Origin: Phycisphaerae bacterium
GTDB lineage: Bacteria > Planctomycetota > Phycisphaerae > UBA1845
Direction of reading: 5' to 3'
Assembly (NCBI GenBank): GCA_963675765.1
Contig: OY776568.1
Coordinates: forward strand, 2,313,407 to 2,377,406
DNA: 64,000 bases
A model generated the notes under the pieces. The model saw nothing but the letters and a program-made list of their open reading frames with translations. It made no database searches and was not told where the DNA came from. Both the position numbers and the translations under genes were made by a program. Positions 1 to 64,000 of the stretch are shown here, one piece after another (position 1 is the first letter of the stretch; each line of letters begins with the position of its first letter).

Positions 1-861
1 CTCAGCCGTCCCGGCCATCTCTGCCGCCAACTCCTTAGCGCGTTCCGGCTTCTCGCCGCCAAAGTAGACCAGTGCCGACGCCGGACACTTCTTGAACAAC
101 TTGTCCAGATCCTCTTCCCCGTTATAGGTGTCGTAGTTTAGACAAGCAAGATTGTTACGAACTTCGAACAGTTCGTTGAACAACTTCTGACACACCTTGC
201 AGCCGACGCAGCCGGCAGTACAAACCTGCTTGACGTTCTTGGCAGGTTCAGGGTTAGCACAAGCAACCGCCAGCATGTGCTTCTGCTTAAAGGGGATGTT
301 CTCGATAAGATTCCTGGGGCACGCCCGAGCACATGCGCCGCAGCCCGTGCATTTGTCATAGATGACTACCGGCGATCCTTCAACCATGACCATGGCGCCA
401 AAAGTGCACGCCTTCACACAATCGCCATACCCCAAGCACCCATACGTGCAAGCCTGAGTCACACCGACAACATGCGCCTCAGCGCACGTCTGAACCCCGT
501 CATACCGAACACGCCCGAGTTTCTCATGGTTCTTCGCACCGCAATGCAAAATTGGGCGGAACGGGTAAGTTTTGACTACTTCCACACCGAGAATCTTGGC
601 CACCAACTCCGCCGTCTTCGAACCACCTACCGGACAACCATCACACGGTGCTCTATCCTCGACGACGGCCTTCGCAAAATCAGAACAACCGGCATATCCA
701 CAACCGCCACAGTTAGCAGCCGGAAGCACCTCGTTTATCTGGCCAATGCGCGGATCTTCGTCTACTCGAAGCTTCTCCTTGGCCACCCCCAACAAACCGG
801 CGAAGAACAAAGTAAGCCCGAATAAGGCTGCAGCAGCCAGAGCAATCAGAAGCAGATTCAT
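1..861 (-). CDS. rnfB: RnfB, ferredoxin-type subunit of the Rnf complex (partial; the C-terminus runs off the left window edge)
   Basis: Missing from the ORF track because it is open at the window edge. I checked that + strand triplets 1-3, 4-6 ... 859-861 contain no tta/cta/tca. The translation is MNLLLIALAAAALFGL... (membrane anchor), with CGGCGYAGC and CTGCGACARACP / CVGCKVC Fe-S motifs. ATG at 861 is preceded by GGAGAAGGG. It lies directly downstream of rnfA. Confidence 0.85.
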   Translation of the reverse strand, partial: MNLLLIALAAAALFGLTLFFAGLLGVAKEKLRVDEDPRIGQINEVLPAANCGGCGYAGCSDFAKAVVEDRAPCDGCPVGGSKTAELVAKILGVEVVKTYPFRPILHCGAKNHEKLGRVRYDGVQTCAEAHVVGVTQACTYGCLGYGDCVKACTFGAMVMVEGSPVVIYDKCTGCGACARACPRNLIENIPFKQKHMLAVACANPEPAKNVKQVCTAGCVGCKVCQKLFNELFEVRNNLACLNYDTYNGEEDLDKLFKKCPASALVYFGGEKPERAKELAAEMAGTAE

Positions 862-879
862 ATTCCCTTCTCCGCGGGG

Positions 880-1500
880 CTACGCACCAATACCCATGAA
901 CCCCATGAACGCCAACGCCAGAATACTGGCAACCAACAAGGTAATGCCGGGGCCTCGCAACGGCTTGGGCACATCACTAAACTGAATGTGCTCCCGAACG
1001 CCGGCCATAATGGTAATGGCGATGGCGAAACCAACTCCACCACCAAACGCGTACACCGCAGCATTCAACAAATGCTGAGTCTCCGGCTTCATGTCGATAT
1101 ACAAGCACGTCCCCAAAATCGCACAGTTGGTGGTGATCAGCGGCAGAAAAACACCAAAAGCGCTGTACAACGGCGGGAAGAACTTCCGCAAGTACATCTC
1201 CACCAATTGCACCATGGAAGCAATAACCATGATGAACGCGACATACTTCAGAAAGTTCAGCGCGTTGGGGTCACCCAATAGGCTTTGCCCCAAAGGCTGA
1301 AAAATACCGTGGACAATCAACCACGTAACCACGCCGGAGACGGTTATGACGAAAGTAACGGCACACCCCATCCCGAAAGCCATATCCACCTTCCGAGATA
1401 CTCCCAGAAACGGGCATATCCCCAGAAACTGTGATAGGACCAAGTTGTTGACCAATACGATACTAATGAAGATGCCGATCAGTGCCCCGAAATCCATCAC
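880..1500 (-). CDS. rnfA: RnfA, membrane subunit of the Rnf complex
   Basis: 206-aa polytopic protein. VLVNNLVLSQFLGICPFLGVS and LPLITTNCAILG match the RnfA/NqrE family. ATGA overlap with rnfE. Confidence 0.9.
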   Translation of the reverse strand: MMDFGALIGIFISIVLVNNLVLSQFLGICPFLGVSRKVDMAFGMGCAVTFVITVSGVVTWLIVHGIFQPLGQSLLGDPNALNFLKYVAFIMVIASMVQLVEMYLRKFFPPLYSAFGVFLPLITTNCAILGTCLYIDMKPETQHLLNAAVYAFGGGVGFAIAITIMAGVREHIQFSDVPKPLRGPGITLLVASILALAFMGFMGIGA

Positions 1501-2123
1501 GCACCTCCCTTCATCTTATCCCGCAAATGGTTCACAACGCCAATGACGATCCCCAAAGTCAGGAACGCTCCCGGTGGCAAAACCATGATTACCCAACAGT
1601 GGTCGGCGGCAATATCCTTGGGAATGATCTGATGCTTGAGAATGCATCCTTCACCCATAAACTCTCTGATCACACCCAGAATAGTCAAGGCCATGGTAAA
1701 ACCAATTCCAATACCAAAGGCATCCGCAAGCGATCTCCCCACGCCGTTCTTGATCGCCACAACCTCAGCTCGACAGATGATTATGCAGTTGACAATGATC
1801 AACGGCACGAACGCTCCCAGCTTCTTGCTCACCTCAAACATGTACGCCTTGAGGAAAAGATCGGCCAGCGTGACAAACGTGGCGATGGTCAAAGTGAAAA
1901 CGAGAATACGCACGTGAGGCTGGATTAGATTGCGCAACAAACTCGTGGTCAGGTTGCTCATTACCACAACAAATGTCGCCGCCGCACCCATAACCAAAGC
2001 ATTCTCCACCGAGTTGGTGATTGCCAATACCGGGCACATCCCCAGCAACTGCACCAAAACCGGATTGTTGGAGAATACTCCATCAGAGAACTGCCTGAGA
2101 TTCGATCCGTTTTCGTCCGCCAT
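1497..2123 (-). CDS. rnfE: RnfE, membrane subunit of the Rnf complex
   Basis: 208 aa. NNPVLVQLLGMCPVLAIT and PLIIVNCIIICRAE match the RnfE/NqrD family. Confidence 0.9.
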   Translation of the reverse strand: MADENGSNLRQFSDGVFSNNPVLVQLLGMCPVLAITNSVENALVMGAAATFVVVMSNLTTSLLRNLIQPHVRILVFTLTIATFVTLADLFLKAYMFEVSKKLGAFVPLIIVNCIIICRAEVVAIKNGVGRSLADAFGIGIGFTMALTILGVIREFMGEGCILKHQIIPKDIAADHCWVIMVLPPGAFLTLGIVIGVVNHLRDKMKGGA

Positions 2124-2150
2124 GGACTTCTATCTCCTACGCATATCTAA

Positions 2151-2238
2151 AGCGTTACTGGTCCGAGTAAGCGTCAAACAACGAGAATCAACCGAAGGAA
2201 ACCGCGTCAGCCGCTTCACTTCACTAGAGCCCTCGCTA
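2151..2238 (+). repeat. About-90-bp structured intergenic repeat, copy A (forward)
   Basis: agcgttactggtccgagtaagcgtcaaacaacgagaatc...ccgcttcacttcactagagccctcgcta. It lies inside the rnf operon between rnfG and rnfE. Its last 3 nt are the rnfG stop codon. Confidence 0.8.
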
Positions 2239-2802
2239 GTGCAGTTTGCCAAGCTCCGGCTTCAGCTCCTTCGCCAGTTTGTTGACTATGTCGGTCACAT
2301 ACCTACTTGACCACGTGGCTCCCGTTATGGCTTGGATCTCGTTAGCTTCCTTGTTCCTCGGCCCCTTGACCACCTCGATCTTTCGCCCCGTGTCCAGATC
2401 CTTATATTGCCCAATCCACTCCGGCCCCAGAATCTTGTTACCCAGTCCCGGCGTCTCCTTGTTGTCAATCACTTTGACGCCCAGGATCGATTCGCCCTTC
2501 ACGTCAATGCCGGCCACCAGCTTAATCTTGTCAACAAACCCGCCACCTTCCGCCTGAACCGCCCAGCCGACCGGACGATTACTCTCATTGAGACATTTGA
2601 ACACCGTGCCGTCGAATCCCTCCGGAGTAACCTCCTCAGTCTTCACGGTACCAGGCACCACCTCGCGGATTGCCTGATTCAGGGCGGCATTCTCGTTTTC
2701 ACCTATACGATCGCTCAGGCTCATCTGCGCCGCGGCCAGCATGGCCCCGAAACTCAAGCCCATGACTACCACCAACCAAGATTCTCTAATGAACTTACTC
2801 AC
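2236..2802 (-). CDS. rnfG: RnfG, FMN-binding subunit of the Rnf complex
   Basis: 188 aa with an N-terminal membrane anchor and an FMN_bind-type domain. ITGATWSS is a flavinylation-type motif. Position between rnfD and rnfE. Confidence 0.85.
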   Translation of the reverse strand: MSKFIRESWLVVVMGLSFGAMLAAAQMSLSDRIGENENAALNQAIREVVPGTVKTEEVTPEGFDGTVFKCLNESNRPVGWAVQAEGGGFVDKIKLVAGIDVKGESILGVKVIDNKETPGLGNKILGPEWIGQYKDLDTGRKIEVVKGPRNKEANEIQAITGATWSSRYVTDIVNKLAKELKPELGKLH

Positions 2803-2835
2803 GATCTCACCGATCTCGTTATCTGTGGACCAATA

Positions 2836-3864
2836 CTACTCAACCGGCACACCACCGTACGGAGTGGGAGCCGTCCATCGCTCAATCAGCGGCGTCAGGG
2901 CATTCATGATTAGAATGGCAAACATGAATCCCTCCGGATACGCGCCGTATAACCGAATAACCATCACCAACACGCCGACACCAATACCGAAAATCAAGCG
3001 CCCCTTCGGTGTCAGCGGCGCCCCAACATAGTCAGTAGCGATGAAAAATGCTCCAAACATCAACGCTCCGCTCGTGAGGTGCTTCAACACATGCTCAGGA
3101 TTCCCTGTAGCAAGCGCCGCGAATACTATTACAGCTATGAACACTCCCAACGGTTGACGCCAGTCGGCCACTCGGCGAATTACCAAATACAAGCCGCCGA
3201 TCAATGCAGCCAACGCGCTTGTCTCACCTACACTGCCCCCCACATTACCGATGAATAAGTCCATGACCGAGGGCATGTCCTCCATCGCCTTCTGTGCCAA
3301 CGCCAACGGCGTAGCCATAGTGACTCCGTCGATCCCGGGATCACCAATCAAGTGCCGGCTGACCGGCTCGAGCCAATAACCCATGGCCGCGGGAAAACAA
3401 ACCATAAGAAATGCTCTTCCGACCATCGCTGGATTGAACAGATTCTGCCCAAGCCCGCCGAACACTGCCTTGGCTAAACCTATGGCCACCACACCCCCAA
3501 CAAACGCCATGTATGGCTGAAGTCCCGGCGGAAGAGAAAACGCCAATATCACTCCTGTCACCACTGCACTACCGTCACCCAGCGATGCCTGCGAACGTCC
3601 TCGCATCCAGTTACCCACCGCTTCAGCAAAAAGGCAACCGGCTACGGCACATCCCGTCAGAATCACCGCAAACTCCCGGTAAATCCAAACGGAAACGATG
3701 AACATCGGGAGCATTGCCAATACCACCTCAAACATAATCCGACGAGTGGTAACGGTGTCCGAAAGGTGGGGAGCGGCACTAACCAGAAACTGCCTATCCC
3801 GATTCCAGGTCGGAGTACTCTCTGCAGTAGCTGCCTGTTCGGGAATATTCGCTGCGTCACTCAT
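2836..3864 (-). CDS. rnfD: RnfD, membrane subunit of the Rnf complex
   Basis: 342-aa polytopic protein of the RnfD/NqrB family (GGSVGETSALAALIGG, FFIATDYVGAP). Operon position. Confidence 0.9.
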   Translation of the reverse strand: MSDAANIPEQAATAESTPTWNRDRQFLVSAAPHLSDTVTTRRIMFEVVLAMLPMFIVSVWIYREFAVILTGCAVAGCLFAEAVGNWMRGRSQASLGDGSAVVTGVILAFSLPPGLQPYMAFVGGVVAIGLAKAVFGGLGQNLFNPAMVGRAFLMVCFPAAMGYWLEPVSRHLIGDPGIDGVTMATPLALAQKAMEDMPSVMDLFIGNVGGSVGETSALAALIGGLYLVIRRVADWRQPLGVFIAVIVFAALATGNPEHVLKHLTSGALMFGAFFIATDYVGAPLTPKGRLIFGIGVGVLVMVIRLYGAYPEGFMFAILIMNALTPLIERWTAPTPYGGVPVE

Positions 3865-3890
3865 CGATCATCCTGCTCCTATTGGCCGGC

Positions 3891-5297
3891 TCAATCCTGC
3901 TTGGCCTTCTCAAGCGCCTCTTGCTCTTTCTTCTGTGCCACCAAAACCCGCCATTGGTTCTTGCCACTGCGAATGTACTGCGGAAGCGGTATCTGGGCCG
4001 GACATACGAAACCACAACAGCCGCACTCACAACAAGCCATCATGTTGATATCCGCGGCCAACTCGTAATTACGCGCCTTCACCGCCTGATAAACCTTCGT
4101 GGGCATAAGGTACAACGGGCAGTTATCAACGCATCGGCCACAACGAATGCAGCTCTTCTCCTCCTGCCGAGCAACCTCCGCCTTGCTCATCACCGTGATA
4201 CCACCCGTCCCCTTGACCACGGGAACATCCAGATTGGGCACACAAGGCCCCATCATCGGACCGCCGGCAAGAACTTTCTCTGCGTCAGCAGTCGTCCCCC
4301 CGCACGCATCAAAGAGATCAGCAAAAAGAGTCCCGATTGGGACAAGCAGATTACACGGTTTGGCAATTCCCTTACCCGTCACACTCACAACTCGGTGAGT
4401 CAACGGCTTATCTCGAACTATGGCCCGCGCAATCGAATGAGCAGTTGCCACATTCACCACTACCACACCCACATCAAGAGGAAGCCCCTTGGGAGCGCTC
4501 GGCACCGTGCGACCGGTCACCGCCGGAATCAACTGCCTTTCCCCACCCATCGGATACTTCGAGGCACACACAGTCACCTCGATTCCCGGCCGACCCGCCG
4601 CCGCTTTCCGCATCGACGCAATGGCATCCGGCTTGTTATCCTCAATACAAATCAACGCCCTCTTCGCCCCGGTTGCGTGTAAAGCCAACTGCAATCCGAC
4701 GACGATTCCCTCCGGACACTCCAACATAAGACGGTGGTCATTCGTCAGATAAGGCTCACACTCGGTGCCATTAAGCAACACCGTATCTACCGGCCGATCT
4801 GGGTTTTTCTTAAGCTTGATGAAAGTAGGGAATGTAGCTCCACCCAATCCCACTATTCCCGACGCCCGAATCTTTGTACATATCTCGTCCGGATCATAAG
4901 AAGTGGGCTCGACTCCGTCCCAATTCCTGTCGAGAAAATCGCTTAGGAAATCCGCCGGAACAGCTTCGCCTTCCGCTGGTAATTTCAACAAAATCGCCGG
5001 CACGCGACGCCCGCCGGGAATCATACACATCGTAGGTTGACCGACGACACCGTTAATCGACGCGTGGATGGGAGCAGAGACAAAGGCATCCGTGTCAGCT
5101 ACCTTGTCACCTATCTTCACTTCATCCCTGTTCTTCACTACCGGCTCACATGGCGCACCTATATGCTGAGCCATGGGAATAAGCAGATTCTCTTTGGGAA
5201 CAAAAAGCTGTATGGGCTCCGCCTCTGTGTACTTACGGTGCGGAGGATGAATACCTCGGTGAAAGCTCTTGGCACCACCTGACGTTGCCGTGCTCAT
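3891..5297 (-). CDS. rnfC: RnfC, NADH-side Fe-S subunit of the Rnf complex
   Basis: 468 aa with two ferredoxin motifs (CIRCGRCVDNCP, CCECGCCGFVCP) and a GLGGATFPT region. First gene of the rnfCDGEAB order. Confidence 0.9.
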   Translation of the reverse strand: MSTATSGGAKSFHRGIHPPHRKYTEAEPIQLFVPKENLLIPMAQHIGAPCEPVVKNRDEVKIGDKVADTDAFVSAPIHASINGVVGQPTMCMIPGGRRVPAILLKLPAEGEAVPADFLSDFLDRNWDGVEPTSYDPDEICTKIRASGIVGLGGATFPTFIKLKKNPDRPVDTVLLNGTECEPYLTNDHRLMLECPEGIVVGLQLALHATGAKRALICIEDNKPDAIASMRKAAAGRPGIEVTVCASKYPMGGERQLIPAVTGRTVPSAPKGLPLDVGVVVVNVATAHSIARAIVRDKPLTHRVVSVTGKGIAKPCNLLVPIGTLFADLFDACGGTTADAEKVLAGGPMMGPCVPNLDVPVVKGTGGITVMSKAEVARQEEKSCIRCGRCVDNCPLYLMPTKVYQAVKARNYELAADINMMACCECGCCGFVCPAQIPLPQYIRSGKNQWRVLVAQKKEQEALEKAKQD

Positions 5298-5680
5298 GCA
5301 CCACCTCTGTGAATGTTAATCCAAACTCGATCCAGGATAGTCAGAGTAAGCCGTGCAATAAGGACACCGACAACCAAACCGCCCAAACCGCCCAAGGCCT
5401 GCCAACCACACTCCGACCGAAATGTCTCCCCTGCCCACGCTTCCGAGACAAGATAGCCAACCGCAATTGCACAAGCCAAAGGAAACAGAAAAACCATGGC
5501 TGCAGTAAGTGGGATTGGCAACCTCGCCATACCGATCCGAGGACTCTTCGCAGCCGCCTCCATCTCAGATGCAAACGGACAGGATGCACCGCCGTCACAG
5601 TGGCCGCACCCAAACCAGAATCGCTCCAGCATCTTCAACAGAGAGTCTCCAAACCGGTACGTGAAGCGCGCACTCCCCAC
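5294..5680 (-). CDS. Small Cys-motif membrane protein, possibly RseC/MucC-like (SoxR-reducing-system type), upstream of rnfC
   Basis: Up to 128 aa with a CGHCDGGASC motif followed by two predicted TM helices. ATGA overlap with the rnfC start. The start is uncertain (GTG 5680 or ATG 5632). The RseC-like call rests on architecture and on known rnf/rsx-rseC synteny, not on strong sequence identity. Confidence 0.4.
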   Translation of the reverse strand: MGSARFTYRFGDSLLKMLERFWFGCGHCDGGASCPFASEMEAAAKSPRIGMARLPIPLTAAMVFLFPLACAIAVGYLVSEAWAGETFRSECGWQALGGLGGLVVGVLIARLTLTILDRVWINIHRGGA

Positions 5681-5877
5681 ATACGAAAGAACCTATTTAG
5701 CAAAAAATATGCCACTTGATAATGGCGCCATGCAAAAAAGACTCCACCAACCCACCCCCACTCAATGCTAGACCGCACAACCGCTGCCCACTGCAACGCA
5801 TCCCACCGGTCAATAATCACACTAACAAACTGCGGAGTTTCAGCGATACCTGCGCGGAATCACCCACAAAGACGTTC

Positions 5878-6912
5878 TCACTGATCAACAAAAAACGAAT
5901 CAAAGCCGGGAGTCTCGTCCAGTACCAGCCCGTTCTCCCCACGCGTCATCCACATCACTTCAATCGAACCGGCAGCACCGTCCGCCACCAGCCGTTGCCC
6001 CTCTGCCACACTCAACACACTCAACGCCGTCCCCCAAGCATCCGCTGTCAGACCATCGTCAGCTATCACCGTAACACACGGAGCCTCTGCTGCAGGCTGT
6101 CCTGTCCTAGGGTCGATTATGTGAGAGTATCTATGACCATCAATCTCGTAAAACCGCTGCTGATCGCCCGACGTCGCCACAGCTTTGCCTGAAATCGCCA
6201 GCACACCAATCAGCCCCTCCTCAAACGGATGCTTGATGCCAATGCGCCATGGCCTCCCCTCCCTATTCCGACCGATTGCGACTACATCACCACCCACATC
6301 AACCAAAACGTCACTTGCTCCGACGTCCACCATAGCCTTTGCCGCCAAGTCAAGACCATAACCTTTGGCTACCCCCCCTAAGTCCAACTGCACGCCGGCA
6401 ACGCCAAATGAAACACTTTGGGCGCTCTCATCAACTACAACCTTCTGCCAACCGACCGCATATCGTGCCTTGTCGAGTTCATCCGCAGTTGGTAAACGCG
6501 ACTCTCCCCCGCATCGCTTCCACAGTGACACCAGTGGGCGACAAGTAATATCAAAAGCCCCGCCGGTCACCCGAGAAACTTCAAGACCACCGGCTATGCA
6601 GTGAAACGTCTCCGGAGAGACAACCAGACTCGCCCCCTCCGCCAGCGAGTTAAGCTTGCCAATCTCGCTATCTTCCACATAGTCACTCATGAGCCGGTTG
6701 ACACGCTCCAGGGCATTGTAGCCGGCCGCAACGGCCACCGAAGCCTCCGCCTGATCATCACCGACAGCACACAACCGAGAAAACGTCCCCATGATCGTCC
6801 GTGAATACGCGACCTGCTTGCGCTTTGGCGAACCATCTTCCTTGCACCCGGTCGACAGAGTACAAATCGCAACACCAACAACTATCATCCATCCGCGCAT
6901 AAGTCTCTCCAT
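5878..6912 (-). CDS. apbE: FAD:protein FMN transferase ApbE (lipoprotein)
   Basis: 344 aa with a lipobox-like LSTGC. MGTFSRL and GGVAKGYGLD motifs are typical of ApbE. It lies next to rnf, whose RnfG/RnfD subunits need covalent FMN. Confidence 0.85.
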   Translation of the reverse strand: MERLMRGWMIVVGVAICTLSTGCKEDGSPKRKQVAYSRTIMGTFSRLCAVGDDQAEASVAVAAGYNALERVNRLMSDYVEDSEIGKLNSLAEGASLVVSPETFHCIAGGLEVSRVTGGAFDITCRPLVSLWKRCGGESRLPTADELDKARYAVGWQKVVVDESAQSVSFGVAGVQLDLGGVAKGYGLDLAAKAMVDVGASDVLVDVGGDVVAIGRNREGRPWRIGIKHPFEEGLIGVLAISGKAVATSGDQQRFYEIDGHRYSHIIDPRTGQPAAEAPCVTVIADDGLTADAWGTALSVLSVAEGQRLVADGAAGSIEVMWMTRGENGLVLDETPGFDSFFVDQ

Positions 6913-6920
6913 GCAAGTCA

Positions 6921-7010
6921 GAGCACTACTCGTCCAAGCGCGGCGTCAAACAATGACAGCCAACCGAAAAAACGGGGGGCAGACACTGCACTTGATAAGA
7001 GCTTGCTCTA
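6921..7010 (+). repeat. About-90-bp structured intergenic repeat, copy B (forward)
   Basis: gagcactactcgtccaagcgcggcgtcaaacaatgac...cagacactgcacttgataagagcttgctcta. It lies between the prepilin-type gene stop and the apbE start (8 nt from the apbE ATG). Confidence 0.85.
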
Positions 7011-7085
7011 TCGCGCCAATTGCCAGGCAGACCATCAGTCTACCAGGAAGCCTGGTTGGGGCCAGATCTGCTGCGTAAGTGTCAC

Positions 7086-7775
7086 TCAAGGAGATGTGTG
7101 GATGATTCCGCGCCTAGTACGAAAATGGGTAATCAGCCCTGTATCGTTACTGCCATGCATCCAGAAATCCGCCTGCAGAGGAAATCGGGCATCATCGATC
7201 GCACGGCTGTCGAATCCTTCGAAACGCGGAAACTTGGGGCTATTGGCGTCCGGCCCTATGCTCCAGACTGCGTATGAAACTGGCGACGGGATTTCACCAG
7301 CGTAATCGGCATAGTATGCACCATCAGCGGATCTGCAATTGGGAAAATCATTAGGCACCCAAAGTCTGGAACGCGGCCGCCACTTCTTATCGGGTGTATC
7401 AAAAAGAGTCCCGTTGAAATAAATCGCCCCGGGAGCCCTGTATTTGTAGGTATGTGCCGAATCAAAAATATCCCGCAAATCGGCCTGGGGAATACTGCCG
7501 GGACATCGTGGCAAGTACTTGGCATCGGCCAGTTCCACGGGAAGCTGATCGTTGACGTCAGTACCGCAGCCCGATCGTGCAGGCGGATAGCTGTCACCGT
7601 TACTCATAGCATAACTGTCCAGAGCTACGGTAATCTGACGTAAGTCGGCGTGGGCCATCACCACCCGCGCTTGCCTACGAGCTCGCCGTTGCCCTGGAAT
7701 AACCAGGGCAACAAGCAAGCTGATGACGGACACTACAATGAGAAGCTCAAGTAGTGTAAAACCGAAGCGGTTCAT
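7086..7775 (-). CDS. Prepilin-type N-terminal cleavage/methylation domain protein (type II secretion pseudopilin-like, planctomycete DUF1559 style)
   Basis: I moved the start to ATG 7775. MNRFGFTLLELLIVVSVISLLVALVIP is the class-III signal / methylation motif (G|FTLLE). The longer track ORF (to 7826) would overlap the upstream gene. Confidence 0.8.
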   Translation of the reverse strand: MNRFGFTLLELLIVVSVISLLVALVIPGQRRARRQARVVMAHADLRQITVALDSYAMSNGDSYPPARSGCGTDVNDQLPVELADAKYLPRCPGSIPQADLRDIFDSAHTYKYRAPGAIYFNGTLFDTPDKKWRPRSRLWVPNDFPNCRSADGAYYADYAGEIPSPVSYAVWSIGPDANSPKFPRFEGFDSRAIDDARFPLQADFWMHGSNDTGLITHFRTRRGIIHTSP

Positions 7776-7807
7776 ACGTCTTCCGCACGGAGTCACCAGG
7801 TAAGGCC

Positions 7808-8962
7808 TCACCACTGGTTTCCCCACGCAGTTGAGAAAATCCTGAAATCTGCCAAGTCAACATCCATGTCATGATCAAAATCAAAAGCGTCAATGCAATC
7901 CCAGGCCACTAACGGCAATCCCGGATCAGGAATCATGCCGGGCCCGGAAACACAATCCGCAAACGACAGGTAATCGTCCTCATCAACGTCATTGTCATAA
8001 TCCGAATCACCTGTGGGCGTTGCACAGGGAATGACCTCTCCATTACCGTCATAGTCCATGGAAATCCAAACACGGTATCCCGACTTAAAACCATCGCTTC
8101 CGTCCAGATCCTCCTGATCCATAATACCCACAACGTCAAACGTGCCGGGCGGCGGAGAATAAACCTGCCAGCCGTCCCCCAAGGAGAGCTTCACGGGGAA
8201 TGTGCGCCCCGCACCGTCCGTAACCTCCATCACCCCATCCGCTGCCCAGCCGTTCGTTGTAACGAAGCTCACATCGTTGATGCGCACCAGAGTTCCTTGA
8301 TACCGCTCCGGACCACTGCTGCGCGTCTGATCGAAAATGAACTCATCAGTAGCGTCCTTCAACTCTGCCAGCGCCACAACATGCGGGTTCGGTACTCCAT
8401 ACCCAGCCTGTAATAGGTAGATGTCGAAATCCGCCGCCGGATCATTCGTGTGCATCTCGTTGACGTTACTCTTCCCTCTAAACGCCATGCCCGGTGCTCG
8501 AGCCCTTATCTCCACTAGGTCACCCGGCCCAAAAGCGTGCCCACTAATCGGATCGTGCCCTAAACGGTCCAACTCATTAAGCCACCAACTATCGGTGTAG
8601 CTTCCTGCCGGATGATTTCCCAAAATCCGGCCAATGTACTGCCCCATCCACAATGCCGTTCCGCCGAAATCCTCTGCATCAACCGTCTGCACGTAAACCT
8701 GCCAAAGACCACCGAGAAATCCTGGCGCCGCCGCGGCCCCGTCCAACATGAGCGACGATTCGTTCAACCAGACTCCTCGCATCACAATCGGCTCCGCAAA
8801 ACCGAACAGCGCCAGACCATCTCCGTCAACGGCCTGGTAATCCGCGTGCCTCATATACTCCAAGGTGGACCAATCAACATCTCGCTCAGAACCGACAGCA
8901 TGAGCACCGGACAGCATGAGCACCCAACTGGTTGCCACGGAACAGGCTAGCTTCATTATCAA
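7808..8962 (-). CDS. Secreted hypothetical protein with a C-terminal dockerin-like (paired Asp-rich Ca-binding) module
   Basis: 384 aa with a signal peptide (...SGAHAV). The C-terminal repeats DSDYDNDVDEDDY and DFDHDMDVDLADF resemble a dockerin/EF-hand pair. The remainder is unrecognised. Confidence 0.6.
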   Translation of the reverse strand: MIMKLACSVATSWVLMLSGAHAVGSERDVDWSTLEYMRHADYQAVDGDGLALFGFAEPIVMRGVWLNESSLMLDGAAAAPGFLGGLWQVYVQTVDAEDFGGTALWMGQYIGRILGNHPAGSYTDSWWLNELDRLGHDPISGHAFGPGDLVEIRARAPGMAFRGKSNVNEMHTNDPAADFDIYLLQAGYGVPNPHVVALAELKDATDEFIFDQTRSSGPERYQGTLVRINDVSFVTTNGWAADGVMEVTDGAGRTFPVKLSLGDGWQVYSPPPGTFDVVGIMDQEDLDGSDGFKSGYRVWISMDYDGNGEVIPCATPTGDSDYDNDVDEDDYLSFADCVSGPGMIPDPGLPLVAWDCIDAFDFDHDMDVDLADFRIFSTAWGNQW

Positions 8963-9355
8963 ACCTCCACACTCGACAGTTCAGAATCCGTCAACGTAAC
9001 ACGAATACACAGAACGTAGCACGGGGCCACGCAGCGGTCAACATGGCAAGCCCACTTTTCCATCCAGCTCCGCGACGGCCAAACCGTTTCACCTAGCTAG
9101 ATCAACTATCCAAAGCAATATAGTTGAGCTCACAAAGAAGATGCTTATTAATACAGGCAAGCCTGGCAACATGGGAGTTACGGCATGGCATATCCAAAAT
9201 GTTTCCAATAGCCTGCGGCTTCTGCAGCACGCCGAACGACCTTACTTTCGAGGGACCAGCGGCAAACAAAGGTCTCATAACCCCAAAACCCCTCTCACGC
9301 CCCTGTAAAAGCCGTTTCATCAACAAGAACTCTGCCCTAGCCAGCATGTTAATAC

Positions 9356-9384
9356 TTGACCTGTGATGCCAAGACTGATAGAGT
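9356..9384 (+). promoter_or_regulatory. Candidate sigma-70-like promoter far upstream of the PEP-CTERM gene
   Basis: TTGACC (9356-9361), a 17-nt spacer, then TAGAGT (9379-9384). If used, it predicts a 5' leader of about 480 nt. PVC promoter consensus is poorly known, so this is tentative. Confidence 0.3.
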
Positions 9385-9872
9385 AACGCACAGTGGGAGT
9401 TTGTGGGGAAAGAGAATCGGTCACGTCGTGTAGTTGGGTTGATCGACACCCCAAAAGAGAGAGATCGAGAGCTGTCGGTTCCCGCTGTGCCTAATTGGGA
9501 AAGCGCGGCAGGAACTGTTGTGTGGGTTTACCAGGCTTCTCTAGTTGGTCCATACTCTTCAGCGTGGTGACGGACGCTCGAAGAATGCACCAGCTTGAGC
9601 TGTGATTGTTCTCTCTCTTTGGAGGGCGTTGAAGGAAGCGGGCACTCGTGACAATCCGTTCCTGCTAATCTCAATCACCTCTAGCTTGTTCAATCGCAGC
9701 TGTTTTGCTGTACCGCGGATGCTGCTTGTTGCTGCGCCGTGGTTGTCGGATCGCCTTCTCGGGCCGTGCCCTAACGTGGGGTACGAGGTGAGAAGTCGAG
9801 ATATCTCTCTCGGGCATAACGTGTCGTGAATTCGGTACGCTATGCGTGGCTCTCTCTAGGAGGAGAATACAA

Positions 9873-10571
9873 ATGCGTAAACTTATTGCTATTGCAGCTG
9901 CTGTTGCTTTTGCAGCGGTGCCGGCCATGGCGACCGTTGGTATCTATCAAGATACCGGTGCGGGACCGGGTCTGTACGACATTACCCAGGTCGCTAACCC
10001 CGGTGACATCATTCACCTGACCTTCGGGTTCCACTACCCATTCACCACCGCTCCCCATGATCCCATTATCCCCGTACAGTTCCAGTGGAATTTCCAGTGG
10101 GATGACGAGGAAGTGGCGGTAATCGGCATGCAGCCCGCTGGCCCCTTTGTCGGAGCCAACAACTACTCGACTCTCAGCGAGACGTTCTTTGCCGGCTTCA
10201 CCAGCACCACTGGCGATGTCAACCTGGGCACCTTCTGGGCCAACCCGATTACTTCGACCCAGAGCACAGTGTTCACCAGTCTGACCATGCCGGTCACTCC
10301 GGATCCCATCGGATTCTCTGATGTTGTTCCGGTCTTCCAGGTTGACCTTCGCGTACTCAGCGTCAACCCCGACACCCTCTACGATGCCTTCGTCCCGTTT
10401 GGCAAGCTGCTGTGGGATACCCTCAGTGAGTATCCTTGCACCACTGGCCACTGGGGCTTTGATATGGCTGTCGTAGGCATTGGCGGACTAAGCATTGTCC
10501 CTGAGCCCGCCTCCCTGGCACTGCTGGGTCTTGGCTTGGCCTCAATGGGCATTGCCTGGCGTCGTCGCTAA
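9873..10571 (+). CDS. PEP-CTERM sorting-domain protein
   Basis: ATG 9873 is preceded by AGGAGG. Signal peptide MRKLIAIAAAVAFAAVPAMA. The C-terminus VPEPASLALLGLGLASMGIAWRRR is PEP + TM helix + Arg cluster. A strong terminator hairpin follows. Confidence 0.85.
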   Translation: MRKLIAIAAAVAFAAVPAMATVGIYQDTGAGPGLYDITQVANPGDIIHLTFGFHYPFTTAPHDPIIPVQFQWNFQWDDEEVAVIGMQPAGPFVGANNYSTLSETFFAGFTSTTGDVNLGTFWANPITSTQSTVFTSLTMPVTPDPIGFSDVVPVFQVDLRVLSVNPDTLYDAFVPFGKLLWDTLSEYPCTTGHWGFDMAVVGIGGLSIVPEPASLALLGLGLASMGIAWRRR

Positions 10572-10637
10572 ACGATAGCCACAAGAGCTTCTCTCTGGCC
10601 ATACAGTCGTCAGGGATTAGCGATAGCCTGAAATCAG

Positions 10638-10676
10638 GGAAGGTCGTCTGCTCGCAGACGACCTTCCTTCTTCTTC
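10638..10676 (+). terminator. Rho-independent terminator of the PEP-CTERM gene
   Basis: Perfect inverted repeat GGAAGGTCGTCTGC / GCAGACGACCTTCC (10638-10667) followed by a T-rich ttcttcttc. Confidence 0.8.
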
Positions 10677-10694
10677 ATTCATTCTGCTACTGAG

Positions 10695-12239
10695 TCGTCC
10701 CTGAATATGTTAAAGACAACGCGGGAATCGCGGTAATTTCGGGGTGAAAGGGCAATCGGCTGGGTGTAGACTTTGCAGGGTAATCACGGACAGACCGCAA
10801 GAACCTTGCAAACTCGGACGGAGCCCATGAAGCCCAAACCCCAGCCACGCGACGCGTTTTCACTCTTCCAGGCCCACTTCCGCCAGATTCTCAACCCGCA
10901 ACACCCGCTCTTTCAACTTGCGGATGCGATCGACTGGGAGCGATTCGACATCGCCTTCGCCGACTTCTACAGCGAAGAGCTGGGTGCGCCGGCCAAAGCC
11001 ACGCGTCTCATGGTTGGTTTGCACTATCTCAAGTACACGTTCAACGAGTCGGACGAATCCGTCGTTGAACGCTGGATCGAGAATCCGTACTGGCAGTATT
11101 TCTGTGGATTCACGCACATGCAGCACGAAGCGCCCATCGACCCGAGCAGTATGAGCCGCTGGCGCAAACGCGTGGGCGCGGACCGTCTCGAACTGCTACT
11201 CAAAGAGACGGTCGACCTAGCGGTCCGCAGCAAACAACTACCCAAGCAGGATCTTGGGCAGGTCAACGTGGACACGACGGTTCAGGAAAAGAACATCACG
11301 CATCCCACAGATGCGAAGCTGCTTTACACGGCGATCCGCAAGCTGGGCGAAGTTGCGCTGGATCGCGGCATCGTATTGCGGCAGTCGTATGTGCGTGTTG
11401 GCAAGCGTACTTCGGTGAAAGCGAGTCGATATGCACATTCCCAAAAGTACCGGCAGATGCGTGGGCAGTTACGCAAGCTGCGGACTTGGGTGGGCCGGTT
11501 GATCCGTGACATCCGGCGCAAAGCACCTCAGATGGACGAAGATCTGATCGCAGCCTTGGCGAAGGCTGAACGTCTTCGTACGCAGCAGCCCCAGGACTCG
11601 AACAAGCTGTACAGTTGGCACGAACCCGATGTGCGTTGCATCAGCAAGGGCAAAGCGCGGCAGCGCTATGAGTTCGGCCAGAAGGTGGCGGTCGCCACGA
11701 CGAACCGCAGCCACTGGTTCGTGGGAGCGAAGTTGTTCGAGAACAATCCGTACGACGGGCACACGCTCCGGGAAACGCTGCAAGCGGTGGAGCGTGTCAC
11801 GAACGCACCGATTACCGATGCGTACGTGGATAAGGGCTATCGTGGTCACAAGTGCAAGGGGATGACGCGTGTCCACATTGCCGGACAGGGATCGCGGAAC
11901 GTTCCCCGTAGCGAGAAACGTCGGCGTAAACGTCGGAGCGCGATCGAGCCGAAAATCGGACACCTCAAAAGCGATCATCGCGTGCGACGTTGCTTTCTGA
12001 AAGGCCTCGAAGGCGACGCGATCAACATCGTGCTGGCAGCCGCCGCGGCAAATCTGCGGAAACTGCTCCGGTGGCTTTCTTTTGCGCGCATCGCGGGGTG
12101 CTGGAACACTCCGCTACCCCTATGGATGTCCCTGGTCCAACGCTTCGCACTTTGGAGCAACCGCGACCCCTTCGCGTGCTGGATAACCGTCAGAACCACG
12201 TCAATACAAGCCGCCGCATAGTGACTTTTTCAGGGACGA
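10695..12239 (+). mobile_element. Intact IS element, IS5/IS1182 superfamily, about 1.55 kb
   Basis: Terminal inverted repeats TCGTCCCTGAA (10695-10705) and TTCAGGGACGA (12229-12239), continuing imperfectly inward. It is flanked by the direct repeat CTACTGAG (10687-10694 and 12240-12247). An alternative reading gives 13-bp IRs with a 4-bp ACTG duplication. A single transposase ORF fills the element. Confidence 0.85.
10827..12221 (+). CDS. DDE transposase, IS5/IS1182 type
   Basis: 464 aa from ATG 10827 (GGACGGAG upstream). The N-terminal InsH/DUF772-like region is FSLFQAHFRQILNPQHPL...ATRLMVGLHYLKYTFNESDE. DDE-type motifs are VDTTVQEKNITHPTD, AYVDKGYRGH and IEPKIGHLKSDHRVRRC. Confidence 0.85.
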   Translation: MKPKPQPRDAFSLFQAHFRQILNPQHPLFQLADAIDWERFDIAFADFYSEELGAPAKATRLMVGLHYLKYTFNESDESVVERWIENPYWQYFCGFTHMQHEAPIDPSSMSRWRKRVGADRLELLLKETVDLAVRSKQLPKQDLGQVNVDTTVQEKNITHPTDAKLLYTAIRKLGEVALDRGIVLRQSYVRVGKRTSVKASRYAHSQKYRQMRGQLRKLRTWVGRLIRDIRRKAPQMDEDLIAALAKAERLRTQQPQDSNKLYSWHEPDVRCISKGKARQRYEFGQKVAVATTNRSHWFVGAKLFENNPYDGHTLRETLQAVERVTNAPITDAYVDKGYRGHKCKGMTRVHIAGQGSRNVPRSEKRRRKRRSAIEPKIGHLKSDHRVRRCFLKGLEGDAINIVLAAAAANLRKLLRWLSFARIAGCWNTPLPLWMSLVQRFALWSNRDPFACWITVRTTSIQAAA

Positions 12240-12255
12240 CTACTGAGAAACTACA

Positions 12256-12345
12256 ACATTGCACGTCCAAGAGCAGCGTCAAACACCGAGAATCTACAAG
12301 AGAATACCGGGCACCAAACGCCACACTCGAATGGCGCCTGCTCTG
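12256..12345 (+). repeat. About-90-bp structured intergenic repeat, copy C (forward, diverged right end)
   Basis: attgcacgtccaagagcagcgtcaaacaccgagaatc...aaacgccacactcgaatggcgcctgctctg. It begins a few nt right of the IS target duplication. Confidence 0.75.
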
Positions 12346-12469
12346 CGGTCTGGCTTGATCTCCGCCCAACCTGAATGCAAGTTCGCACACCAGCGCAAAC
12401 AGCACCGAAAATTCTACAAACAATGTTAAGACAGAACCTCACCAACAAAAGAAGTGGGAACAGCCAGCC

Positions 12470-15154
12470 CTACTCCTGCAACCTTCTTCTCGCGTCATCC
12501 CACCACCGCGGAGCTGGAGTGGAAGACAGTTCCATAGCCCTCACCAGCGAAGCCTTGCCCTCTGCCACCTTGTCTGCAGCAAAGTACGCAACCCCCAATA
12601 GGTAATGGTATTCCCCTTCATCCGGAGCAACCATCGTCGCCCGATGCAGCTGCAATATCGCCATCTCGTGATCACCGCGAACGTGATAGACCCACCCCAA
12701 CGTGCTAACCACCGATGCAACGCTTGGCCGTCTTCGAGAGGCATCCTTAGCCAACACCAAACACCGATCAAGATCGCGACCCTGGCATGCCAAAACCCAG
12801 GCTAGATTGTTCGCCGCCAAAGGATCATCTGGAAACGCCGCATAGCTGGCCTCTGCCACGTCAGTTGCCCTCTCCAGCTCTCCGGTATTCTCTAGCATAT
12901 GAATAAGCATGCCCGACGCATCTACATGTCCCGGGCTTGACGCTAGTATCCGCTCTAATATCTGACGCGTCTCCGCGGTTCTCTGTGCGGCATAACTCAC
13001 CTTCGCCAACGCCAGCGCGAAAGGAACGTTGTCCCGCGGAAAACCATCGGCAATCTTCTGCAATTCTGCAAACGCTTCGTTGTTATCCCCAATCAGCGAA
13101 TCACAATTAGCTATAATCAGATGCAGCAACACGCCGCACGCCTTGGTGATCCGCCCGGTCTCTCCAACTTCGCGCAGCTTTGGAACTACTCGCTTTGCGA
13201 TCCGCTCATTTAGGTTAACGCTTGCTGCAGCCTCCATCGGGAAAAGGAGTCCATCGTTTGCACTCAGGGCCTCCTCCCAAACACTATTTCCCTCGTCAAT
13301 CCGCCCATTGGCTAATAGGGCCATCCCTAAGGCAACCCGTGTGTTTATCACCTTTGGACCAAACAGGTTTGCGGCCTTGCGAAGGCCATTAATCGCTTCC
13401 TCGAACCGCCCCAGTTCAAGGTAAGCCAGACTCCGCCACCAATACGCAGCTGCATAATCTCCCTGAGCATCAACCGCATCCTCAAAGTACTTCAGCGCTG
13501 CCTCGACCTCTCCCACATCCAAGAAACAACGGCCACAATTCACTAGCAGTTGCGGAACAAGGTCAACTTGCACATGACCATCCCGCAGAGCCTTCTCAAG
13601 CGTAGGTAGAATCAGCGGCCCGACCCGCGACTGAGTCGCTCCCAACTCCGAGAGCAACCACAACACCTGCGGATTGGCCGGATCCCTCTTTTCGAGCGAA
13701 AGAAGCGCTTCAGCGGCCACCTCCATCATCCCCATCCCAATAGCATCCATCGCCCGAAGCAACGTAAGCTGCAACGGAAGCGCATCCTTCAAATCCATCC
13801 CCTGGTTGATGGCTGGATCTGCTGCTGAAGGCGCAGCCACATAGCCCAACGCCCGCAACTTCTCAATCACATATTGATCCGGCGACTGCGGAGAATCTGT
13901 CAGTGGTGGAAAAGACAAGCGTGCTGAGAAAAGATTATCGCACTGCGTCTCAAGCTCGGCCGCCAACTCCGGCATGCTCTCAACACGATTCTCCTCCGGT
14001 GTCTCCCTGGACTCAACATCAAGAAGATATAGCTCCGGCTTTGGACAATCGATATACTTCCGCCCTCCCACACGTACTCCACGTAGCGCCGTCCAACCTG
14101 AATGGTAAAAAGGAGCGTTGGACTCAAAACCTAATACTCTGTCCACTAACTCAGGAGCCTGTTCGCCTCGCATAAGCGGCACAAGAGAACGACCGTGCAT
14201 CGCCTCCGGACCAGGACCCGCAATACCGACAATATCCAGAATCGTTGGCATGATGTCCACGACAGACACTACCTCACTCACTTCCCTGCCACCCAACTCC
14301 TTCCCCGGAAGCCTGATTAGAAGTGGCACGTGCAAAGTGCTCTCGTACGCAAAGTATGCGTGCGTCGGCTCGCCATATTGCCCCAGCCCCTCACCATGAT
14401 CAGCTGTGAACACTACTACAGTATCTCGCCCATCATCCCTGCTATCCACGAACTCTAACAAACGACCCAACTGCAAGTCTGCATACGCAATCTCCTCGTC
14501 ATAGGGATCGCCTGTGAACCGTGTGAAGGAGGCCGGCGCATCGTAGGAGGCATGCGGATCGTAATAGTGCGCCCAAAGAAAATACGGTCGCTGATTATCT
14601 ATATTCCCCAACCAGTCAATGGCCGTATCGGTAACCGTACCAGCTACTCTATCCGGTACGTGAAACGCTATAAACTCAGATGCTGAGCGAACTTCGTCGT
14701 CATACGTCTCGAACCCCTGCGATAGCCCGAAACTGTGATCCAGCACATAGGCAGCCACGACCGCCCCTGTCTCGTAGCCATTGTCCTTCATAATTTCGGC
14801 AAGCGTAGTCAGCCCTGGCTTGGCTATGAAATGAGAGTTATCCCTAACGCCATGGTAGAATGGGTATAGCCCGGTCATGATCGTAACGTGGGCAGGCAGC
14901 GTCTCTGGCGCCGAAGTAATCGCCTGATTAAACTGCACAGACTCCTTGGCCAAGGCGTCAACAACCCGCGTCCAACCGTACCTATACCCGTAGGCACCAA
15001 TATGATCGGCGCGCGTCGTATCGAATGTAACCAGCAGGATATTGGGATTACTCGAACCAGAATCGTGCTGCGTCTTCTTCGGAGAACACCCGAACGACCC
15101 TGCGAACAAAAAACAAATAGATAGAATGAACGATAACAGTCGCCCTGACTTCAT
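12470..15154 (-). CDS. Alkaline-phosphatase-superfamily (sulfatase-like) domain fused to a C-terminal TPR array; lipoprotein
   Basis: ATG 15154 gives MKSGRLLSFILSICFLFAGSFGC (lipobox). The sulfatase-like N-domain has NILLVTFDTTRADH and ADHGEGLG. The nucleophile region reads T-L-P-A-H, not C/S-x-P-x-R. About 450 aa of TPR repeats follow. Confidence 0.8.
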   Translation of the reverse strand: MKSGRLLSFILSICFLFAGSFGCSPKKTQHDSGSSNPNILLVTFDTTRADHIGAYGYRYGWTRVVDALAKESVQFNQAITSAPETLPAHVTIMTGLYPFYHGVRDNSHFIAKPGLTTLAEIMKDNGYETGAVVAAYVLDHSFGLSQGFETYDDEVRSASEFIAFHVPDRVAGTVTDTAIDWLGNIDNQRPYFLWAHYYDPHASYDAPASFTRFTGDPYDEEIAYADLQLGRLLEFVDSRDDGRDTVVVFTADHGEGLGQYGEPTHAYFAYESTLHVPLLIRLPGKELGGREVSEVVSVVDIMPTILDIVGIAGPGPEAMHGRSLVPLMRGEQAPELVDRVLGFESNAPFYHSGWTALRGVRVGGRKYIDCPKPELYLLDVESRETPEENRVESMPELAAELETQCDNLFSARLSFPPLTDSPQSPDQYVIEKLRALGYVAAPSAADPAINQGMDLKDALPLQLTLLRAMDAIGMGMMEVAAEALLSLEKRDPANPQVLWLLSELGATQSRVGPLILPTLEKALRDGHVQVDLVPQLLVNCGRCFLDVGEVEAALKYFEDAVDAQGDYAAAYWWRSLAYLELGRFEEAINGLRKAANLFGPKVINTRVALGMALLANGRIDEGNSVWEEALSANDGLLFPMEAAASVNLNERIAKRVVPKLREVGETGRITKACGVLLHLIIANCDSLIGDNNEAFAELQKIADGFPRDNVPFALALAKVSYAAQRTAETRQILERILASSPGHVDASGMLIHMLENTGELERATDVAEASYAAFPDDPLAANNLAWVLACQGRDLDRCLVLAKDASRRRPSVASVVSTLGWVYHVRGDHEMAILQLHRATMVAPDEGEYHYLLGVAYFAADKVAEGKASLVRAMELSSTPAPRWWDDARRRLQE

Positions 15155-15199
15155 GGCCCACCAATAACACACTGTAGTCGTCGATTAGTAACGAAACAA

Positions 15200-17899
15200 T
15201 CAGACTCCCTCTTTCTCGCCCGCAGTGCCGACATTCTGCACAACGCGTTCAAGCTGAGATACCTGATGCTCCAACTCTTCACTGCCCGGCCTGTCAGGCT
15301 CGATCTCCAAGCTCTTTCTCATATGAAACAGCGCCAGCTTAGTTTTCCCCTCCCGCAGCAGCAATGCTCCAAACTGAGCATGAACCAATGCATAATCTGG
15401 CTTTACCGCAAGAGCACGACGATAGAATTGCTTCGCCTTGCCTGGCCTATTATGCAGAGCATGGTACGTTCCAAGATTAGCCAAAGCCGAAGGAACCGAC
15501 CCGTTGCGTCGGAGTACTTCCTCATACTGACCGACTGCGTCCTCTTCTCTGCCCACCGCGCGATAGCACAACGCAAGATTCAATCTACATTGAAGATGAT
15601 CCGGCTCTTGAAGAAGAACACGAGAGAACACATCCATCGCCTTCTCGATCTCCCCGTCATGCTTCAAAACCAAGCCCAGATTATTCAGGGCCGCCGGATT
15701 ATTCGGCGAAACATCCAACGCACGTTGGACCAACTCTCGAGCCTGTTTATCATCACCTTTCTTCAACACCATTCCAGCCATATTGGCCAGATACACGGGA
15801 TGGTTCGGTGTATACCGCAGAGCCCGACTATACGACTTCTCAGCCTCTTCCATATTCCCCTCTGCCAGGAATACTCCGCCCAGACCCGCATGAGCCGCAC
15901 CATTGAGATTGTCTATCTCCAACGCACTCTCAAATGCCTTCCTGGATTCCTCAATCTGCAGCCTGTTCAAAAACATCTGCCCCAGCGACACGTATGCACG
16001 TGGACCTGTCGTTCCCGGATCAACCTCAATCGCAGTACGAAACAGAGCCTCCGCCTCAGTCACTCTTTCATTCAATGCCGCCAACGTCCCCAGAACCAGA
16101 TACCCACCTCCAAAATTGGGATCAAGATCCAGAGCTTTGTCGCTACACTCCCTGGCAAGCCCGAATTCCTGCTTGGTAATATACGCATAGGCCAAAGACA
16201 CATAGACAGTTGCATCACCTTGCTCGTACTTCAAAACCTCTTTGTACGCCTCTATCGCGGCATCCGGTTCACTCATGAACGAGTAAACACCGGCTAGATT
16301 CCGAAGAGCGTAAACGTCTCCCGGAACCTCCGCTACGGCCGCCTCCAACAGCTCACGTCCTTCATGATACTTACCCTGAGATACTAAATTCGATCCCTCC
16401 TGCACCGCTTCCCAATGGTATATCATGTCTTTGGGATCGAATTGAGCTGCCTTCTCCGCGTCGACAGTGCCAGTCTTTGCCGAACCAACATAACCCAAAG
16501 CAGCCATGTTTCGCGCTGTCTCCGGATCCATCGTAACTGCCTGCGAAAGAGCGTTCCCCCCATACTTGTCATTGCCAACATGCTTATCAAGTTCCTTGCT
16601 CAATGCAGCCGCAATCTCAGCACGCTCATCGAAGATATTCTTCAACTCCCGCGGATCCTCCTGTACATCATACAGTTCCGGAGTTGGAGCATGAATGTAC
16701 TTAACATCGTCATGCCGTATGGCAAACAGCGGAGCCCAACCATGTAAAACCAAGGTAGCGATATTCTCAATGTAGATACCGCCAGGCCATTCAGCCGGCG
16801 GGCGCAGCAGACTGACTCCATCGAAACTCGCCGTGGTGCTCACACCAAGCATATCCAGGACCGTTGGAACAATGCATGTGTTGCACACTTGTTTTCGAAC
16901 AACAGAACCACTGGCAAACAGAGTCGGAGAACTGAAGATCAGAGGTGTGTGCAACGTTGCATCATAAACCAACATTGAATGCGTCTTCTCGCCATGCTCC
17001 CCAAGCCCTTCGCCATGATCACCAGCAAGGACAACGAGAGTCTTGTCGTAAACCCCCAACTCCTTAAGCTTCTCAAACAACAAGCCAATATTGTAATCTA
17101 CGTAGGCTATTTCCCCGGCGTATGGGTACGCTTCGTATTGCTTCCTGAATGGCTCCGGAGGCACATACGGGGCATGAGGATCAAAGTAATGTACCCAAAG
17201 AAAGAACGGAGAGCTCTGCGACGCATTCTCATCCAACCATTCTATCGCTACCTCGTCGGCATACGTCGCCGGTCGCTCGCGAAACGTGTGATCTCCGTAT
17301 TTGACACCCTTGGTCAAGTCGTCAAGGTACGCATCGAATCCCTGATCCAATCCAAACCGGGAGTCCAAAACGTAAGCACTGATCACCGCCGCAGTGGCAT
17401 ACCCTTCGCCCTTCAATATCTCCGCTATTGTCTGAGGCTCCTCAGAAAGCCGAAAACTTCCATTCGACCTCGCACCATGATTGTATGGATACAAACCCGT
17501 AAAAATCGAAGCATGCCCTGGAAGAGTGGATGGAGAAGGCGTAAACGCGTGCTCAAAAAGCACACCATTCCGCGCCAACGCATCTATGTTCGGCGTCTGC
17601 ACCCCCCTATTTCCGTAACACCCAAGATGATCCGCCCTGGTCGTATCCATCGAGATCACCAAGACGTTGTAGCCCTTTGCATCACCGCGAGCCAGTGGTA
17701 TGCGTTCCTCCTCACCCAAACCGGACATCACCTGTCCGGAAATCACCGGAGAGCTAAACCACACACGAACGACCATCTGTATTGCGAAAACCGTAATACA
17801 TGCAAACCCAAACAGCCACAATGCCTTGTCAAGCCAACGGCTCTTCTTGACTGGCAAACTGGGACCATCTTCCGGTATGTTTGACTGTGTATTGGACAT
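15200..17899 (-). CDS. Paralogous alkaline-phosphatase-superfamily (sulfatase-like) + TPR protein, membrane anchored
   Basis: ATG 17899 gives MSNTQSN... followed by the TM helix LWLFGFACITVFAIQMVV. Motifs are VISMDTTRADH, STLPGHASIFTGLYP and GDHGEGLG, followed by a long TPR array. Same architecture as the gene at 12470-15154. Confidence 0.8.
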   Translation of the reverse strand: MSNTQSNIPEDGPSLPVKKSRWLDKALWLFGFACITVFAIQMVVRVWFSSPVISGQVMSGLGEEERIPLARGDAKGYNVLVISMDTTRADHLGCYGNRGVQTPNIDALARNGVLFEHAFTPSPSTLPGHASIFTGLYPYNHGARSNGSFRLSEEPQTIAEILKGEGYATAAVISAYVLDSRFGLDQGFDAYLDDLTKGVKYGDHTFRERPATYADEVAIEWLDENASQSSPFFLWVHYFDPHAPYVPPEPFRKQYEAYPYAGEIAYVDYNIGLLFEKLKELGVYDKTLVVLAGDHGEGLGEHGEKTHSMLVYDATLHTPLIFSSPTLFASGSVVRKQVCNTCIVPTVLDMLGVSTTASFDGVSLLRPPAEWPGGIYIENIATLVLHGWAPLFAIRHDDVKYIHAPTPELYDVQEDPRELKNIFDERAEIAAALSKELDKHVGNDKYGGNALSQAVTMDPETARNMAALGYVGSAKTGTVDAEKAAQFDPKDMIYHWEAVQEGSNLVSQGKYHEGRELLEAAVAEVPGDVYALRNLAGVYSFMSEPDAAIEAYKEVLKYEQGDATVYVSLAYAYITKQEFGLARECSDKALDLDPNFGGGYLVLGTLAALNERVTEAEALFRTAIEVDPGTTGPRAYVSLGQMFLNRLQIEESRKAFESALEIDNLNGAAHAGLGGVFLAEGNMEEAEKSYSRALRYTPNHPVYLANMAGMVLKKGDDKQARELVQRALDVSPNNPAALNNLGLVLKHDGEIEKAMDVFSRVLLQEPDHLQCRLNLALCYRAVGREEDAVGQYEEVLRRNGSVPSALANLGTYHALHNRPGKAKQFYRRALAVKPDYALVHAQFGALLLREGKTKLALFHMRKSLEIEPDRPGSEELEHQVSQLERVVQNVGTAGEKEGV

Positions 17900-18107
17900 G
17901 TTTCTTATTATCGACCGGCAGCTATGCCAAGTCAACATGAACACAACCTTCCGCCCCGCACCCACCTTCTGAAGAAACGCAATACCACATAGCAGCAGCA
18001 AGTGGCTGCGCGCGAACAAAAACACACGACTACATCGGAAAATAGTACAGGAAACGCTATACTTCCATGAGTTGGACAGCAAACAGACTGAAGCTGAAAA
18101 CGGCTAC

Positions 18108-18842
18108 CTAGTGACTTACGCCAATACCACCGCTTCCCGCAGTAGACGCCGCCATTGAATGCAAGCCAAGCTCCGGCAACATCCACTTGCTTGAATCTTC
18201 ATGACCCGCCACGCTGGACACCTCATACGCAGGCACGCCAACAACAGTAGTGACAGGCCTAACTTCCTTAATAACGACTGCCCCCGCACCTACCACGGCA
18301 TCATAACCTATCCGCAAACTCTGGATCACTGTCGCACCGATTCCGACAAATGCACCCGACTCCACAACAACTCGACCTGCTAATCTGGCCCCCGGACAAA
18401 CATGTGTCCCAGGGCCAATCATCGATTCATGATCAACAATGCAACCAGTATTCAAAATCACAGAGTCACCAATGTGACAGTGGGCACACACCAATGCCCC
18501 GGCCGCTACCACGATATTAGATCCAAGAGTCACGTTGCGAGCCAGATTAGCAGAAGGATGAATTGCGTTTACCAACGTCAGACCACGACGCTGACACTCG
18601 TCCGCAAACGCCCGACGAACCCCATTGTCACCGATTGCCACAATAGCACCTGCAACACCCAACTCCGACACACACATTGACAATTTGCCAAGATCACCAA
18701 AAACCTCGCGACCATCGACCCTGCGACCAGCAAGGGCTGAGTTAGAATCGATGAAACCGGCCACATCGTGCTCACCAGCTTGCAGCATGATGTCCAGCAC
18801 AACACGACCATGACCTCCTGCGCCAATGATTACACATCTCAT
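18108..18842 (-). CDS. Sugar O-acyltransferase, NeuD/PglD-like (left-handed beta-helix, hexapeptide repeats)
   Basis: ATG 18842 gives MRCVIIGAGGHGRVVLDIM...VAGFIDS (NeuD-type Rossmann-like N-domain). Hexapeptide-repeat C-domain (IGDSVILNTGCIVDHE..., VGIGATVIQ...). Confidence 0.8.
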   Translation of the reverse strand: MRCVIIGAGGHGRVVLDIMLQAGEHDVAGFIDSNSALAGRRVDGREVFGDLGKLSMCVSELGVAGAIVAIGDNGVRRAFADECQRRGLTLVNAIHPSANLARNVTLGSNIVVAAGALVCAHCHIGDSVILNTGCIVDHESMIGPGTHVCPGARLAGRVVVESGAFVGIGATVIQSLRIGYDAVVGAGAVVIKEVRPVTTVVGVPAYEVSSVAGHEDSSKWMLPELGLHSMAASTAGSGGIGVSH

Positions 18843-19225
18843 ATCACCCTGTCCTACCGTTAACGCCAGGATCCATCGACACACCCTCGCATTTCGCGCA
18901 GGGCGCACACCGAAACAAGCCTGCATAACTCGCTCCCTGGTTTATCGGACGAAAACAGGAGTATCATGAACTCTTAGCTCGCCAAACCCGTAGTAAACTC
19001 ACATGCTGCTCAACACACGAGTCTGTCAACCGCAGAGGATCTTCACAGACGATAACCCACTCCTAGTAGGCAGGTTATGAGAAGGACCTGCGTTGCCTAA
19101 CCTACACTGAGACAATCGTCATGCCGATTGACGGTATGATACAGCGCAGATATGCTCCAGCTATTCCATGGACAAGATGCATGTGGGCGTTGATATATGT
19201 CGACAGCCAACAAAGGTCTTTGACG

Positions 19226-20017
19226 ATGACGAATGAGCCCCCAACCGCAACAAGAAGATTCCTCGAACTAACCTTTATAATACCGACTGCCATTCTAGCG
19301 CTTTCGGCATTCGTCATAGGTCCGCACATCATTGCTAAAGGAGAAGCTGGAGTCCGAGAACCTCTCCCCCTCACAGCACCGCTCAACGAACTGCAAAAAA
19401 GCAAACTGGCACCGTACACCTTCAACCGAAGTAACACATTAACAGCAGCCGTCGAGGAAGCACTTGGAACCGATCAGTATATCGATTGGGCGCTGACTGA
19501 TACGACAATCAAGGATCACGTTAGTCCCCTGCGCAACATTCGGCTGTTTATTACCTACTACACCGGTGGCCGGGAACTTGTTCCCCACACTCCGGACATC
19601 TGTTACCTAGGGGCCGGATACCAGCCGGTCAAAAAAGAAGACATCGATGTGTATCTCGATTCGCTGGCCACTAATGTCCCTATTCGCGCAATAACCTTCG
19701 AAAAAAGCCAGGTCTTCGGCGGCGAAACCCCAACAGTCATCTACCTGTTTGCCTGCAACGGGGACTACGTCTCTTCTAGAGACGGTGTGCGATTCAGAGT
19801 TAACTCCCCGGGTAGCACCTACGCTTACTTCAGTAAAATCGAGATAACCTTCGGTACTCCTCAGTCTCGCCCGCAAAACCCAACTAGGGAGGAAGCTATC
19901 GAAGCTGCTACGAGACTGCTCAATGTTGTCTTACCGCTCTTGTCGGAACACCATTTCCCCGACTGGCACGCGGCGGAAGCGGCTGCAAAAAAACGCGCCG
20001 AACAAACTGTGAATTGA
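19226..20017 (+). CDS. EpsI-family (exosortase-associated, DUF3485-like) protein
   Basis: ATG 19226. N-terminal TM anchor. LGTDQYIDW, LFITYYTGGRELVPHTPDICYLGAGY and VIYLFACNGDY follow the EpsI-family pattern (H-x-P-x-x-C-x-x-G-x-G). No exosortase gene lies next to it. Confidence 0.6.
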   Translation: MTNEPPTATRRFLELTFIIPTAILALSAFVIGPHIIAKGEAGVREPLPLTAPLNELQKSKLAPYTFNRSNTLTAAVEEALGTDQYIDWALTDTTIKDHVSPLRNIRLFITYYTGGRELVPHTPDICYLGAGYQPVKKEDIDVYLDSLATNVPIRAITFEKSQVFGGETPTVIYLFACNGDYVSSRDGVRFRVNSPGSTYAYFSKIEITFGTPQSRPQNPTREEAIEAATRLLNVVLPLLSEHHFPDWHAAEAAAKKRAEQTVN

Positions 20018-20120
20018 AGAACCTATGAAGGAAAAAGGGGCCACTGCATTAATGTCGTTATTCTACTATCCCAGTGGCGGCTGGATACTCTGACCAAACA
20101 ATGACGGACGGGTTGATACC

Positions 20121-23100
20121 ATGGCTAAGCGCATTAACAAGAATCTGATCATCGGTCTTACTGCAGCGGGCTTTATCGTTACCACTGTAGCCGGCATAGC
20201 GATGGTAATACTGCTCAAGCAGGACGATCCCGCGGAATTCGAGAAGAGGGCAATTGCAAGGAAAGAGGCGGAAGACTACGAGAACGCTGAGCTCTTTTAC
20301 CGCCGAGCGTACCAGGTTTCCAACGACCCGACCTACCTGCTTCGCGCTGGCGATATGCTCTACGAGCGTGGAAGAGAAGACCGCGCTTTGCAGGATTACG
20401 CAAAAGCAGTAGAGATCAACCCTGCGTTGCTCGAAGCCCAAGAGAAGCTTCTCGACCTTAATTTGGAAATCGCCGATATGCAGGTCACCAGCGCATCTGC
20501 GTGGAATAGAGTCAAAGCGAACGCGGAGGCCATCCTCGAAATCGAAAGCGAAACGAAGAAGAATATCGACGACTGCGATAAGAATGGCAAGAACGATCAC
20601 GATGACATTGCTGACAATCCAGACCTCGACCTGAATGGCAACCAAGTGATCGATGAATGCGAAAACACCAAAGCATTGTATGCAATGGGTGTATCACTGC
20701 TAGGCCTCAAAGAGCAGAGGGCGGACAATGAAGATAAAGGTGTCGCCTATCTCATTAAGGCAGTGAAAGCAGCACCGTCAGAAGCGCGCTTCGCCAGCAA
20801 GCTCGCACATTACTACACTATGGCTAGCCAGAGAGAGAAATCCGTCGCTGTCCTCGAAAACCTCATCGCCCATACACCAGGCCCGGGCATCAACGCTTCA
20901 AAAGCCAGATCACGCTACGCCGTCCGCCTCGCCGCTGACAATCAGTATGATGAGGCAATCAATCTTCACGAAGAAGCAGTAAAACTCGCCGGCGATGATG
21001 CGGAAGCCCTCGAAGCGGCGTATGTCGCATATGGCACTTTCTGGTTTAATCGCTGGCGAGAAATGAAATTACAGGAAGCGTCCCCTATCCGCTCCGCCGA
21101 GAAAAGCAAGTTCACGGCAGCCGAAGCCTACGACAAGGCTGTCCGCAAATTCGAGGAAGCCATCAAAGCTGCACCAGAATCGTACTCCGCTTATCTCTAT
21201 ATCGCCCGCATGCAATCGATCGAAGGTGACACGGACAAAGCCATCGCCACGTACGAACAACGCCTTCAAAGACCGTTTAGCCGAGAAGGATTCAAGCAAT
21301 ACGAATCCCGCTCCAATCGCTACCAAATGCTCCTGGGTCTGGCCGACGTATACGTGACCTTGGCAGCAAACGAATCTGCAGGAACAACTGAAAGAGACGC
21401 CCTGGCCCAAAAGGCAGAGATGTACGTAGACGATGCTCTCAGTGAATACCAGAATAGACCGGAAACATCCCATCTTAGAGGAAAGATACGGTTCGTAACA
21501 GGAAAACACCGCGAAGCGGTAAAGCTGTTCGAGCAAGCAGAACAACAAGGTAGAACCGTAGATGCTACCAATCTCAACTATCTTGCCATGACCAGACTGC
21601 AGCTGGGACACATTGGCGCCGCGGAAGAGGCTATCACCGAAGCCATATCCTCGCCGCAAGCACCGATCGCCTGCTGGGTAACCTACGCCAAAGTCCTTCT
21701 CAAAAACAACAAACCGCGAGAAGCTCTGGCCGCCGCAAACCGGATCCTCACTACGATCCCCAATCAGCGAGACGCAACCCTTCTGAAAGCTGCAGCACAA
21801 GAGCAGTTGGGACAAGCGGAGCTGGCATCCAAAACCTTACAGACAGTAAACACTGACAACCCCGCTCTCATCGCAACACAAGTACAGTTCATGGCGAAGC
21901 AAGGGCAGGTGGATCAAGCACTTGATCAGGCCCACGCCGCCCTCAAGACACATCCAACAAGTCCTGAACTTATCGAGGCAATCGCTGCAATCTACAAGAG
22001 AAGGAACCAGAATGACCAAGCCTTAAGCACGGTTGAAACCGCACTCGCCAAAGACCCAGGAAACTTCGATCTGCAACTCCTCAAACTGCGCGTCGAACAG
22101 CATGAACCGGAGGAGTTCCGAAAGCTATATCTGGAACTGGTGAATACCATTCCGGACGAGTACCTACAGGCAATGCGGCTGGCCAGCTTCTACGAAATTG
22201 AAGGAGATATTCAAAATCAGTACGCGCAATTGGAAAAAGCCAAGAAGCTCATCGCTGAACGTTCGACTGATGCCTCCAGATATGCGACAGAGAACACACT
22301 GAGATCCGTTTTCGACAAGATGTTCCGCATCGCAATGACTCAGAACGATTCAGGCAAGCTCGATTCACTTGTTGCGGAAGCCGCTGCTATAAACGACGGG
22401 ATGGGCTTGGACGCCGCCCAAGGGCTCAGCTACACCGCTTGGCGAAAGATGTACAATGGATACACAGCACAGCAAGAAGCCAAGAAACTGAGACAGGAAG
22501 GCCAAACAGACAAGGCGGCCGAATTGGACGCTCTCGCCCAAAAGCATTACGAGGAATCCATAGACGACTTCAAACTCGCCATCGAAAGATACCCCTCCAG
22601 TGGACAGGCCTATGCCAGGCTTGGAGAAGCGTATATCCAAACCGATCGTCCCAACGATGCTCTACTCGCTTTCAGACGAGCGAATACCCTGAATCCAGGC
22701 AATGGCCTCGTACTGAAACGACTCGCTATCCTGACCCTCAACATGGGCGATAAGGACGAGTACGACACATGGTTGGCCGAATGCAACAAGGTCATTCCTG
22801 ACGATCCCTGGGTCATCGAACAGTCACTTGCAAACGAAGAGCAATCGAACCCTAGACAAGGAATCGCTCGACGGGAAGCAATGCGAACCGAAAACCCAAA
22901 TGACGTTGCCAACCTCCTCAAACTTGCCGAACTCTATCAAAGCATAGGAGACCTCAAGGCGGCAGAGAAAACAGCAAACGACATACTCCTGATTGAGCCC
23001 GATTCCGATTCCAACAGACTGGCCATCGCTAGGCAAACTGCTCAACTGTTCAGGAAAATCAACAAGCCAATGGAAGCCTTGAAAACTCTGGAACAAGCAC

Positions 23101-24881
23101 TCAGAGACGTCCCGGCGAGCCTGAAAGCAACAGCGCAGCTGCAAATCGGTCAACACTTTGCCGAATTGGGATCCCCATCCGCCGACGCAGCCTTCCTCGC
23201 CGCGGCAGACATTGATCCCAACCTTAATGTCTGTACTTCGATTGCACACTACTTCCTCCGTACACGCAGACCCAGTGAGGCAATGGAGTGGCTAACCAAA
23301 GCCGAAGCACTTGCCGCCAAGGAACAACCACAGGAACTCAACACCATAACTCAAATGCGAATCGAAGCACTTATTGAGATGGAAAAGCCCAAAGAGGCTC
23401 AAACTCTCTGCCAACAATATATAGCCGAGAATCCAGACTCGCTCACCGGAGCTTTCCTCGATGCCCAAATCGAAGCAGAACTTGGAAACACGGATTCAGC
23501 AATTACAAAACTATCCCTCATTATTGAGAAAAACCCAAGAAACCCCCTAGCACTGTACCGCCAAGCGCAATACCTTGTAAGCCTTGGACGATGGCAGGAC
23601 GCCATCACCAACCTGGAAGACCTCAAAGCAACGAACGCCGAAGCATTCTCCTACAGCCCGCGCGTCCTGCTTGCAGAAGCATACAAGCAAATAGGAAGAT
23701 TGGACTTAGCCTTCCAAGATCTGGAGACACTGTTCTCTGAGCATCCTGAGGCAAGGATGGCCGTTCACAAACTTATTGACCTCTACAACGAAGCTGCTGC
23801 TTCAGACGATAGCAAAGCCGGCGCTTTCTACGCCAAGGCGGACAGCGTCCTTTCAACCTTGCTCAACGAGGACCCAACAAACGCAGAATGGCTCACCAGA
23901 AGCGGTGAAATAGCGGTAAGCCAGAAAGATCGCACTAAGGCCTTTGCCAATCTGAAGAACGCCGCACAACAGAGTGGATACCGGGAAGGCTCCGTCGTCA
24001 AAGTGCTTGAGGCATGCGACCAACTCGGTGCCGTGGACAGAGGCATTGACTTCTACGATAATCAAGTCCCCCCAGATCGCCGTACCCCGTTGACGATGCT
24101 CCACTACGCAGGCCTGCTGGCCAAGAGAGGTGACATTGGAGCATCGGCAAACACCTTCCGCGCCGCACTACACAGAGAAGGATTCGTCTCTTTTGACTTC
24201 CTTAGCAAGACAATGGCGAAGATGATGTCATCATTCTCCGCCTCTGAAGCAACCAAGACTTTTCTCACTCCCCCTGATGACTCAACTCTGCAACGCGCCA
24301 ACAATCATATTCTCACCGTTCTTATGCAGATGAACGGACAACCGGCTGAAGCAGAGAAGCTCTGCAATGACCTTCTTGCCAGCGCCGCGAGCGAGCAAGA
24401 GAAAGCAAGCATCCTGACCAGACTGGGTATGCTCTACGGTAGTCAGAACGACCTCGAAAAGGCAAAAGCTGCCTACGAACAGGCCCTGGCAATCGATCCC
24501 AACAATCTCGTATCCCTGAACAACCTGGCCTACCTGCTGGCGGACAAAATCAACAACCCCGAAGCCGCCATCCCCTATGCCAAACACGCTGCCTCCATCA
24601 GCAACACCGCCCCCATTCTTGACACTCTCGGGTGGGCGTACCTGCAAGCGGGACAATTCCGCGATGCCATTGCCCAACTGACGAAAGCCAGAAGCATCGA
24701 CTCCGATTTTCCGGCCGTCACTTACCATCTCGGCGAAGCTCTTAGGAGAGATGGACACTTCGAGGACGCCGTAAAACTCCTGGAAGAGGTGACCCGCGCA
24801 TCACTGTCACAAGAGGACAAAATCTACGCTGAGAAAGCACAGGAGAGCCTCGAAAAGGCGAGAAATCGACTCAGCGATTAA
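20121..24881 (+). CDS. Very large membrane-anchored TPR-repeat protein (PrsT-like PEP-CTERM-system TPR protein is a possibility)
   Basis: 1586 aa with the N-terminal TM helix LIIGLTAAGFIVTTVAGIAMVILL. TPR-type repeats run throughout. There is one Asp-rich thrombospondin-type-3-like insert (DDCDKNGKNDHDDIADNPDLDLNGNQVIDEC). It is immediately downstream of the EpsI-like gene. Confidence 0.85.
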   Translation: MAKRINKNLIIGLTAAGFIVTTVAGIAMVILLKQDDPAEFEKRAIARKEAEDYENAELFYRRAYQVSNDPTYLLRAGDMLYERGREDRALQDYAKAVEINPALLEAQEKLLDLNLEIADMQVTSASAWNRVKANAEAILEIESETKKNIDDCDKNGKNDHDDIADNPDLDLNGNQVIDECENTKALYAMGVSLLGLKEQRADNEDKGVAYLIKAVKAAPSEARFASKLAHYYTMASQREKSVAVLENLIAHTPGPGINASKARSRYAVRLAADNQYDEAINLHEEAVKLAGDDAEALEAAYVAYGTFWFNRWREMKLQEASPIRSAEKSKFTAAEAYDKAVRKFEEAIKAAPESYSAYLYIARMQSIEGDTDKAIATYEQRLQRPFSREGFKQYESRSNRYQMLLGLADVYVTLAANESAGTTERDALAQKAEMYVDDALSEYQNRPETSHLRGKIRFVTGKHREAVKLFEQAEQQGRTVDATNLNYLAMTRLQLGHIGAAEEAITEAISSPQAPIACWVTYAKVLLKNNKPREALAAANRILTTIPNQRDATLLKAAAQEQLGQAELASKTLQTVNTDNPALIATQVQFMAKQGQVDQALDQAHAALKTHPTSPELIEAIAAIYKRRNQNDQALSTVETALAKDPGNFDLQLLKLRVEQHEPEEFRKLYLELVNTIPDEYLQAMRLASFYEIEGDIQNQYAQLEKAKKLIAERSTDASRYATENTLRSVFDKMFRIAMTQNDSGKLDSLVAEAAAINDGMGLDAAQGLSYTAWRKMYNGYTAQQEAKKLRQEGQTDKAAELDALAQKHYEESIDDFKLAIERYPSSGQAYARLGEAYIQTDRPNDALLAFRRANTLNPGNGLVLKRLAILTLNMGDKDEYDTWLAECNKVIPDDPWVIEQSLANEEQSNPRQGIARREAMRTENPNDVANLLKLAELYQSIGDLKAAEKTANDILLIEPDSDSNRLAIARQTAQLFRKINKPMEALKTLEQALRDVPASLKATAQLQIGQHFAELGSPSADAAFLAAADIDPNLNVCTSIAHYFLRTRRPSEAMEWLTKAEALAAKEQPQELNTITQMRIEALIEMEKPKEAQTLCQQYIAENPDSLTGAFLDAQIEAELGNTDSAITKLSLIIEKNPRNPLALYRQAQYLVSLGRWQDAITNLEDLKATNAEAFSYSPRVLLAEAYKQIGRLDLAFQDLETLFSEHPEARMAVHKLIDLYNEAAASDDSKAGAFYAKADSVLSTLLNEDPTNAEWLTRSGEIAVSQKDRTKAFANLKNAAQQSGYREGSVVKVLEACDQLGAVDRGIDFYDNQVPPDRRTPLTMLHYAGLLAKRGDIGASANTFRAALHREGFVSFDFLSKTMAKMMSSFSASEATKTFLTPPDDSTLQRANNHILTVLMQMNGQPAEAEKLCNDLLASAASEQEKASILTRLGMLYGSQNDLEKAKAAYEQALAIDPNNLVSLNNLAYLLADKINNPEAAIPYAKHAASISNTAPILDTLGWAYLQAGQFRDAIAQLTKARSIDSDFPAVTYHLGEALRRDGHFEDAVKLLEEVTRASLSQEDKIYAEKAQESLEKARNRLSD

Positions 24882-24943
24882 GAGTTGATCACCGATAGGA
24901 AGCCCTGGCCGTGACCTACGTCCGCCGATAAAGTCATCATTAT

Positions 24944-25034
24944 AGCGTTGTAAGTCCAAGCATAGCGTCCAACAATGAAAATCCGTCGGTGAAAACAGAG
25001 TGGCAGACGCTACACTTGAATAAAGCTTGCTCTG
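24944..25034 (+). repeat. About-90-bp structured intergenic repeat, copy D (forward)
   Basis: agcgttgtaagtccaagcatagcgtccaacaatgaaaatc...cagacgctacacttgaataaagcttgctct. It lies between the TPR gene and the first CNNM gene. Confidence 0.9.
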
Positions 25035-25098
25035 GCTGGGGCACTTGTGGTGCGAGCTGCCTGGTGCCCCGGCTGAGAGGCCGTTTCGGTTCACCCAA

Positions 25099-26361
25099 AT
25101 GATTTGGCCACAACTACTCTTCCTTGCCATCCTCCTCATCTGCTCGTTTCTTGTATCTGGTTCAGAGACTGCACTCTTCGCACTGTCAGCAAAACAACGC
25201 CTCGCTTTCTCCCAATCAAACCGACCGCTCAGAAGACTTGCCCACAGGCTTATGTTGCATCCGCGCACTGTCCTGATGACCGTGCTGATCGCCAACACCG
25301 CCATAAACATAGCCATCTTCGCCGTCTCCTACGTAGCATTCGACAGCTTGGCATCCACCCGTCCTCTCCTCGCAGCCTGCGGAGGCGTCATCGCGCTGGT
25401 ATCCGTAATCCTCTTCGGCGAAATTCTTCCCAAAGCACTTGCCCTCAGCAACCCAGCCCAGATAGCGCCGTTGGTCGCGCCGTTCATACATGCCCTACAA
25501 ATAGTGACAACCCCACTGCGCAACACACTCGCCTTCCTTTTCATTAACCCCATCTCCCGCTTGCTCTATCCGAATATAGACAGTGAAAACGAAATCTCCT
25601 CCAAGGAGCTGCACCACTTGGTCGAGCTATCGGCAGAGCAGGAAATCATTACCTCTCGTGAGCATGATATGCTCCAAGCAGTCGTGGCTCTTCCGGAACT
25701 GACAGTGCGATCAATCATGGTTCCCCGAGTGGACATCAGCGCCCTATCCGTCGATGCCAGCCGAGCTGACGCATACGAAAAACTGCGAAAGACAAGACTC
25801 AAAAAGATTCCAGTATATGGCCGAGATCTGGACGACATCCGCGGCATACTCTATGCAAAAGATTTCCTCCTCAACCCAGAAAGAAAAATAACAACTCTGC
25901 TGCAACCGCCCAAGTACGTTCCGGAAATAGCAAACCTTCTGCAACTCCTGGACGACTTTCAAAACTCCAAATCACAACTCGCCATAGCTGTGGATGAATA
26001 CGGGGGAGTGTCGGGCTTGGTCACCCTGGAAGACATCCTCGAAGAAATAGTCGGAGAATTGGATCAGGATATTACACTAACACCGTCAACTGCCATCACC
26101 AAAATGGAAGATGGAACGTTCCGGATATCTGGGGCAATGAGCATCCGCCCGTGGCGCGGATTGCTCGGACTCACAGACACGAATCTGCCAATCGACACTA
26201 TTGGCGGATTCGTCCTTGCGCGACTCGGAAGAGCTCCACGCATCGGAGACATACTTCACGTCAAGAATATCTCACTTGCGGTGGAATGCCTGCAAGGACG
26301 CCGCATAATAAGCGTTATCCTTCGTATCGAACCGACGAGATCTGTGGAGAAACAGCCATGA
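25099..26361 (+). CDS. CNNM/DUF21 - CBS pair - CorC_HlyC family protein (hemolysin-family / putative Mg/Co efflux)
   Basis: ATG 25099. DUF21 N-terminus with SGSETALFAL, CBS pair, and the C-terminal transporter-associated domain (FRISGAMSIRPW...IGGFVLARLGRAP). Confidence 0.85.
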   Translation: MIWPQLLFLAILLICSFLVSGSETALFALSAKQRLAFSQSNRPLRRLAHRLMLHPRTVLMTVLIANTAINIAIFAVSYVAFDSLASTRPLLAACGGVIALVSVILFGEILPKALALSNPAQIAPLVAPFIHALQIVTTPLRNTLAFLFINPISRLLYPNIDSENEISSKELHHLVELSAEQEIITSREHDMLQAVVALPELTVRSIMVPRVDISALSVDASRADAYEKLRKTRLKKIPVYGRDLDDIRGILYAKDFLLNPERKITTLLQPPKYVPEIANLLQLLDDFQNSKSQLAIAVDEYGGVSGLVTLEDILEEIVGELDQDITLTPSTAITKMEDGTFRISGAMSIRPWRGLLGLTDTNLPIDTIGGFVLARLGRAPRIGDILHVKNISLAVECLQGRRIISVILRIEPTRSVEKQP

Positions 26362-27335
26362 TGATCGTACTTTGCATCTGTGGCGCAATAATCTCCATTA
26401 TGCTCTCGGGATTTTACTCCGGTTCGGAAACAGGGCTTTACTGTATCAACAAACTGAAACTGCATGTTGATGCCGATAAAGGAAATCACCAAGCTATACG
26501 TGTTGAAAAAAACATCCGCAATGAGCAGTCCGCTCTATCTACGCTACTCGTCGCAACCAACTTAGCGAATTATCTCGCTACAATCGCCGTCGCCTACCTT
26601 CTGGCCAATATCGTCGAGCTCGGGCCTGGAGCCTCAGAAATCTATACGACGATTATTGTTACACCCATCGTTTTCGTGTTCGGAGAAACCATACCAAAGA
26701 CGATCTTCCAGAAAGATGCCGATCGACTAATGCGACTGGGTTCATCTCTTTTCACCATAACTCGCCTGGCACTCTGTTTGCCCACATATGTGCTTGTCCA
26801 CATTGCGTCCCCGATAGTATCCCTCTCCCGCTCGTCTTCCACTCGCTCGACAAACGATCCGAGAATCAGAGTCGCAACCCTACTACAAAACGCAATGGCA
26901 GAAGAATCATCAACCGATCATGTGGCTTTTGTCGATCGTGTTCTGGACCTGCCGAACATCCCCGTACACAAGGTAATGACACCAAGAAACTACGTGGCCG
27001 TCGTCAGTACTCAGACAAGCAAGAGAGACATGCTGTCCGTAATGAGAAAACACGGATACTCACGGTATCCCGTGTTCGACACAAGGCCAAGGAACATCAT
27101 TGGATATGTCGATACTCACAGCCTCTTGGCAAATGAAGAATGGGGATGTGCCCAGGATCACATGGAGCCAGCTCTCACTATAAACACCAGAGACTCCGTG
27201 GCTACAGCTCTTGTGCGACTCCAAACCTCACGAAAGCCAATGGCAATCATTGTCGATCGCAAAAAGAACCTACTTGGGATAATCACACTAAAGGATCTAC
27301 TGGAGGAACTAACTGGAGAACTACACGATTGGTAA
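26358..27335 (+). CDS. Second CNNM/DUF21 - CBS pair protein (no CorC_HlyC domain)
   Basis: ATG 26358 overlaps the upstream stop (ATGA). SGFYSGSETGLYC is the DUF21 motif, and the CBS pair ends ...GIITLKDLLEEL. Confidence 0.8.
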   Translation: MMIVLCICGAIISIMLSGFYSGSETGLYCINKLKLHVDADKGNHQAIRVEKNIRNEQSALSTLLVATNLANYLATIAVAYLLANIVELGPGASEIYTTIIVTPIVFVFGETIPKTIFQKDADRLMRLGSSLFTITRLALCLPTYVLVHIASPIVSLSRSSSTRSTNDPRIRVATLLQNAMAEESSTDHVAFVDRVLDLPNIPVHKVMTPRNYVAVVSTQTSKRDMLSVMRKHGYSRYPVFDTRPRNIIGYVDTHSLLANEEWGCAQDHMEPALTINTRDSVATALVRLQTSRKPMAIIVDRKKNLLGIITLKDLLEELTGELHDW

Positions 27336-27342
27336 ACACTGT

Positions 27343-27432
27343 AACGCCGCAAGTCCAAACGTAGCGTCAGACCCCGGAACCCACCGGAGAAAACAGGTGT
27401 TCAGCCGCTGCACCTGAATAGAGCTTGCTCTA
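27343..27432 (+). repeat. About-90-bp structured intergenic repeat, copy E (forward)
   Basis: aacgccgcaagtccaaacgtagcgtcagaccccggaacccaccgg...cagccgctgcacctgaatagagcttgctcta. The terminal cta is the stop codon of the STAS gene. Confidence 0.9.
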
Positions 27433-27786
27433 GTCCCAGCAGAAGAAATCGTCCAGCTTGGTCACATGAAGCAGTTCCCGAACATTAGGGCGCAAATTGA
27501 GTACCCGAATGCGACCTTCACGACCCGAGGCCTTCCGCACCGCCAGCATCGCCCCCAATTGCTTCGAACTGATCGCCGGCAGCCCCTCCAAATCAACCTC
27601 TATCTCACACTCAGATAGTTTGCCCGAATGAGACTCGATTACATTCGCCAACATTCGTTCCAGATTGGGAGGGTATTGTTCCCCGGCCTCAAAAAACTCC
27701 TGGTCAAAACGAAATGTAGCCTTCGAAGCCTCACAGGTAACGTGGAATGGAGGGACTTCGATTATCTCCGCCATGATGATCCTCAC
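27430..27786 (-). CDS. STAS-domain protein (anti-sigma-factor-antagonist-like)
   Basis: 118 aa. VDLEGLPAISSKQLGAMLAVRKA...IRVLNLRPNVRELLHVTKL fits the STAS fold pattern. The stop codon is the terminal cta of repeat copy E. Confidence 0.5.
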   Translation of the reverse strand: MRIIMAEIIEVPPFHVTCEASKATFRFDQEFFEAGEQYPPNLERMLANVIESHSGKLSECEIEVDLEGLPAISSKQLGAMLAVRKASGREGRIRVLNLRPNVRELLHVTKLDDFFCWD

Positions 27787-27877
27787 AAACTGAGAAAACT
27801 CGACGCTCGCATATCCATTATGTCTACACAGCCCCAGCCCCGCAAGATCATCTCCCCCCGCCCCACTGAAGCACCGG

Positions 27878-27968
27878 GGCGCCGTTCATCCTGGTGCCAC
27901 AGCAAACAATGAAAACCCTGCAGAATAAACGGGCCTTGAGAGGCTACACCTGAATAGTGCTTGCTCTA
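27878..27968 (+). repeat. About-90-bp structured intergenic repeat, copy F (forward, diverged left arm)
   Basis: ggcgccgttcatcctggtgccacagcaaacaatgaaaac...gaggctacacctgaatagtgcttgctcta. It ends 5 nt before the Smr gene stop codon. Confidence 0.8.
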
Positions 27969-27973
27969 ATCCT

Positions 27974-28309
27974 CTACAGCAAAACTATGCTGATCCCTTC
28001 GTTACAGCGATTAAGATCTGGATCACGGCTCAATTCCGGACACAACTCCAGCAACTCGCGACTCTCTTCATCAAAAACTGACCAAGCTTCACCGCGAATA
28101 AATCCCCTTATCTCCCCCTTCTTGCGCCTCTTACGCAATGATGACCGCAAGCCATCACGCAATACTCCACCGACCCCACTCGAACCGTAACCGTGAATCA
28201 ACTTCACCGCCAAAACGCCACGCCCCCTCGCCTCAACCAGAGCCTCCGACAAGCGCTTCCGAGCCCTCTCCAAACTCGGACGACCACCCTTCAAATTCAC
28301 CACGTGCAT
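27974..28309 (-). CDS. Smr-domain protein
   Basis: 111 aa. AVKLIHGYGSSGVGGVLRDGLRSSL matches the Smr motif (IHGxG...LR). Confidence 0.6.
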   Translation of the reverse strand: MHVVNLKGGRPSLERARKRLSEALVEARGRGVLAVKLIHGYGSSGVGGVLRDGLRSSLRKRRKKGEIRGFIRGEAWSVFDEESRELLELCPELSRDPDLNRCNEGISIVLL

Positions 28310-28361
28310 GACAATCCGTCAGCCAAACCCTGCTTCAATACAGAAAATACCTACCAACGAA

Positions 28362-29600
28362 TCACTCTATGTATACCCGAAAACCTCGCCCTGACCTCTT
28401 CATGCCCACCAATGACTGTCCATGCACAACGTCCTGCAATACCGATCCCACACTTGCACCACGCCACCCCTCGCACAATGCTGAGCGAGCACCTCGGCAA
28501 CTCTCACGTACTTGGCTGCGAACGTATGCCCGCACATCTTTCTTCGATCCCACCAATTGATGAGAAATGCTATGCTCCGCACAATAAGACCTGATTACCG
28601 CTCCAGCCAACATGGCAATAGCAGCCTCTTGATCAGTCTCATCGTCCACCGGCGCGGGCTCTGGCCAACTATCCTCAGGAGACACGCACGCTCTTGCTGT
28701 GGCTTTTGCCAATTCAGCTATTGCGTCGCTCCTCAAGCTCAAGCCTCGTAACTTCTTGATGGCCTCCACATCCGACCAACGGTGCTTGGCAATCTCGATT
28801 ATCAAATGATCCCGAATGACAGCCCGCACCGGCCGGTTGTACCGCAATGCTAGCTCCTCCCGAACTCCAACCAGCTCCCGGGCGATCGCCAAACCCAGTC
28901 GATCAAGCGCCCCCGCCCCCTTTAAACGGAAAACCTTCTTGTCCACGCCTGGCATGTATGTCTTCGAACTCTCAAATCTCGCCATCTCCTCAGACATCCA
29001 CCCACCCCGCCCCAACTTCCGCAACCGAGCCCCCAACACGCGATGCACTTCCGGAAGATACGCAACGTCGTCAGCCGCATATCGGATCTGCTCCTTGGAC
29101 AGCGGCCGGCTTGCCCAATCAGTCAAGGTCTGACTCTTATGCAACCGAACACCAACAATGGCCTTGACCATGCGTGACAAACTCAACGGATAATCACCGC
29201 TGACCAGCCCGTATGCCACTTGGCAATCGAATACGTTACAGGGAGTGACCCCTCCCTGCATCTGGCAGAGCGCCAAGTCCTCCATTCCCGCATGCACAAC
29301 GACCACTATCTCCGGATCAGCAACCAACGACCAAACCGGACCAAGATCCGACACGGCCTGAGGATCTACAACCGCCACCAGAGAAGCTGTGGCGATCTGC
29401 ACAAGACAAACCTCAGCCTGAAATCGCTCCTCCATCACAAACTCTGTGTCGAAAGCCAAGTACTTGCACTCCCGCACTTGGTCGCACACTTTCACCAAAT
29501 CCACATCATTCGTTATCAGTTGAGTCTCTGGAGAGAGCGATGGCACATCTGGAGAGCCTGTTCGGGACTTCGAGGGGCGTTGCATCCGTTTCTTTGGCAT
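28362..29600 (-). CDS. rnd: Ribonuclease D (3'-5' exonuclease + HRDC)
   Basis: 412 aa. YLAFDTEFVMEERFQAEVCLVQIA (DEDD exonuclease motif I), HAGMEDL, and YAADDVAYL. It aligns by eye to the E. coli RNase D N-terminus. Confidence 0.85.
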   Translation of the reverse strand: MPKKRMQRPSKSRTGSPDVPSLSPETQLITNDVDLVKVCDQVRECKYLAFDTEFVMEERFQAEVCLVQIATASLVAVVDPQAVSDLGPVWSLVADPEIVVVVHAGMEDLALCQMQGGVTPCNVFDCQVAYGLVSGDYPLSLSRMVKAIVGVRLHKSQTLTDWASRPLSKEQIRYAADDVAYLPEVHRVLGARLRKLGRGGWMSEEMARFESSKTYMPGVDKKVFRLKGAGALDRLGLAIARELVGVREELALRYNRPVRAVIRDHLIIEIAKHRWSDVEAIKKLRGLSLRSDAIAELAKATARACVSPEDSWPEPAPVDDETDQEAAIAMLAGAVIRSYCAEHSISHQLVGSKKDVRAYVRSQVRESCRGARSALCEGWRGASVGSVLQDVVHGQSLVGMKRSGRGFRVYIE

Positions 29601-29681
29601 GACCGGTAGTTTAGGAGCAAATACGCAGATTGAACAGAGCTGCCGCGATTACCTGCACAATGATCCCACTGGATCTCAAGA

Positions 29682-32288
29682 TCATTTCTCTCGGAATTCA
29701 TCGGTCCGGCGAAAAACACTTGCCGTTACACCTGTCTCGTCTACAAGCAGCGTCACTGCACCATAATCACCCGTATTCAGCAGCACAACCTCCCCCTCCA
29801 CCAGAGACCTCGCAGCACTGTCTCCCCCACTAGCGAAACTCGATTGCACCATGTAGCTGGGAGCTGCTAACCTTCCAAACTCCCTCGTCACTCTCCCCAC
29901 TGCCCCGTGATGCGGCAACATCAGCACATCAACGCCCAATCCTCCCGCATCAACCAACTGTCGCTGAACAGCATCCCCAATATCGCCCGTAAACAAGATC
30001 TTCTGCCCGCGATATTCCAAACGTACCACCAACGAAGAGTCGTTCACAGACATCCTCTCCCCCGGAGCTCCAACAGGCCAGACCACCTCCGCCTTCACCC
30101 CATCGCCCATTACCAACACCTCACCACCGGACAACTCGCGCACGTCATGCTCTCCCCTCCTCAAAACATCCATCAATACGCGCGCCGGCGATCCCTCATA
30201 CGCATACGCCTCAAACATGGACGAAACATACACAACATCACATTTGTAGTTGCTCAACAGATAGGGCAATCCCCCGAAATGGTCGAGATTGGCGTGCGAG
30301 ATAATCACTCCATCCAAATGATCGACACCTCGATAGTCAAGATACGAGCCTATCACGTACTTGCCCGGATCAGAACTCCCCGCCCCCCCAGCATCATAAA
30401 GCCAGCACTCTCCTCCGGGACACTCTATCACCGTACTCAATCCTCGACCCACAGCTAATTGGGTAATACGCATCTGAGATTCTCCGACGCCTTGGCAACA
30501 CACGACAAGCACACTGATAACTGCAACTGATCCAACCCACGTTGCAGCCTTCGCCGAAATCACACGTCGGTGCCACAGGACAGCCGCAACCGGAATAAGG
30601 TAACACCCCACACAGCATATACCCGGCATCAACGGCATCCTCATATTCACCCCGGGCACTGCAACAATAAGCTCCAGCACTCCGCAAAGCGCGCCGGAGG
30701 CGAATAACAGACAAACTTGCAGAAACTCGCATGAACCGCCAACGATCAACGAAACACCTGCTTTAATAAAACCCAATACCATCAACACCAGCACAAACGG
30801 AGAAGCTAGTAGCGAACCAAGCCAGCCAACCAAGCAAACTCGCCCGAAACACGACACAACCAACGGCACAGAGGCAATCCATGCAGTAACTGAGATGCAT
30901 AATGCTGCCCCTAGCTTGCCATACAGCCACCTCCACCTTGACCGGCTCTCGCTCCTACGCAGCCTAGTAGATAATTCCTCAATGTTCGCACTTACTGGCT
31001 TCTCCCCAACTGCGCACATTCTAATGCGATTTCCAACCCAACACCCAACAGCCTCAACCACCGGAGACATATATACAATCGCCAGAACAACAACAAATGA
31101 TAGCTGAAACCCAATATCGAACAGTGACACAGGATCAAGCGTCAGCACGACAAGGGCCGCCGCACAGGTCGCCCCCGCCACTGATCGCTGCCTCCTCAGA
31201 AGAAGTACCAAACAGAAAACCCATGTCATAATTCCGGCACGCAATACTGATGGTCGCGGCTCAGCCAACAGCACATAACCAGCCACCACGACCATTGTGA
31301 TGATCGCACACCATCGCCGACTGACACCCAAAAGCCGCAACGGACCAAGAACTGCAAATGCCAATATCGCTACGTGAATACCACTCACTGCCAGGTAATG
31401 CCCGCACCCGGACTTGACGAATAACTCCTCCAGCTCCTGGTCAACCTCTCCTCGTAATCCCAATATCATCGCGTCCATCAACGAGGCTGCTCGGCTATCA
31501 ACCTCCATTACATCCCCCGAGACAACCTTCCGAACGTAACGCCTCCAAGACCTCAGAGTATCGCCGGCATCCGACTGCACCCTCGCCGATACAATCACAT
31601 TCTCCGCATGCTCGCAGCTCGCCTGTACGCGGATTCCCTGCCGGGCATTGAATAAACGCCAATCGAATTGACCAGGATTCGCAGGACCTCGAATCCGACT
31701 CACCCACCCACTCAGTTCCACGCCATCACCCGCGACGAGCCCGACCACCGAGTCCTTGACCGTCACTCGAACGCAACCGCAAACCTCGCCCCAACCGCCA
31801 TCAACCCCTATCCCATCTGCCTCCAGTACAAAGCTTGTCCGCTCAACATCGAACAGCCACGCATTAAACGGCTCGTATCCCACGCTGTACATCCGAGGAT
31901 CACTTACCACCTCTCCACGCAATCGCGCCAGAACCCGCTCTTCTCCAACGTAATTGACTATGTCATTCTCGGAAACTTCCCAGAAACTCCTATGGTGCAA
32001 CAACGATCCACAACATAAGCCGCAAACCAAGGCAGCCGCCACGATCCCCCTCACACCACCCTTACGCCACATAAGATAGACCGCCGCGCATACCAATACC
32101 GCACTGACCGACCATGTATCGATCGGACACATGCTGTCTACCACAATGCCTGCAATCAGCCCGACCACCCACGGGACAAGCGGTGGCAACCTAACTCCAG
32201 ATATTCTCGGGCCATCTCCTGCACGCACTTGACTTGAACAACCGTTTGCGCGCACGATGAGACTCCAATATGCTGCTGATATGATCAC
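29682..32288 (-). CDS. comEC: ComEC/Rec2 family DNA internalisation protein with a metallo-beta-lactamase domain
   Basis: 868-aa polytopic competence domain plus a C-terminal MBL domain (IISHANLDHFGG, LMLPHHG). GTG start at 32288; the true start is uncertain. Confidence 0.85.
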   Translation of the reverse strand: MIISAAYWSLIVRANGCSSQVRAGDGPRISGVRLPPLVPWVVGLIAGIVVDSMCPIDTWSVSAVLVCAAVYLMWRKGGVRGIVAAALVCGLCCGSLLHHRSFWEVSENDIVNYVGEERVLARLRGEVVSDPRMYSVGYEPFNAWLFDVERTSFVLEADGIGVDGGWGEVCGCVRVTVKDSVVGLVAGDGVELSGWVSRIRGPANPGQFDWRLFNARQGIRVQASCEHAENVIVSARVQSDAGDTLRSWRRYVRKVVSGDVMEVDSRAASLMDAMILGLRGEVDQELEELFVKSGCGHYLAVSGIHVAILAFAVLGPLRLLGVSRRWCAIITMVVVAGYVLLAEPRPSVLRAGIMTWVFCLVLLLRRQRSVAGATCAAALVVLTLDPVSLFDIGFQLSFVVVLAIVYMSPVVEAVGCWVGNRIRMCAVGEKPVSANIEELSTRLRRSESRSRWRWLYGKLGAALCISVTAWIASVPLVVSCFGRVCLVGWLGSLLASPFVLVLMVLGFIKAGVSLIVGGSCEFLQVCLLFASGALCGVLELIVAVPGVNMRMPLMPGICCVGCYLIPVAAVLWHRRVISAKAATWVGSVAVISVLVVCCQGVGESQMRITQLAVGRGLSTVIECPGGECWLYDAGGAGSSDPGKYVIGSYLDYRGVDHLDGVIISHANLDHFGGLPYLLSNYKCDVVYVSSMFEAYAYEGSPARVLMDVLRRGEHDVRELSGGEVLVMGDGVKAEVVWPVGAPGERMSVNDSSLVVRLEYRGQKILFTGDIGDAVQRQLVDAGGLGVDVLMLPHHGAVGRVTREFGRLAAPSYMVQSSFASGGDSAARSLVEGEVVLLNTGDYGAVTLLVDETGVTASVFRRTDEFREK

Positions 32289-32293
32289 CGCTC

Positions 32294-32932
32294 ATGACAG
32301 GCGGAGCAAGCGCCTTTACCACTCAAACAACGCGAAACCAAACTATGCGCAAACAGCAAGATGGAATGATAATCTTTGACCTCGACGGAACCCTAACTAA
32401 GCCCGTTCTCGATTTCGATCAAATAAGAAGAGAAATGGGCATCCTGGAGGGACCAATACTGGAAGCAATTGATGAGATGGGAGAACTGCAACGACAGAAA
32501 GCCCTCGATATACTGCATGAACATGAACACCAGGCAGCTCATCACTCCCAACTCCATGAAGGAGTGAGAGACACTATCGACACGCTCCGACAACAAGGTT
32601 GGCCAGTCGCCATCCTCACTCGCAACGCCGCAAAATGGATGCACGTTGTACTAGATAAACATGAGATTACCGTGGATGCCTACTCCACCCGCGATGACGG
32701 CGTCGTCAAACCGTCCCCTCAGCCTATACTCAATCTATGTATGAAAACCAAAAGCAACCCACGCAAAAGCTGGATGGTTGGCGACCACCTCTTCGACATC
32801 CAAAGTGGTCGCGATGCTGGGTGCACCACGATCCTCATGATTGGCCATAACCCTACGCCGGAATACGCATCACAAGCCGATCATGTCATAAAATCAATCC
32901 CCGCTATCGTCCAACTCGTCAACAACGAGTAG
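32294..32932 (+). CDS. HAD-superfamily phosphatase (phosphoglycolate-phosphatase-like)
   Basis: MIIFDLDGTLT (motif I), ILTRN (II) and VGDHLFDIQSGRDAG (IV). The start may be ATG 32345 rather than 32294. Confidence 0.75.
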   Translation: MTGGASAFTTQTTRNQTMRKQQDGMIIFDLDGTLTKPVLDFDQIRREMGILEGPILEAIDEMGELQRQKALDILHEHEHQAAHHSQLHEGVRDTIDTLRQQGWPVAILTRNAAKWMHVVLDKHEITVDAYSTRDDGVVKPSPQPILNLCMKTKSNPRKSWMVGDHLFDIQSGRDAGCTTILMIGHNPTPEYASQADHVIKSIPAIVQLVNNE

Positions 32933-32990
32933 AGCCTGCTCCATCCCTGTTATTGCATAAGTCATTCCGGCGAATGCTGAAACTTGCGAT

Positions 32991-33078
32991 AGCGTTGTAA
33001 GTCCAAGCACAACGTCAAGCGATGAGAATCTATCGGAAGAAATGTGGTGTCAGACGCTACGTTTGGATTAGTAACGCT
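32991..33078 (+). repeat. About-90-bp structured intergenic repeat, copy G (forward, variant with a fully complementary right arm)
   Basis: agcgttgtaagtccaagcacaacgtcaagcgatgagaatc...cagacgctacgtttggattagtaacgct. The two ends form an AGCGTT..TAA.TCCAA terminal inverted repeat. Confidence 0.85.
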
Positions 33079-33080
33079 GT

Positions 33081-33110
33081 AAAAAAGCGGCCTCGAATAA
33101 CCGAGACCGC
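33081..33110 (-). terminator. Rho-independent terminator of pfp
   Basis: The minus strand reads GCGGTCTCG-gttatt-CGAGGCCGC followed by TTTTTT, 38 nt after the pfp stop. It abuts repeat copy G. Confidence 0.75.
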
Positions 33111-33147
33111 CCGTATCGCTCTACTTAAAACCCGCCATGTGGTATCC

Positions 33148-34560
33148 CTACATGGGAAGAAGAGGCCCCTTGGCCCGATGAGACTCAATCGGCTCATCAA
33201 CTATCCGAACCACTTGACTGTGCGCCAAAGACGCAGGCAACTTGACCACCGAGTCATCGACCACATGCTTGAAGCACTTCTTGAACTCCTCCACCGACAT
33301 CCGAGCGCGAGCCGCCAAAGCCTCAACCGACCTCGGAGAATCAAAGTCACCCTGCTCCAACCGAATCATGTACGATCGAGCCACCAAGTACGGCATAGTC
33401 TTTAAGTCAACCTGCCGCACTTGAGTACGGTTCGTCTTCGGATCAACCATCTCCGTGAACGTCACCGGACGTAAATCGCCACCCTGAATCACTACCATCA
33501 GCCCCCGAGTCGTTCGCTCATCCTCGAGTAGCAAAGTGATCGCTCCATACCCCAGGTCCCTACAATAAGCCATATCAAACGGAGTCGGTCGAGCACAACG
33601 AAGCTCATAACCCATCGTCTCCGCAACAACCGTTATCGAATCACCCCGGGCTTTGAACCGCTTCTCCACTTCCTTCTTCAAAATCTGATCCAACGGAAAC
33701 TCCGCCAACCGCGGATGACCCGCCGCATCTACTGGAACCTTCTGCCCCAGAATCCGCTCCAACTCCTCAACATCACCCAGCTGATATGCCAGCCCCTCTG
33801 CTATGACGGCCACTCCGTCGGGACGACCCATCGCCTGCCGCTTCAGAATCGCACCCTCAAGAACATCAACAACATCCGACACCGTCGTCTTGTCCGGAAA
33901 CTCCTCCGGAATCAATGTCAACGTCGCACTCGCCGACTTCCCAATCCCCAAGGCCAAAAAGCCTGCATTACGCCCCATGGCCACTACAAAATACCAACGA
34001 CCCGTCGTCCGGGAGTCCTCCATCAGGTTCGCCACCAACTCCGAACCGTAATGACGCGCCGTGTTGTACCCGAAAGTCGGCAAATCACCCGGCAACGGCA
34101 AGTCATTGTCAATCGTCTTCGGAACGTGTACCACCCGAATCCGACCGCCAGATGCCTCCGCAATGAACCGAGCACTCAGCGAAGTGTCATCACCGCCTAT
34201 CGTCATCAAGTGCGTAACGCCCAGTGAATTCAGATTCTCCACCGCCTGACGAGCCTTGACTGCATCAGGAACAACCTTTGCATGCTCCTTCGCCGTCGAC
34301 TTATCCAACAGACTCGTACGCGCCGTACGAAGAATCGATCCCCCCTCAAAGTGAATCCGAGCAACATCCGGAATCTTCAGGTTCACCGAGTGACGATCCG
34401 CATCGAATTCCGGGCTGACCAGCCACTTGAACCCCTCATAAATCCCCCGCACGTCGAATCCGTGATTGATCGCGTTGATAGTCGCCGCCCCAATCACACC
34501 ATTGATCCCAGGCGCAGGCCCACCTCCGACAACAATACCTAAACAGCGACTGGCCGCCAT
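33148..34560 (-). CDS. pfp: 6-phosphofructokinase, PPi-dependent type by sequence signature
   Basis: 470 aa of the PfkA family (GGGPAPGINGVI, IGGDDTS, PKTIDNDL). Asp in GGDD and Lys in PKTIDND are the residues associated with pyrophosphate rather than ATP use. Confidence 0.85.
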   Translation of the reverse strand: MAASRCLGIVVGGGPAPGINGVIGAATINAINHGFDVRGIYEGFKWLVSPEFDADRHSVNLKIPDVARIHFEGGSILRTARTSLLDKSTAKEHAKVVPDAVKARQAVENLNSLGVTHLMTIGGDDTSLSARFIAEASGGRIRVVHVPKTIDNDLPLPGDLPTFGYNTARHYGSELVANLMEDSRTTGRWYFVVAMGRNAGFLALGIGKSASATLTLIPEEFPDKTTVSDVVDVLEGAILKRQAMGRPDGVAVIAEGLAYQLGDVEELERILGQKVPVDAAGHPRLAEFPLDQILKKEVEKRFKARGDSITVVAETMGYELRCARPTPFDMAYCRDLGYGAITLLLEDERTTRGLMVVIQGGDLRPVTFTEMVDPKTNRTQVRQVDLKTMPYLVARSYMIRLEQGDFDSPRSVEALAARARMSVEEFKKCFKHVVDDSVVKLPASLAHSQVVRIVDEPIESHRAKGPLLPM

Positions 34561-35066
34561 GATTACTCCTTCCTGACCTCCAACAAGAGGCCATCACTTA
34601 CACATGACCGTCAGCCGCTCCAGCGGCGGCCAACAACCGATAAGACCGCGCCCAATGTCAACCTCCCCAACGCGTCCGACACGCCCCAATATGGACATAT
34701 TTCACACGCTGTCAAGGCGAGCACGCCGCAACAAAACAGAGCATAACCTACTAACCACCAAGAACTTACGCACGCACGCCATAATTGCTACGCCGGTAAG
34801 CGTAACTTCAAAAACAAAACCTCCAGCCAACCTGCAACTCTCATCAACAGATCTCCCAGTAGCAGTCGCACCCACTCGCCGCCATACTCTTACGCCGATT
34901 GGGAATTCTCCTGCAAACACTCTCCCCTGACCCATCACAATCCACACTAGATGCCACCACCAAAAAATCTTCTGTCGATTCTCTGCATTGCGCTATAATT
35001 AGGCCACGAAGCGGAGCGAGGCTCCCTCCAGATTAAGGCTCTGACATGGGCAATCTGGACCGCTAT

Positions 35067-36636
<1,570 letters not shown>

Positions 36637-36679
36637 TCGCCCGCACGTAAACAGTGTAAAGCGCACATCGCGTATCGGT

Positions 36680-36718
36680 GAGCGGCGAAGTGGCCCAAAC
36701 CATTCCGCCGCTCTTTTT
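36680..36718 (+). terminator. Rho-independent terminator of gdhA
   Basis: GAGCGGCG (36680-36687) pairs with CGCCGCTC (36706-36713), followed by TTTTT. Confidence 0.7.
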
Positions 36719-36721
36719 CCA

Positions 36722-39295
36722 TCAAGCCGACTTGCGCCGACGCCACAACTTACACACCACAACTCCCACCAGCACCACGACTATCAACCACGGCAAAATC
36801 ACAACCATCCCATACACAATCACGCCGACCGATGCGTACAAAGCCGCAAGACCCTCGCGCGTCCAATACCTTATCGAATTGCCAGCCATCCCCGGCCCCG
36901 GGCTGATTGTTGCTTTTTCCCCAATAGTCACACTGATCACTCCCAACGCCTTCGGGTCAGCCTGTGAAAGTTTTCCCAAGCCCACCCCCTGCACCTGCTG
37001 AGATACTACCCGCCCTAACCCTTCCAACTCCTTCACAAACCCGTCCACGCGCGACACAACCACGCCTATTCTAAAACTACCCAGCACACCCCCATCTGCA
37101 CGCTGCTCACTGCCGGATTGCAGCACACTCGCTCCAAACTTCCCAATCAACTCCGCGAGCCTGTCGCGGCCCTGCTCGAACCCGCCTACCTCAATCACCA
37201 GAGTACCCGTGGGTACCTGCCGCAAAGGCTCTCCCACAGTCAATGTAAGTGAACACAAGGTCGTCGCCGCACCACCTTGCACCAACCCAGTGTCCCCGGA
37301 AACATCCTTCTTCGTAACTCGCCCCAACTCCCCCAACCTTGAAACCACTTTGCCGTACACACCAGCTGGAATCCTCAGATCAAACGTCATTACACTTGAC
37401 CCGTCCTCCCGCTGAGTGGATGTTCTCAAACCCACTAAGCCACCATACTCCTCCACCAGCGAACACAACTTCCCATCAACAGTATGAAGCTCCCCAGCCT
37501 CCACTTCCATACTCCCCGATGGCATTTTCCCAACGCGCTCCGACATTACCAGTGATATGGCACATTCTACCCGACTCGCCCACTCCGCCTCCGCATCACC
37601 CGCCTGCCAATTCAACACATCACGCTGCGTAAGTCGCCCCAACTCGCATATCCCATCCACGAACACGCCAAACAAAGCCAATTTCACCCGCACGTCATAC
37701 GTACCCACGAGCTCCCCACTTCCACCGCGACTCTGCCTGCCGGAAACCACTCGCCCGCCACACCGCTCCAGCAACCCACCGAAACCCTCCAACGAACCCG
37801 CCAATACCGAGACCTCCACCCCCAGCTTCGCCGAGGGAACAACTCGCGCCGGCTCATTCAAGAAAACCGTGATAGTAGAAAAAGCAACGCGGGCGGCCAT
37901 CACCCGCAAACTGCCCTCCAACTGCTCAATCTCCGAACGAACTCGATTCATCTCCCGCTCAACTTCCAGCAACGCCTTCATCCCGTCGACAAAGGACTTG
38001 TTCTTCACCAACTCCTGCAATCTCTCCTCCGTTATACGCAACGACTTGATCCGCGCCTCCAGATCCACATACTCCGCCGTCACATCAGCCGCCTTACTAC
38101 TCTCCTCACAGACTCGCCCAATCTCCTTCAACTCCCCGAATAACCCCTCGAACTCATTCGGTGGCACCCGAATAACAACCTTCCCCGAAAATGCCCCGCC
38201 CTGCTGCTCTTTCGTATCCCCATCGACAACCACACCCCCGAAACGTTCGCAAACACTCCGCAACTTCTCCAAAGCCCCAACGTAACAGTCAACCTCCAAC
38301 GTCAACAGCCCCGTCTTGATCACCTTTAAAGAAACCGCTATTTTCTTTTTCCCAACCTCGACATCACCATCAGATGCCACCTTCTCCTCACCATAAACAG
38401 CACCTTCCCTCTCACCCCCCCGCCCCCAGGACCACGCTATACTGGCTCCATCCACCAATGTGCCATAACTACCCGCAAACAGAAAATCCTCCACCTCGCC
38501 ATCGTCATCCACAGGTATCCGCTCAACGTCTGCCACCGCATCCCCAACTGTCGGCTTCATCTCCACGCCCGCAAAGTACCGCTCCCGCCCCCTGGCCTTC
38601 TCCTCAGACCAGGAATCGACGTATCCCAAACTGGCCAAACGAGAATCAACATCAGCCTTCTCCCCAACCGATAACCTCCCCGCCTTGGCGTTTCCCAGCG
38701 ATTTTCCGTGAGACGGCTCCTTCGCCCCCCCCGCTTCAGCTTTCTCCGTACACACAGAGTCCGCCCAAACGCCGTAGCCACGACCTACCGCTTCCCCGCC
38801 TTGCCCGCCACCAATACTTGCCAACCCTTTCCCAAACGCCAACGGCTCACCGCCCAGCTGCGCAGCTCCTCTTCTCACCTGCCCCTCGGATACCAACCCC
38901 CTCGAAGATTCCACTTCCGTCCGCAGATGCATCCCCTCAAAACGCTGCATCCTCATATTCCCAATGTTAAAAGCCACCAACAAACACGCTGCGGTGGCGG
39001 TGCAGGCTGATATGAACCGCCATTTGCCCGCGCCGCCAATCCGGTATCTGGTCTCATCTATCACGCAAACACCACTCGCCTGAACCGCTGCCAACATCGA
39101 CTCTACCTCCTCCTCGGTTGGTGATTCCCTACCAGCACAACGAATCAGGTCTCGCACCTTAGCCAACTCATCCGCCTCGGCTCGACACTTGTGGCAATTG
39201 GACATGTGCGCTTCCAATGCCGCCGACTCAACGCAGCTCTCCACGTCACCATCCACGTAGCGATCAATAAGTCTCTTCGCATCTTCACACTTCAT
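36722..39295 (-). CDS. Membrane anti-sigma factor (zf-HC2) with a large periplasmic region of reiterated DUF4349-like modules
   Basis: 857 aa. N-terminal zf-HC2 (HMSNCHKCRAE), a TM at about aa 92-112, a DUF4349-type module plus coiled coil (...ITVFLNEP), three further module copies, and a C-terminal TM. It is downstream of an ECF sigma gene. Confidence 0.7.
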   Translation of the reverse strand: MKCEDAKRLIDRYVDGDVESCVESAALEAHMSNCHKCRAEADELAKVRDLIRCAGRESPTEEEVESMLAAVQASGVCVIDETRYRIGGAGKWRFISACTATAACLLVAFNIGNMRMQRFEGMHLRTEVESSRGLVSEGQVRRGAAQLGGEPLAFGKGLASIGGGQGGEAVGRGYGVWADSVCTEKAEAGGAKEPSHGKSLGNAKAGRLSVGEKADVDSRLASLGYVDSWSEEKARGRERYFAGVEMKPTVGDAVADVERIPVDDDGEVEDFLFAGSYGTLVDGASIAWSWGRGGEREGAVYGEEKVASDGDVEVGKKKIAVSLKVIKTGLLTLEVDCYVGALEKLRSVCERFGGVVVDGDTKEQQGGAFSGKVVIRVPPNEFEGLFGELKEIGRVCEESSKAADVTAEYVDLEARIKSLRITEERLQELVKNKSFVDGMKALLEVEREMNRVRSEIEQLEGSLRVMAARVAFSTITVFLNEPARVVPSAKLGVEVSVLAGSLEGFGGLLERCGGRVVSGRQSRGGSGELVGTYDVRVKLALFGVFVDGICELGRLTQRDVLNWQAGDAEAEWASRVECAISLVMSERVGKMPSGSMEVEAGELHTVDGKLCSLVEEYGGLVGLRTSTQREDGSSVMTFDLRIPAGVYGKVVSRLGELGRVTKKDVSGDTGLVQGGAATTLCSLTLTVGEPLRQVPTGTLVIEVGGFEQGRDRLAELIGKFGASVLQSGSEQRADGGVLGSFRIGVVVSRVDGFVKELEGLGRVVSQQVQGVGLGKLSQADPKALGVISVTIGEKATISPGPGMAGNSIRYWTREGLAALYASVGVIVYGMVVILPWLIVVVLVGVVVCKLWRRRKSA

Positions 39296-39321
39296 GACCG
39301 CAACCTCTAAAGCGTTACCAC

Positions 39322-39428
39322 AGCGTTATCAATCCAAACGTAGCGCAAACCACCGACGCTCGACCGGAGAAAACCAAGATCCACACGCCCTCGAAAACGC
39401 CGCAACACTCAAGTAACACTCTCCATTA
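39322..39428 (+). repeat. About-90-bp structured intergenic repeat, copy M (forward, with an insertion of about 17 bp)
   Basis: agcgttatcaatccaaacgtagcgcaaaccaccgacgctcgaccggagaaaac...aacgccgcaacactcaagtaacactctccatta. It lies between the ECF sigma gene and its anti-sigma gene. Confidence 0.7.
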
Positions 39429-39449
39429 GCAAAACCCAATACCCGCCTC

Positions 39450-40022
39450 TCACTTTCCGCCAACCATCCGCTCCCCACCGCCACCCTCCACATACTCAGA
39501 CAACATCGTTCGCAATCGCCGCCGCGCCCGATGAACCGTCGTCCGCACCCGACCCTCCGTCCAACCCAACGCCTCCGCCGTCTCCCTCACACTCAACCCC
39601 GACAAATCAAAAAGCACCACCGCATCCCTCTGCCCCCCAACCAAACTCGACACCGCCTGTCGCACCGCGGCCTCACGCTCCCGCGACTCCACCACATCAC
39701 CTTCAACCTCCGCCAGTATCAGCCGCAGATTCCCCTCACCAACCTCCCCACGCCTCCGCCGCTTCCGCTCGCCATCAATGGCCACCGACCGTGCGATCGC
39801 ATGTAGCCATGTCCCCAACCCCGAACGACCCTCAAACTGGCCGATCGACTTGATCGCTCGCAAAAACGTCTCCTGCACTACATCACCTGCCACCTCCCGG
39901 GAGCCGCAACGAAAACGCGCGTACCTCCACACCTTCCCAACGTGCCGCCGGTACATCAACTCCACCGCGCCACGATCACCGGACCGCACCCGCTCCACAA
40001 TGTCCCGGTCACTCTTGTCCAT
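39450..40022 (-). CDS. ECF-type RNA polymerase sigma-70 family factor
   Basis: 190 aa. Region 2 (VVQETFLRAIKSIGQFEG...TWLHAIARS) and region 4 (LSVRETAEALGWTEGRVRTTVHRARRRL). Confidence 0.85.
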   Translation of the reverse strand: MDKSDRDIVERVRSGDRGAVELMYRRHVGKVWRYARFRCGSREVAGDVVQETFLRAIKSIGQFEGRSGLGTWLHAIARSVAIDGERKRRRRGEVGEGNLRLILAEVEGDVVESREREAAVRQAVSSLVGGQRDAVVLFDLSGLSVRETAEALGWTEGRVRTTVHRARRRLRTMLSEYVEGGGGERMVGGK

Positions 40023-40508
40023 TCACCTCTTCCAAAACCGCAACTACCACTTCGACGCCGCAATCAGCAAAAAGTTACACCCCGTCAGAGCGTCTTTTCT
40101 CTACGCCCCATTAAACCCTGCTTCGACCATTTACCTGATGAAAATCTCAGCCGCCCCCTCAACATTCCAACCTTCCACAACATAAAACCCGCAACCTCCG
40201 TCAAACCAGCTTGTATCTTTGCATCATACATGAACAGCCGATCACTCCTCCTCCCAATGCCCTCCACCATTCTGATCCAGCTCTAAGATTCGACAGAAAC
40301 GCTCCGCCGAGATACGACATGCGCTCCCAAACTAATCATGCCCCCCATCAACCCCGATCTACGACACAAGGGCCAATACTCTGACACCATTGGCCCAATC
40401 GCCGAACAGATTGCGATAAGTACTGAACGTGTAACTGGCTCGCGAGCTAGTTTTTGACCGGACGCTGCGCCAATTGACGTCCGTCCGACAAACAAGGAAT
40501 GCTCTGCC

Positions 40509-42350
40509 ATGCGTATTAGCCGAAAAATCCAGACACTCGTTGGAATCTGCCTCACTGCCGTCCTGGTGCTTGCCGGTCTCGGGTGGTATTCGCTGAAGGG
40601 CGTTAGCAAAAGCATGCACGACATCGTCCATCAGGAGTTTCTCGCCCTGCTTGGCGAAAACGTTACTCCCCTCATTGAAGAGGAGATGCTGCCACTCATC
40701 AACGAAGATGTTGTGCGCCTGCAGTCTCTCCAAAAGAGTGTGATCCTAATGCTCGAGGCTGATCGTGATGTCCACCAGGCCCTCATCGCTGAAAGAGCCG
40801 CTCTCTCCGCCGACAACCCCGAAGCATTTGAGAAAGTAAACAACACCAGCACTGAAAACATCCAACAAGCACAGGAGCGAATGGAAATCGCCTGCGGCAA
40901 CCTCACCACCCAGGAGGGTAGGGATAAGTACGCCGCCTTTCTAGCTGAGTTTGCTAATTGGCAAAGCCAAACTCGCAAGATCTTCGAACTGATCAGCACG
41001 CCTGACAAAATGGAGCTAGCCGTACAATCAAGCAATGGGGGACTAGCCAACCAAGCCTTCGACACTATGCGCGATCTCATTGACCAACTCCAGGAGGTCC
41101 AAGCACGTGAGATTCAAGCAGCTCTAGCCAGAGTCGAAGACCGCAAAACTCGCGTCGATAACCAAAAACGCCAAGCCGAAGGACGCATCGAGGCCGCCGT
41201 CGCCACCGCCGACCAAGTTGAGACGCGAACTACCACCATGATCGGTATCTTCATCACTATTGCCCTCGTGGCCGGTGCCATCGCCTGCACCATCGGAATC
41301 TTCATCACCAGATCCATCACCAAGCCACTGCGAAACACTATTGATAGACTCAGAGACATCGCCGAAGGCGAAGGCGACCTCACCAAACGACTCAGCGATA
41401 AGGGCAAAGACGAACTGGCAGAGCTTGCCGGCTGCTTCAATACCTTCACCGCCAAAGTCCAAGGCATTATCAGTGACATTGCCACTAAAGCCGCAACCCT
41501 CGTCAACGCCTCCGAACGCCTCTCCACAACCGCCGCCGGAATGTCAGACACCGCGGAACAAGCCGGACGCCTCTCCGCCTCCGTCTCATCCGCCGCAGAG
41601 GAAATGTCCATCAACATGGGCTCCATGGCCTCTTCCTCCGAGGAAATGTCCGGAAACGTCAACACCGTCGCCTCAGCCGTGGAACAGCTCACCGCCAGCA
41701 TCGCAGAAGTTGCCAAAAACGCCGACCGCGCCGCACAGGTAGCCGAACAGGCAGCTTCACTTGCCAACAGTAGCAACGAGAATATCGGCCACCTCGGCGT
41801 CGCCGCCGACGCCATCGGTAAGGTCATCGAAACCATTCAGGATATAGCAGAACAAACTAACCTGCTCGCCCTGAACGCCACCATCGAGGCCGCCCGCGCC
41901 GGCGAGGCTGGAAAAGGCTTCGCTGTCGTCGCTAGCGAAGTTAAGGAACTGGCCAAGCAAACCGCCGACGCCACCGAGGACATCCGCCAACGAATTGTGG
42001 GAATACAAGACTCAACCAACAGTACCATCGAATCCATTGGACAAATCGGCGATGTCATCACCAAGGTCAACGAAGTCTCCAGGACCATCGCCTCCTCGGT
42101 CGACGAACAAAGTATCGCCACTAAGGAAATCGCCCAAAGCATCGCGCAAACAGCAACTGCCGCCGGCGTCGTCTCCTCCGGAGTAAATGAATCCGCTTCC
42201 GCAGCCCAGGAAATCACCCGCAATATCAGCGGTGCCGACCAGGCTGCCAGACAGGCTGCTGATAACGCCGGAGAAACCCAATCCGCTAGCCAAGAACTAT
42301 CCGAACTCGGACTGCAACTCCGAGAACTCGTAGGCCGTTTCCGTATCTAG
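40509..42350 (+). CDS. Methyl-accepting chemotaxis protein
   Basis: 613 aa with two TM segments, a HAMP domain, and a conserved signalling domain ([37 protein letters not shown]). Confidence 0.9.
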
Positions 42351-42361
42351 ACCGCTTCTGC

Positions 42362-42452
42362 AGCACTGTTAGCCCAAGCGCAGTATCAAACACAAGAATC
42401 TACGGGAAAAGACCGAGGGGGGCCAAACGCTACACTTGGGCTTATAACCTAT
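42362..42452 (+). repeat. About-90-bp structured intergenic repeat, copy N (forward, diverged right end)
   Basis: agcactgttagcccaagcgcagtatcaaacacaagaatc...ccaaacgctacacttgggcttataacctata. It lies between the convergent MCP and HTH genes. Confidence 0.75.
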
Positions 42453-42502
42453 AAACGAAAACGAGTAAGAGATGCGATTGTTGTACCACTCAGCCATCAA
42501 GG

Positions 42503-42724
42503 CTACTCTTTGCCACTGTTCACACTGAAGGTGAACACATCCTCGACCTGACAGTCGAAACTTCGCGCAATACGAAATGCTAGGGCAAGCGATGGCGTGT
42601 ACTTGCCGGCCTCCAGCGCAATAACGGTCTGCCGGGTGCAACCAGCTCGCCTTGCTAACTCTTCCTGCGTCATCTCACCATGGTCGAAGCGAAGACGCCT
42701 AATGCTGTTCGTGATCCTAGCCAT
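42503..42724 (-). CDS. XRE-family helix-turn-helix transcriptional regulator (small, YozG-like)
   Basis: ATG 42724 gives [53 protein letters not shown]. It overlaps the upstream gene by ATGGCTAG. Confidence 0.8.
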
Positions 42725-43127
42725 CGGAAGCCTCCACGTGACGCCCATAGAGAAGCAAGATCACCACACTTCTGATGAAGAAGAAGACAACGGCACCAAG
42801 TATTGTGATTGTCCCGAGCGCATGTACCCAGACCTGTTCCTTGTGTTGAAAAGCAAACACGACAAACCATGTGCCCATACACCCAATGACGAACGCTAGG
42901 TAGGAGGCCACAGCTCCTGCCAGAGTAGCCCTTCGCGCGATGCTCCTGTCCCGTTCGTCAACCTCTTCATGGCGACCGATGACGCCGGCGAATCCATTGA
43001 TGCCATAGAAGGCAAAGGCCGCTGTTGCGACAACTGGCCCAAACAGCGGAAGCAGCACAAAGTACCCCAACACACAAGCACCCATTGTTGCCACCCCAAG
43101 CCACGCCCGTTTCTGCTCTGCGTTCAT
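42717..43127 (-). CDS. Small 4-TM membrane protein co-transcribed with the XRE regulator (DUF2178-like arrangement)
   Basis: ATG 43127 is preceded by GAGGAG. Hydrophobic segments are [64 protein letters not shown] and [16 protein letters not shown]. Confidence 0.6.
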
Positions 43128-43142
43128 TCTATGTCTCCTCAA

Positions 43143-43194
43143 ACATACATTATGTACATGATAACGTACTTCATGTCAAATGTATTTTACATTT
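43143..43194. promoter_or_regulatory. Cluster of TACAT/ATGTA half-sites (candidate operators of the adjacent XRE regulator)
   Basis: TACATTATGTA and ATGTACAT (43146-43159) and AAATGTA-ttt-TACATTT (43178-43194) lie in an AT-rich stretch. This is 16-67 nt upstream of the membrane-protein/HTH operon start. Confidence 0.45.
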
Positions 43195-43404
43195 ATTCCT
43201 AAAAAGGGCGCGGACCATCCCGACTTCCCAAGCCATCCGAGCAGGATACCCCTTGATCGTGCCGATCAGAATGATCCTTTTCCTCCCACACACAATCACC
43301 CACCACAACCCCAACAATACGAACAACTTACGAACATTAAGAGAAATAATATTGACATAACCGGAGAACCAAAGTATGTTAGGAATATGTGCGGGCTACT
43401 GGGC

Positions 43405-43493
43405 CGATAGTCCCCCTCACACAGCGTCAAACAACCCGGACCCTCCGCAGATAACCGGGCGTCAGACGCTGCAAACGAACGATGCCTGCTCCA
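43405..43493 (+). repeat. About-90-bp structured intergenic repeat, copy O (forward, diverged)
   Basis: ...cacacagcgtcaaacaacccggaccctccgcagataaccgggcgtcagacgctgcaaacgaacgatgcctgctcca. It lies 125 nt upstream of the hypothetical gene at 43619. Confidence 0.7.
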
Positions 43494-43618
43494 GCCGCTC
43501 GCACCGTTGGCCGGATTCATACGCTGCCAAATCACCACCCGTCCGTCAGGTGGGAGAATAACCGTACCCGGTGCGTACACCGGATAAGAGGCCCTCACGT
43601 CAGAAAGGAAACGAAGCC

Positions 43619-44836
43619 ATGTCACGCAGAAAGAACCGCAAGATCAGCCGCCGCAAACTCTACGCCAACCGCTCCAACGCCGCCAAGTCAACCGGGCCCA
43701 GATCCGCACGCGGCAAAATCCACGCCTCACGCAACGCCCTCAAACACGGCCTCTTCGCCAAGACCGCTACCCCTATACCCCAACTCGGCGAATCACCCGA
43801 GGAACTCCGCAGCTTCATCACCGAATTCACCCGCGCCCTCAAACCCACAACACCCGCCGAACAGGCACTCGCCCATCGCGCCGCTAATACCTACTATCGC
43901 CTCGCTCGCATCCAGAAACTCGAATCCAATATCCTCTCCGTCATCACCGATACAGATAATCCCAATGCCAAGCCCGCCGCGGCCCGCCTCAACTCCCTAA
44001 TCGCTGATGCCGAAGAGCAGCTCCACAACCTCCACCTCCTCTACACTCGCGTCATCACCGATCCGCTCACCTTTGAAAATCCTTTCTACGAAGACCACGA
44101 ATACCTCACCATCAACGCCATCAACCAGTACCTCGCCCAGCATCCCAAAGTCGACACCAGCGACATTCCCTGGCCAACAGACAACCTCGAATATCGCTGG
44201 CCCGCTCAACCTTGCCCACTGCCCGAACTCGCCGAGGGGTTCCTCACCCACTTCACCGACGATCGCCTCGACCAGGTGCTCCGTGACCACATCGACACCC
44301 TCATTGCAGAGCAAAACGAACTCCTCGAAGACCTGCGCAATCAATTGGCCACCGCCGAGGAGCAACCGGCCATCCCCGACCTCGTCGAACTCGAACGCCT
44401 CTCCCGCTACGAAAGTGCCCTGGACCGCCAACTACACCGTGCCCTCCGCGAACTTCGCCAACTGCAAAAACAAAGCCAACAACCGGCCACCCCCAAAACC
44501 GGCGACCTCACTACTCCTCATCCCTTCGCCGAAGAACAATTGCGCCAAAACGAACCCACCATCGATCAGGACCAGGAATCCGCCGACCTCGCCTTACTTC
44601 CCGGCATCCAACTGCCCGACCAAGCCACCGCCGCCGAAACCGACCCCGAAGAGAAACTCAGAAAATGCCTCCAAATCGCCGCCCAAAACGCTGAAGTCCT
44701 CTGCCAATACGCCCGGGAGACTGACGATGATGACCTCTACGACCCCGACGACGAAGCAACCAACCCCATTACTCAACCGCCAACAGAAAACGAAAAAACG
44801 AACCCAACAACGATCGTCGCCGACCAGGCAGCGTAA
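43619..44836 (+). CDS. Hypothetical protein with a basic N-terminal motif, helical middle and acidic tail
   Basis: ATG 43619 (AGGAAA upstream). The N-terminus is MSRRKNRKISRRKLYANRSNAAKSTGPRSARGKIHASRNALKHGLFA. Later comes LSRYESALDRQLHRALRELRQLQ. The C-terminus is D/E/P/T-rich. I cannot assign a domain. Confidence 0.6.
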   Translation: MSRRKNRKISRRKLYANRSNAAKSTGPRSARGKIHASRNALKHGLFAKTATPIPQLGESPEELRSFITEFTRALKPTTPAEQALAHRAANTYYRLARIQKLESNILSVITDTDNPNAKPAAARLNSLIADAEEQLHNLHLLYTRVITDPLTFENPFYEDHEYLTINAINQYLAQHPKVDTSDIPWPTDNLEYRWPAQPCPLPELAEGFLTHFTDDRLDQVLRDHIDTLIAEQNELLEDLRNQLATAEEQPAIPDLVELERLSRYESALDRQLHRALRELRQLQKQSQQPATPKTGDLTTPHPFAEEQLRQNEPTIDQDQESADLALLPGIQLPDQATAAETDPEEKLRKCLQIAAQNAEVLCQYARETDDDDLYDPDDEATNPITQPPTENEKTNPTTIVADQAA

Positions 44837-44951
44837 ACCGGCTGCTCATCTACTGATCATCTGCGAGCCTTTACAACAAAAAGGCCGGCATCCGAGACTA
44901 CACTCGCATACCGGCCCCCATACTGTCATTGTCTTTGCCCGCAACCGCAGT

Positions 44952-46241
44952 CTAAGCCATTATCGCTGCCAAATCCGCCTTGGGATCACCTGTAGTCAAC
45001 CGCAAGTCAAACTTCTCCTGCAAAACCTTGAATACGTTCGGAGTAATGAATGCAGGCGGATTGGGCCCCAGCGAAATACCCTGAACATTCAAGTACAAAA
45101 GCGTCAAAAGCACCGCCACCGCCTTCTGCTCAAACCAGGAAATAACCAACGTGAGCGGCAGGTCGTTCACCGAACAATCGAATGCCTTGGACAACGCCAA
45201 CGCCACCTGAATCGCACCATATGCGTCGTTGCATTGCCCCATGTCCAACAATCGTGGCAACCCCAACAACTTGCCGTAATCATGACTACGAATTCTGTAT
45301 TTACCACATCCGAGAGTCAGAATAAACGAATCCGCCGGCGTTGCCTCCGCATACTCCGAAAAGTAGTTGCGACCCGGCTCCGCTCCATCACACCCGCCGA
45401 TTACAAAAAACCGGCTTATCTGGCCGTCCTTCACCGCCTGAACGATCGTGCCCGCCAGATCGAGAATGGCCTGCCTGTGAAAACCTACTTGAGATTCCCT
45501 TACCACATCATCCACCAGCGGCCGGCAACTTTTGGCCTTCGCGATCAACGGACCAAAATCGTTGTCTTTGAAACGATGACCGCCGGGCACAGCCGTCACG
45601 CGCGTAGTGAAAACCCTATCGGCATAACTGTCTTTCGGATGCAGAATACAGTTCGTCGTCGCCAGCACCGGCCCCAAAAACGCCTCAAACTCCTTCTTCT
45701 GATCCTGCCACGCTCCTCCGTAGTGCCCCACCAAGTGATTGTGTTTTCTCAACTCCGGATATCCGTGCGCCGGCAGCATCTCCCCGTGCGTGTAAACGTT
45801 TACCCCCGTACCCTTCGTCTGCTCCAGCAGATCACGCAGATCTATCAGATCGTGCCCCGTTACCAGAATGCCCGGCCCCGCCTGAGTACCCTCCTTAACC
45901 GTCACCGGAGAGGGCCTGCCGAACGTCTCCACATGCCCTTCATCCAACATCTCCATCACCCGCAGGTTTACCCGGCCACACTCCAATACCATCTCCAACA
46001 AACTTCCCATATCGAAGTTGACATTGGTCACCGTTGCAAAAAGCGCCTCCTCAACAAACGCGTCAACTTCCTCATCTACCTTGCCCAGCCGCCGAGCATG
46101 ATGTGCATACGCACACATCCCCTTCAAACCATAAAGGAGAGTCTCCTGCAAACTCTGCACATCCTCGTCCTTGCCGCATACACCTCGCGCCGTCTGACAT
46201 CCCGTCCCGCCGGCAGCCTGCTCACATTGATTACAGAACAT
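44952..46241 (-). CDS. hcp: Hybrid-cluster protein / hydroxylamine reductase, short (about 430 aa) form
   Basis: MFCNQCEQAAGGTGCQTARGVCGK is the N-terminal Cys cluster. HGEMLPAHGYPELRK, GGCDGA and DMGQCNDAY motifs are present. It lacks about 120 aa present in the E. coli protein after the N-terminal domain. Confidence 0.9.
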   Translation of the reverse strand: MFCNQCEQAAGGTGCQTARGVCGKDEDVQSLQETLLYGLKGMCAYAHHARRLGKVDEEVDAFVEEALFATVTNVNFDMGSLLEMVLECGRVNLRVMEMLDEGHVETFGRPSPVTVKEGTQAGPGILVTGHDLIDLRDLLEQTKGTGVNVYTHGEMLPAHGYPELRKHNHLVGHYGGAWQDQKKEFEAFLGPVLATTNCILHPKDSYADRVFTTRVTAVPGGHRFKDNDFGPLIAKAKSCRPLVDDVVRESQVGFHRQAILDLAGTIVQAVKDGQISRFFVIGGCDGAEPGRNYFSEYAEATPADSFILTLGCGKYRIRSHDYGKLLGLPRLLDMGQCNDAYGAIQVALALSKAFDCSVNDLPLTLVISWFEQKAVAVLLTLLYLNVQGISLGPNPPAFITPNVFKVLQEKFDLRLTTGDPKADLAAIMA

Positions 46242-46398
46242 GTTCCCTACGCTCCTGATTCGTTAATGGTCTCACCTGGCGATCGACAGCCCTTCGTCCG
46301 ACAATTCCGGTCCCTCAGCAACAATGCCCCGAGAACCATCATCGGGCCGCCGGTAGCGCCACTAAACATCAGTCTCCCACACAGAAACCACCCAGTCA

Positions 46399-46412
46399 TT
46401 GATCTGGATCAA
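46399..46412. promoter_or_regulatory. FNR/CRP-family binding site upstream of hcp
   Basis: TTGATCTGGATCAA is a perfect TTGAT-N4-ATCAA palindrome. Its centre is about 164 bp upstream of the hcp ATG, in the hcp / coiled-coil divergent region. Confidence 0.6.
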
Positions 46413-46540
46413 CTGCAGTCAATGGTTAGGTGTCAACGCCCTCTATTACAGCCATCCATCGCAGACTCTTTCCCCGCTCTCCTGCAACCGACACGCCTGC
46501 ACCGATGTATCAACAGACAGCGGACATCCTTCGCCGGAAG

Positions 46541-46562
46541 ATGTTCACTCGCAGATGAACAT
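46541..46562. promoter_or_regulatory. Inverted repeat just upstream of the coiled-coil gene
   Basis: ATGTTCA (46541-46547), 8 nt, then TGAACAT (46556-46562). It ends 36 nt before ATG 46599. Confidence 0.35.
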
Positions 46563-46598
46563 GTCAGTCCACTAGACGCCCTATTCAAGGAGACCATC

Positions 46599-47741
46599 AT
46601 GCCACACTACGTATTCTCCACTGTGACTGTCCTGGCAGTATTGACCGTTGGCAACCCTGCCCCCGCCAATGCCGGAGACAACAATGCACCACAACCACGA
46701 CAGTACCAGGCAAACATCAGCCATGAGGCCAAGATGGCCATCAGCAACCTCGACGACCTCGCCGAATTCTATGAAGCCCGACAGCGCTGGGATGAAATGG
46801 AACAGACACTGCAACGCCGTGCCGACTTACCCCTAATCCTCGCCCAGGTCCGCCTCATCGCCGAAAACCAGGACGCTCAGTCTGCACTCCTCGCGTACTA
46901 CCGACTAACCAACCAGCCTGCTCGCGAGTTGGAAATAACCGTCACCCAACTCGACGACCAAATCAGAGCTTCAAGAAAGAGGCTTGCCCAACTGCACGTC
47001 AACCTTGCCGAAACCCAAGCACAGCTCGAACAGATGGAAAACCACCACAAGGAACTCAGCCAGCAACGCCACCACCTTCAACAGCAACTTGAGCATCTTC
47101 ACCATCAACAACTGCTGACACAGCATCAAACCTTCGAGGAGCGACTGGACCAACTGCGCCTGAACATCGAAAGCTTCGAGAAGCAGAAAGAGCTCACCGA
47201 ACAAGCCATAGCAGACACGAACACAACCGAGAACGAACGTCACCAACTTCAGTTACTCTCCGAACGGCTCTCCAACAAACTGCATCTCCTGCATTCTGAA
47301 CTTCGCCACACCCAACTTGAGGCCAACGAGCACAAAAGTCGCGTCGACGAAGTTGACCGGGCCAAGAAACTCCATAAGGCCGAAACACTGCAACACTCTC
47401 TCCAGAATTGGCAAACAACACAGGAAGACCTGCTCCACGAAGTGACACTGCTGCTTGACCGTATCGAGGAAATCAATCAACACTGTAAGTCCGCCTCCCA
47501 GGCTATGGAAAAACTACGACCTCAAAAGCATACGCCAAAGCATCCTGGAAACTCGCTTCAAACGCGCGACCCACAGACAAGCAAGCGATCATCGGCGGCA
47601 ATCACGCCCAAACCCGGCAACCGCAAACACCCTGCCCACAAAGCAAAGACACCGAAAAGCAAGAAGAGCCCCAGAAGGAAAACGAACGAAAAACAGCCTG
47701 AGAAACCTGAACCTCCGGTCTCCTTGCAGGGAACTATCTGA
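46599..47741 (+). CDS. Secreted coiled-coil protein, Gln/His-rich, with a Lys/Pro-rich basic tail
   Basis: It is embedded in the 3' end of the artefactual 1244-aa track ORF. ATG 46599 is preceded by AAGGAG. The signal peptide is MPHYVFSTVTVLAVLTVGNPAPANA. Long heptad-like Q/H/L/E stretches (HHLQQQLEHLHHQQLL). The tail is ...KHPAHKAKTPKSKKSPRRKTNEK. Confidence 0.65.
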   Translation: MPHYVFSTVTVLAVLTVGNPAPANAGDNNAPQPRQYQANISHEAKMAISNLDDLAEFYEARQRWDEMEQTLQRRADLPLILAQVRLIAENQDAQSALLAYYRLTNQPARELEITVTQLDDQIRASRKRLAQLHVNLAETQAQLEQMENHHKELSQQRHHLQQQLEHLHHQQLLTQHQTFEERLDQLRLNIESFEKQKELTEQAIADTNTTENERHQLQLLSERLSNKLHLLHSELRHTQLEANEHKSRVDEVDRAKKLHKAETLQHSLQNWQTTQEDLLHEVTLLLDRIEEINQHCKSASQAMEKLRPQKHTPKHPGNSLQTRDPQTSKRSSAAITPKPGNRKHPAHKAKTPKSKKSPRRKTNEKQPEKPEPPVSLQGTI

Positions 47742-47972
47742 CTATTCAAAGGTCACTGAAATCGCCTCTGACAAACTCGTAAACTGCGAACATTTGAAAG
47801 GAATCCAACACACTCGTTAGAATCAACAATCAATCAACAGCGACCCCATGGCCCACGATTGACATCATCCTGGCGCCACGGTTGAATTAGAGTGAAAGAC
47901 ATGGCAAACGGCCCGGCGGCCCCAACAACCGCCGTCGGCTGCTTCTGAAAATTGGCACAGTGAAAGCATCAA

Positions 47973-50948
47973 ATGGACGAGTGGCACGACAGCCCGGCAC
48001 AAGATGACCTGAACGTATATTTTTGTGGTTTCCACAATCTTATGCCGTACAGGGTGCAACACATACTCCTTGTATCAAGCCTCTACGAGTCCTTTATCCT
48101 CGAAGGCGAAGGGCTGCTTACCGAACTCATTACCAGCGAGTACCTCGATCTCAACCTCAGCCATGCTCCCCGCGTCACTCGCGTCTCCACCGCCCAGGAA
48201 GCGCTCGAGTTCATCGGCAAGGAACCGGTCGATCTCGTCATCACCATGACCCGCCTCGGCGGCCAACCGGTAACTGATTTCGCCGAGGCAGTCAAATGGC
48301 GAAAACCCGATCTCCCCGTAGTCGTTCTCGCCGATGAACCTCGCGCCATTCCTCCCGACGATGCCTTGCGCGACTGCGAACATATCGATCGTGCCTTTGT
48401 CTGGAATGGGGACGCTAAAATCCTGCTGGCTATCATCAAGTATGTCGAAGACCAAGTGAACGCCGAACACGATACGCGCATCGGCAATGTTCGTGTTCTC
48501 ATCGTTGTGGAAAATTCAGTTCGCTTCTACTCCACATACCTTCCACTCATCTATACCGAATTGATGAAACTGACACAGTCCCTCATAGCCGAAGGTGTCA
48601 ATCTCACTCATCGACTCCTGCGCATGCGCGCGCGTCCACGAGTACTGCTGGCTGAAACCTATGAAGAGGCCTGGACTCTCTACACCAAGTTCAGTGAGAA
48701 TCTGCTTGGCGTAATATCCGATATACGTTTTCCCAAAGAAGGCAAGCTGGACGCCGGCGCCGGCCTGGAGTTCACCCGCCGCGTACGCGAAAACGAACCC
48801 TACCTCCCCGTTTTGCTCCAATCATCTGACCCCGGCTACTCTCAAGCCGCCGCCCAGCTCAATGCATGCTTCCTCCATAAAAACTCCCGACACCTTCTGC
48901 GCCAACTCAGTGAGTTCATTCTCGGCAACCTCGGCTTCGGGGACTTCATCTTCAAACTGCCAGAAGGCCATGAAGTCGGCCGGGCAAAGGATCTCCGCGA
49001 ACTGGAGGAAAGGCTCCACAGTATTCCAGCAGCATCCCTCAAGTTCCACGCAGCACACAACCACTTCAGCAACTGGCTCATGGCCAGAACTGAATTCGAA
49101 CTCGCTGCTCGGCTGCGACCGGCAAAAGTAAGCGACTTCTCCGATATTGAGGAAATGCGAACATACCTCATTCAGGCCCTCGCCGAGTTTCGTGAAAAAA
49201 CCCAAACAGGTGTCATAACGGACTTCTCCCCTCAGAAGTTCGATGTGACCAGCAGCTTCACCCGCATCGGCGGAGGATCCCTCGGTGGAAAAGCCCGCGG
49301 ACTGGCCTTCGTCAACGCCCTCATTCGTCGCCATAACCTGAGCAACCGGTTCGACGATGTCCGCATATTCGTCCCCAAGACGGCCACCTTGGGAACCGAC
49401 GTCTTCGATGAATTCCTCGATCATAACAACCTCCGCAGCTTCGTTGCCGAAGACGTTCCCGACGAACGCGTCTCCCGTATGCTTCTCGCCGCGAAACTGC
49501 CCCGCACTATCTACGCAGACCTCACCGCCTTCCTCAGACTTGTGCAATACCCCCTCGCCGTTCGCTCCAGCGGCCTCCTCGAAGACTCCCACGGCCAGCC
49601 CTTCGCCGGCATCTACTCAACCCATATGCTGCCCAATAACCACCCCGACATCTCCGTCCGCCTGGAGCAGCTTTGTGATGCCATCAAACGGGTCTATGCT
49701 TCCACATTCTTCCAGGCCTCCAAACGCTATATGGAAGCGACCGGACGCAACCCCGAAGAAGAGAAGATGGCCGTCATTCTCCAAGAGATTGTCGGCAGCC
49801 AATACGGAACACGCTTTTACCCCACCTTCTCCGGCGTCGCCCGCTCTTACAACTTCTACCCCAGCGGTGACATCGACCCCCATGAAGGTGTCGCCAGCGT
49901 AGCTCTCGGCCTTGGGAAAATGGTTGTCGAAGGAGGACAAAGCCTAACCTTCTCCCCCGCTCACCCCGAAGTCCTCCCCCAGTTCGCCACAACCGAAGAT
50001 ATGTTGGCTAATTCCCAACGGCAGTTTTTTGCCCTCGACACCGGCCACCCCGAGGTCTACCCTACCGCTGACGCCGAAGCCAACCTCACTCTCCACGATC
50101 TCGATATAGCCGAAGCCGACGGAACACTGACCCCCATCGGCTCCGTATTCGACCCCGACAACGACGCCGTGTACGATAGCCTCCGCCGCAACGGCCCGCG
50201 ACTCGTAACCTTCTGCCACATACTAAAGGCCAACCTCTTCCCCCTATCAGAAATCCTCCAAATCCTCCTGCAAATCGGAGAAGAAGGTACCGCCGGCCCC
50301 GTAGAAATCGAATTCGCAGTCAATATGAACACCAAACCGATGGAGTTTGGGTTTCTCCAAATTCGCCCAATCATCCTCAACGAGGAATATGATGATGTAC
50401 GAGTCGATGAAATCAAACAGAAAGACGCCATCTGCCTCAGCGGCAAGGCCCTGGGCAACGGCCAGATCCACGACATCCGCGACCTTGTTTATGTAAAACC
50501 ACAATCATTCGACTCCAGCTACACAAGAGAAATCGCCGCTGAAATCGGTCAACTCAACAACCACCTCGCATCCAAACAGCGACCCTTCGCCATAATAGGC
50601 CCCGGCCGCTGGGGCACCGCTGATCGCTGGCTGGGTATTCCTGTAACCTGGACTCAGATCTCCGGCGCCCGCGTGATTGTGGAAACCACATTGGAAAACT
50701 TCATGGTCACCCCTTCTCAGGGAACCCACTTCTTCCAGAACCTTACGTCCCTGGGAGTCGGATACTTGACCGTTGACCCCAATCTCGAACAGGGAAAAAT
50801 AGACTGGGACTGGCTGGACAAAAAGCCCGCAGAAAGTGAGACCGGCTTCATCCGTCACCTGCGCTTCAACCATGAACTCGAAATAAGACTCGACGGCCGA
50901 CGGCAGAAAGGAGCCATCCTCAAACCCCATCGAAGAAAACGAGACTAA
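47973..50948 (+). CDS. Two receiver-like domains fused to a PEP/pyruvate-binding (PPDK_N, ATP-grasp) domain protein
   Basis: 991 aa. The first receiver-like domain lacks the acceptor Asp (DLVITMTRLGG). The second has it (LLGVISDIRFPKEG). GGGSLGGKARGLAF and AVRSSGLLEDS are typical of the PEP-synthase/PPDK N-terminal nucleotide-binding domain. No phosphohistidine swivel or PEP-utilising C-domain was recognised. Confidence 0.75.
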   Translation: MDEWHDSPAQDDLNVYFCGFHNLMPYRVQHILLVSSLYESFILEGEGLLTELITSEYLDLNLSHAPRVTRVSTAQEALEFIGKEPVDLVITMTRLGGQPVTDFAEAVKWRKPDLPVVVLADEPRAIPPDDALRDCEHIDRAFVWNGDAKILLAIIKYVEDQVNAEHDTRIGNVRVLIVVENSVRFYSTYLPLIYTELMKLTQSLIAEGVNLTHRLLRMRARPRVLLAETYEEAWTLYTKFSENLLGVISDIRFPKEGKLDAGAGLEFTRRVRENEPYLPVLLQSSDPGYSQAAAQLNACFLHKNSRHLLRQLSEFILGNLGFGDFIFKLPEGHEVGRAKDLRELEERLHSIPAASLKFHAAHNHFSNWLMARTEFELAARLRPAKVSDFSDIEEMRTYLIQALAEFREKTQTGVITDFSPQKFDVTSSFTRIGGGSLGGKARGLAFVNALIRRHNLSNRFDDVRIFVPKTATLGTDVFDEFLDHNNLRSFVAEDVPDERVSRMLLAAKLPRTIYADLTAFLRLVQYPLAVRSSGLLEDSHGQPFAGIYSTHMLPNNHPDISVRLEQLCDAIKRVYASTFFQASKRYMEATGRNPEEEKMAVILQEIVGSQYGTRFYPTFSGVARSYNFYPSGDIDPHEGVASVALGLGKMVVEGGQSLTFSPAHPEVLPQFATTEDMLANSQRQFFALDTGHPEVYPTADAEANLTLHDLDIAEADGTLTPIGSVFDPDNDAVYDSLRRNGPRLVTFCHILKANLFPLSEILQILLQIGEEGTAGPVEIEFAVNMNTKPMEFGFLQIRPIILNEEYDDVRVDEIKQKDAICLSGKALGNGQIHDIRDLVYVKPQSFDSSYTREIAAEIGQLNNHLASKQRPFAIIGPGRWGTADRWLGIPVTWTQISGARVIVETTLENFMVTPSQGTHFFQNLTSLGVGYLTVDPNLEQGKIDWDWLDKKPAESETGFIRHLRFNHELEIRLDGRRQKGAILKPHRRKRD

Positions 50949-52189
50949 CGCACTTGCCCGTCACCATGCACTACATACCGACTGGTGGTCAACTCTTCCA
51001 ACCCCATCGGACCGTAGGCATGGATCTTCGATGTGCTGATACCGATTTCCGCACCAAGACCTAATTGAAAACCATCATTAAACCGCGACGAGGCATTCAC
51101 CAATACACACGACGAGCCCACTCGCCTTATGAACTCAGCTTGGCGTCCACCATCGTCACTGACAATCACATCAGTATGATTCGAACCGTACTTGGCAATA
51201 TGTCCAATGGCGGCATCTATCCCATCAACAACCTTCATGGCCACTATGAGATCGAGAAACTCCCTTCCCCAATCATCATCAGCGGCAGCCACAGCATGCG
51301 GAACAACACTGCATACCGCGTCATCGCCCCTAATCTCCACGCCGGCATCAAGATATCGCTGCCCGAGAACCGGCAAGAACCTCTCGGCGACGGACTTATG
51401 AACCAGAACACACTCGGCCGAGTTGCAGGTAGCGGGCGCCGAAGTCTTGGCCGTAACCGCTATCTCAGCTGCCTTGGCGGGATCGGCGAATTCATCGATG
51501 TATATGTGGCACACGCCATGGAAATGCTGCACCATGGGAATCCGAGAATGTTGATGGACAAACTCGATCAAGGCAGTGCCCCCCCTGGGAATAACCAAGT
51601 CGATATACTCATTCAAACCCAGCAGATATCGCAACTCCTCCCTGTCCGAGGACACCATCACCTCGACCGCCCCCTCGGTCACACCGCCGGCCTTCAAGGC
51701 ATCCTTGGCAATCAGCGCCAGCAGCGCGTTTGACTTATCCGCCTCCTTCCCTCCTTTGAGGAAACAAGCATTGCCAGCTTTGAAGCACAAGCCAAACGCG
51801 TCAATAGTCACATTGGGGCGAGCCTCATAAATCATCGCCACTACGCCCAGCGGAATACGCACCTTCTGCACATGGAGGCCCGACTCACAGCGATAATCCT
51901 TCACCACCGCACCAACGGGATCAGGGAGCCGTGAGATGATGCGCAATCCTTCAGCCATCTGATTCAATCCGGCTTCCGTTATCTGGAGCCGCTTAAGCTT
52001 TGGCGAAGGTAGGCCGCTGCCCTTGGCAATCTGCATATCCACAGCATTAGCGGCAAGTACTTCGCTTTTCCTTTTTACAAGCGAATCAGCCAAGCCACAC
52101 AGTATTGTGTTTTTACTATCAGTATCCAGATAGGCCAGCTCGCGTGAAGCCTCGCGAGCCGCTATCGCTTTTTCCTTAATATCACGCAT
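50945..52189 (-). CDS. proA: Gamma-glutamyl phosphate reductase
   Basis: ATG 52189 gives MRDIKEKAIAAREASRELA.... Aldehyde-dehydrogenase-type core (IPRGG, NSAECVLVH). It is downstream of proB. The longer track ORF start is rejected. Confidence 0.9.
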   Translation of the reverse strand: MRDIKEKAIAAREASRELAYLDTDSKNTILCGLADSLVKRKSEVLAANAVDMQIAKGSGLPSPKLKRLQITEAGLNQMAEGLRIISRLPDPVGAVVKDYRCESGLHVQKVRIPLGVVAMIYEARPNVTIDAFGLCFKAGNACFLKGGKEADKSNALLALIAKDALKAGGVTEGAVEVMVSSDREELRYLLGLNEYIDLVIPRGGTALIEFVHQHSRIPMVQHFHGVCHIYIDEFADPAKAAEIAVTAKTSAPATCNSAECVLVHKSVAERFLPVLGQRYLDAGVEIRGDDAVCSVVPHAVAAADDDWGREFLDLIVAMKVVDGIDAAIGHIAKYGSNHTDVIVSDDGGRQAEFIRRVGSSCVLVNASSRFNDGFQLGLGAEIGISTSKIHAYGPMGLEELTTSRYVVHGDGQVR

Positions 52190-52226
52190 AATCTTCACTC
52201 TTGCACGAAATCTGGTTTTTACCAAT

Positions 52227-53363
52227 TCAGTCTCGCAACACCACAAGATCATCGCGATGAACAACCTCTTCCATGTACCTATATCCCAGCAACAAGGCAA
52301 TCTCGGCACACTTGTGGCCGCGGATTCTATCCACTTCATCCGAGGCGTAAGAGGCGAGCCCTCGGGCAATCAGTTGCCCGTTGTCCTGGCAGACCTTGAC
52401 AACAGCCCCTGCGGAGAACCTGCCATCGACGGCCAATATTCCCGACGGCAGCAGGCTGGCATTTCGTCTCACGATAGCTTCGGAGGCTCCGGAATCAACG
52501 ATAAGGGTCCCCTCTGGCCGAGCAACTGATGCAATCCACCGTCGCCGGGCATCGAGCTTACTAACGCGGGGGGCAAAGAGTGTCCCCACGGGCCGGCCTG
52601 CGAAAATGTCGCTCAAGACTCCGTTTCGCCTTCCACCGGCGATAATCGTCGGCACGCCGGCATCACCGGCCAAGACAGCAGCGTCAACTTTTGTCTTCAT
52701 TCCGCCGATGCCGGTTTCACTTTTAGCTGCCTGAATATGGCCATGTGCACTTTCAGTGGCCAACACCATTCGGATCAGCTCGCCGTGTGGTCCACCGGAG
52801 CGTAGCCCTTCGACATCAGTAAGCATTATAAGGAGATCGGCCGAGATTAGCGTTGTTACCAGAGCAGAAAGGTGGTCGTTATCGCCGAGTCTGATTTCGT
52901 CGTAGGAAACGCTATCGTTCTCATTAACTACTGGAACGATACTTCTAGCCAGAAGAGTTTGCAGGGTATGCCGGGCATTGAGATAGCGTCCGCGGCTATT
53001 GATGTCGTCAGCGGTGAGTAGCACCTGAGCCACGTGGATTCCGGCTCGTGCAAACACGGTGGACCAGGCATTCATAAGGGTCTGCTGTCCGATGGCAGCG
53101 GCGGCCTGCCGATCAACTATAGTACGAGGCATGCGCTGCAATCCCATGGCCGCAAGTCCGGAGGCAACTGCGCCGCTGGACACAATGACAACATCCCGGC
53201 CAGCGTTTTTGAGGGCAATCACTTCTTTTCCTAGTCGCGTAATGGCCCGCTTATTCAGTTGCCCTGCTTTTGTCAGGACTGCGCTACCGATTTTGATCAC
53301 TATCAATCGTGAGCGTTCGACATACTGTCTGTTGCAGGCTTTCCTTTCGTTTTCCAATGCCAA
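52227..53363 (-). CDS. proB: Glutamate 5-kinase with a PUA domain
   Basis: 378 aa. IVIKIGSAVLT, VIVSSGAV and VNENDSV are amino-acid-kinase motifs. C-terminal PUA-like domain. TTG start at 53363. Confidence 0.9.
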   Translation of the reverse strand: MALENERKACNRQYVERSRLIVIKIGSAVLTKAGQLNKRAITRLGKEVIALKNAGRDVVIVSSGAVASGLAAMGLQRMPRTIVDRQAAAAIGQQTLMNAWSTVFARAGIHVAQVLLTADDINSRGRYLNARHTLQTLLARSIVPVVNENDSVSYDEIRLGDNDHLSALVTTLISADLLIMLTDVEGLRSGGPHGELIRMVLATESAHGHIQAAKSETGIGGMKTKVDAAVLAGDAGVPTIIAGGRRNGVLSDIFAGRPVGTLFAPRVSKLDARRRWIASVARPEGTLIVDSGASEAIVRRNASLLPSGILAVDGRFSAGAVVKVCQDNGQLIARGLASYASDEVDRIRGHKCAEIALLLGYRYMEEVVHRDDLVVLRD

Positions 53364-53513
53364 TAAACTCCTGCAAAGGCCAATTAAACCAGTAAAGGGT
53401 CATCTTGTTTTTCACCAAAACTCTGCAATCGTTGCTTGAAAACTGAGTGCGGCACGGTTAGTTTGAGGATCCTGTCTCACATTGGCATAATAAGTCCGTA
53501 GGAGGATCATCTC

Positions 53514-54518
53514 ATGGACGCGTCAAGCGTTTCCTCACTGACAACGGTCGCCCAGCATATCATCGAACAACAGCGAAATCATCCCACAGCTTCCGGGCAG
53601 TTTAGTTGGCTGCTCAGCGGCGTCACGCTGGCGACGAAGATCATCGAGTCTTACGTCCGTCGCGCTGGTATTGCGGATGTATTGGGAGCCACAACGAGCA
53701 CGAATGTGCAAGGCGAACAAGTGCAGAAGCTGGATCAGATTGCCAACGAGACAGTTAAGCGCTGCCTGGGGTATAGGGGAAACGTCGGTATTTTGGTATC
53801 GGAGGAGGAGGACGAGCCAAAGGTAATCAAGGAGGCAGGAAGGGAAGGGAAGTACATTGTGCTTTTCGATCCCCTCGACGGATCAAGTAACATTGATGTC
53901 AACGTTTCGGTAGGGACGATATTCTCGATCTTGCAGGTTCGCGACGATCTTGACGAAGATGCTTCAGCCGAGGACCACACGCTTCAGCCGGGGATTAACC
54001 AATTGGCTGCAGGTTACGTCGTTTACGGCAGCAGTACAGTATTGGCTTACACAACCGGCGACGGAGTGCACATGTTCACTCTCAACCCGGAAATAGGGGC
54101 ATTTGTGCTACATCAAGAGCGCGTTACGATGCCACCAGAGGGAAAGATGTACAGCATCAACGAGGCCTACAAAGCGAGTTTTCCCAAGGGGGTACGTGAT
54201 TATCTTGATTGGGCAAAACAAGACGATTATTCGCTGCGATACATCGGATCACTGGTCGCCGATTTTCACCGAACACTGCTTCGCGGCGGGGTTTTTCTAT
54301 ATCCCCCCACAGCCAAGCAGCCGGAGGGCAAGTTGAGACTGCTTTACGAAGCCAACCCCATGGCTTTTCTTGCAGAGCAAGCGGGCGGAGCAGCGACGGA
54401 CGGCAAGGTACGCCTAATGGAAAAACAGCCCACAAAGTTGCACGAGCGGACGCCACTGATCATAGGCAGCAGGAAGGAAGTATCCCGAGTCCATGATTTC
54501 CTGAACGGCGACAAATGA
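53514..54518 (+). CDS. fbp: Fructose-1,6-bisphosphatase class 1
   Basis: 334 aa. AGGAGG RBS. Motifs are FDPLDGSSNIDVNVSVGTIFSI, LRYIGSLVADFHRTL and GGVFLYP. Confidence 0.9.
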   Translation: MDASSVSSLTTVAQHIIEQQRNHPTASGQFSWLLSGVTLATKIIESYVRRAGIADVLGATTSTNVQGEQVQKLDQIANETVKRCLGYRGNVGILVSEEEDEPKVIKEAGREGKYIVLFDPLDGSSNIDVNVSVGTIFSILQVRDDLDEDASAEDHTLQPGINQLAAGYVVYGSSTVLAYTTGDGVHMFTLNPEIGAFVLHQERVTMPPEGKMYSINEAYKASFPKGVRDYLDWAKQDDYSLRYIGSLVADFHRTLLRGGVFLYPPTAKQPEGKLRLLYEANPMAFLAEQAGGAATDGKVRLMEKQPTKLHERTPLIIGSRKEVSRVHDFLNGDK

Positions 54519-54527
54519 CGACATCAA

Positions 54528-56141
54528 TCAAATAGGAACCTGCTCGCTCCCAACGAAGCTGCCAACGGGCCGATCACCACATCGCAATTCATCGCGCATT
54601 GCAAGCCAAACGGAAAGTTGATCACGTCCTATTGGATTATTTCCAAGGCACGCGATTTCGATAGCAGAGGCGGCGTTTCCCAAATACGCAGCACCGACAA
54701 GCGAGGCTCCGGCAGCCAGAGACATAGATGCCACCGTAAGCATAGCATCACCACAGCCAAGTCTATCAAGGCATGAATTAGCAAATGAGGGAAAGTGTTC
54801 GCTTAGCAGCCGGTCACCCCACTCTTCAGATCGAGGGTCCTGAGAGGGGCGTTCAAAGACAACCAATCCCCGTTTTCCCAATGTGCAAAGTATGTGACGA
54901 GCCTGATTTTGATTGATAAGTTCGTAGGCTACTGACGACAGTCCAGACTCAAAGTCATGCAGAGTAGTTCTCAACTCTCTCTCGGTGGGGCAAAGGAGAT
55001 CTACATGGCGGTAGTTCAAGAGGTTACCACGGGAGCCACTCACATCACCCGCGAGGACGGGCACATTAGCTCGCAGACACGGCAGCACTCTAGAGAGAAG
55101 AGAGGCATTCACGGCGCCGTAACCGAAATCGCAGATGATGGCGACGTCAACATCACGGGACAAGCGTTCGAGGATAGCGGACACGTTCTTCTCTGCGTGT
55201 GAATCGAGAGGAGTGTTTTCGCCGTGCTCCACTTTGAAGATCTTGTTTTCCTCAACGAGGTAGCGGGTCTTGTGGACTAGATGTGGTCTGGTTTTTACTG
55301 CAGCCAGTTCGACACCTTCACTTGCCAGGATTGAATTTACTCTGGCGCTGCACTGATCCCGAGCCACATTACTGACCAGAGTCACATGGGCTCCCATTGC
55401 CGCTGCGTGGCGAGCCACTATTGCCGCCCCACCCAGGTACTCCTGCTCGCTAAGTTGTAGAAGTGAGAGCATTGGCGATTCTGAAGCGACATCAACCGCA
55501 TCGCACGAGACATAGCGATCAACAATGACGTCACCCAGGACTGCCACCTTCATACCGCGGAACCTGCTGACGACATTGAGGAGAGAGGCCTGCTCAAGAT
55601 CGTGTCGTTGGCAGATGAGTTTCAGTCGCTGGGCGGCCAGTTGCTTGTCTCGTGGGAGCGAAGCTATCAACTCACTGGAACTGAAGACAACATCGCCACT
55701 GGAAAAGATCACGCGGCCGCCGTAAGCCTCGACCTCTGAGCGTTCGGCGAGGAACCTGGGATCGTCAGATGTTTCGTACTCTCGGCCTTTGACATAGACG
55801 TCGGGTTTGACGGCACGGAGCAGGTCCACTGCTGTCGGAGCGCGGTCAACGCAAACGTAGTCGACAAACTCAAGAGCGGCGAGTGATTCAGCTCTCAATT
55901 CCTCTGGAATATAGGGTCGCTGATCCCCCTTGTTGATCTGCGAATCACCTGTGACAGTTACAACCAAAATGTCGCCCTGGCGGCTAGCGAATTCCAAGTA
56001 TCGCAAATGTCCGGGATGAACAATATCGAAGCAGCCATGGCACTGCACCACGGTCAATCCGTCTTGCCGTCGCTCCTCCAGAACAGTAAGTAAAGCATTG
56101 CGTTGTAAGATTTTGCGGATATGGGTAGCGGAATCCTTCAT
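54528..56141 (-). CDS. Bifunctional cytidylyl/adenylyltransferase-like (N-terminal) + PfkB-family sugar kinase (C-terminal); HldE-like but in reversed domain order
   Basis: 537 aa. The N-terminal GCFDIVHPGHLRYLEFA is the HxGH nucleotidyltransferase motif. The C-terminal ribokinase-like domain ends with DRLGCGDAM (DTxGAGD-type). Confidence 0.75.
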   Translation of the reverse strand: MKDSATHIRKILQRNALLTVLEERRQDGLTVVQCHGCFDIVHPGHLRYLEFASRQGDILVVTVTGDSQINKGDQRPYIPEELRAESLAALEFVDYVCVDRAPTAVDLLRAVKPDVYVKGREYETSDDPRFLAERSEVEAYGGRVIFSSGDVVFSSSELIASLPRDKQLAAQRLKLICQRHDLEQASLLNVVSRFRGMKVAVLGDVIVDRYVSCDAVDVASESPMLSLLQLSEQEYLGGAAIVARHAAAMGAHVTLVSNVARDQCSARVNSILASEGVELAAVKTRPHLVHKTRYLVEENKIFKVEHGENTPLDSHAEKNVSAILERLSRDVDVAIICDFGYGAVNASLLSRVLPCLRANVPVLAGDVSGSRGNLLNYRHVDLLCPTERELRTTLHDFESGLSSVAYELINQNQARHILCTLGKRGLVVFERPSQDPRSEEWGDRLLSEHFPSFANSCLDRLGCGDAMLTVASMSLAAGASLVGAAYLGNAASAIEIACLGNNPIGRDQLSVWLAMRDELRCGDRPVGSFVGSEQVPI

Positions 56142-56168
56142 CGCCGACTGTTCCCCTGCAGGATGGCC

Positions 56169-56257
56169 TAGAGCAAGCTCTATTCCAGTGAAGGACTACA
56201 GCCCTGGTCTCTCCAGGCTTCAATGATAGTCCACGCCGCCAACCCCTCGAGAACGCC
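56169..56257 (-). repeat. About-90-bp structured intergenic repeat, copy H (reverse)
   Basis: The + strand reads tagagcaagctctattccagtgaaggactacagccctggtctctccaggc...gagaacgcc. It lies 27 nt upstream of the kinase-fusion gene start. Confidence 0.75.
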
Positions 56258-56482
56258 ATAGGCATACCAATACTGGCCTATGCAGTTTTATCGGTCCTGG
56301 GCCGCAATCGCTGCAGAGCAACTCTCGGCTGAGGGACTTTGGTTGCTTTTGGCCCTCGAATACCTACCATGATCCGATTCGTTACACAATGGTGTGCCGA
56401 TTGGAAGGATCTAATAGCGGTAGTAATACGTACTGATTGAGGCATTCATCCAGCCGTTCAGAGAATTACGTCTACCTGTCAC

Positions 56483-56573
56483 TAGAGCAAGCTCTATACG
56501 AGTGTAGCGTCAGGGCCCCGGCTTATTCCGGTGGGTTTCATGTTTGACGCTGCATTTGGGCGAGTTAGGCACT
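56483..56573 (-). repeat. About-90-bp structured intergenic repeat, copy I (reverse)
   Basis: The + strand reads tagagcaagctctatacgagtgtagcgtcagggccccggcttattccggtgggtttcatgtttgacgctgcatttgggcgagttaggcact. It lies 36 nt upstream of the first LptF/G-family gene. Confidence 0.9.
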
Positions 56574-56609
56574 GAGGCAAGGTGACAGCTTGGAGACTCG
56601 CCACAGGCC

Positions 56610-58238
56610 ATGCTTTGGACCCTGCAGAAATATATTTTTCGTGAGATGGGTAAGTCATTCCTGCTCACCGCCGTCGGTCTGATAGTGGTCTTGGGGCTAG
56701 GCGGAGGGGTGATGAACATGATCGAGCTGGAGGGTGTAACAGCCCTGCAGATCCTTCGTCTAATGGGACTGGTTTTGCCAGTAGCCGCCTCTCTGACACT
56801 GCCGATCGCAGCCTTGTACTCAGCCACGGTCACGTATGGTCGGCTCAGTGCGGACAACGAGTTCGTAGCTTGCAGGAGCGGGGGCATTAACCTGCACATT
56901 CTGTTGCTACCGACTTTGGTAATAAGTCTGTTCTCTGCATTGTGTTCTTTCTTTTGCATCAACTTCGTGATCCCTGGCATGATCATGAACATAGACCGGT
57001 TTGTCACGACAGACATGCCTCGGTTCATCAAGCAGCAGTTGGCAGCACCTGGCCGGCTAGCTCTGAAGGGGGACAACTACCGCATTTACGCAGACAAGAG
57101 CGAGATTCGGCAGGAAGCGACTGACTCTGGTGACGCGACGGAGCTGCACGTCGAGGGCGTCGCGTTTGTTGAGATGGACGACGGCAAATGGACGCGTTTC
57201 GGGACGGCTGAGTCAATTGAGATAGCATTCACTTCTCCGGGAGACGTTCCGACGATCGCGGCCAATATGTATGAGTTGAGCATCTACGATGCCAAGACTG
57301 GTCGCTACTCTGATTTTCACCACGAATCGATCGGCCAGTATCCGATTCCGGAGAAGTTTCCCCTGGAAGTCAAATGGCTGGTTTTGGGCGACCTGCTACG
57401 CTATCGGCAGCAGCCATCCTTGTTCCCAGAGATTGACCAGAGTTTAGTATTTCTACGAGCAGCGGTAGCGCGAGCTATCTTTTATGCGGAGATCAAGAGG
57501 CAATTTCTCGCATCGGGAGAGGTGGTGTTTGGGGATAAGCAAACACAGTTCCGAGTGCGGTCGCGCACTCTGAGTCCGGACCCTCAGGACAACCGGCCAA
57601 GGTTCGAGGAGAATCTAGAGATTGTGGAAACACGCTCTGATGGGCTAATCAGGACGATAACAGCGGACTCCGCGTTTATGAAGGTAGCCGAGTCCAAAGC
57701 GCAGCAAGCAGTGTGCGTATCGCTGGAGGCGAACGGCAATGTTGAGATAACCACAAACAGGTTTCCTGAGGCAAGAACCAAGCGCAACCACGAAAAGTTG
57801 ACTCCGGTCAAGCTGCCGGATGAAGTCGTGCACCAGGCATTATCGTTTCCGACGGACAGACTCCTGGACTCCAGCGGAAAGTCATTGGGATTGGGAACAC
57901 TAGTAGACAAAAGGAAGGCAGCCCTTCTGGAGGACATTGCGAAGTTAACCAGAGACATCACAGGAGAGTTGCATTCAAGGTTGGCGATAAGCGTGAGTGT
58001 TTTCGTGCTGGTGATTCTCGGGGCCGCATTGGCGATTGTCCTGCGAGGTTCGCAGGTTCTAGTTGCATTTGGAATCAGTTTCATCCCATCACTGTTCGTA
58101 ATCAGCACGATCATCATGGGGAAACAGTTGATCGACAATCCAGAGACGCTCACGACGGGCATAAGTGTGGTATGGCTGGGAATCGTGGTTACAGGGATAA
58201 TAGACTTGGTTATTCTAACCAAGGCTTTGCGGCGATAG
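56610..58238 (+). CDS. LptF/LptG-family (YjgP/YjgQ) permease, long form
   Basis: 542 aa. MLWTLQKYIFREMGKSFLLTAVGLIVVLGLG is the typical family N-terminus. Six TM segments with an enlarged periplasmic domain. Confidence 0.8.
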   Translation: MLWTLQKYIFREMGKSFLLTAVGLIVVLGLGGGVMNMIELEGVTALQILRLMGLVLPVAASLTLPIAALYSATVTYGRLSADNEFVACRSGGINLHILLLPTLVISLFSALCSFFCINFVIPGMIMNIDRFVTTDMPRFIKQQLAAPGRLALKGDNYRIYADKSEIRQEATDSGDATELHVEGVAFVEMDDGKWTRFGTAESIEIAFTSPGDVPTIAANMYELSIYDAKTGRYSDFHHESIGQYPIPEKFPLEVKWLVLGDLLRYRQQPSLFPEIDQSLVFLRAAVARAIFYAEIKRQFLASGEVVFGDKQTQFRVRSRTLSPDPQDNRPRFEENLEIVETRSDGLIRTITADSAFMKVAESKAQQAVCVSLEANGNVEITTNRFPEARTKRNHEKLTPVKLPDEVVHQALSFPTDRLLDSSGKSLGLGTLVDKRKAALLEDIAKLTRDITGELHSRLAISVSVFVLVILGAALAIVLRGSQVLVAFGISFIPSLFVISTIIMGKQLIDNPETLTTGISVVWLGIVVTGIIDLVILTKALRR

Positions 58239-58266
58239 GGAGCCGGCCAAGGCGATTAGAAGCTCC

Positions 58267-59379
58267 ATGGGCATTATAGATAGACACATAATCAAGGGTT
58301 TGCTGGCCAACTACCTCATTGCGATCGGCGTAATGATCAGCTTGTACATAGTGCTCGATCTGTTTTTCAACATGGACGAGTTTACGGAGAGCGTTTCGGG
58401 CACGACGGATGTGATGCTCGATATTGTGAGTTTCTACGGCGCTCGCGTTTTTCTCTATTTCGCCCAGCTGTCTGGAGTAATAACGCTTTTTGCATGTCTA
58501 ATCACGCTGGCCCGAATGCGACAGCAGCGAGAGCTTATCGCAGTGCTTGCGTCAGGCGTAAGCCTTTACAGAGTAGCTGCGCCAGTTATGGCTTTTGGGT
58601 TGGCGACCACTGCCATGTGGTATGTGGATACAGAGTTGATCATTCCTTCGATAGCGCACAAACTTGCCAGACGGCACGATGATGCCCGAGGTCTCAAAAC
58701 CTATGGAGTTTGGTTTCTTCAAGACCGCGATGATGCCCTTCTCTCCGCACAGCAGTATGTACCTGGCGAAGGAACGATCAAACGGCTGTTGGTGATAAAG
58801 CGAAACGAAACCGGGCACTTATCCAGCATCATTGAAGCGGAGCGAGCGACATGGGAACCGTCTACAGACAATAGTGAGTTCCTGGGGACATGGAAGCTCG
58901 AACGGGGTACAGAGAAGACCAGAATTGAAGAAACAGGAGACAGCCTCGCGCCGCAGGGAGACTTCGTGAGCAGCCTAATCGCCAGTTATCCAAGCAATCT
59001 TGATCCGAAGACGATCGAAATGCGACAGTCAACCGGATGGATACGTTATCTGAGTTCCATGCAATTGAAGGAGTTGGCGAACCGGGCTGAGGGATACACA
59101 TTGGAGCAAATCCAAGATGCCCGTCATTCTCGTTTCACGACTCCCATTGTGAGCCTGATCATGCTCGCATTGGGTTTACCATTTGTTTTGGACCGGATAC
59201 CTGCAGGAGTCGTTGCTGCAGGCAGCAAGAGTTTGTTAGTGTGCGGTTCGTGTTTTCTAGTAGCGTTTGTTTCACAAAGCATTGGCAGCCCAACGCATCT
59301 TTCCGCGTTGCCGGCGTGGCTTCCGGTTATCATCTTCGCACCCATAACAGCTGTTCTGTTCGATCGAATTCGCACATAG
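58267..59379 (+). CDS. LptF/LptG-family (YjgP/YjgQ) permease
   Basis: 370 aa. The N-terminus is MGIIDRHIIKGLLANYLIAIGVMISLYIVLDLF. Adjacent paralog of the previous gene. Confidence 0.8.
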   Translation: MGIIDRHIIKGLLANYLIAIGVMISLYIVLDLFFNMDEFTESVSGTTDVMLDIVSFYGARVFLYFAQLSGVITLFACLITLARMRQQRELIAVLASGVSLYRVAAPVMAFGLATTAMWYVDTELIIPSIAHKLARRHDDARGLKTYGVWFLQDRDDALLSAQQYVPGEGTIKRLLVIKRNETGHLSSIIEAERATWEPSTDNSEFLGTWKLERGTEKTRIEETGDSLAPQGDFVSSLIASYPSNLDPKTIEMRQSTGWIRYLSSMQLKELANRAEGYTLEQIQDARHSRFTTPIVSLIMLALGLPFVLDRIPAGVVAAGSKSLLVCGSCFLVAFVSQSIGSPTHLSALPAWLPVIIFAPITAVLFDRIRT

Positions 59380-59594
59380 AGTGGCCATGAATCTCGGTCA
59401 ACACAGACTCCCTTTTTTCGTTGTCTGATGTAGAGGTCCAGCGGGAAGCGATTTGCCCGGAATGAGGCACATGGTCTGTCCTCTGGTGAGCATGGAAGGC
59501 AAAAGAAAGCCGGACGCCGATTTCCTTCCTCAGGTCCCTTGGCAGCAATCGGACTCTGCCGAGGGAGATCGGACGTCGATCTCGGGGCACGTTA

Positions 59595-59685
59595 TGTAGC
59601 AAGCTCTATCCAAGTGCAGCGGCTGAACGTCCGTCTTCCCCGGTAGATTCCGGTGGTTTGACGCCCCGTTAGGATTAGCAGCGTT
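59595..59685 (-). repeat. About-90-bp structured intergenic repeat, copy J (reverse)
   Basis: The + strand reads tgtagcaagctctatccaagtgcagcggctgaacgtccgtcttccccggtagattccggtggtttgacgccccgttaggattagcagcgtt. It lies between the second LptF/G-family gene and tdk. Confidence 0.9.
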
Positions 59686-59736
59686 ATGTGAGATAGTTGC
59701 TTCACATTCGATGCTCCGGCTGGCACAATCTGGGCC

Positions 59737-60345
59737 ATGAATAGCAATACAGAGGGCAATGGAGTCCACACGGCGGTTTCGCGTGGCAGCGTCGAATTGA
59801 TCTGCGGATGCATGTTCAGCGGAAAAACTACTGCTTTGCTGCAGCGGTTAGAACAGGACGAGGCGAGATGCATTCTAGTAATCAAGCACACGAAGGATGC
59901 TCGATACTCGCGCACGCGAATAATGACGCACGACGGTCATGGCTGTGACGCGGTGTCGGCAGCGGAGGCAGAGGACATCATCCAGCAGACATCTGAGTCG
60001 ACGGAGGTTGTGGCCATCGATGAGGGCCACTTCTACGACGAGAAATTGCCGGAGGTTGTCGACAGGCTGGCAAATGCGGGTAAGCGTGTGCTGATCACCA
60101 CTCTGGATATGGACATGTGGGGCAGACCATTTCCAATAATCCAGGAGATTGAGCGGTTGGCCACACGTGTAAGTCGGCAATTGGCTAGGTGCGCGGTGTG
60201 TGGCCAACCAGGAACACACACTCAGAGAAGAACGCCGATTGTTAATCGCAACCTTGTTGGTGGAAGTGATGATTTTGAACCCAGGTGTGGGACATGTTGG
60301 AGGCCGCCACCCGAGTCCCCCATTGATAGTAATGAAATGGCATAA
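59737..60345 (+). CDS. tdk: Thymidine kinase
   Basis: 202 aa. P-loop GCMFSGKTTALL, IDEGHF, and a C-terminal Zn ribbon CAVCG...CGTC. Confidence 0.9.
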   Translation: MNSNTEGNGVHTAVSRGSVELICGCMFSGKTTALLQRLEQDEARCILVIKHTKDARYSRTRIMTHDGHGCDAVSAAEAEDIIQQTSESTEVVAIDEGHFYDEKLPEVVDRLANAGKRVLITTLDMDMWGRPFPIIQEIERLATRVSRQLARCAVCGQPGTHTQRRTPIVNRNLVGGSDDFEPRCGTCWRPPPESPIDSNEMA

Positions 60346-60372
60346 GCTGCGCCGCAGGCGGCTTTCCGCTCT

Positions 60373-60464
60373 GAGAAATAAGCTCCATTCAGGTATAGCC
60401 TCTGAAGCCTGGCTTTCCCCAGTGGATGGTCGACGCTTGACGCCACGTTTGGATTAACAACGCC
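60373..60464 (-). repeat. About-90-bp structured intergenic repeat, copy K (reverse)
   Basis: The + strand reads gagaaataagctccattcaggtatagcctctgaagcctggctttccccagtggatggtcgacgcttgacgccacgtttggattaacaacgcc. It begins 27 nt after the tdk stop. Confidence 0.8.
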
Positions 60465-60685
60465 ATCTGCCCTCTCTTCAGACGTAGAGGAGAAGGTGTC
60501 TGACAGAGGAGTACGTGGAAGAAATCGGTGTTGACATGAGTGTCAGTCAACGGCTACTGAGCAAGCCTACTTTGAATGTAACCTTTGTAGTAGTCTTTTC
60601 TTGGGCGCATTCTCACTGTCTGACACCACCATTGAAGAAGTGACCTTCCACGAGAAGGATGATCGAAGCGATGTGACAGGGCGAG

Positions 60686-61771
60686 TCATGGCTGGCAAAG
60701 CTGAATGGCCTCGCGAACAAGACTGTCAGACACTTTGTCGGTAATCACTGTCTCACCCAAGCCATTAAGAAGAACCCACAGCCTCTTGCCGGCCTTCACC
60801 TTCTTATCCCCATAGGTAAGCTGATGAACTTCTTCCAGATCGAAAGGGTGGGGTGCCTTAATAGGTAAAGCGAATTGCTGAAGGAGTGAGCGGATGCGCC
60901 GCAGTTGTGGTTCAGCAAGAAGCCCCTCTTCGCGGGAGATGAAGGCCGCCGCGGCCATGCCGATGGAGACTGCTTCCCCGTGTCTTAGTCCATAGCTGAA
61001 CCAGCTTTCGATGGCATGTCCTATGGTATGGCCAAAATTGAGAATAGCTCTGAGTCCATGCTCTTTTTCATCCTGCTCAACAACGTTTGCCTTAATTCGC
61101 ATGTTCCGCTCGACGAGTTCCGCCATTGTGGCTGGTTCAACGGCGAGGATGGAGGAGGCCAGGCGCTCATGCCAATCGAGGAAGTCAGAGTCGGCTATGA
61201 GCGCATGCTTGACTGACTCTGCGAGTCCCGAGGAGATATCTCTGGCGGGCAAGGTTCTGAGACATTGAGGGTCCACGACGATGAGTCTGGCGTGATGGAA
61301 TGCCCCGATAAGGTTCTTTCCAGAGGTATGGTTAACGGCCGTTTTGCCGCCAATGGCTGCATCCACATCAGCTTCGAGGGTTGTGGGGCAGGTGATGTAA
61401 TCGATTCCGCGCATCCAGGTAGCGGCCGCAAATCCTGTAAGGTCGCTCACGACACCTCCTCCCAGTGCTAGTAGCAGACCATCGCGAGGGCAGCGAGCGT
61501 CGGCAAGGCAGTCGTATATCCTGGTCAATTCGTTGATGTTCTTCGATTCGTCGCCCGGCTCAATAGTGTGGAGAAGTGCATGCACGCCGGCGTTCTGAAG
61601 GCTGGCAGCAACCTGATCGAAGTACATGGAGGCGACGGTCGTATCGGAGCAAATGACTACAACAGGTGGGGTACCAATACTCTGAACCCACTTTCCAATG
61701 TGCTCAAGAACTCCGCCTTCGATGACTATCTCGCAAGCGCCGCGCGAAATATCAAGATTGAATTGCGTCAC
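60686..61771 (-). CDS. aroB: 3-dehydroquinate synthase
   Basis: 361 aa. Motifs are LGGGVVSDLTGFAAATWMRGI, GGKTAVN and NFGHTIGHAIE. GTG start. Confidence 0.9.
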   Translation of the reverse strand: MTQFNLDISRGACEIVIEGGVLEHIGKWVQSIGTPPVVVICSDTTVASMYFDQVAASLQNAGVHALLHTIEPGDESKNINELTRIYDCLADARCPRDGLLLALGGGVVSDLTGFAAATWMRGIDYITCPTTLEADVDAAIGGKTAVNHTSGKNLIGAFHHARLIVVDPQCLRTLPARDISSGLAESVKHALIADSDFLDWHERLASSILAVEPATMAELVERNMRIKANVVEQDEKEHGLRAILNFGHTIGHAIESWFSYGLRHGEAVSIGMAAAAFISREEGLLAEPQLRRIRSLLQQFALPIKAPHPFDLEEVHQLTYGDKKVKAGKRLWVLLNGLGETVITDKVSDSLVREAIQLCQP

Positions 61772-62153
61772 GTAGCACCACCCTTAAGTTTCTTATTTAC
61801 AGACAATTACAGCCGCCGTCTTTGTAATGTGGGGCTGTGAGAATCCTGATCGGGCGTTCGCCCTGGTCCGAAAACCTTGAAATCGTCGTAATTTCTTGTA
61901 TCATAATTGCTTGCGGTACGAAAGGTGTTAGTTGGTCCTTAATCAAGGGTGAACCTTCAGGCTTCGTACGGCGTATACGAGAGAGAGCACATGGCGCGAA
62001 TTCCCAAGAACGAGGACGACCCGAGTTTGCGACGGTTGGCTTAGTTCTATTGTTGCTACAGTTGTTCGCTGCCAACCGTCCCATGTTATCGGCACTTGGC
62101 ATGATGCCAAAGTGGCTCAGTTCGCGATACCAGTTCAGGATTGAATCGGCAAG

Positions 62154-63686
62154 ATGTCACGTTCAACCATCACAAAACCGAAGTCCCGATCGAGTTCCCG
62201 CGTATCAGCAAGGGGATCCGCTGCAAAAATGAGTTCGGCAAGCGTGTCTGCCAAGAGCAACGGCACCTCACGAGCGAAGTTTCGGACATATCGATCGGCC
62301 CTAAATTATCTCAAGGCTACTACCAACTACGAGAATTTGCCGCCGGCAGGCTATGACAAGCGGAACTTCAATCTTGTACGGATGACGAAGATTCTGGAGC
62401 ACCTTGGTTGTCCCGAAAGCAAGATGAAGACGGTGCACATTGCAGGCACGAAGGGCAAGGGCAGTACTGCGACCATGGTAGCCTGTATGCTGCGCAATTG
62501 CGGGTACAAGGTCGGCTTGTACACATCTCCGCACCTGCTTTCGGTGTGCGAGAGGATGACTATCGATGGGGTACCGCCAAGCGAGAAGGAATTTGCCAAA
62601 GTACTTTCGACGGTGGCGATTGCTGCGGAACGTGCCAACGGTTGTGAAACTCTGAAGGAGGAGATCGCAAATGCGGCAGCCGCCTCGCCAACACGCAGAC
62701 GAAATATCCGAGATGCCAATCCAACGTTTTTTGAGTTGATCACGGCAGCAGCTTTTCAATGGTTTGCAGATAACGAAGTAGACGTTGCGATAATCGAGGC
62801 CGGTTTGGGTGGGCGACTGGACTCGACGAACGTGATCAAGCCTGAAGTCTGCGCTATTACGAGCATCAGCTACGATCACATGCCTCAGCTGGGTACGACG
62901 CTGGCATCGATTGCGGAGGAGAAGGCGGGCATTATCAAGGAAGGTATTCCTGTGGTGAGCGCTCCGCAGCGTCCTGAAGTTGTTCAGGTATTGCGAAGCG
63001 CTGCGGCGAATAAGGAAGCCCCGCTTTACTTCCCAGGCGAAAACAGTGAATTCAGTTATCGCTTTGAATCGAACCGGACGGTTGGTCCACACACTCGGTT
63101 GTCGCTTACGACTGAGCAGAGCCGTTTCGAGCATCTTCAAGTGCCACTGCCAGGAGAGCACCAGGCGATCAACTGCAGTGTAGCTCTATCGATGATCGAT
63201 CAGTTAAAGACTCGCGGCTTCGAGATAGACGACCAGAAGGCGATCGAGGGGCTTTCGAGTGTACAGTTACGTGGTCGGATGGAGATTATCCGAGACGAGC
63301 CACGGATCCTGGTAGATGGTGCCCACAACGCGGCAAGCGTGGAAGCACTCATGCGAGCAATTGGGCAGACGGTTCCGTACGACTCGATGGTAGTGATTTT
63401 TGCCTGCCAGAAGGACAAGGACGTTGCAGGCATGCTCCGGCATGTGCAACTTGGAGCGGACAAGATCATTTTCACGAGTTCAGGCACAGCTCGCTCTGCA
63501 GATCCCGAGGAGTTGCTGCATATGTTCCAGGAGATCTCCGGCAAGATGGCGCAGGTAGCGTACAACCTCGAAGAAGCGGTTGAGATAGCCAGAAGCGCCT
63601 GCACTCGCGAGGATTTGATCTGTATTACTGGTTCCTTTTACGTTGTCGGCGCCGCTACGCGTTTGTTCGGCAATGGAGCTGAGTAG
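62154..63686 (+). CDS. folC: Bifunctional folylpolyglutamate synthase / dihydrofolate synthase
   Basis: HIAGTKGKGST P-loop. Mur-ligase central and C-terminal domains (DGAHNAAS). The start is uncertain (62154 or 62229). Confidence 0.85.
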   Translation: MSRSTITKPKSRSSSRVSARGSAAKMSSASVSAKSNGTSRAKFRTYRSALNYLKATTNYENLPPAGYDKRNFNLVRMTKILEHLGCPESKMKTVHIAGTKGKGSTATMVACMLRNCGYKVGLYTSPHLLSVCERMTIDGVPPSEKEFAKVLSTVAIAAERANGCETLKEEIANAAAASPTRRRNIRDANPTFFELITAAAFQWFADNEVDVAIIEAGLGGRLDSTNVIKPEVCAITSISYDHMPQLGTTLASIAEEKAGIIKEGIPVVSAPQRPEVVQVLRSAAANKEAPLYFPGENSEFSYRFESNRTVGPHTRLSLTTEQSRFEHLQVPLPGEHQAINCSVALSMIDQLKTRGFEIDDQKAIEGLSSVQLRGRMEIIRDEPRILVDGAHNAASVEALMRAIGQTVPYDSMVVIFACQKDKDVAGMLRHVQLGADKIIFTSSGTARSADPEELLHMFQEISGKMAQVAYNLEEAVEIARSACTREDLICITGSFYVVGAATRLFGNGAE

Positions 63687-63722
63687 CTTCGCCAGCGAGC
63701 ATCACGTTATTGCAGGTATAGT

Positions 63723-63760
63723 AAGAGGCTTCGGCAGACATGCTGAAGCCTCTTTTGTAC
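63723..63760. terminator. Hairpin terminator between convergent folC and the right-edge gene (possibly bidirectional)
   Basis: Perfect 10-bp stem AAGAGGCTTC (63723-63732) / GAAGCCTCTT (63745-63754) followed by ttgtacttt. Confidence 0.7.
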
Positions 63761-63762
63761 TT

Positions 63763-64000
63763 TCAGTTTTCCTTGTTGCCGATAGTAGCGCAGATAGGCG
63801 TCCAAAGCCCTTTCTTTCTGCGCCTAACCTTGGCAAACCCAGCATTTTGGAAATACTTATCGATAGTGGTCCACGAAGCATGACACACGCCACCTTCGAC
63901 TTTGTGAATGACTATATCGAAGGTGACCCAACCCACTACGCAATCTCGGAATCCATCAATCAGAATGAAGCGGCCTTGGCGGCGCAGCAAATCGAAGATG
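63763..64000 (-). CDS. Hypothetical protein, partial (the N-terminus lies beyond the right window edge)
   Basis: The minus-strand frame is open from the window edge to the stop at 63763 (...IFDLLRRQGRFILIDGFRDC...YFQNAGFAKVRRRKKGLW). No family recognised. Confidence 0.3.
   Translation of the reverse strand, partial: IFDLLRRQGRFILIDGFRDCVVGWVTFDIVIHKVEGGVCHASWTTIDKYFQNAGFAKVRRRKKGLWTPICATIGNKEN

Follow-up and report, generated by a model that had tools for sequence, protein, structure and literature searches.

A hairpin-forming mobile DNA repeat of Phycisphaerae whose orientation follows strand composition

The TA-targeting MITEs, represented by Correia/NEMIS elements in Neisseria, ERIC/IRU in enterobacteria and the IS630-derived RUP, are non-coding sequences of 90–150 bp, built as imperfect palindromes that form long hairpins. 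They occupy intergenic DNA, frequently right behind a stop codon, are flanked by TA, and form nested and abutting insertions. According to ISfinder descriptions IS630 targets CTAG, and TA(G) on both sides of an element, together with a CTAG shared between neighbours, is the classic signature of IS630/Tc1-type transposition by a TA-duplicating DDE transposase. Elements of the IS200/IS605 group and their PATE derivatives fold in a strand-asymmetric manner, have no TIRs, carry similar subterminal hairpins in direct orientation, and insert 3' of a 4–5 nt target without duplication. Likewise close to the element considered here are the REPINs, REP doublets that RAYT (TnpA-REP) Y1 transposases mobilise (PMC6006769, PMC3733652). 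'Double-foot' REPs of the form GTAG...CTAC have been reported, as have hairpin repeats with a CnGA foot adjoining class 3 Y1 genes in Planctomycetes and the targeting of the lagging strand by Y1 enzymes (PMC6006769).

Here we describe a hairpin-forming mobile DNA repeat of about 95 bp, present in 15 copies in a 64-kb window (the whole stretch of DNA analysed). The copies span positions 2147–60468 with a spacing of about one per 4 kb; they are given below with their scores under a covariance model (R1).

Copy A, 2147..2239, + strand: inside the rnf operon, in the rnfE/rnfG spacer; the terminal TAG of its right arm is the rnfG stop codon, and the site is empty in the relatives L024–L029; 70.8 bits.
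Copy B, 6918..7011, + strand: between two - strand genes, apbE and orf246; 80.8 bits.
Copy C, 12251..12346, + strand: convergent spacer; an IS5/IS1182-like IS terminates 3 nt from its left end; 79.8 bits.
Copy D, 24940..25035, + strand: between + strand genes for a TPR protein and a CNNM transporter (Pfam), the clean case of the forward strand as sense strand; 92.9 bits.
Copy E, 27339..27433, + strand: the terminal TAG of its right arm is the stop codon of orf118 (27430–27786, - strand); 89.7 bits.
Copy F, 27874..27969, + strand: between orf118 and an Smr gene, both on the - strand; 74.1 bits.
Copy G, 32987..33082, + strand: 'homodimer' variant, past a terminator-like hairpin (33103–33088) downstream of PFK; 68 and 27 bits on its two strands.
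Copy H, 35063..35158, + strand: divergent PFK/GDH spacer, nearest to the consensus; 100.9 bits.
Copy I, 39318..39410, + strand: degenerate, with a decayed right arm and a core and left arm still recognisable; 27.2 bits, nhmmer E=1e-6.
Copy J, 42358..42450, + strand: adjoins the 3' side of a + strand MCP gene; right-arm palindrome gone in the alignment; 63.1 bits.
Copy K, 43399..43494, + strand: upstream of the + strand orf1244; 71.8 bits.
Strand-composition switch, 52200..53600, no strand: change of GC3 skew sign between proA and proB.
Solo right arm CACTGGAATAGAGCTTGCTCTAG, 56168..56207, - strand: first copy in the reversed orientation; 17.8 bits, right-arm HMM E=5e-4.
Copy L, 56482..56575, - strand: divergent spacer upstream of lptF; 77.6 bits.
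Copy M, 59594..59689, - strand: between lptG and a thymidine kinase gene, both on the + strand; 79.5 bits.
Copy N, 60373..60468, - strand: convergent spacer between the thymidine kinase and DHQ synthase genes; 70.8 bits.

A sequence-only reading of this DNA had proposed a family of 15 intergenic copies, and the family is real at these positions, far above chance. Its 19-nt core gave 7 matches at up to 3 mismatches where 0.03 were expected, an iterated nhmmer profile recovered 13 full copies (93–96 bp; E = 1e-20 to 1e-30), and the unfiltered covariance model found the same 13 (63–101 bits) and added one degenerate copy (39318–39410, 27 bits) and one solo right arm (56168–56207, 18 bits), which together make up the 15. 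Every copy is intergenic according to its gene context, copies A and E sharing 3 nt with a stop codon, and four of the five convergent spacers in the window hold a copy. The proposed consensus was borne out by alignment, with a mean column identity of 72%.

The element is an imperfect palindrome, in which two inverted arms of about 28 nt, bounded by CTA...TAG, enclose a variable core of about 40 nt carrying a small GC hairpin. The left arm is CTATAGCGTTGTAAGTCCAAGCGTAGCG and the right arm the complement of CTAGAGCAAGCTCTATTCAAGTGTAGCG. The inverted repeat GTAGCGTC/GACGCTAC, previously noted as kept in most copies, is paired in 9–13 of the 13 full copies at each position. Over their outer 14 nt the arms agree at only 5 positions, and in the window subfamily the right arm alone has a hairpin of its own. 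The near-palindromic end TAGAGC-TT-GCTCTA is present as described, and copy G does carry the left arm at both ends, each matched by the left-arm HMM. The C-A oppositions of the forward strand become, as predicted, G-U/G-T wobbles once the complementary strand is read. That strand, the reverse complement of the consensus, forms a long imperfect hairpin with a 17–19 bp stem, and in 11 of 13 copies it is the one that folds better, by way of these G-U/G-T pairs. The block GCGTCAAACAAYGAGAATC, singled out earlier as the best conserved, is well conserved within the subfamily of this genome but not across genomes, where the right-arm palindrome is the conserved module.

The repeat is mobile DNA, not an RNA gene, because an orthologous site is empty, excision is exact with one TA, junctions coincide with stop codons, and neighbouring copies share CTAG. 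The rnfG–rnfE spacer measures 112 nt in the window versus 23–77 nt in six relatives (L024–L029), and no copy was found in about 121 kb from these genomes, the closest ones included. Removal of copy A with one TA leaves the stop codon, 7 nt and TAGGAGATA..ATG, an arrangement exactly colinear with that of the closest relatives, L024 and L025. Six independent genes terminate on the TAG preceding AGCAAGCTCTATTCAAGTG (the terminal TAG of the right arm), abutting copies in L010, L004 and L005 overlap by CTAG, and most copies are flanked by C-TA...TA-G. Insertion into intergenic DNA took place at a TA, mostly one inside CTAG and in many cases the TA of a stop codon. The earlier comparison with REP/BIME, PATE or MITE sequences is upheld both by this evidence and by the character of the family, a dispersed, multi-copy, non-coding repeat whose arms are inverted and whose ends are kept while interiors vary across genomes. 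No transposase with these ends was seen, either in the window or among about 270 kb of loci; the sole IS of the window has TIRs unlike those of the element and a 4-bp duplication.

Related copies are patchily distributed in at least four other Phycisphaerae lineages. The palindrome of the right arm, ATAGAGCTTGCTCTA, stays near-invariant across OFTM174, HK-STAS-PLAN-12, CSMAG_2921 and L022, even in copies that the search pattern had not selected, and this in genomes of 52–68% GC; left arms and interiors vary among them. Nested in one OFTM174 copy is a 119-bp MITE with 19-bp TIRs and a clean TA duplication, whose termini (GAGC...) resemble the right-arm terminus. Rfam gave no match, even at E≤5, nor did BLAST against 5,426 complete E. 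coli genomes, and PLSDB plasmids, IMG/VR viral contigs and a full-text literature search with the sequence yielded nothing either. Within these searches the view of the sequence-only reading that it fits no named family stands, and the repeat is apparently undescribed.

Orientation within the window is strictly ordered. At negative GC3 skew (-0.16 to -0.71) all 11 copies are +, and at positive skew all four are -. The 15 copies thus all track the sign of the GC skew, which is extreme and reverses at about 52–54 kb (cumulative G-C minimum at 53594). The + copies run up to 43494 and the - copies begin at 56168, and the unfiltered covariance-model search of the window detected none pointing the other way. 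Genes on both strands flank the copies, and the well-folding G/T-rich strand lies on the G-rich strand in every window copy, whatever the strand of the neighbouring gene; in tandem-gene spacers the better-folding strand is sense in five cases and antisense in three. Since the skew is asymmetric (about 0.3–0.5 left of the switch, 0.1–0.2 right of it), a replication origin at the switch is an assumption; neither dnaA nor a DnaA-box cluster was found at the switch. The rule is drawn from one window of 64 kb that contains just one switch point. Adjacent copies in other genomes (L004, L010, L022) have opposite orientations, and orientation relative to local GC3 skew was divided there, six loci each way, in a test confounded by coding-strand effects.

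To our knowledge, replichore-locked orientation has not been reported for REPINs. The element resembles them (PMC6006769, PMC3733652) in being a ~95-bp imperfect palindrome of two inverted ~28-nt units and a spacer, in having heterodimer, homodimer (copy G) and singlet forms, in an inner stem bracketed by GTAG...CTAC, and in its many intergenic copies, long-lasting although diverged. Moreover, the sister genome L024 has a RAYT-like Y1_Tnp gene, of a family with at least 8000 homologues, flanked by its own ~100-bp REPIN-like doublets, and L025 carries GTAG REPs. Unlike in REPINs, the GTAG is base-paired on the inner side of each arm instead of forming a free 5' foot, the adjoining perfect stem has only 4–5 bp, the two arms differ, with a hairpin in the right arm only (in this genome), and TA/CTAG forms the flanks; the window and the loci searched yielded no Y1/RAYT gene with this element on its flanks. 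The likeness to TA-targeting MITEs covers size, lack of coding capacity, a palindromic structure that folds into a long hairpin, placement, TA flanks and nested or abutting insertion, whereas sequence similarity is absent (BLAST, 5,426 E. coli genomes; Correia, RUP and BOX not directly aligned), the terminal 14 nt are poorly matched between arms, and the element is strictly strand-locked in this window. With IS200/IS605 and PATEs it shares strand-asymmetric folding and the absence of a clear duplication beyond a short possible target and cleavage site, and the folding strand of all copies lies on the presumed lagging-strand template, as in the IS608/ISDra2 pattern (PMC6006769); it differs in its inverted arms and in TA(G) on both sides.

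We tentatively propose, with a probability of about 0.45, that the copies are ~90-bp non-autonomous elements of the MITE/REPIN class, moved as a single-stranded hairpin by a trans-acting Y1 enzyme at the replication fork. Skew agreement in 15 of 15 copies, despite mixed gene strands, favours replication-coupled single-strand insertion of the RAYT/Y1-like kind. The enzyme, we infer, would be an HUH-Y1 tyrosine transposase (RAYT/TnpA-REP-like or of the planctomycete 'class 3' type) that excises and inserts single-stranded hairpin DNA at the fork, so that the active strand would always land on the lagging-strand template; the same prolonged single-strand exposure would account for the region's extreme GC3 skew. 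The copies, at 72% identity, would be old, and RNA-level effects on neighbouring genes would be a by-product. Against a Y1 route run the TA(G) on both sides and shared CTAG, as in TA-duplicating DDE transposition, the nested MITE with its clean TA duplication in one host genome, arms that are inverted, not direct, the left arm without its own hairpin in the window subfamily, the paired GTAG with its short stem, and, in other genomes, opposite adjacent orientations and no skew relation in the confounded test.

A serious but less probable rival would be a conventional MITE, moved as double-stranded DNA in the manner of Correia/ERIC: an IS630/Tc1-like (or IS5/IS427-like) DDE transposase would cut and paste it, targeting the TA in CTAG and duplicating that TA. 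It would account for the C-TA...TA-G flanks, the exact empty site with one TA at copy A, the six insertions in the TA of a stop codon and the patchy distribution among relatives; shared CTAG between adjacent copies is expected if each insertion recreates its target, and the separate MITE nested in the OFTM174 copy has similar termini. Skew agreement independent of gene strand is, however, unexpected for a palindromic target and would have to be ascribed to post-insertion selection, to clamp- or fork-coupled target preference, or to small-sample chance. Moreover, agreement at 5 of the outer 14 nt is poor for DDE TIRs, no transposase with these ends was seen in the window or the ~270 kb of loci, and the sole window IS differs in its TIRs and its 4-bp duplication. 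The locked orientation might instead reflect a domesticated cis-acting chromosome element, mobility being only its origin, whose 7-2-7 palindrome CTAGAGC-NN-GCTCTAG and unpaired GATTCTC block would bind host proteins, much as gyrase, IHF and Pol I are bound by BIMEs. Selection relative to replication would then maintain its polarity, as with KOPS or Chi. The dense, even spacing (about 1 copy per 4 kb), the occupation of 4/5 convergent spacers, the persistence of old copies and a palindrome near-invariant from 52 to 68% GC while the remainder drifts would suit such a role. We consider it improbable: the closest relatives have no copies in about 121 kb, and thus there is no essential clade-wide function, adjacent pairs are inverted in other genomes, copies I and J and the solo arm are decayed, and no binding protein is known.

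Selection for an RNA fold, in 3'-UTR stabilisers, processing sites or sRNAs, appears very improbable. The long G-U-containing hairpin of the reverse-complement strand and the several copies directly after stop codons are compatible with it, and in a cross-genome alignment of 34 sequences, itself fitted to the structure and made up of related sequences, 80.6% versus 77.7% of cells were paired (0/500 shuffles as high), two-sided changes also exceeding shuffles. The covariation claimed for the central hairpin did not, however, reach significance among the 13 window copies (78.7% of cells paired versus 77.9% in shuffles; 89 of 500 did as well), and in the HK subfamily pairing is not compensated, because the right arm does not change along with the left. 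Relative to transcription the copies point both ways (5:3 in the window, about 5:6 in other genomes), some copies lie in divergent spacers and copy G lies past the PFK terminator-like site, and Rfam holds no match; the structured 3'-UTR/sRNA alternative raised earlier is thus not supported.

The repeat is of the well-known MITE/REP kind. What alone sets it apart is the orientation of its copies, which follows strand composition and not the neighbouring genes. Across distant Phycisphaerae genomes its ends are conserved while its interior drifts, as one would expect if a trans-acting enzyme recognises the ends.

The intergenic repeat of about 95 bp that recurs throughout the window is best regarded as a non-autonomous mobile element, a conclusion that is well supported and to which we assign a probability of roughly 0.8. 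All 15 features listed in the sequence-only reading were recovered (13 full copies, a degenerate copy and a solo right arm, spanning 2147-60468). Its conserved core gave seven matches at ≤3 mismatches versus 0.03 expected, and an iterated nhmmer profile retrieved the 13 full copies with E-values of 1e-20 to 1e-30. An unfiltered scan of the whole window with R1, a covariance model of the element, returned the same 13 copies at 63-101 bits and added the two partial ones.

Partial copies added by the covariance model
39318-39410, plus strand: degenerate copy
56168-56207, minus strand: solo right arm

The only other R1 match under E=0.05, in the opposite orientation (9872-9923), was rejected, being the signal-peptide coding region of a PEP-CTERM protein gene. 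This gene (9874-10571, plus strand) is preceded by a strong RBS, and its product combines a signal peptide with a PEP-CTERM-like motif at the C-terminus (PEPASLALLGLGLASMGIAWRRR); the longer minus-strand ORF that overlaps it (9840-10451) is probably spurious.

Element copies take up 2.1% of the window, and every one is intergenic when checked against the genes with Pfam domains, copies A and E overlapping a stop codon by 3 nt. When trimmed, the full copies measure 93-96 bp, from CTA to TAG, with a mean column identity of 72%. With 13 full and two partial copies in 64 kb, the family has the small size (<300 bp), non-coding character and multicopy dispersal of MITEs, and stop codons are present in all three frames of its reverse-complement (RC) strand inside the first 33 nt. 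In the orientation in which the repeat was originally read, a left arm, CTATAGCGTTGTAAGTCCAAGCGTAGCG(TC), is followed by a core (the block AAACAAYGAGAATC plus a short GC hairpin whose loop is A-rich) and by a right arm, (GA)CGCTACACTTGAATAGAGCTTGCTCTAG. The arms are mutually inverted and match at 18 of 28 positions, mainly in the inner YCAAGYGTAGCG; as terminal inverted repeats they agree at 11 of the inner 13 nt and at only 5 of the outer 14 nt. The right arm includes a 7-2-7 palindrome, CTAGAGC-TT-GCTCTAG, and in the window subfamily this hairpin (TAGAGC-NN-GCTCTA) is confined to that arm. A GTAG motif, near-invariant in columns 23-26 of the alignment of window copies, is paired with CTAC and followed by only 4-5 perfect pairs before a mismatch. 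Copy G does carry a true inverted left arm at both ends, as had been noticed from the sequence, and solo right arms occur both in the window (56168-56207) and in L005, a copy-bearing locus of another genome.

Filled and empty sites can be compared at the rnfG-rnfE spacer, occupied by copy A, which is 112 nt long in the window versus 23-77 nt in six relatives. The window sense strand reads CAC-TAG-CGAGGG...AACGCTT-TAG-ATATGCG-TAGGAGATAGAAGTCC-ATG, and that of the copy-free relative L024 reads CAA-TAA-TCGTTGC-TAGGAGATAAAGGTCC-ATG. Once 89 nt are removed (the element with one TA or, what amounts to the same, one TAG), the spacer is 23 nt long, the length found in L024 and in a second copy-free relative, L025, with the Shine-Dalgarno region aligned; the site of copy A without the element and one TA is thus colinear with both empty sites, as after a target-site duplication. 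The flanking TA...TA may represent a true duplication or, equally, a TA (or TAG) target joined to a TAG borne at the 3' end of the element, since the sequence fits both.

The TAG before AGCAAGCTCTATTCAAGTG is the exact end of six genes, two of them in the window (rnfG and orf118) and four in loci of other genomes with related copies (one each in L004, L005, L007 and L011). The base preceding this junction varies (C, C, T, C, C or A), which indicates that the TA belongs to the host stop codon and that the element supplies the G. Insertion by the left arm (TA-TAGCG in the window subfamily and in that of the planctomycete genome OFTM174) would presumably turn the stop codon into TAT, and this would account for the fact that only the right arm abuts genes. 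Where copies adjoin each other, namely in L010 (tail to tail), L004 (head to head) and L005, they overlap by CTAG. This tetranucleotide is strongly under-represented in the window (68 observed versus 236 expected from base composition or 94 from a second-order model), and the elements, ~2% of the sequence, account for 7 of the 68 sites (~10%).

The window is part of a bacterial chromosome, encoding the Rnf complex, ApbE, ComEC, sulfatase-TPR proteins, an ECF sigma factor, LptFG and ProAB, among others. The exact 21-nt right-arm pattern was found at 16 loci in three Planctomycetota MAGs (two annotated as Phycisphaerae/Phycisphaerales, CSMAG_2921 only as Planctomycetota) and in 7 metagenome contigs. 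Copies in other genomes share architecture and ends and have different interiors, so at least four subfamilies can be distinguished. Even copies outside the selection of the search pattern still have (A/G)ATAGAGCTTGCTCTA(G/A/C), which identifies the right-arm palindrome as the invariant module. The GC content of the elements is 0.51-0.62 and that of their hosts 0.60-0.68. No copies were detected in six loci (~121 kb in total) of the closest relatives, whose RnfE proteins are 75-86% identical to that of the window organism; the distribution is therefore patchy. No presence/absence polymorphism was seen between HK-STAS-PLAN-12, another genome with related copies, and metagenome contigs of the same species.

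Two ORFs of the window deserve a separate comment. A long plus-strand ORF at 277-825 is the antisense shadow of rnfB, and its translation matches, at 30-39% identity in tblastn, the strand opposite rnfB in five relatives, which can mislead gene calling by homology. The 1244-aa ORF at 44007-47741 (plus strand) lacks Pfam domains, and its coding strand is very rich in C (skew about -0.3); with a 38% tblastn match in L010 as its sole support, it may be real or another antisense artefact.

The RC strand of the repeat folds into a stem of 17-19 bp, TTCAAGTGTAGCGTCTG / TTGACGCTAYGCTTGGA, in which four positions are G-U/G-T pairs on this strand versus A-C mismatches on the forward strand; it is the more stable strand in 11 of 13 copies. 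The changes in the central hairpin had been taken for covariation, a claim that statistics on the window copies do not support. For a 30-pair structure in the 13 window copies, 78.7% of the cells were paired versus 77.9% in column shuffles, and 89 of 500 shuffles reached 78.7%; in the absence of an excess, the pairing reflects conserved palindromic sequence and not compensatory change. A model-fitted cross-genome alignment of 34 related sequences gave 80.6% versus 77.7%, above all or nearly all shuffles, and 18 of its pairs have two-sided changes, several of them due to the arm swap in copy G. In the HK-STAS-PLAN-12 subfamily the left arm is now CCACCTGTAGCG and the right arm is still CACTTGAA, which leaves the outer stem uncompensated. 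Selection on an RNA fold is not demonstrated by these data.

The orientation of the copies is regular: 11 of 11 at 2-43.5 kb are on the plus strand, and all four features at 56.1-60.5 kb are on the minus strand. Up to 52 kb, bulk GC skew ranges from -0.07 to -0.40; after 56 kb it lies between +0.07 and +0.08, and the cumulative minimum falls at 53594. Third-position (GC3) skew, calculated for the plus strand, is -0.16 to -0.71 in every Pfam-supported host gene from rnfA to proA (880-52264) on either gene strand (e.g. GDH, plus, -0.52; MCP, plus, -0.54; PFK, minus, -0.56; ECF sigma factor, minus, -0.71), and is therefore a property of the DNA strand and not of transcription. It flips inside the proBA operon and is positive, at only +0.02 to +0.27, from proB on (52227-63686). 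In relatives the absolute skew over 20 kb is below 0.09. Copy orientation agrees with the sign of the skew in 15 of 15 cases, independently of gene strand, within one window that has one switch point and a skew much weaker to its right than to its left; by our own arithmetic, the chance of 15 independent orientations fitting a single given switch point is ~6e-5. Neither a dnaA or dnaN gene nor a DnaA-box cluster was found at the skew switch in the window. As a usual rule, the G-rich strand is the leading strand; on this assumption, every copy has its well-folding RC strand on the lagging-strand template. In other genomes adjacent inverted copy pairs occur and orientation is divided 6 versus 6 with respect to skew, a test that is uninformative there because GC3 skew is dominated by the coding strand.

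Agreement between copies and gene direction was no better than chance. In spacers between tandem genes the RC strand is sense for five copies (A, B, F, I and M) and antisense for three (D, J and K), and copies occupy 4 of 5 convergent and 2 of 7 divergent spacers. A role as promoter or terminator was rejected, as the elements have no sigma-70-like or intrinsic-terminator-like sites above background; the internal TTGACG...TATAG has a spacing of 21 nt, too long for a promoter. Terminator-like GC hairpins, each followed by a T-run, were observed beside copy H (35172-35192, GCCGGAAAACGGTTTTCCGGC) and copy G (33088-33103, CGGTTATTCGAGGCCG), which places some copies just outside transcription units.

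The view that the repeat belongs to no named family was borne out by searches of Rfam, E. coli genomes, plasmids, viral contigs and the searchable literature. Rfam gave no match on the elements, whether the whole window was scanned at gathering thresholds or 10.5 kb with five copies at E≤5. Copy H had no blastn match (word size 11) in 5,426 complete E. coli genomes, so the repeat is not ERIC, REP, BIME or RIB. BLAST of copy H against PLSDB plasmids and a right-arm pattern scan of IMG/VR viral contigs were equally negative, and a full-text search of 8 million papers with the palindrome returned unrelated primers only. By definition (PMC6006769), a REP has GT[AG]G within 0-2 nt on the 5' side of a hairpin foot, and the hairpin has a paired stem of 7-20 bp. 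The element departs from a strict REP, which needs GTAG as a free foot and a stem no shorter than 7 bp, in that its GTAG is paired and followed by 4-5 perfect pairs; it resembles the 'double-foot' variant only loosely. Its inverted arms, the copy G homodimer and the solo right arms correspond to a REPIN, i.e. two inverted units in a hairpin of ~100 bp with singlets as decay products. PATEs, which lack TIRs and carry similar subterminal hairpins on the same strand, differ in that the arms here are inverted; the lagging-template orientation bias of PATEs and IS200/IS605 elements is shared by 15 of 15 copies, if the G-rich strand is leading. Compared with MITEs, only good terminal TIRs and a known parent IS are missing. 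The repeat works like a REPIN or a MITE.

The route of transposition has to be inferred. The strand-asymmetric fold and strand-locked orientation favour single-strand transposition, in which hairpin DNA would be moved by a Y1/HUH enzyme, with the active RC strand on the lagging-strand template; both features match the prediction for elements of the IS200/IS605 type and, presumably, the REP/RAYT type (PMC6006769). We hold this route tentatively, at slightly under an even chance. It gains from the richness of the clade in Y1 enzymes, exemplified by the following loci, neither of which contains the window's repeat family.

REP-related features in two close relatives
L024, 14827-14926, 18806-18902, 18907-19581 and 19596-19633: REPtron-like unit
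L025, 3970-3994, 4125-4149 and 12246-12315: REPs and REPIN-like doublet

In L024 (RnfE 86% identical), a gene for a 224-aa RAYT-like Y1_Tnp protein is flanked by inverted doublets (~100 bp) of AAACCGGGACAGGTTCGGTTAT; L025 has canonical GTAG-headed REPs (GTAGGTCGGATCGTTGATCCGAC) and a GTAG...CTAC doublet. The Y1 family numbers at least 8000 homologues in the database, many of which bear the name of a Planctomycetota transposase or a REP-associated tyrosine transposase; none of the best 120 comes from the chromosome of the window organism, and tblastn with the L024 protein found no match in the window or in element-bearing loci. There are two looser leads: GTAG...CTAC brackets the inner stem, as in published 'double-foot' REPs, and on the RC strand the central hairpin has C-T-G-A at its 5' foot, reminiscent of the CnGA foot described next to Planctomycetes class 3 Y1 genes (PMC6006769).

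What speaks against a Y1 enzyme is the TA/CTAG signature of the flanks, the hallmark by which IS630/Tc1-like DDE elements, as well as MITEs of the Correia and ERIC types, are known. It argues for a TA-targeting MITE moved by a DDE transposase, a reading we regard as a strong competitor of the Y1 route and somewhat less probable. An unrelated MITE of 119 bp (TIR GAGSCTRTCCCAA; single copy across the fetched loci) points the same way: in L016 (5953-6169, minus strand) it interrupts an OFTM174-type copy, and its insertion carries a clean TA duplication inside CGC-TA-CACTTG. No autonomous IS with the element's ends was seen in the window or in the fetched loci; for searching the flanks of transposase genes, the arm motifs are CTAGAGCAAGCTCTATTCAAGTG and CTATAGCG..CAAGYGTAGCG. 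The one IS adjoining a copy was rejected as mobiliser, its TIRs (..AGTCGTCCCTGAA) and 4-bp ACTG duplication being unrelated to the element.

Insertion sequence beside copy C
~10690-12243: IS5/IS1182-like IS, with a DUF772 + DDE_Tnp_1 transposase at 10773-12221, 3 nt from the left end of copy C

The GC3 skew of this IS, 0.01 within a strongly skewed region, marks it as a recent arrival. An inverted copy pair in L022 was likewise discarded as transposase flanks, as it encloses a small membrane-protein gene. That the copies are domesticated polar elements bound by a protein, a reading with which the fixed orientation relative to skew agrees, is improbable. An RNA module is more improbable still: the combination of covariation and fixed orientation to transcription by which a structured RNA family is recognised was not found in the window copies. 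Other explanations share the small probability that is left.

To our knowledge, interspersed repeats of Planctomycetota are almost undescribed, and the family provides a usable marker and a covariance model for annotating Phycisphaerae genomes and MAGs, in which repeats of this sort fragment assemblies and lead to wrong calls of genes and start sites. Insertion at the TA of a stop codon, with the element giving the G of the new TAG, illustrates how they hold on in genomes packed with genes. What merits follow-up is the strand-locked orientation in combination with the extreme GC3 skew of the region, which reaches 0.5-0.7. If the orientation rule is genome-wide, the repeat would naturally report the direction of replication in a phylum with poorly known origins and replication, and would be a test case for REPIN-like movement via the lagging-strand template like that of IS200/IS605. 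The boldest form of this idea, and one we consider doubtful, is a strand-locked, single-strand REPIN-like doublet mobilised by a planctomycete Y1/HUH enzyme, with its active strand on the lagging template across the whole 5.4-Mb chromosome (about a thousand co-oriented copies). If true, this would make it the first REPIN/MITE family to show replichore polarity of the IS608 kind, and would either tie unusually prolonged single-strand exposure at the fork to mutation bias as well as to the spread of repeats, or reveal domestication as a polar signal of chromosome architecture.

Follow-up and report, generated by a model that had tools for sequence, protein, structure and literature searches.

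In the Phycisphaerae lineage represented by the 64-kb window (the whole stretch of DNA that was analysed), the orientation of a structured intergenic repeat is better predicted by the strand-specific excess of G over C than by the strand of the neighbouring genes. The repeat is an undescribed, non-autonomous REP-like palindromic family that occurs across the Phycisphaerae. With S denoting the strand that carries the TAGAGCAAGC reading, S resides on the G-rich strand in all 15 copies in the window and in 20 of the 21 copies available for the lineage, and this near-constant orientation suggests that spread or survival of the element is tied to replication.

Two blocks of oppositely oriented repeats

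An nhmmer profile HMM derived from the window identified 15 copies. The 11 copies between 2.1 and 43.5 kb have S on the minus strand, the four between 56.2 and 60.5 kb on the plus strand. The identical 15 copies were recovered with an HMM built from other genomes only and in an unfiltered covariance-model search, such that the two-block polarity of the original prediction is reproduced, calls and orientations alike, by all three models. Neither a copy between 43.5 and 56.2 kb nor a credible copy of opposite orientation anywhere in the window was detected with the two profile HMMs and the covariance model. The copies, all of which were called by HMM and covariance model, are listed here together with the compositional change point; the strand given is that of S.

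Copy A, 2145–2241, minus: inside the rnf operon, in the rnfG/rnfE gap; 5' module degenerate, TAG serving as rnfG stop codon
Copy B, 6918–7012, minus: gap between apbE(-) and a pseudopilin-like gene(-)
Copy C, 12250–12346, minus: convergent intergenic region
Copy D, 24938–25036, minus: flanked by two plus-strand genes
Copy E, 27338–27434, minus: abuts the STAS gene 27430–27786(-), whose stop codon is the 5' TAG of the copy
Copy F, 27875–27970, minus: STAS(-)/Smr(-) gap
Copy G, 32985–33081, minus: HAD(+)/PFK(-) gap, where composition steps from block I to block II
Copy H, 35061–35159, minus: divergent PFK(-)/GDH(+) region; top-scoring copy
Copy I, 39315–39400, minus: partial, without 5' module; anti-sigma(-)/ECF sigma(-) gap
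Copy J, 42357–42455, minus: directly downstream of an MCP gene(+); 5' module degenerate
Copy K, 43398–43494, minus: final copy of the minus-strand block
Change point, 50969–51248, no strand: fourfold-site G versus C (100:1 support interval, centre 51.1 kb)
Copy L, 56166–56263, plus: divergent hldE(-)/lptF(+) region; 5' module intact, 3' half degenerate
Copy M, 56480–56574, plus: shares the divergent hldE(-)/lptF(+) region with copy L
Copy N, 59593–59689, plus: lptG(+)/tdk(+) gap
Copy O, 60377–60467, plus: convergent tdk(+)/aroB(-) region

Copy density in the window is about one per 4 kb, and the copies share 60–85% identity. All of them, like the six in 21 kb at a second locus of the same lineage (L046), are extragenic or overlap stop codons only. 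Three weaker remnants proposed earlier are not supported, the covariance model giving no hit at E≤5 for any of them: near 60555–60590 there is only a marginal HMM match (60559–60642, plus strand, E=0.08), and near 44894–44910 an HMM match at 44881–44909 has E=9.

Architecture of the element

The unit has a length of about 95–100 nt and starts with a nearly invariant 28-nt 5' module, CTAGAGCAAGCTCTATTCAAGTGTAGCG. This module includes a 5-bp hairpin and is conserved across at least six species while the remainder of the element diverges. The main stem of about 15 bp has feet that read GTAGCG...CGCTAC, and the GTAG/CTAC feet are found in the consensus of all lineages (...AAGTGTAGCGTC...GACGCTACACTTG...). 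The stem arms are 40–45 nt apart, and the interior is occupied by an inner hairpin that differs between lineages. GCTATAG closes the 3' tail; a 3' hairpin is confined to a single lineage (AGCGTTACACGCT in the JAJDDV MAG). The terminal inverted repeat is imperfect and only 7 nt long (CTAGAGC/GCTATAG), no target-site duplication was seen in the flanks of the copies, and (C)TAG, which marks the 5' edge, is the sole constant flank feature. The 5' TAG ends an upstream open reading frame of 60 codons or more in 22 of 42 copies.

The repeat is a real, structured, hairpin-bounded element with the hallmarks of a REP: pairing in stems P1 and P2 reaches 84–88% in 43 copies from several genomes, compared with 26–42% for slid partners. 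On S, G.T pairs outnumber A.C pairs by 73:18 in the window lineage and by 31:10 elsewhere, counts that may be inflated because the covariance-model alignment prefers G.U pairs. As base pairing of this one strand is kept family-wide, the element appears to work as a single strand. A known Rfam RNA family was considered and rejected, with no match at gathering thresholds in the whole window or at E≤1 over 24.8–28.1 kb, a stretch that includes three copies.

A compositional switch inside proA

To the left of the change point, G/(G+C) at fourfold sites is 0.19, and to the right it is 0.61. On each side of 51.1 kb, plus- and minus-strand genes agree in the sign of their fourfold skew, which supports the strand asymmetry being mutational and independent of gene strand. 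The magnitude of the skew differs between the sides, and a separate hyper-skewed block of 18 kb extends from 33 to 51.1 kb. In L047, a syntenic relative, the left block is skewed with the same polarity, so the asymmetry is a long-standing property of the strand. The switch had been described as coinciding with the flip in repeat orientation; it does fall within the copy-free interval, but at 51.1 kb and not at about 53 kb. An independent contig, L001, stops at 53.0 kb.

The change point falls in the final ~300 nt of proA(-), that is, in coding DNA with no intergenic sequence at all: proA is full-length and its stop overlaps that of the convergent gene 47973–50948(+) by 4 nt. Perfect DnaA boxes are absent from the window, one-mismatch boxes are scattered without forming a cluster, and neither dnaA nor dnaN was found near the change point. 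These features do not support the idea that the switch marks a replication origin; it may be an origin, a recombination joint or the end of an inversion.

Orientation with respect to skew and gene strand

Window and L046 together provide 21 copies in ~85 kb. The claim that S is always on the G-rich strand, and with it that of a perfect polarity, holds for the window (15/15) but not for L046 (5/6), which contains one oppositely oriented copy. Across the 21 copies, skew sign predicts orientation correctly in 20 cases, the upstream gene in 15 and the downstream gene in 13. Twelve copies are located in intergenic regions that are convergent or divergent, for which gene strand makes no prediction; S is on the G-rich strand in 11 of these 12 (one-sided p = 0.003), so skew outpredicts gene strand. 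Gene strand had been credited with explaining 10–11 of the 15 window copies. This agrees with the upstream gene, which is co-oriented with S in 11, but at least one neighbour is co-oriented in 14, and copy D, the only one antisense to both neighbours, follows the skew. Tandem intergenic regions of the lineage contain eight sense copies and one antisense copy. The agreement of all 15 window copies with skew sign has p ~6e-5 if orientations are independent coin flips, and p ~3e-3 if a neighbour concordance of 73%, the value from other genomes carrying the family, is allowed for.

Distribution in other Phycisphaerae

The family is present in at least six Phycisphaerae MAG species. Copies F, G and H are missing at the orthologous sites of L047, and PFK-related loci totalling 842 kb contain no copy. 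The absence at the orthologous sites shows that the copies in the window are insertions and not ancestral gene-linked signals.

In five other genomes that carry the family, orientation agrees with local fourfold skew in 11 cases and disagrees in 13; at loci with one skew sign for both gene strands, the counts are ~5 and 7. Gene strand fails as a predictor there, too (eight tandem copies sense, 11 antisense). Oppositely oriented copies are 2 kb apart in L017 and also occur within clusters of L002, L007 and L036. Of 15 pairs of neighbouring copies, 11 share an orientation, with no relation to skew, and there are 11 copies in convergent but four in divergent intergenic regions.

The original prediction also pointed to RAYT or IS200/IS605 tnpA genes. 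No Y1_Tnp domain was present among the ~40 window proteins scanned, a tblastn search of Phycisphaerae loci with RAYT and IS608 TnpA queries, a weak probe, gave no match, and tnpB or a full-length parent element was not found in the sequence searched. The sequence available covers ~1.5% of the 5.45-Mb source genome. The proposal of a replication-strand-specific mobilisation or selection thus draws support from 20 of 21 copies in the window lineage, including 11 of the 12 that are neutral with respect to gene strand, but not from the other genomes (11 versus 13) or from a transposase.

Possible causes of the polarity

On standard reasoning, the G-rich strand would serve as the template for lagging-strand synthesis. 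Our tentative preference, held at slightly less than even confidence, is that the REP-like family was inserted, or preferentially kept, on this lagging-strand template while it was single-stranded at the replication fork, in the manner of IS200/IS605-type Y1 HUH elements. Provided that the G-rich strand is indeed the lagging-strand template, location of S on it would point to insertion or retention on single-stranded fork DNA; restriction of these events to one strand would, in turn, make the orientation of S a record of fork direction, and the flip between 43.5 and 56.2 kb would follow the change in asymmetry at 51.1 kb. Transcription might instead be the cause, with the repeat acting as RNA (3'-UTR stabiliser, terminator or stop codon) and kept sense to genes, and with the polarity arising as a by-product because most genes are co-oriented with replication. 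The 8:1 ratio of sense to antisense copies in tandem regions, the position of copy A within the rnf operon, the closure of upstream reading frames by the 5' TAG, the G.U-tolerant pairing preserved on S and the preference for convergent over divergent regions in other genomes (11 > 4) all speak for this. We nevertheless regard it as unlikely, since tandem copies in other genomes do not favour the sense orientation (8 versus 11), copy D is antisense to both flanking genes, copies H, L and M are located in divergent regions and hence cannot be 3' elements, 11 of 12 copies follow skew where gene strand makes no prediction, and Rfam searches stayed negative even at E≤1 (24.8–28.1 kb).

Just as improbable in our eyes is a historical event in which a local burst in one orientation was followed by inversion or import of the block from 51.1 to 64 kb, without a continuing link to replication. 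The unrelated L046 locus of the same lineage obeys the same rule in five of six cases, identities of 60–85% argue against a recent local burst, the 11 left-hand copies cross two compositional blocks and L047 retains the left-block skew polarity; on the other hand, the razor-sharp switch in an intact proA is what would be expected of a homologous-recombination joint, skew magnitudes are unequal with a distinct hyper-skewed block at 33–51.1 kb, 11 of 15 neighbour pairs in other genomes share an orientation regardless of skew, and the end of contig L001 at 53.0 kb also fits. As the switch lies in coding DNA without origin features, the four right-hand copies may have been flipped passively with their segment, a point that also weighs against the lagging-strand reading. 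Clearly less probable is a selected polar DNA signal similar to KOPS or Chi, in which a host protein would bind either the whole element or only the 14-bp palindrome TAGAGCAAGCTCTA within it, and orientation would be selected relative to the fork or a translocase. It would account for the near-invariance of the 28-nt 5' module in at least six species and for the near-perfect polarity in the window lineage, but genomes that keep the same module lack polarity, close relatives lack the copies, known polar motifs are 8-mers, and a 100-nt element at ~1 copy per 4 kb with lineage-dependent presence behaves like selfish DNA. Chance, that is, random orientations that happen to form the pattern, is very improbable: the sample is small (21 copies in ~85 kb), but the p values remain low for independent (~6e-5) as well as autocorrelated (~3e-3) orientations of the 15 copies, and L046 shows the pattern again.

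The way in which REP-type repeats spread remains a matter of debate. RAYT enzymes cleave single-stranded REP DNA in vitro, and to our knowledge coupling to replication in vivo has been demonstrated only for IS200/IS605. Near-complete replichore polarity of a REP-like family, if true, would be a natural record of replication coupling and would offer a cheap marker for fork direction, inversions and recombination joints in the Planctomycetota, for which the mapping of replication and its origins is poor; should gene strand or a regional effect turn out to underlie the polarity, the family would simply add to the intergenic repeats not described before. A more far-reaching interpretation, which we consider doubtful, would take REP-like orientation as a near-perfect reporter of fork direction in a genome of extreme asymmetry and as the first genomic evidence for lagging-strand-template mobilisation of REP-type palindromes, beyond IS200/IS605, with the flip in proA and the 18-kb block marking an unconventional planctomycete replication boundary.

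Relationship to known repeats and mobile elements

REP, BIME and REPIN elements are associated with RAYT (TnpA_REP) Y1 transposases (PMC6006769, PMC3733652, PMC3333891), and both "double-foot" REPs with GTAG/CTAC and Planctomycetes Y1 genes with atypical flanking hairpins have been described (PMC6006769, PMC3733652). The window element is likewise a high-copy extragenic palindrome, with GTAG at the 5' foot, CTAC at the 3' foot and an adjoining CGTC tag; it also shares with REPs the location mainly after genes and in convergent intergenic regions, mixed-orientation clusters in some genomes (L002, L046), an insertion sequence beside one copy and lineage-dependent presence. It differs from the 20–40-nt REP unit with its short loop by a length of 95–100 nt, a 40–45-nt interior with its own hairpin and an extra hairpin module at the 5' end; the cross-species conservation of this module contrasts with the usual species specificity of REPs. 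Window copies are, moreover, mostly single and asymmetric, and, compared with a REPtron, in which copies flank a single-copy RAYT gene, the available ~1.5% of the source genome yielded no RAYT gene. No report of replichore polarity of REPs was found in the literature searched.

Single-strand transposons of the IS200/IS605 type insert into the lagging-strand template (PMC6006769, PMC3971601), and an orientation bias linked to replication is documented for IS200 and IS200/IS605 (PMC3971601). The element resembles these transposons and PATEs in being hairpin-bounded, in having no evident target duplication and in having one apparently active strand. An orientation bias like that of IS200/IS605 would be present in the window lineage (20 of 21) but not in the five other genomes (11 versus 13), the direction of replication being deduced here from skew. 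Unlike in PATEs, its two ends do not have similar subterminal hairpins (one is present at the 5' end, and at the 3' end only in the JAJDDV lineage), and, unlike for IS200/IS605, neither tnpA/tnpB nor a full-length parent was found and no target specificity was evident beyond the constant (C)TAG edge. KOPS/FtsK-orienting sequences and Chi also flip orientation with the replichore, but they are 8-mers under genome-wide selection in all relatives, whereas the window element is an insertion of 100 nt, missing from close relatives and non-polar in other genomes. ERIC, Correia and BOX elements and MITEs are, similarly, structured intergenic repeats of ~100 nt that are co-transcribed with their neighbours and variably present; the window element differs in having only a 7-nt imperfect terminal repeat and no variable target duplication. 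A DDE-type MITE was rejected on the same grounds (only CTAGAGC/GCTATAG, no duplication) and because the ends are unlike those of the IS5-family insertion sequence (terminal inverted repeat AGTCGTCCCTGAA). An IS5-family insertion sequence of 1552 bp occupies positions 10693–12244, with its right end 5 nt from copy C.

Two blocks of opposite orientation

In the window, the repeat was defined by a search for TAGAGCAAGC, by a repeat scan and by nhmmer with a seed profile. Its units are about 95-100 nt long, and the strand that carries the TAGAGCAAGC... reading, hereafter S, gives the orientation of a copy.

Copies of the repeat in the window, each detected by nhmmer and by the covariance model
Copy A, 2145-2241, S on minus
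Copy B, 6918-7012, S on minus
Copy C, 12250-12346, S on minus
Copy D, 24938-25036, S on minus
Copy E, 27338-27434, S on minus
Copy F, 27875-27970, S on minus
Copy G, 32985-33081, S on minus
Copy H, 35061-35159, S on minus
Copy I, 39315-39400, S on minus
Copy J, 42357-42455, S on minus
Copy K, 43398-43494, S on minus
Copy L, 56166-56263, S on plus
Copy M, 56480-56574, S on plus
Copy N, 59593-59689, S on plus
Copy O, 60377-60467, S on plus

The original prediction that the repeats fall into two blocks of opposite polarity was borne out for these 15 copies by three models. nhmmer with the seed profile places S on the minus strand in 11 copies and on the plus strand in four, and the identical copies and strands were recovered with an HMM built from other genomes only and with the covariance model run with its filters off. 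Detection bias caused by a model trained on one orientation is ruled out by the result of the other-genome HMM. Neither of the latter two models yielded a credible opposite-orientation copy in the window or any copy between 43.5 and 56.2 kb. A match to TAGGGCAAGC at 42581, considered as a hidden opposite copy, lies within a small HTH ORF and is therefore a chance match. The pattern is real and goes beyond chance. The three additional remnants that had been proposed did not hold up: one (60559-60642) is marginal (E=0.08, nhmmer) and the other two are noise.

Architecture and identity of the repeat

The window copies share 60-85% identity and a layout of four parts, namely a 5' module (CTAGAGCAAGCTCTATTCAAGTGTAGCG) with a 5-bp hairpin, P1, a stem, P2, of roughly 15 bp with the feet GTAGCG...CGCTAC, an inner hairpin, and a tail with a GCTATAG end. 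A scan of species-representative genomes for AGCAAGCTCTATNCNNGTGNAG returned at least 44 loci; among the matches listed, about 36 fall in six Phycisphaerae/Planctomycetota MAGs, and in the listed matches from these MAGs near-invariance is seen in the 5' module and in the P2 feet, with a lineage-specific interior. Across 43 copies, pairing amounts to 88% in P1 and 84% in P2, compared with 26-42% for slid partners, and compensatory changes exceed those in shuffled controls.

A known RNA family was rejected as the identity of the repeat because Rfam gave no match to the repeat or window sequence and a tRNA search of the window found none. Nor is the repeat a MITE of the IS5-family element in the window, since the ends of the latter are unrelated. 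The repeat is an undescribed REP-like family. Its nearest known kind is that of GTAG and CGTC tags, "double-foot" long REPs and Planctomycetes Y1 transposase genes with atypical hairpins on their flanks, all of which have already been described (PMC3733652, PMC6006769). It differs from canonical REPs in its length, its additional conserved 5' hairpin and its asymmetry. In some loci the copies have a BIME-like arrangement, as clusters of units in tandem and inverted order or as pairs placed head to head (3144-3472 in the comparison locus L002; 5458-5679 in L046, a second locus of the window's lineage).

Copies as insertions

Eighty metagenome loci (842 kb) encoding relatives of the window's phosphofructokinase contain zero copies. 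One of them, the syntenic locus L047, keeps the gene order STAS-Smr-RNaseD-ComEC-HAD-PFK, and copies F, G and H fill window intergenic regions that correspond to copy-free ones in L047. By this comparison, the copies are insertions; the filled and empty intergenic regions are too diverged for insertion ends to be mapped by alignment. Mixed-orientation clusters occur in the comparison loci L002, L007 and L036, and L046 carries one pair arranged head to head.

In 22 of 42 copies, an upstream ORF that is 60 codons or longer ends at the TAG of the 5' module (CTAGAGC), and this frequent overlap with gene stop codons hints at a (C)TAG target. Stop-codon targeting was rejected as the cause of the polarity, as within the window the TAG is a gene stop only in copies A (rnfG; 2236-2241) and E (STAS; 27430-27434). 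Copy A, a sense copy, separates rnfG from rnfE inside the rnfBAEGDC operon (followed by apbE; window 1-6912).

Strand asymmetry and the switch at 51.1 kb

To the left of about 52 kb in the window, raw GC skew lies between -0.2 and -0.48; past about 56 kb it is only about +0.07 to +0.1. Plus-strand fourfold skew is -0.1 to -0.84 on the left side and +0.15 to +0.42 on the right. On each side the sign is the same for genes of both strands, and the asymmetry is therefore mutational and independent of gene strand. The maximum-likelihood change point at fourfold sites is 51.1 kb (100:1 interval 50969-51248). It falls in the final ~300 nt of proA, which is full-length (NCBIfam) and whose stop overlaps that of a convergent gene (47973-50948) by 4 nt. 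An origin at the switch is not supported, as proA coding sequence rather than intergenic DNA lies there and a DnaA-box cluster is absent; dnaA and dnaN were not found nearby. The polarity of the switch is origin-like in that the G-rich strands diverge, and a recombination joint or another boundary is equally possible.

An 18-kb block (33000-51100) that covers genes of both strands is hyper-skewed, with C at ~0.55, G at ~0.10 and a GC4 skew of -0.57 to -0.81 at plus-strand fourfold sites, compared with a weaker ~-0.25 to -0.49 in the flanking 0-33 kb. It is bounded near 32.6-33 kb and, abruptly, at 51.1 kb in proA. L047 has the left-region polarity of the window without the hyper-skew. An independent long-read metagenome contig from the same strain (ENA ERZ21831251 ctg7190l) corresponds to window 53009-64000 with 99.5% identity and indel errors. 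Its start, at window 53009, is 1.9 kb from the skew switch; this proximity may be fortuitous or may reflect a break in the assembly close to a structural boundary.

Orientation relative to skew and gene strand

Genes were called with a codon-usage model and checked by Pfam and NCBIfam. Seven window copies lie between co-directional genes, six in sense and one (copy D) in antisense, and eight are flanked by convergent or divergent genes, a setting in which gene strand makes no prediction. S is on the G-rich strand in 15 of 15 window copies. L046, a 21-kb locus reached via an IS copy and assigned to the lineage by a 100% identical IS and the same repeat subfamily, has a combined fourfold skew of -0.16 (z ~-4.7) to which minus-strand genes contribute most; in five of its six copies S is on the minus strand, the G-rich one, and one copy, in the head-to-head pair, is opposite.

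S orientations predicted in the window and L046
Skew sign: 20/21
Upstream gene strand: 15/21
Downstream gene strand: 13/21
Skew sign, convergent/divergent regions only: 11/12 (one-sided p = 0.003)

In the limited stretch available from the window lineage, orientation thus tracks strand asymmetry better than gene strand, also where gene strand is silent.

The picture that emerged from other genomes (36 listed loci, five to six genomes) is a different one. In tandem cases, S is sense in 8 and antisense in 11. With loci of 8 kb each, which are weak proxies for replication direction, S matches the sign of fourfold skew in 11 cases and is opposed to it in 13; for loci whose skew has one sign across genes of both strands, the split is about 5 matches to 7 mismatches. 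Locus L017 has opposite copies 2 kb apart, and JACKHG contig 13 carries oppositely oriented copies at a distance of 40 kb, with negative fourfold skew at both loci. There is no sign in these genomes of polarity as a property of the whole repeat family.

Pairing strand, mechanism and alternatives

In P1 and P2 taken together, G.T pairs outnumber A.C pairs on S by 73:18 in the window lineage and by 31:10 in other genomes, in a covariance-model alignment that favours G.U pairs. The window-lineage excess would be the expected product of C-to-T and A-to-G pressure on the G/T-rich strand, and G.U pairs were rejected as proof of an RNA because strand-specific mutation bias also yields them there. As S lies on either strand in other genomes, the 31:10 excess is more telling, and it suggests that pairing is preserved on the S strand and that the repeat acts as a single strand, RNA or ssDNA.

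By standard reasoning, the G-rich strand would be the parental lagging-strand template, which is the strand most exposed as single-stranded DNA. The location of S on this strand fits a model in which the S strand would be inserted into the lagging-strand template in an IS200/IS605-like manner. Y1 transposases of IS200/IS605 families insert their active strand into this template, a replication-linked orientation bias is known for these families (PMC6006769, PMC3971601), and RAYT works on single-stranded REP DNA in vitro (PMC3333891). A Y1/RAYT transposase was not found among scanned window proteins or related loci with a weak probe; a RAYT pattern match in L029 was rejected as a chance hit, since it falls in a betaproteobacterial PemK-like gene.

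The replication-linked interpretation of the polarity is partly supported. One alternative, an RNA element that is linked to transcription and owes its polarity to gene-strand bias, would accord with the six sense copies between co-directional genes and with preserved S-strand pairing; it is unlikely. About equally doubtful is a historical explanation, by which inversion or import of the right-hand block took its four copies along; a recombination joint at 51.1 kb would suit it. A selected polar DNA signal is less probable still, and chance, with 20 of 21 orientations following skew, is very improbable.

Other features of the window

The IS5-family element (10693-12244, 1552 bp, DUF772 and DDE_Tnp_1, TIR AGTCGTCCCTGAA) adjoins copy C at a distance of 5 nt. 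L046 carries an identical copy (9867-11418), and at least five copies are present in the source genome. Its fourfold skew of +0.11 is unlike that of its neighbours, and the insertion is therefore recent.

The hybrid-cluster protein gene (44952-46241, minus) lacks ~134 N-terminal model residues. Around it (43500-47900), only short minus-strand ORF fragments and one antisense ORF occur, the latter (44007-47741) comprising 1244 aa without a Pfam match; the region could reflect a pseudogene, frameshifts or recoding. A small HTH-XRE ORF overlaps a 141-aa ORF of unassigned function (42503-43142), possibly as a toxin-antitoxin pair. Directly upstream of copy K lies a 260-nt AT-rich non-coding stretch (43143-43400).

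Follow-up and report, generated by a model that had tools for sequence, protein, structure and literature searches.

The window, that is, the whole 64,000-nucleotide stretch of DNA analysed here, carries the proBA operon at about 52 to 53 kb (Table 1). The genes on the left comprise the rnf operon, apbE, sulfatase-TPR genes, ComEC, pfk, gdhA, hcp and a PPDK_N-response-regulator gene, and end with proA. On the right, the proB-fbp-hldE-lptF-lptG-tdk-aroB-folC block, of at least 11.7 kb, stands beside proA in its ancestral order and orientation; all of its genes belong to core metabolism or to LPS, and mobility genes are absent. The sole transposase of the window is found at 10.8 to 12.2 kb, and scanning for tRNAs and Rfam families gave no hits in the window. 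The same organism is represented by one further contig, L001, which is of low quality, 11.7 kb long and 99.5% identical, and which begins at position 53009. In this contig the gene next after folC encodes a methyltransferase, as it does in L088, one of the related contigs described below.

Table 1. Features of the locus, with positions in the window
Feature	Position	Strand	Remarks
Left regime	1..52296	.	Top strand C-/A-rich for genes of either strand
proA, glutamate-5-semialdehyde dehydrogenase	50945..52189	-	NF001221, 1.5e-161; last left-regime gene
DnaA-box-like motif ATATCCACA	52035..52043	+	8/9 matches; within proA codons
DnaA-box-like motif GTATCCAGA	52122..52130	+	7/9 matches; within proA codons
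proB-proA spacer, 37 bp	52190..52226	.	Locally AT-rich
Seam (change-point interval)	52190..52862	.	proB-proA spacer and 3' half of proB
proB, glutamate 5-kinase with PUA domain	52227..53363	-	TIGR01027, residues 21-374 of 378; intact; first right-regime gene
Right regime	52297..64000	.	Top strand mildly G-rich in all 8 genes, A ~ T
DnaA-box-like motif CTATCCACT	52327..52335	+	7/9 matches; within proB 3' end
proB/fbp divergent promoter region, 150 bp	53364..53513	.	38% GC over 100 nt at 53345
fbp, class 1 fructose-1,6-bisphosphatase	53514..54518	+	
hldE-like bifunctional gene	54528..56141	-	Adenylyltransferase N-terminal, kinase C-terminal
lptF and lptG, LPS export permeases	56610..59379	+	
tdk (+), aroB (-), folC (+)	59737..63686	.	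Remainder of right block

Strand composition on the two sides of proBA

The GC skew, measured in windows along the whole sequence, was between -0.13 and -0.48 nearly throughout 1 to 52 kb. The exceptions were an IS patch at 9 to 13 kb (down to -0.02) and the stretch from 19 to 23 kb (-0.06 to -0.09), where the skew is weak because a long + strand gene offsets the left bias. The skew was close to 0 over 52.5 to 56.5 kb and rose to between +0.07 and +0.11 over 56.5 to 64 kb, with the cumulative minimum of the window at position 53594. The tail of L001 (skew +0.07) extends the right regime by at least 476 nt past the window end, to approximately 64.5 kb.

Third codon positions, read on the top strand, gave G1188/C2424 (-0.34) for the + strand genes and G1403/C3205 (-0.39) for the - strand genes of the left side. 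The corresponding counts on the right were G653/C515 (+0.12) and G428/C279 (+0.21), and the skew was positive in each of the eight genes (pooled, G1081 versus C794; z ~6.6). The GC3 skew was approximately -0.36 on the left, for genes of both strands, and +0.15 over the eight genes on the right. Because it is independent of gene strand, this asymmetry is of the replication type and not of the transcription type. A cause in transcription or codon usage was rejected, given that the sign is common to genes of both strands within each regime, and a terminus was rejected for its wrong polarity.

The AT3 skew, in the top-strand sense, was +0.19 for the + strand genes and +0.38 for the - strand genes of the left regime, and A and T are about equally frequent on the top strand of the right regime. 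Across the switch, the replication-associated component changed from -0.36 to +0.16 for GC3 and from +0.28 to approximately +0.05 for AT3, which is weakened and keeps its sign. The switch is asymmetric, the right arm being no mirror image of the left. Relative to such a mirror image, the right block has come approximately 70% of the way in GC3 and 35 to 40% in AT3; at codon position 1 the skew has moved no further than neutral, and at position 2 it has not changed, a gradient of position 3 > 1 > 2. The synonymous sites of the right block bear the imprint of replication opposite to that of the left block, and the block is out of equilibrium, which fits a replication direction that flipped a finite time ago and not a long-standing origin. 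A block replicated both ways at equilibrium was also considered and rejected, since the GC, AT, purine and keto components do not share one common scaling factor.

The initial annotation had described the left top strand as C- and A-rich whatever the gene strand, and this description holds. Its account of the right side as G/T-rich stands for G, in eight of eight genes, and not for T. Its hand counts were reproduced exactly, save for a c28 in place of c29 at 49501.

Position of the change point

Maximum-likelihood fits over all sites placed the change point at 52286 to 52862 (2-lnL support; delta lnL 187, whole window), and a fit to GC3 only placed it best at 52296 (delta lnL 221). This corresponds to the junction between the proB stop (52227) and the proA start (52189). 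The switch from a C-rich to a G-rich top strand that had been reported near proB/fbp is real, abrupt and of origin polarity, but its site is the proB stop/proA start, 1.2 kb to the left of the proB/fbp intergenic region. The latter is the nearest true intergenic DNA, yet it lies approximately 1.1 kb inside the right regime. An abrupt compositional boundary is also what a recombination tract or a horizontally acquired segment would show.

The step is visible gene by gene. In the top-strand sense the GC3 skew is -0.22 for proA and +0.16 for proB. On the coding strand, the value for proA (+0.22) fits its orthologues in the related contigs L082 to L085 (+0.09 to +0.28), and that for proB is -0.16, versus +0.15 to +0.26 in the same contigs. 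When the skew was recomputed over aligned stretches in 26 loci, the proA-minus-proB difference of 0.35 was the largest (sd 0.11; maximum elsewhere, 0.24).

The junction holds no inserted sequence relative to its relatives, whose spacers measure 63, 27 and 29 bp. The 100-nt window at 52170, with 40% GC, is among the eight lowest of the whole window. Scans of 51.5 to 57 kb revealed no significant repeats involving the junction and no promoter or terminator at the seam, and the junction proved free of inverted repeats, IS elements and recombinase sites. Immediately downstream of the best change-point position comes the C-terminal stretch of proB that is most conserved (GYRY..E..HR.D), a plausible crossover site.

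Synteny and skew in related Phycisphaerae

Four syntenic relatives were available as Phycisphaerae metagenome contigs (L082, L083, L084 and L088). In the first three, the genes follow each other in the same order and orientation all the way from folC or tdk, past proA, as far as the PPDK_N-response-regulator gene, and in L088 they do so over the right block. All four show uniform left-type skew on both sides, which in L088 continues 10 kb further right. In the six shared orthologues, the GC3 replication component ranges from -0.21 to -0.32 in the relatives and is +0.15 here, and the AT3 component is +0.20 to +0.25 in the relatives and +0.07 here. The switch is real and sharp, has origin polarity, and is a step unique to this lineage. 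The gene orientations on the right, which had been offered as support for an origin, carry no weight, because they are the same in relatives that lack the switch. In L088, mnmE lies approximately 1 kb past folC, and the skew there is uniform.

Since the block has the same orientation as in the relatives, its opposite skew did not come from flipping existing DNA, and in the absence of such a flip the skew represents many substitutions under a reversed strand bias. An inversion inferred from skew sign alone would, as the gene order indicates, be wrong here.

Other loci of the group differ in regime. In L086, proBA lies in the opposite regime, and in L085 the regime switches immediately after proA. 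Three strong sign switches, all in more distant loci, and several weaker ones were counted in 838 kb. Regime changes are thus common in the group, and any single switch is therefore unlikely to be the origin. None of 80 metagenome loci matching the hldE-like protein has fbp, proB and proA together beside hldE, and these loci served to gauge how often the regime changes.

The right block looks native. GC and GC3 are similar in both, and the symmetrised tetranucleotide distances between right and left (0.13-0.20) fall inside the range seen among left-hand parts (0.135-0.186). Genes on either side of the seam give one and the same protein tree, ((window, L082), (L083, L084)), with equal window-branch lengths. 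The closest relative has 64% proB identity, and proB relatives in GTDB reach at most 48% among the matches listed. The nearest genome is 60 to 80% identical at the protein level, a resolution at which a sister-lineage donor would be invisible.

Search for features of a replication origin

The minimum of the cumulative GC skew marks bacterial oriC and is used as such by Ori-Finder and DoriC. At the seam, the local polarity and a local skew minimum are present; a DnaA-dependent chromosomal oriC at this position is otherwise poorly supported. The window contains no perfect DnaA box (TTATCCACA-like), and its 16 one-mismatch boxes are scattered. In a scan fixed beforehand, allowing up to 2 mismatches over the 64-kb window, the seam was not among the top windows for box clusters. 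Three same-strand TATCCA(C/G) motifs, found post hoc, flank the AT-rich spot (Table 1); they form the densest TATCCA cluster of the 64 kb (uncorrected p ~1e-3), and none of them occurs at the L082 to L084 junctions.

No AT-rich unwinding element in non-coding DNA of approximately 200 bp or more exists at the change point, where the spacer is only 37 bp long, and visual reading of the sequence revealed neither DnaA-trio-like repeats nor a long AT-rich unwinding element. GC content drops to its lowest in the window at 43.1 to 43.3 kb, away from the seam. Linkage of oriC to dnaA, dnaN, parAB, gidAB or rnpA is frequent, though not obligatory; no such gene was found among those called across the 64 kb. 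The 468-bp hldE/lptF intergenic region (56142-56609) and the 150-bp proB/fbp region were discarded as origin candidates, both being inside the right regime. In the literature, we found no precedent for Phycisphaerae origins or for a skew reversal without rearrangement.

The scans and gene calls bear out the initial annotation in its failure to find a convincing DnaA-box cluster, an unwinding element, dnaA or dnaN. Of the replichore boundary of origin polarity that it proposed, the boundary and the polarity are supported; a chromosomal origin is not, given the missing features and the relatives without a switch.

Interpretation of the switch

The switch is more likely a recombination seam than a chromosomal replication origin. 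The explanation that we favour, tentatively and with somewhat less than even confidence, is homologous replacement of at least 12 kb, the incoming DNA having a long history of replication in the reverse direction. The substitutions would have built up where the block was replicated the other way, be it in a sister lineage or in a different copy or orientation of it. The block would then have been joined to the resident proA side through homologous exchange, with a crossover within the conserved proB 3' end or the proB-proA spacer that would leave the gene order as it was and no scar behind. Donor-type lineages plausibly exist, as L086 and L085 illustrate, and related Phycisphaerae are found alongside this one in ENA assemblies of neighbouring accession number. 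Against this, no donor lineage is sampled, the nearest proB being only 64% identical, and the right block appears native in tetranucleotides, GC, GC3, tree and branch lengths. Homologous recombination should also be infrequent once two sequences have diverged so far that their skews are opposite. Replacement also takes two events (donor flip and transfer), versus one for a change of fork direction in situ; it makes the DnaA-box-like cluster at the seam a coincidence, and it puts the second tract boundary beyond 64.5 kb, outside the sequence seen.

The main rival, which we regard as unlikely, is that forks diverge here from a young, lineage-specific, non-canonical initiation site at the proB-proA spacer, possibly a second origin. 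Its components would be the AT-rich spacer and DnaA-box-like motifs created by point substitutions in codons on either side, and the right block would be relaxing towards the mirror image. The origin polarity and the sharp step agree with it, as do the fully native look of the right block and the three lineage-specific TATCCA(C/G) motifs around the 40% GC spot, and a single event in situ would cover both the non-equilibrium and the codon-position gradient. However, intact genes and a 37-bp spacer leave no intergenic room, and the boxes are only 8/9, 7/9 and 7/9 matches found post hoc in a window without a perfect box. DnaA-trio-like repeats, a long unwinding element and nearby replication genes are lacking, the switch is absent in relatives, and the AT skew is not reversed. 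Moreover, we know of no established case in which an ectopic origin arose naturally in a wild-type bacterial chromosome, which also weighs against an initiation site here.

It is quite improbable that the block was long inverted, with a breakpoint at proB/proA, became partly ameliorated, and was then exactly flipped back with its reversed skew. Such a history accounts for reversed, non-equilibrium skew in native-looking syntenic DNA, and the group often shows rearrangements and changes of regime. Against it, both breakpoints would have to be used a second time, the junction has neither an inverted repeat nor an IS or recombinase site, and the proBA operon would have been broken apart by the first inversion.

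An assembly chimera, in which the 5.45-Mb metagenomic contig passes from one genome into a related one where the two are homologous, appears slightly less probable still. The source is a metagenome, and related Phycisphaerae (L001, L082 and L088) occur in ENA assemblies with a common contig-naming scheme and neighbouring accession numbers. L001, the sole independent contig of the organism, does not span the seam, but its start position is explicable by chance (~12%). A join of this kind needs near-identical sequence, whereas genomes of opposite skew must differ at a large share of synonymous sites; the seam brings no break in composition, GC3 or phylogeny, and proB and proA read through intact. 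Least probable of all is a classical DnaA-dependent oriC at 52 to 54.5 kb or the edge of a single un-ameliorated inversion, the alternative raised by the initial annotation: the polarity and the excess of minus-strand genes on the left agree with either, but the change point has no box cluster, unwinding element or intergenic space, the nearest intergenic regions (53364-53513 and 56142-56609) both belong to the right regime, and the four syntenic relatives, with the same relative orientation of the blocks and uniform skew, exclude an oriC conserved at this place as well as the edge of an inversion.

Significance and comparison with known systems

Skew sign changes are usually taken as origins, termini or inversions, none of which fits here, where a switch of origin polarity sits inside an intact, syntenic operon. 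If the switch is a recombination seam, strand asymmetry can expose a core-genome replacement between lineages that is otherwise invisible, and the inference of inversions from skew alone can mislead. If forks diverge instead, the locus would represent natural de novo birth of an origin or multi-origin replication in a bacterium. A free-living Phycisphaerae chromosome with a young initiation site inside its proBA operon, and perhaps more than one origin, is a minority prospect that would be substantial for replication biology and for the Planctomycetota, whose cell cycle is already atypical.

The switch resembles that at a bacterial oriC in that the top strand changes from C-rich to G-rich abruptly and irrespective of gene strand. 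It differs in having no intergenic oriC, canonical box cluster, unwinding element or linked replication genes, in arms that are not mirror images, and in a position that syntenic relatives do not share. Chromosomes with extra origins are known from engineered E. coli carrying oriC and oriZ and from naturally fused Vibrio cholerae chromosomes. An extra origin would likewise give an additional switch of origin polarity away from dnaA; theirs is a recognisable transplanted or plasmid-like origin, whereas no inserted sequence is present here.

Inversion-type reversals share with this locus a multi-gene block of sign opposite to its neighbour, which is frequent in related contigs, but relative to four relatives the block here is not inverted with respect to its neighbour. 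The inversion reading of skew is used in genome-wide surveys of 'gene inversions' and in quality control of metagenome-assembled genomes; a skew sign change is mentioned as a criterion for 'gene inversions' in PMC11237797. Homologous replacement tracts and acquired islands are similar in their sharp boundary in or beside a conserved gene, with no scar and with gene order kept, and in that one compositional property departs from the flank. In contrast to them, the right block lacks mobility genes, is not unusual in GC or tetranucleotide signature, shows no phylogenetic discordance detectable at the available resolution, and differs from its flank in strand asymmetry only.

Strand asymmetry on the two sides of the seam

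The window, with a GC content of about 53%, has a top-strand GC skew of −0.13 to −0.48 across nearly all of 1–52 kb, the exceptions being a patch with an insertion sequence at 9–13 kb (down to −0.02) and the interval 19–23 kb (−0.06 to −0.09). The skew is about 0 at 52.5–56.5 kb and +0.07 to +0.11 for 56.5–64 kb, and within the window the cumulative curve has its minimum at 53594. Genes were called as long ORFs, and those that matter were checked by NCBIfam or Pfam. Read in top-strand sense, the third-codon-position GC skew (GC3) of the left genes is −0.34 on the + strand (G3/C3 1188/2424) and −0.39 on the − strand (1403/3205), and that of the right genes is +0.12 (653/515) and +0.21 (428/279), respectively, being positive in all eight right-side genes. 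Because on each side the sign is shared by both gene strands, the asymmetry is of the replication type and not of the transcription or codon-usage type. The hand counts in the initial annotation agree almost exactly with our recount.

With a Bernoulli change-point model, the step falls at 52286–52862 for all sites (delta lnL 187), and its best position for GC3 sites alone is 52296 (delta lnL 221). At this location proB ends (stop, 52227) and proA begins (start, 52189); the two genes are co-oriented and form a typical proBA operon. In top-strand sense proA belongs to the left regime (GC3 −0.22) and proB to the right (+0.16), and the AT3 shift coincides with the GC3 step (A3:T3 121:45 in proA versus roughly 93:79 in proB). 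On the coding strand, GC3 skew differs by 0.35 between proA and proB, more than at any other of the 26 loci that have the two genes side by side (standard deviation, 0.11; at most 0.24 elsewhere). Both genes are full length, and no inserted sequence was found at the seam, where the spacer measures 37 bp versus 63, 27, and 29 bp in relatives.

The two sides lack mirror symmetry, and the composition of the right block is not at equilibrium. The replication component, taken as the mean of + and − genes and thereby split from the coding component, goes from −0.36 to +0.16 for GC3 and from +0.28 to about +0.05 for AT3. In codon-position counts, the purine skew is mirrored in full and the keto skew to about 60%. 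Compared with relatives, the right block is only neutralised at codon position 1 and unaltered at position 2. This gradient (position 3 > position 1 > position 2), in which GC has flipped and AT has yet to do so, indicates a flip at a finite past time and a block still relaxing towards a G-rich state.

Comparison with relatives

The closest proB homologues are labelled Phycisphaerae (Planctomycetota), the best match being just 64% identical. Three metagenome contigs (L082, L083, and L084) share the order folC or tdk, lptG, lptF, hldE, fbp, proB, proA, ..., PPDK_N-response-regulator gene, (gdhA), and a fourth, L088, holds the right block plus 10 kb past folC. All four have uniform left-type skew over the entire locus, right-block orthologues included: for the same six orthologues the GC3 and AT3 replication components are −0.21 to −0.32 and +0.20 to +0.25 in the relatives, versus +0.15 and +0.07 in the window. 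Since the switch is missing from every syntenic relative, and given the tree ((window, L082), (L083, L084)), it is a derived trait of the window lineage rather than a conserved origin. The orientation of the right block relative to the left is the same as in these uniformly skewed relatives, so that a flip of DNA already in place cannot explain the reversed skew, which must have built up through many substitutions while the strand bias was reversed. This contradicts a single inversion edge, which the initial annotation had offered as its alternative.

Strand-symmetrised tetranucleotide distances are 0.13–0.20 between right and left segments and 0.135–0.186 among left segments, so that the right block resembles the left segments as closely as they resemble one another; GC and GC3 are alike left and right. 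On either side of the seam the closest relative is L082, and the branch lengths of the window lineage are comparable (three-point; ratio to L082, 1.05–1.37 left and 0.58–1.46 right). Judged by this agreement, the right block would be native, or would stem from a sister lineage as yet unsampled, and not from outside the clade.

More distant relatives show that the proBA locus changes regime over evolution. In L086 proBA lies wholly in the opposite regime, and L085 (66% GC) has a strong GC3 switch of terminus polarity at 12600–12750 (+0.2 to +0.7, then −0.02 to −0.42), accompanied by a synteny break directly past proA, at the opposite end of that gene from the seam of the window. An ORF-based GC3 change-point scan of 42 related contigs, 838 kb altogether, gave three strong sign switches, every one in more distant loci, plus several weaker regime changes. 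The composition of genomes in this group appears to be mosaic, and because regime changes recur, any single switch is a priori unlikely to be an origin. Asymmetric changes (e.g., −0.27 to +0.05) were also seen by hldE gene boundaries, near 10000–11600, in five distant hldE-centred metagenome loci (L143, L150, L151, L090, and L113), where a central-position bias of the change-point test may contribute.

Explanations for the switch

Of the replication origin that had been proposed at 52–54.5 kb, the origin polarity of the switch stands, and the lack of DnaA-box clustering, of replication genes, and of conservation in relatives speaks against it. The 64-kb window contains no perfect DnaA box; one-mismatch boxes are scattered through it (16 observed versus 9.9 expected), the seam is not in the densest windows when up to two mismatches are allowed, and no replication-associated genes were found across the 64 kb. 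The true intergenic regions closest to the seam, 53364–53513 and 56142–56609, both lie within the right regime and therefore cannot be the divergence point. The seam is probably not the origin of the chromosome.

The switch itself is a solid observation, of more interest than an ordinary inversion edge. Four mechanisms are left when synteny is considered. The one that we tentatively favor, at somewhat less than an even chance, is homologous replacement, in which a crossover at the conserved 3' end of proB would have joined a donor block of at least 12 kb, with a long history of replication in the opposite direction, to the resident side. Homologous replacement would account for the scarless seam within an operon and for the non-mirror state; it presupposes a donor not yet sampled and recombination across rather divergent sequences.

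A young, non-canonical initiation site at the seam invokes the fewest events and is compatible with the native look of the block, but it lacks recognisable origin architecture, and we know of no natural precedent for it; we consider it unlikely. It is also compatible with a cluster of three same-strand TATCCA(C/G) cores flanking the proB-proA spacer, which is among the lowest-GC 100-nt windows. This cluster is the densest of TATCCA cores in the window, has no counterpart at the junctions of the relatives, and stems from amino-acid and codon differences particular to this genome. As it was found post hoc (uncorrected p about 1e-3), it serves as a lead and does not count as functional evidence.

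We give little credence to an inversion followed by exact re-inversion, and slightly less to an assembly chimera. The sole independent contig of the organism, L001 (11.7 kb, from a different sample, with many indels), is 99.5% identical and covers the right block only, starting at 53009, 0.2–0.7 kb right of the seam, which it does not span. This start is compatible with chance (about 12%) and could also be an assembly-graph branch at the boundary of a polymorphic tract. A classical oriC and a single inversion edge, even taken together, are very improbable.

Other features of the window

Features of the window with their positions
Feature	Position	Strand	Remark
PEP-CTERM ORF	9846-10571	+	in near-zero-skew patch (9100-12300)
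IS-type transposase (DUF772 + DDE_Tnp_1)	10773-12221	+	in same patch
1244-aa ORF	44007-47741	+	spurious; L/R/P/T/S/Q-rich, no Pfam match
Hybrid-cluster (prismane) protein	44952-46241	-	real gene (5.5e-129)
991-aa PPDK_N protein	47973-50948		weak N-terminal response-regulator-like region, PEP-utilising (PPDK_N-type) domain
TATCCA(C/G) cores	52035 (ATATCCACA), 52122, 52327		
HldE-like bifunctional enzyme	54528-56141		adenylyltransferase residues 21-160, kinase residues 192-509
hldE/lptF divergent intergenic region	56142-56609		468 bp versus 277-310 bp in relatives
26-nt repeat, palindromic core (CTAGAGCAAGCTCTAT)	56168, 56482		two copies, 314 bp apart, in the hldE/lptF region

The patch with the transposase stands out from the strongly C-rich left regime around it and appears to have been inserted recently. 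The C/A-rich top strand gives rise to long false ORFs, and the 1244-aa ORF was rejected. The match of the hybrid-cluster protein begins at profile position 160, and its N-terminal part was sought upstream and not found; about 3 kb around this gene (42.4–44.9 and 46.3–47.9 kb) carry no annotation.

The 26-nt repeats may form a pair of operators or mark the two ends of a small insertion. The domain order of the HldE-like enzyme is the reverse of that in HldE of Escherichia coli, and the reversed order is kept in the relatives of the window. Linkage of hldE-lptFG with fbp-proBA is limited to a small clade (the window, L082–L084, and L088); none of 80 more distant hldE loci has it in full, and one has a nearby proB match. 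The 991-aa PPDK_N protein adjoins proA in all close relatives, and L083 and L084 add a second PPDK_N paralogue of 763 aa.
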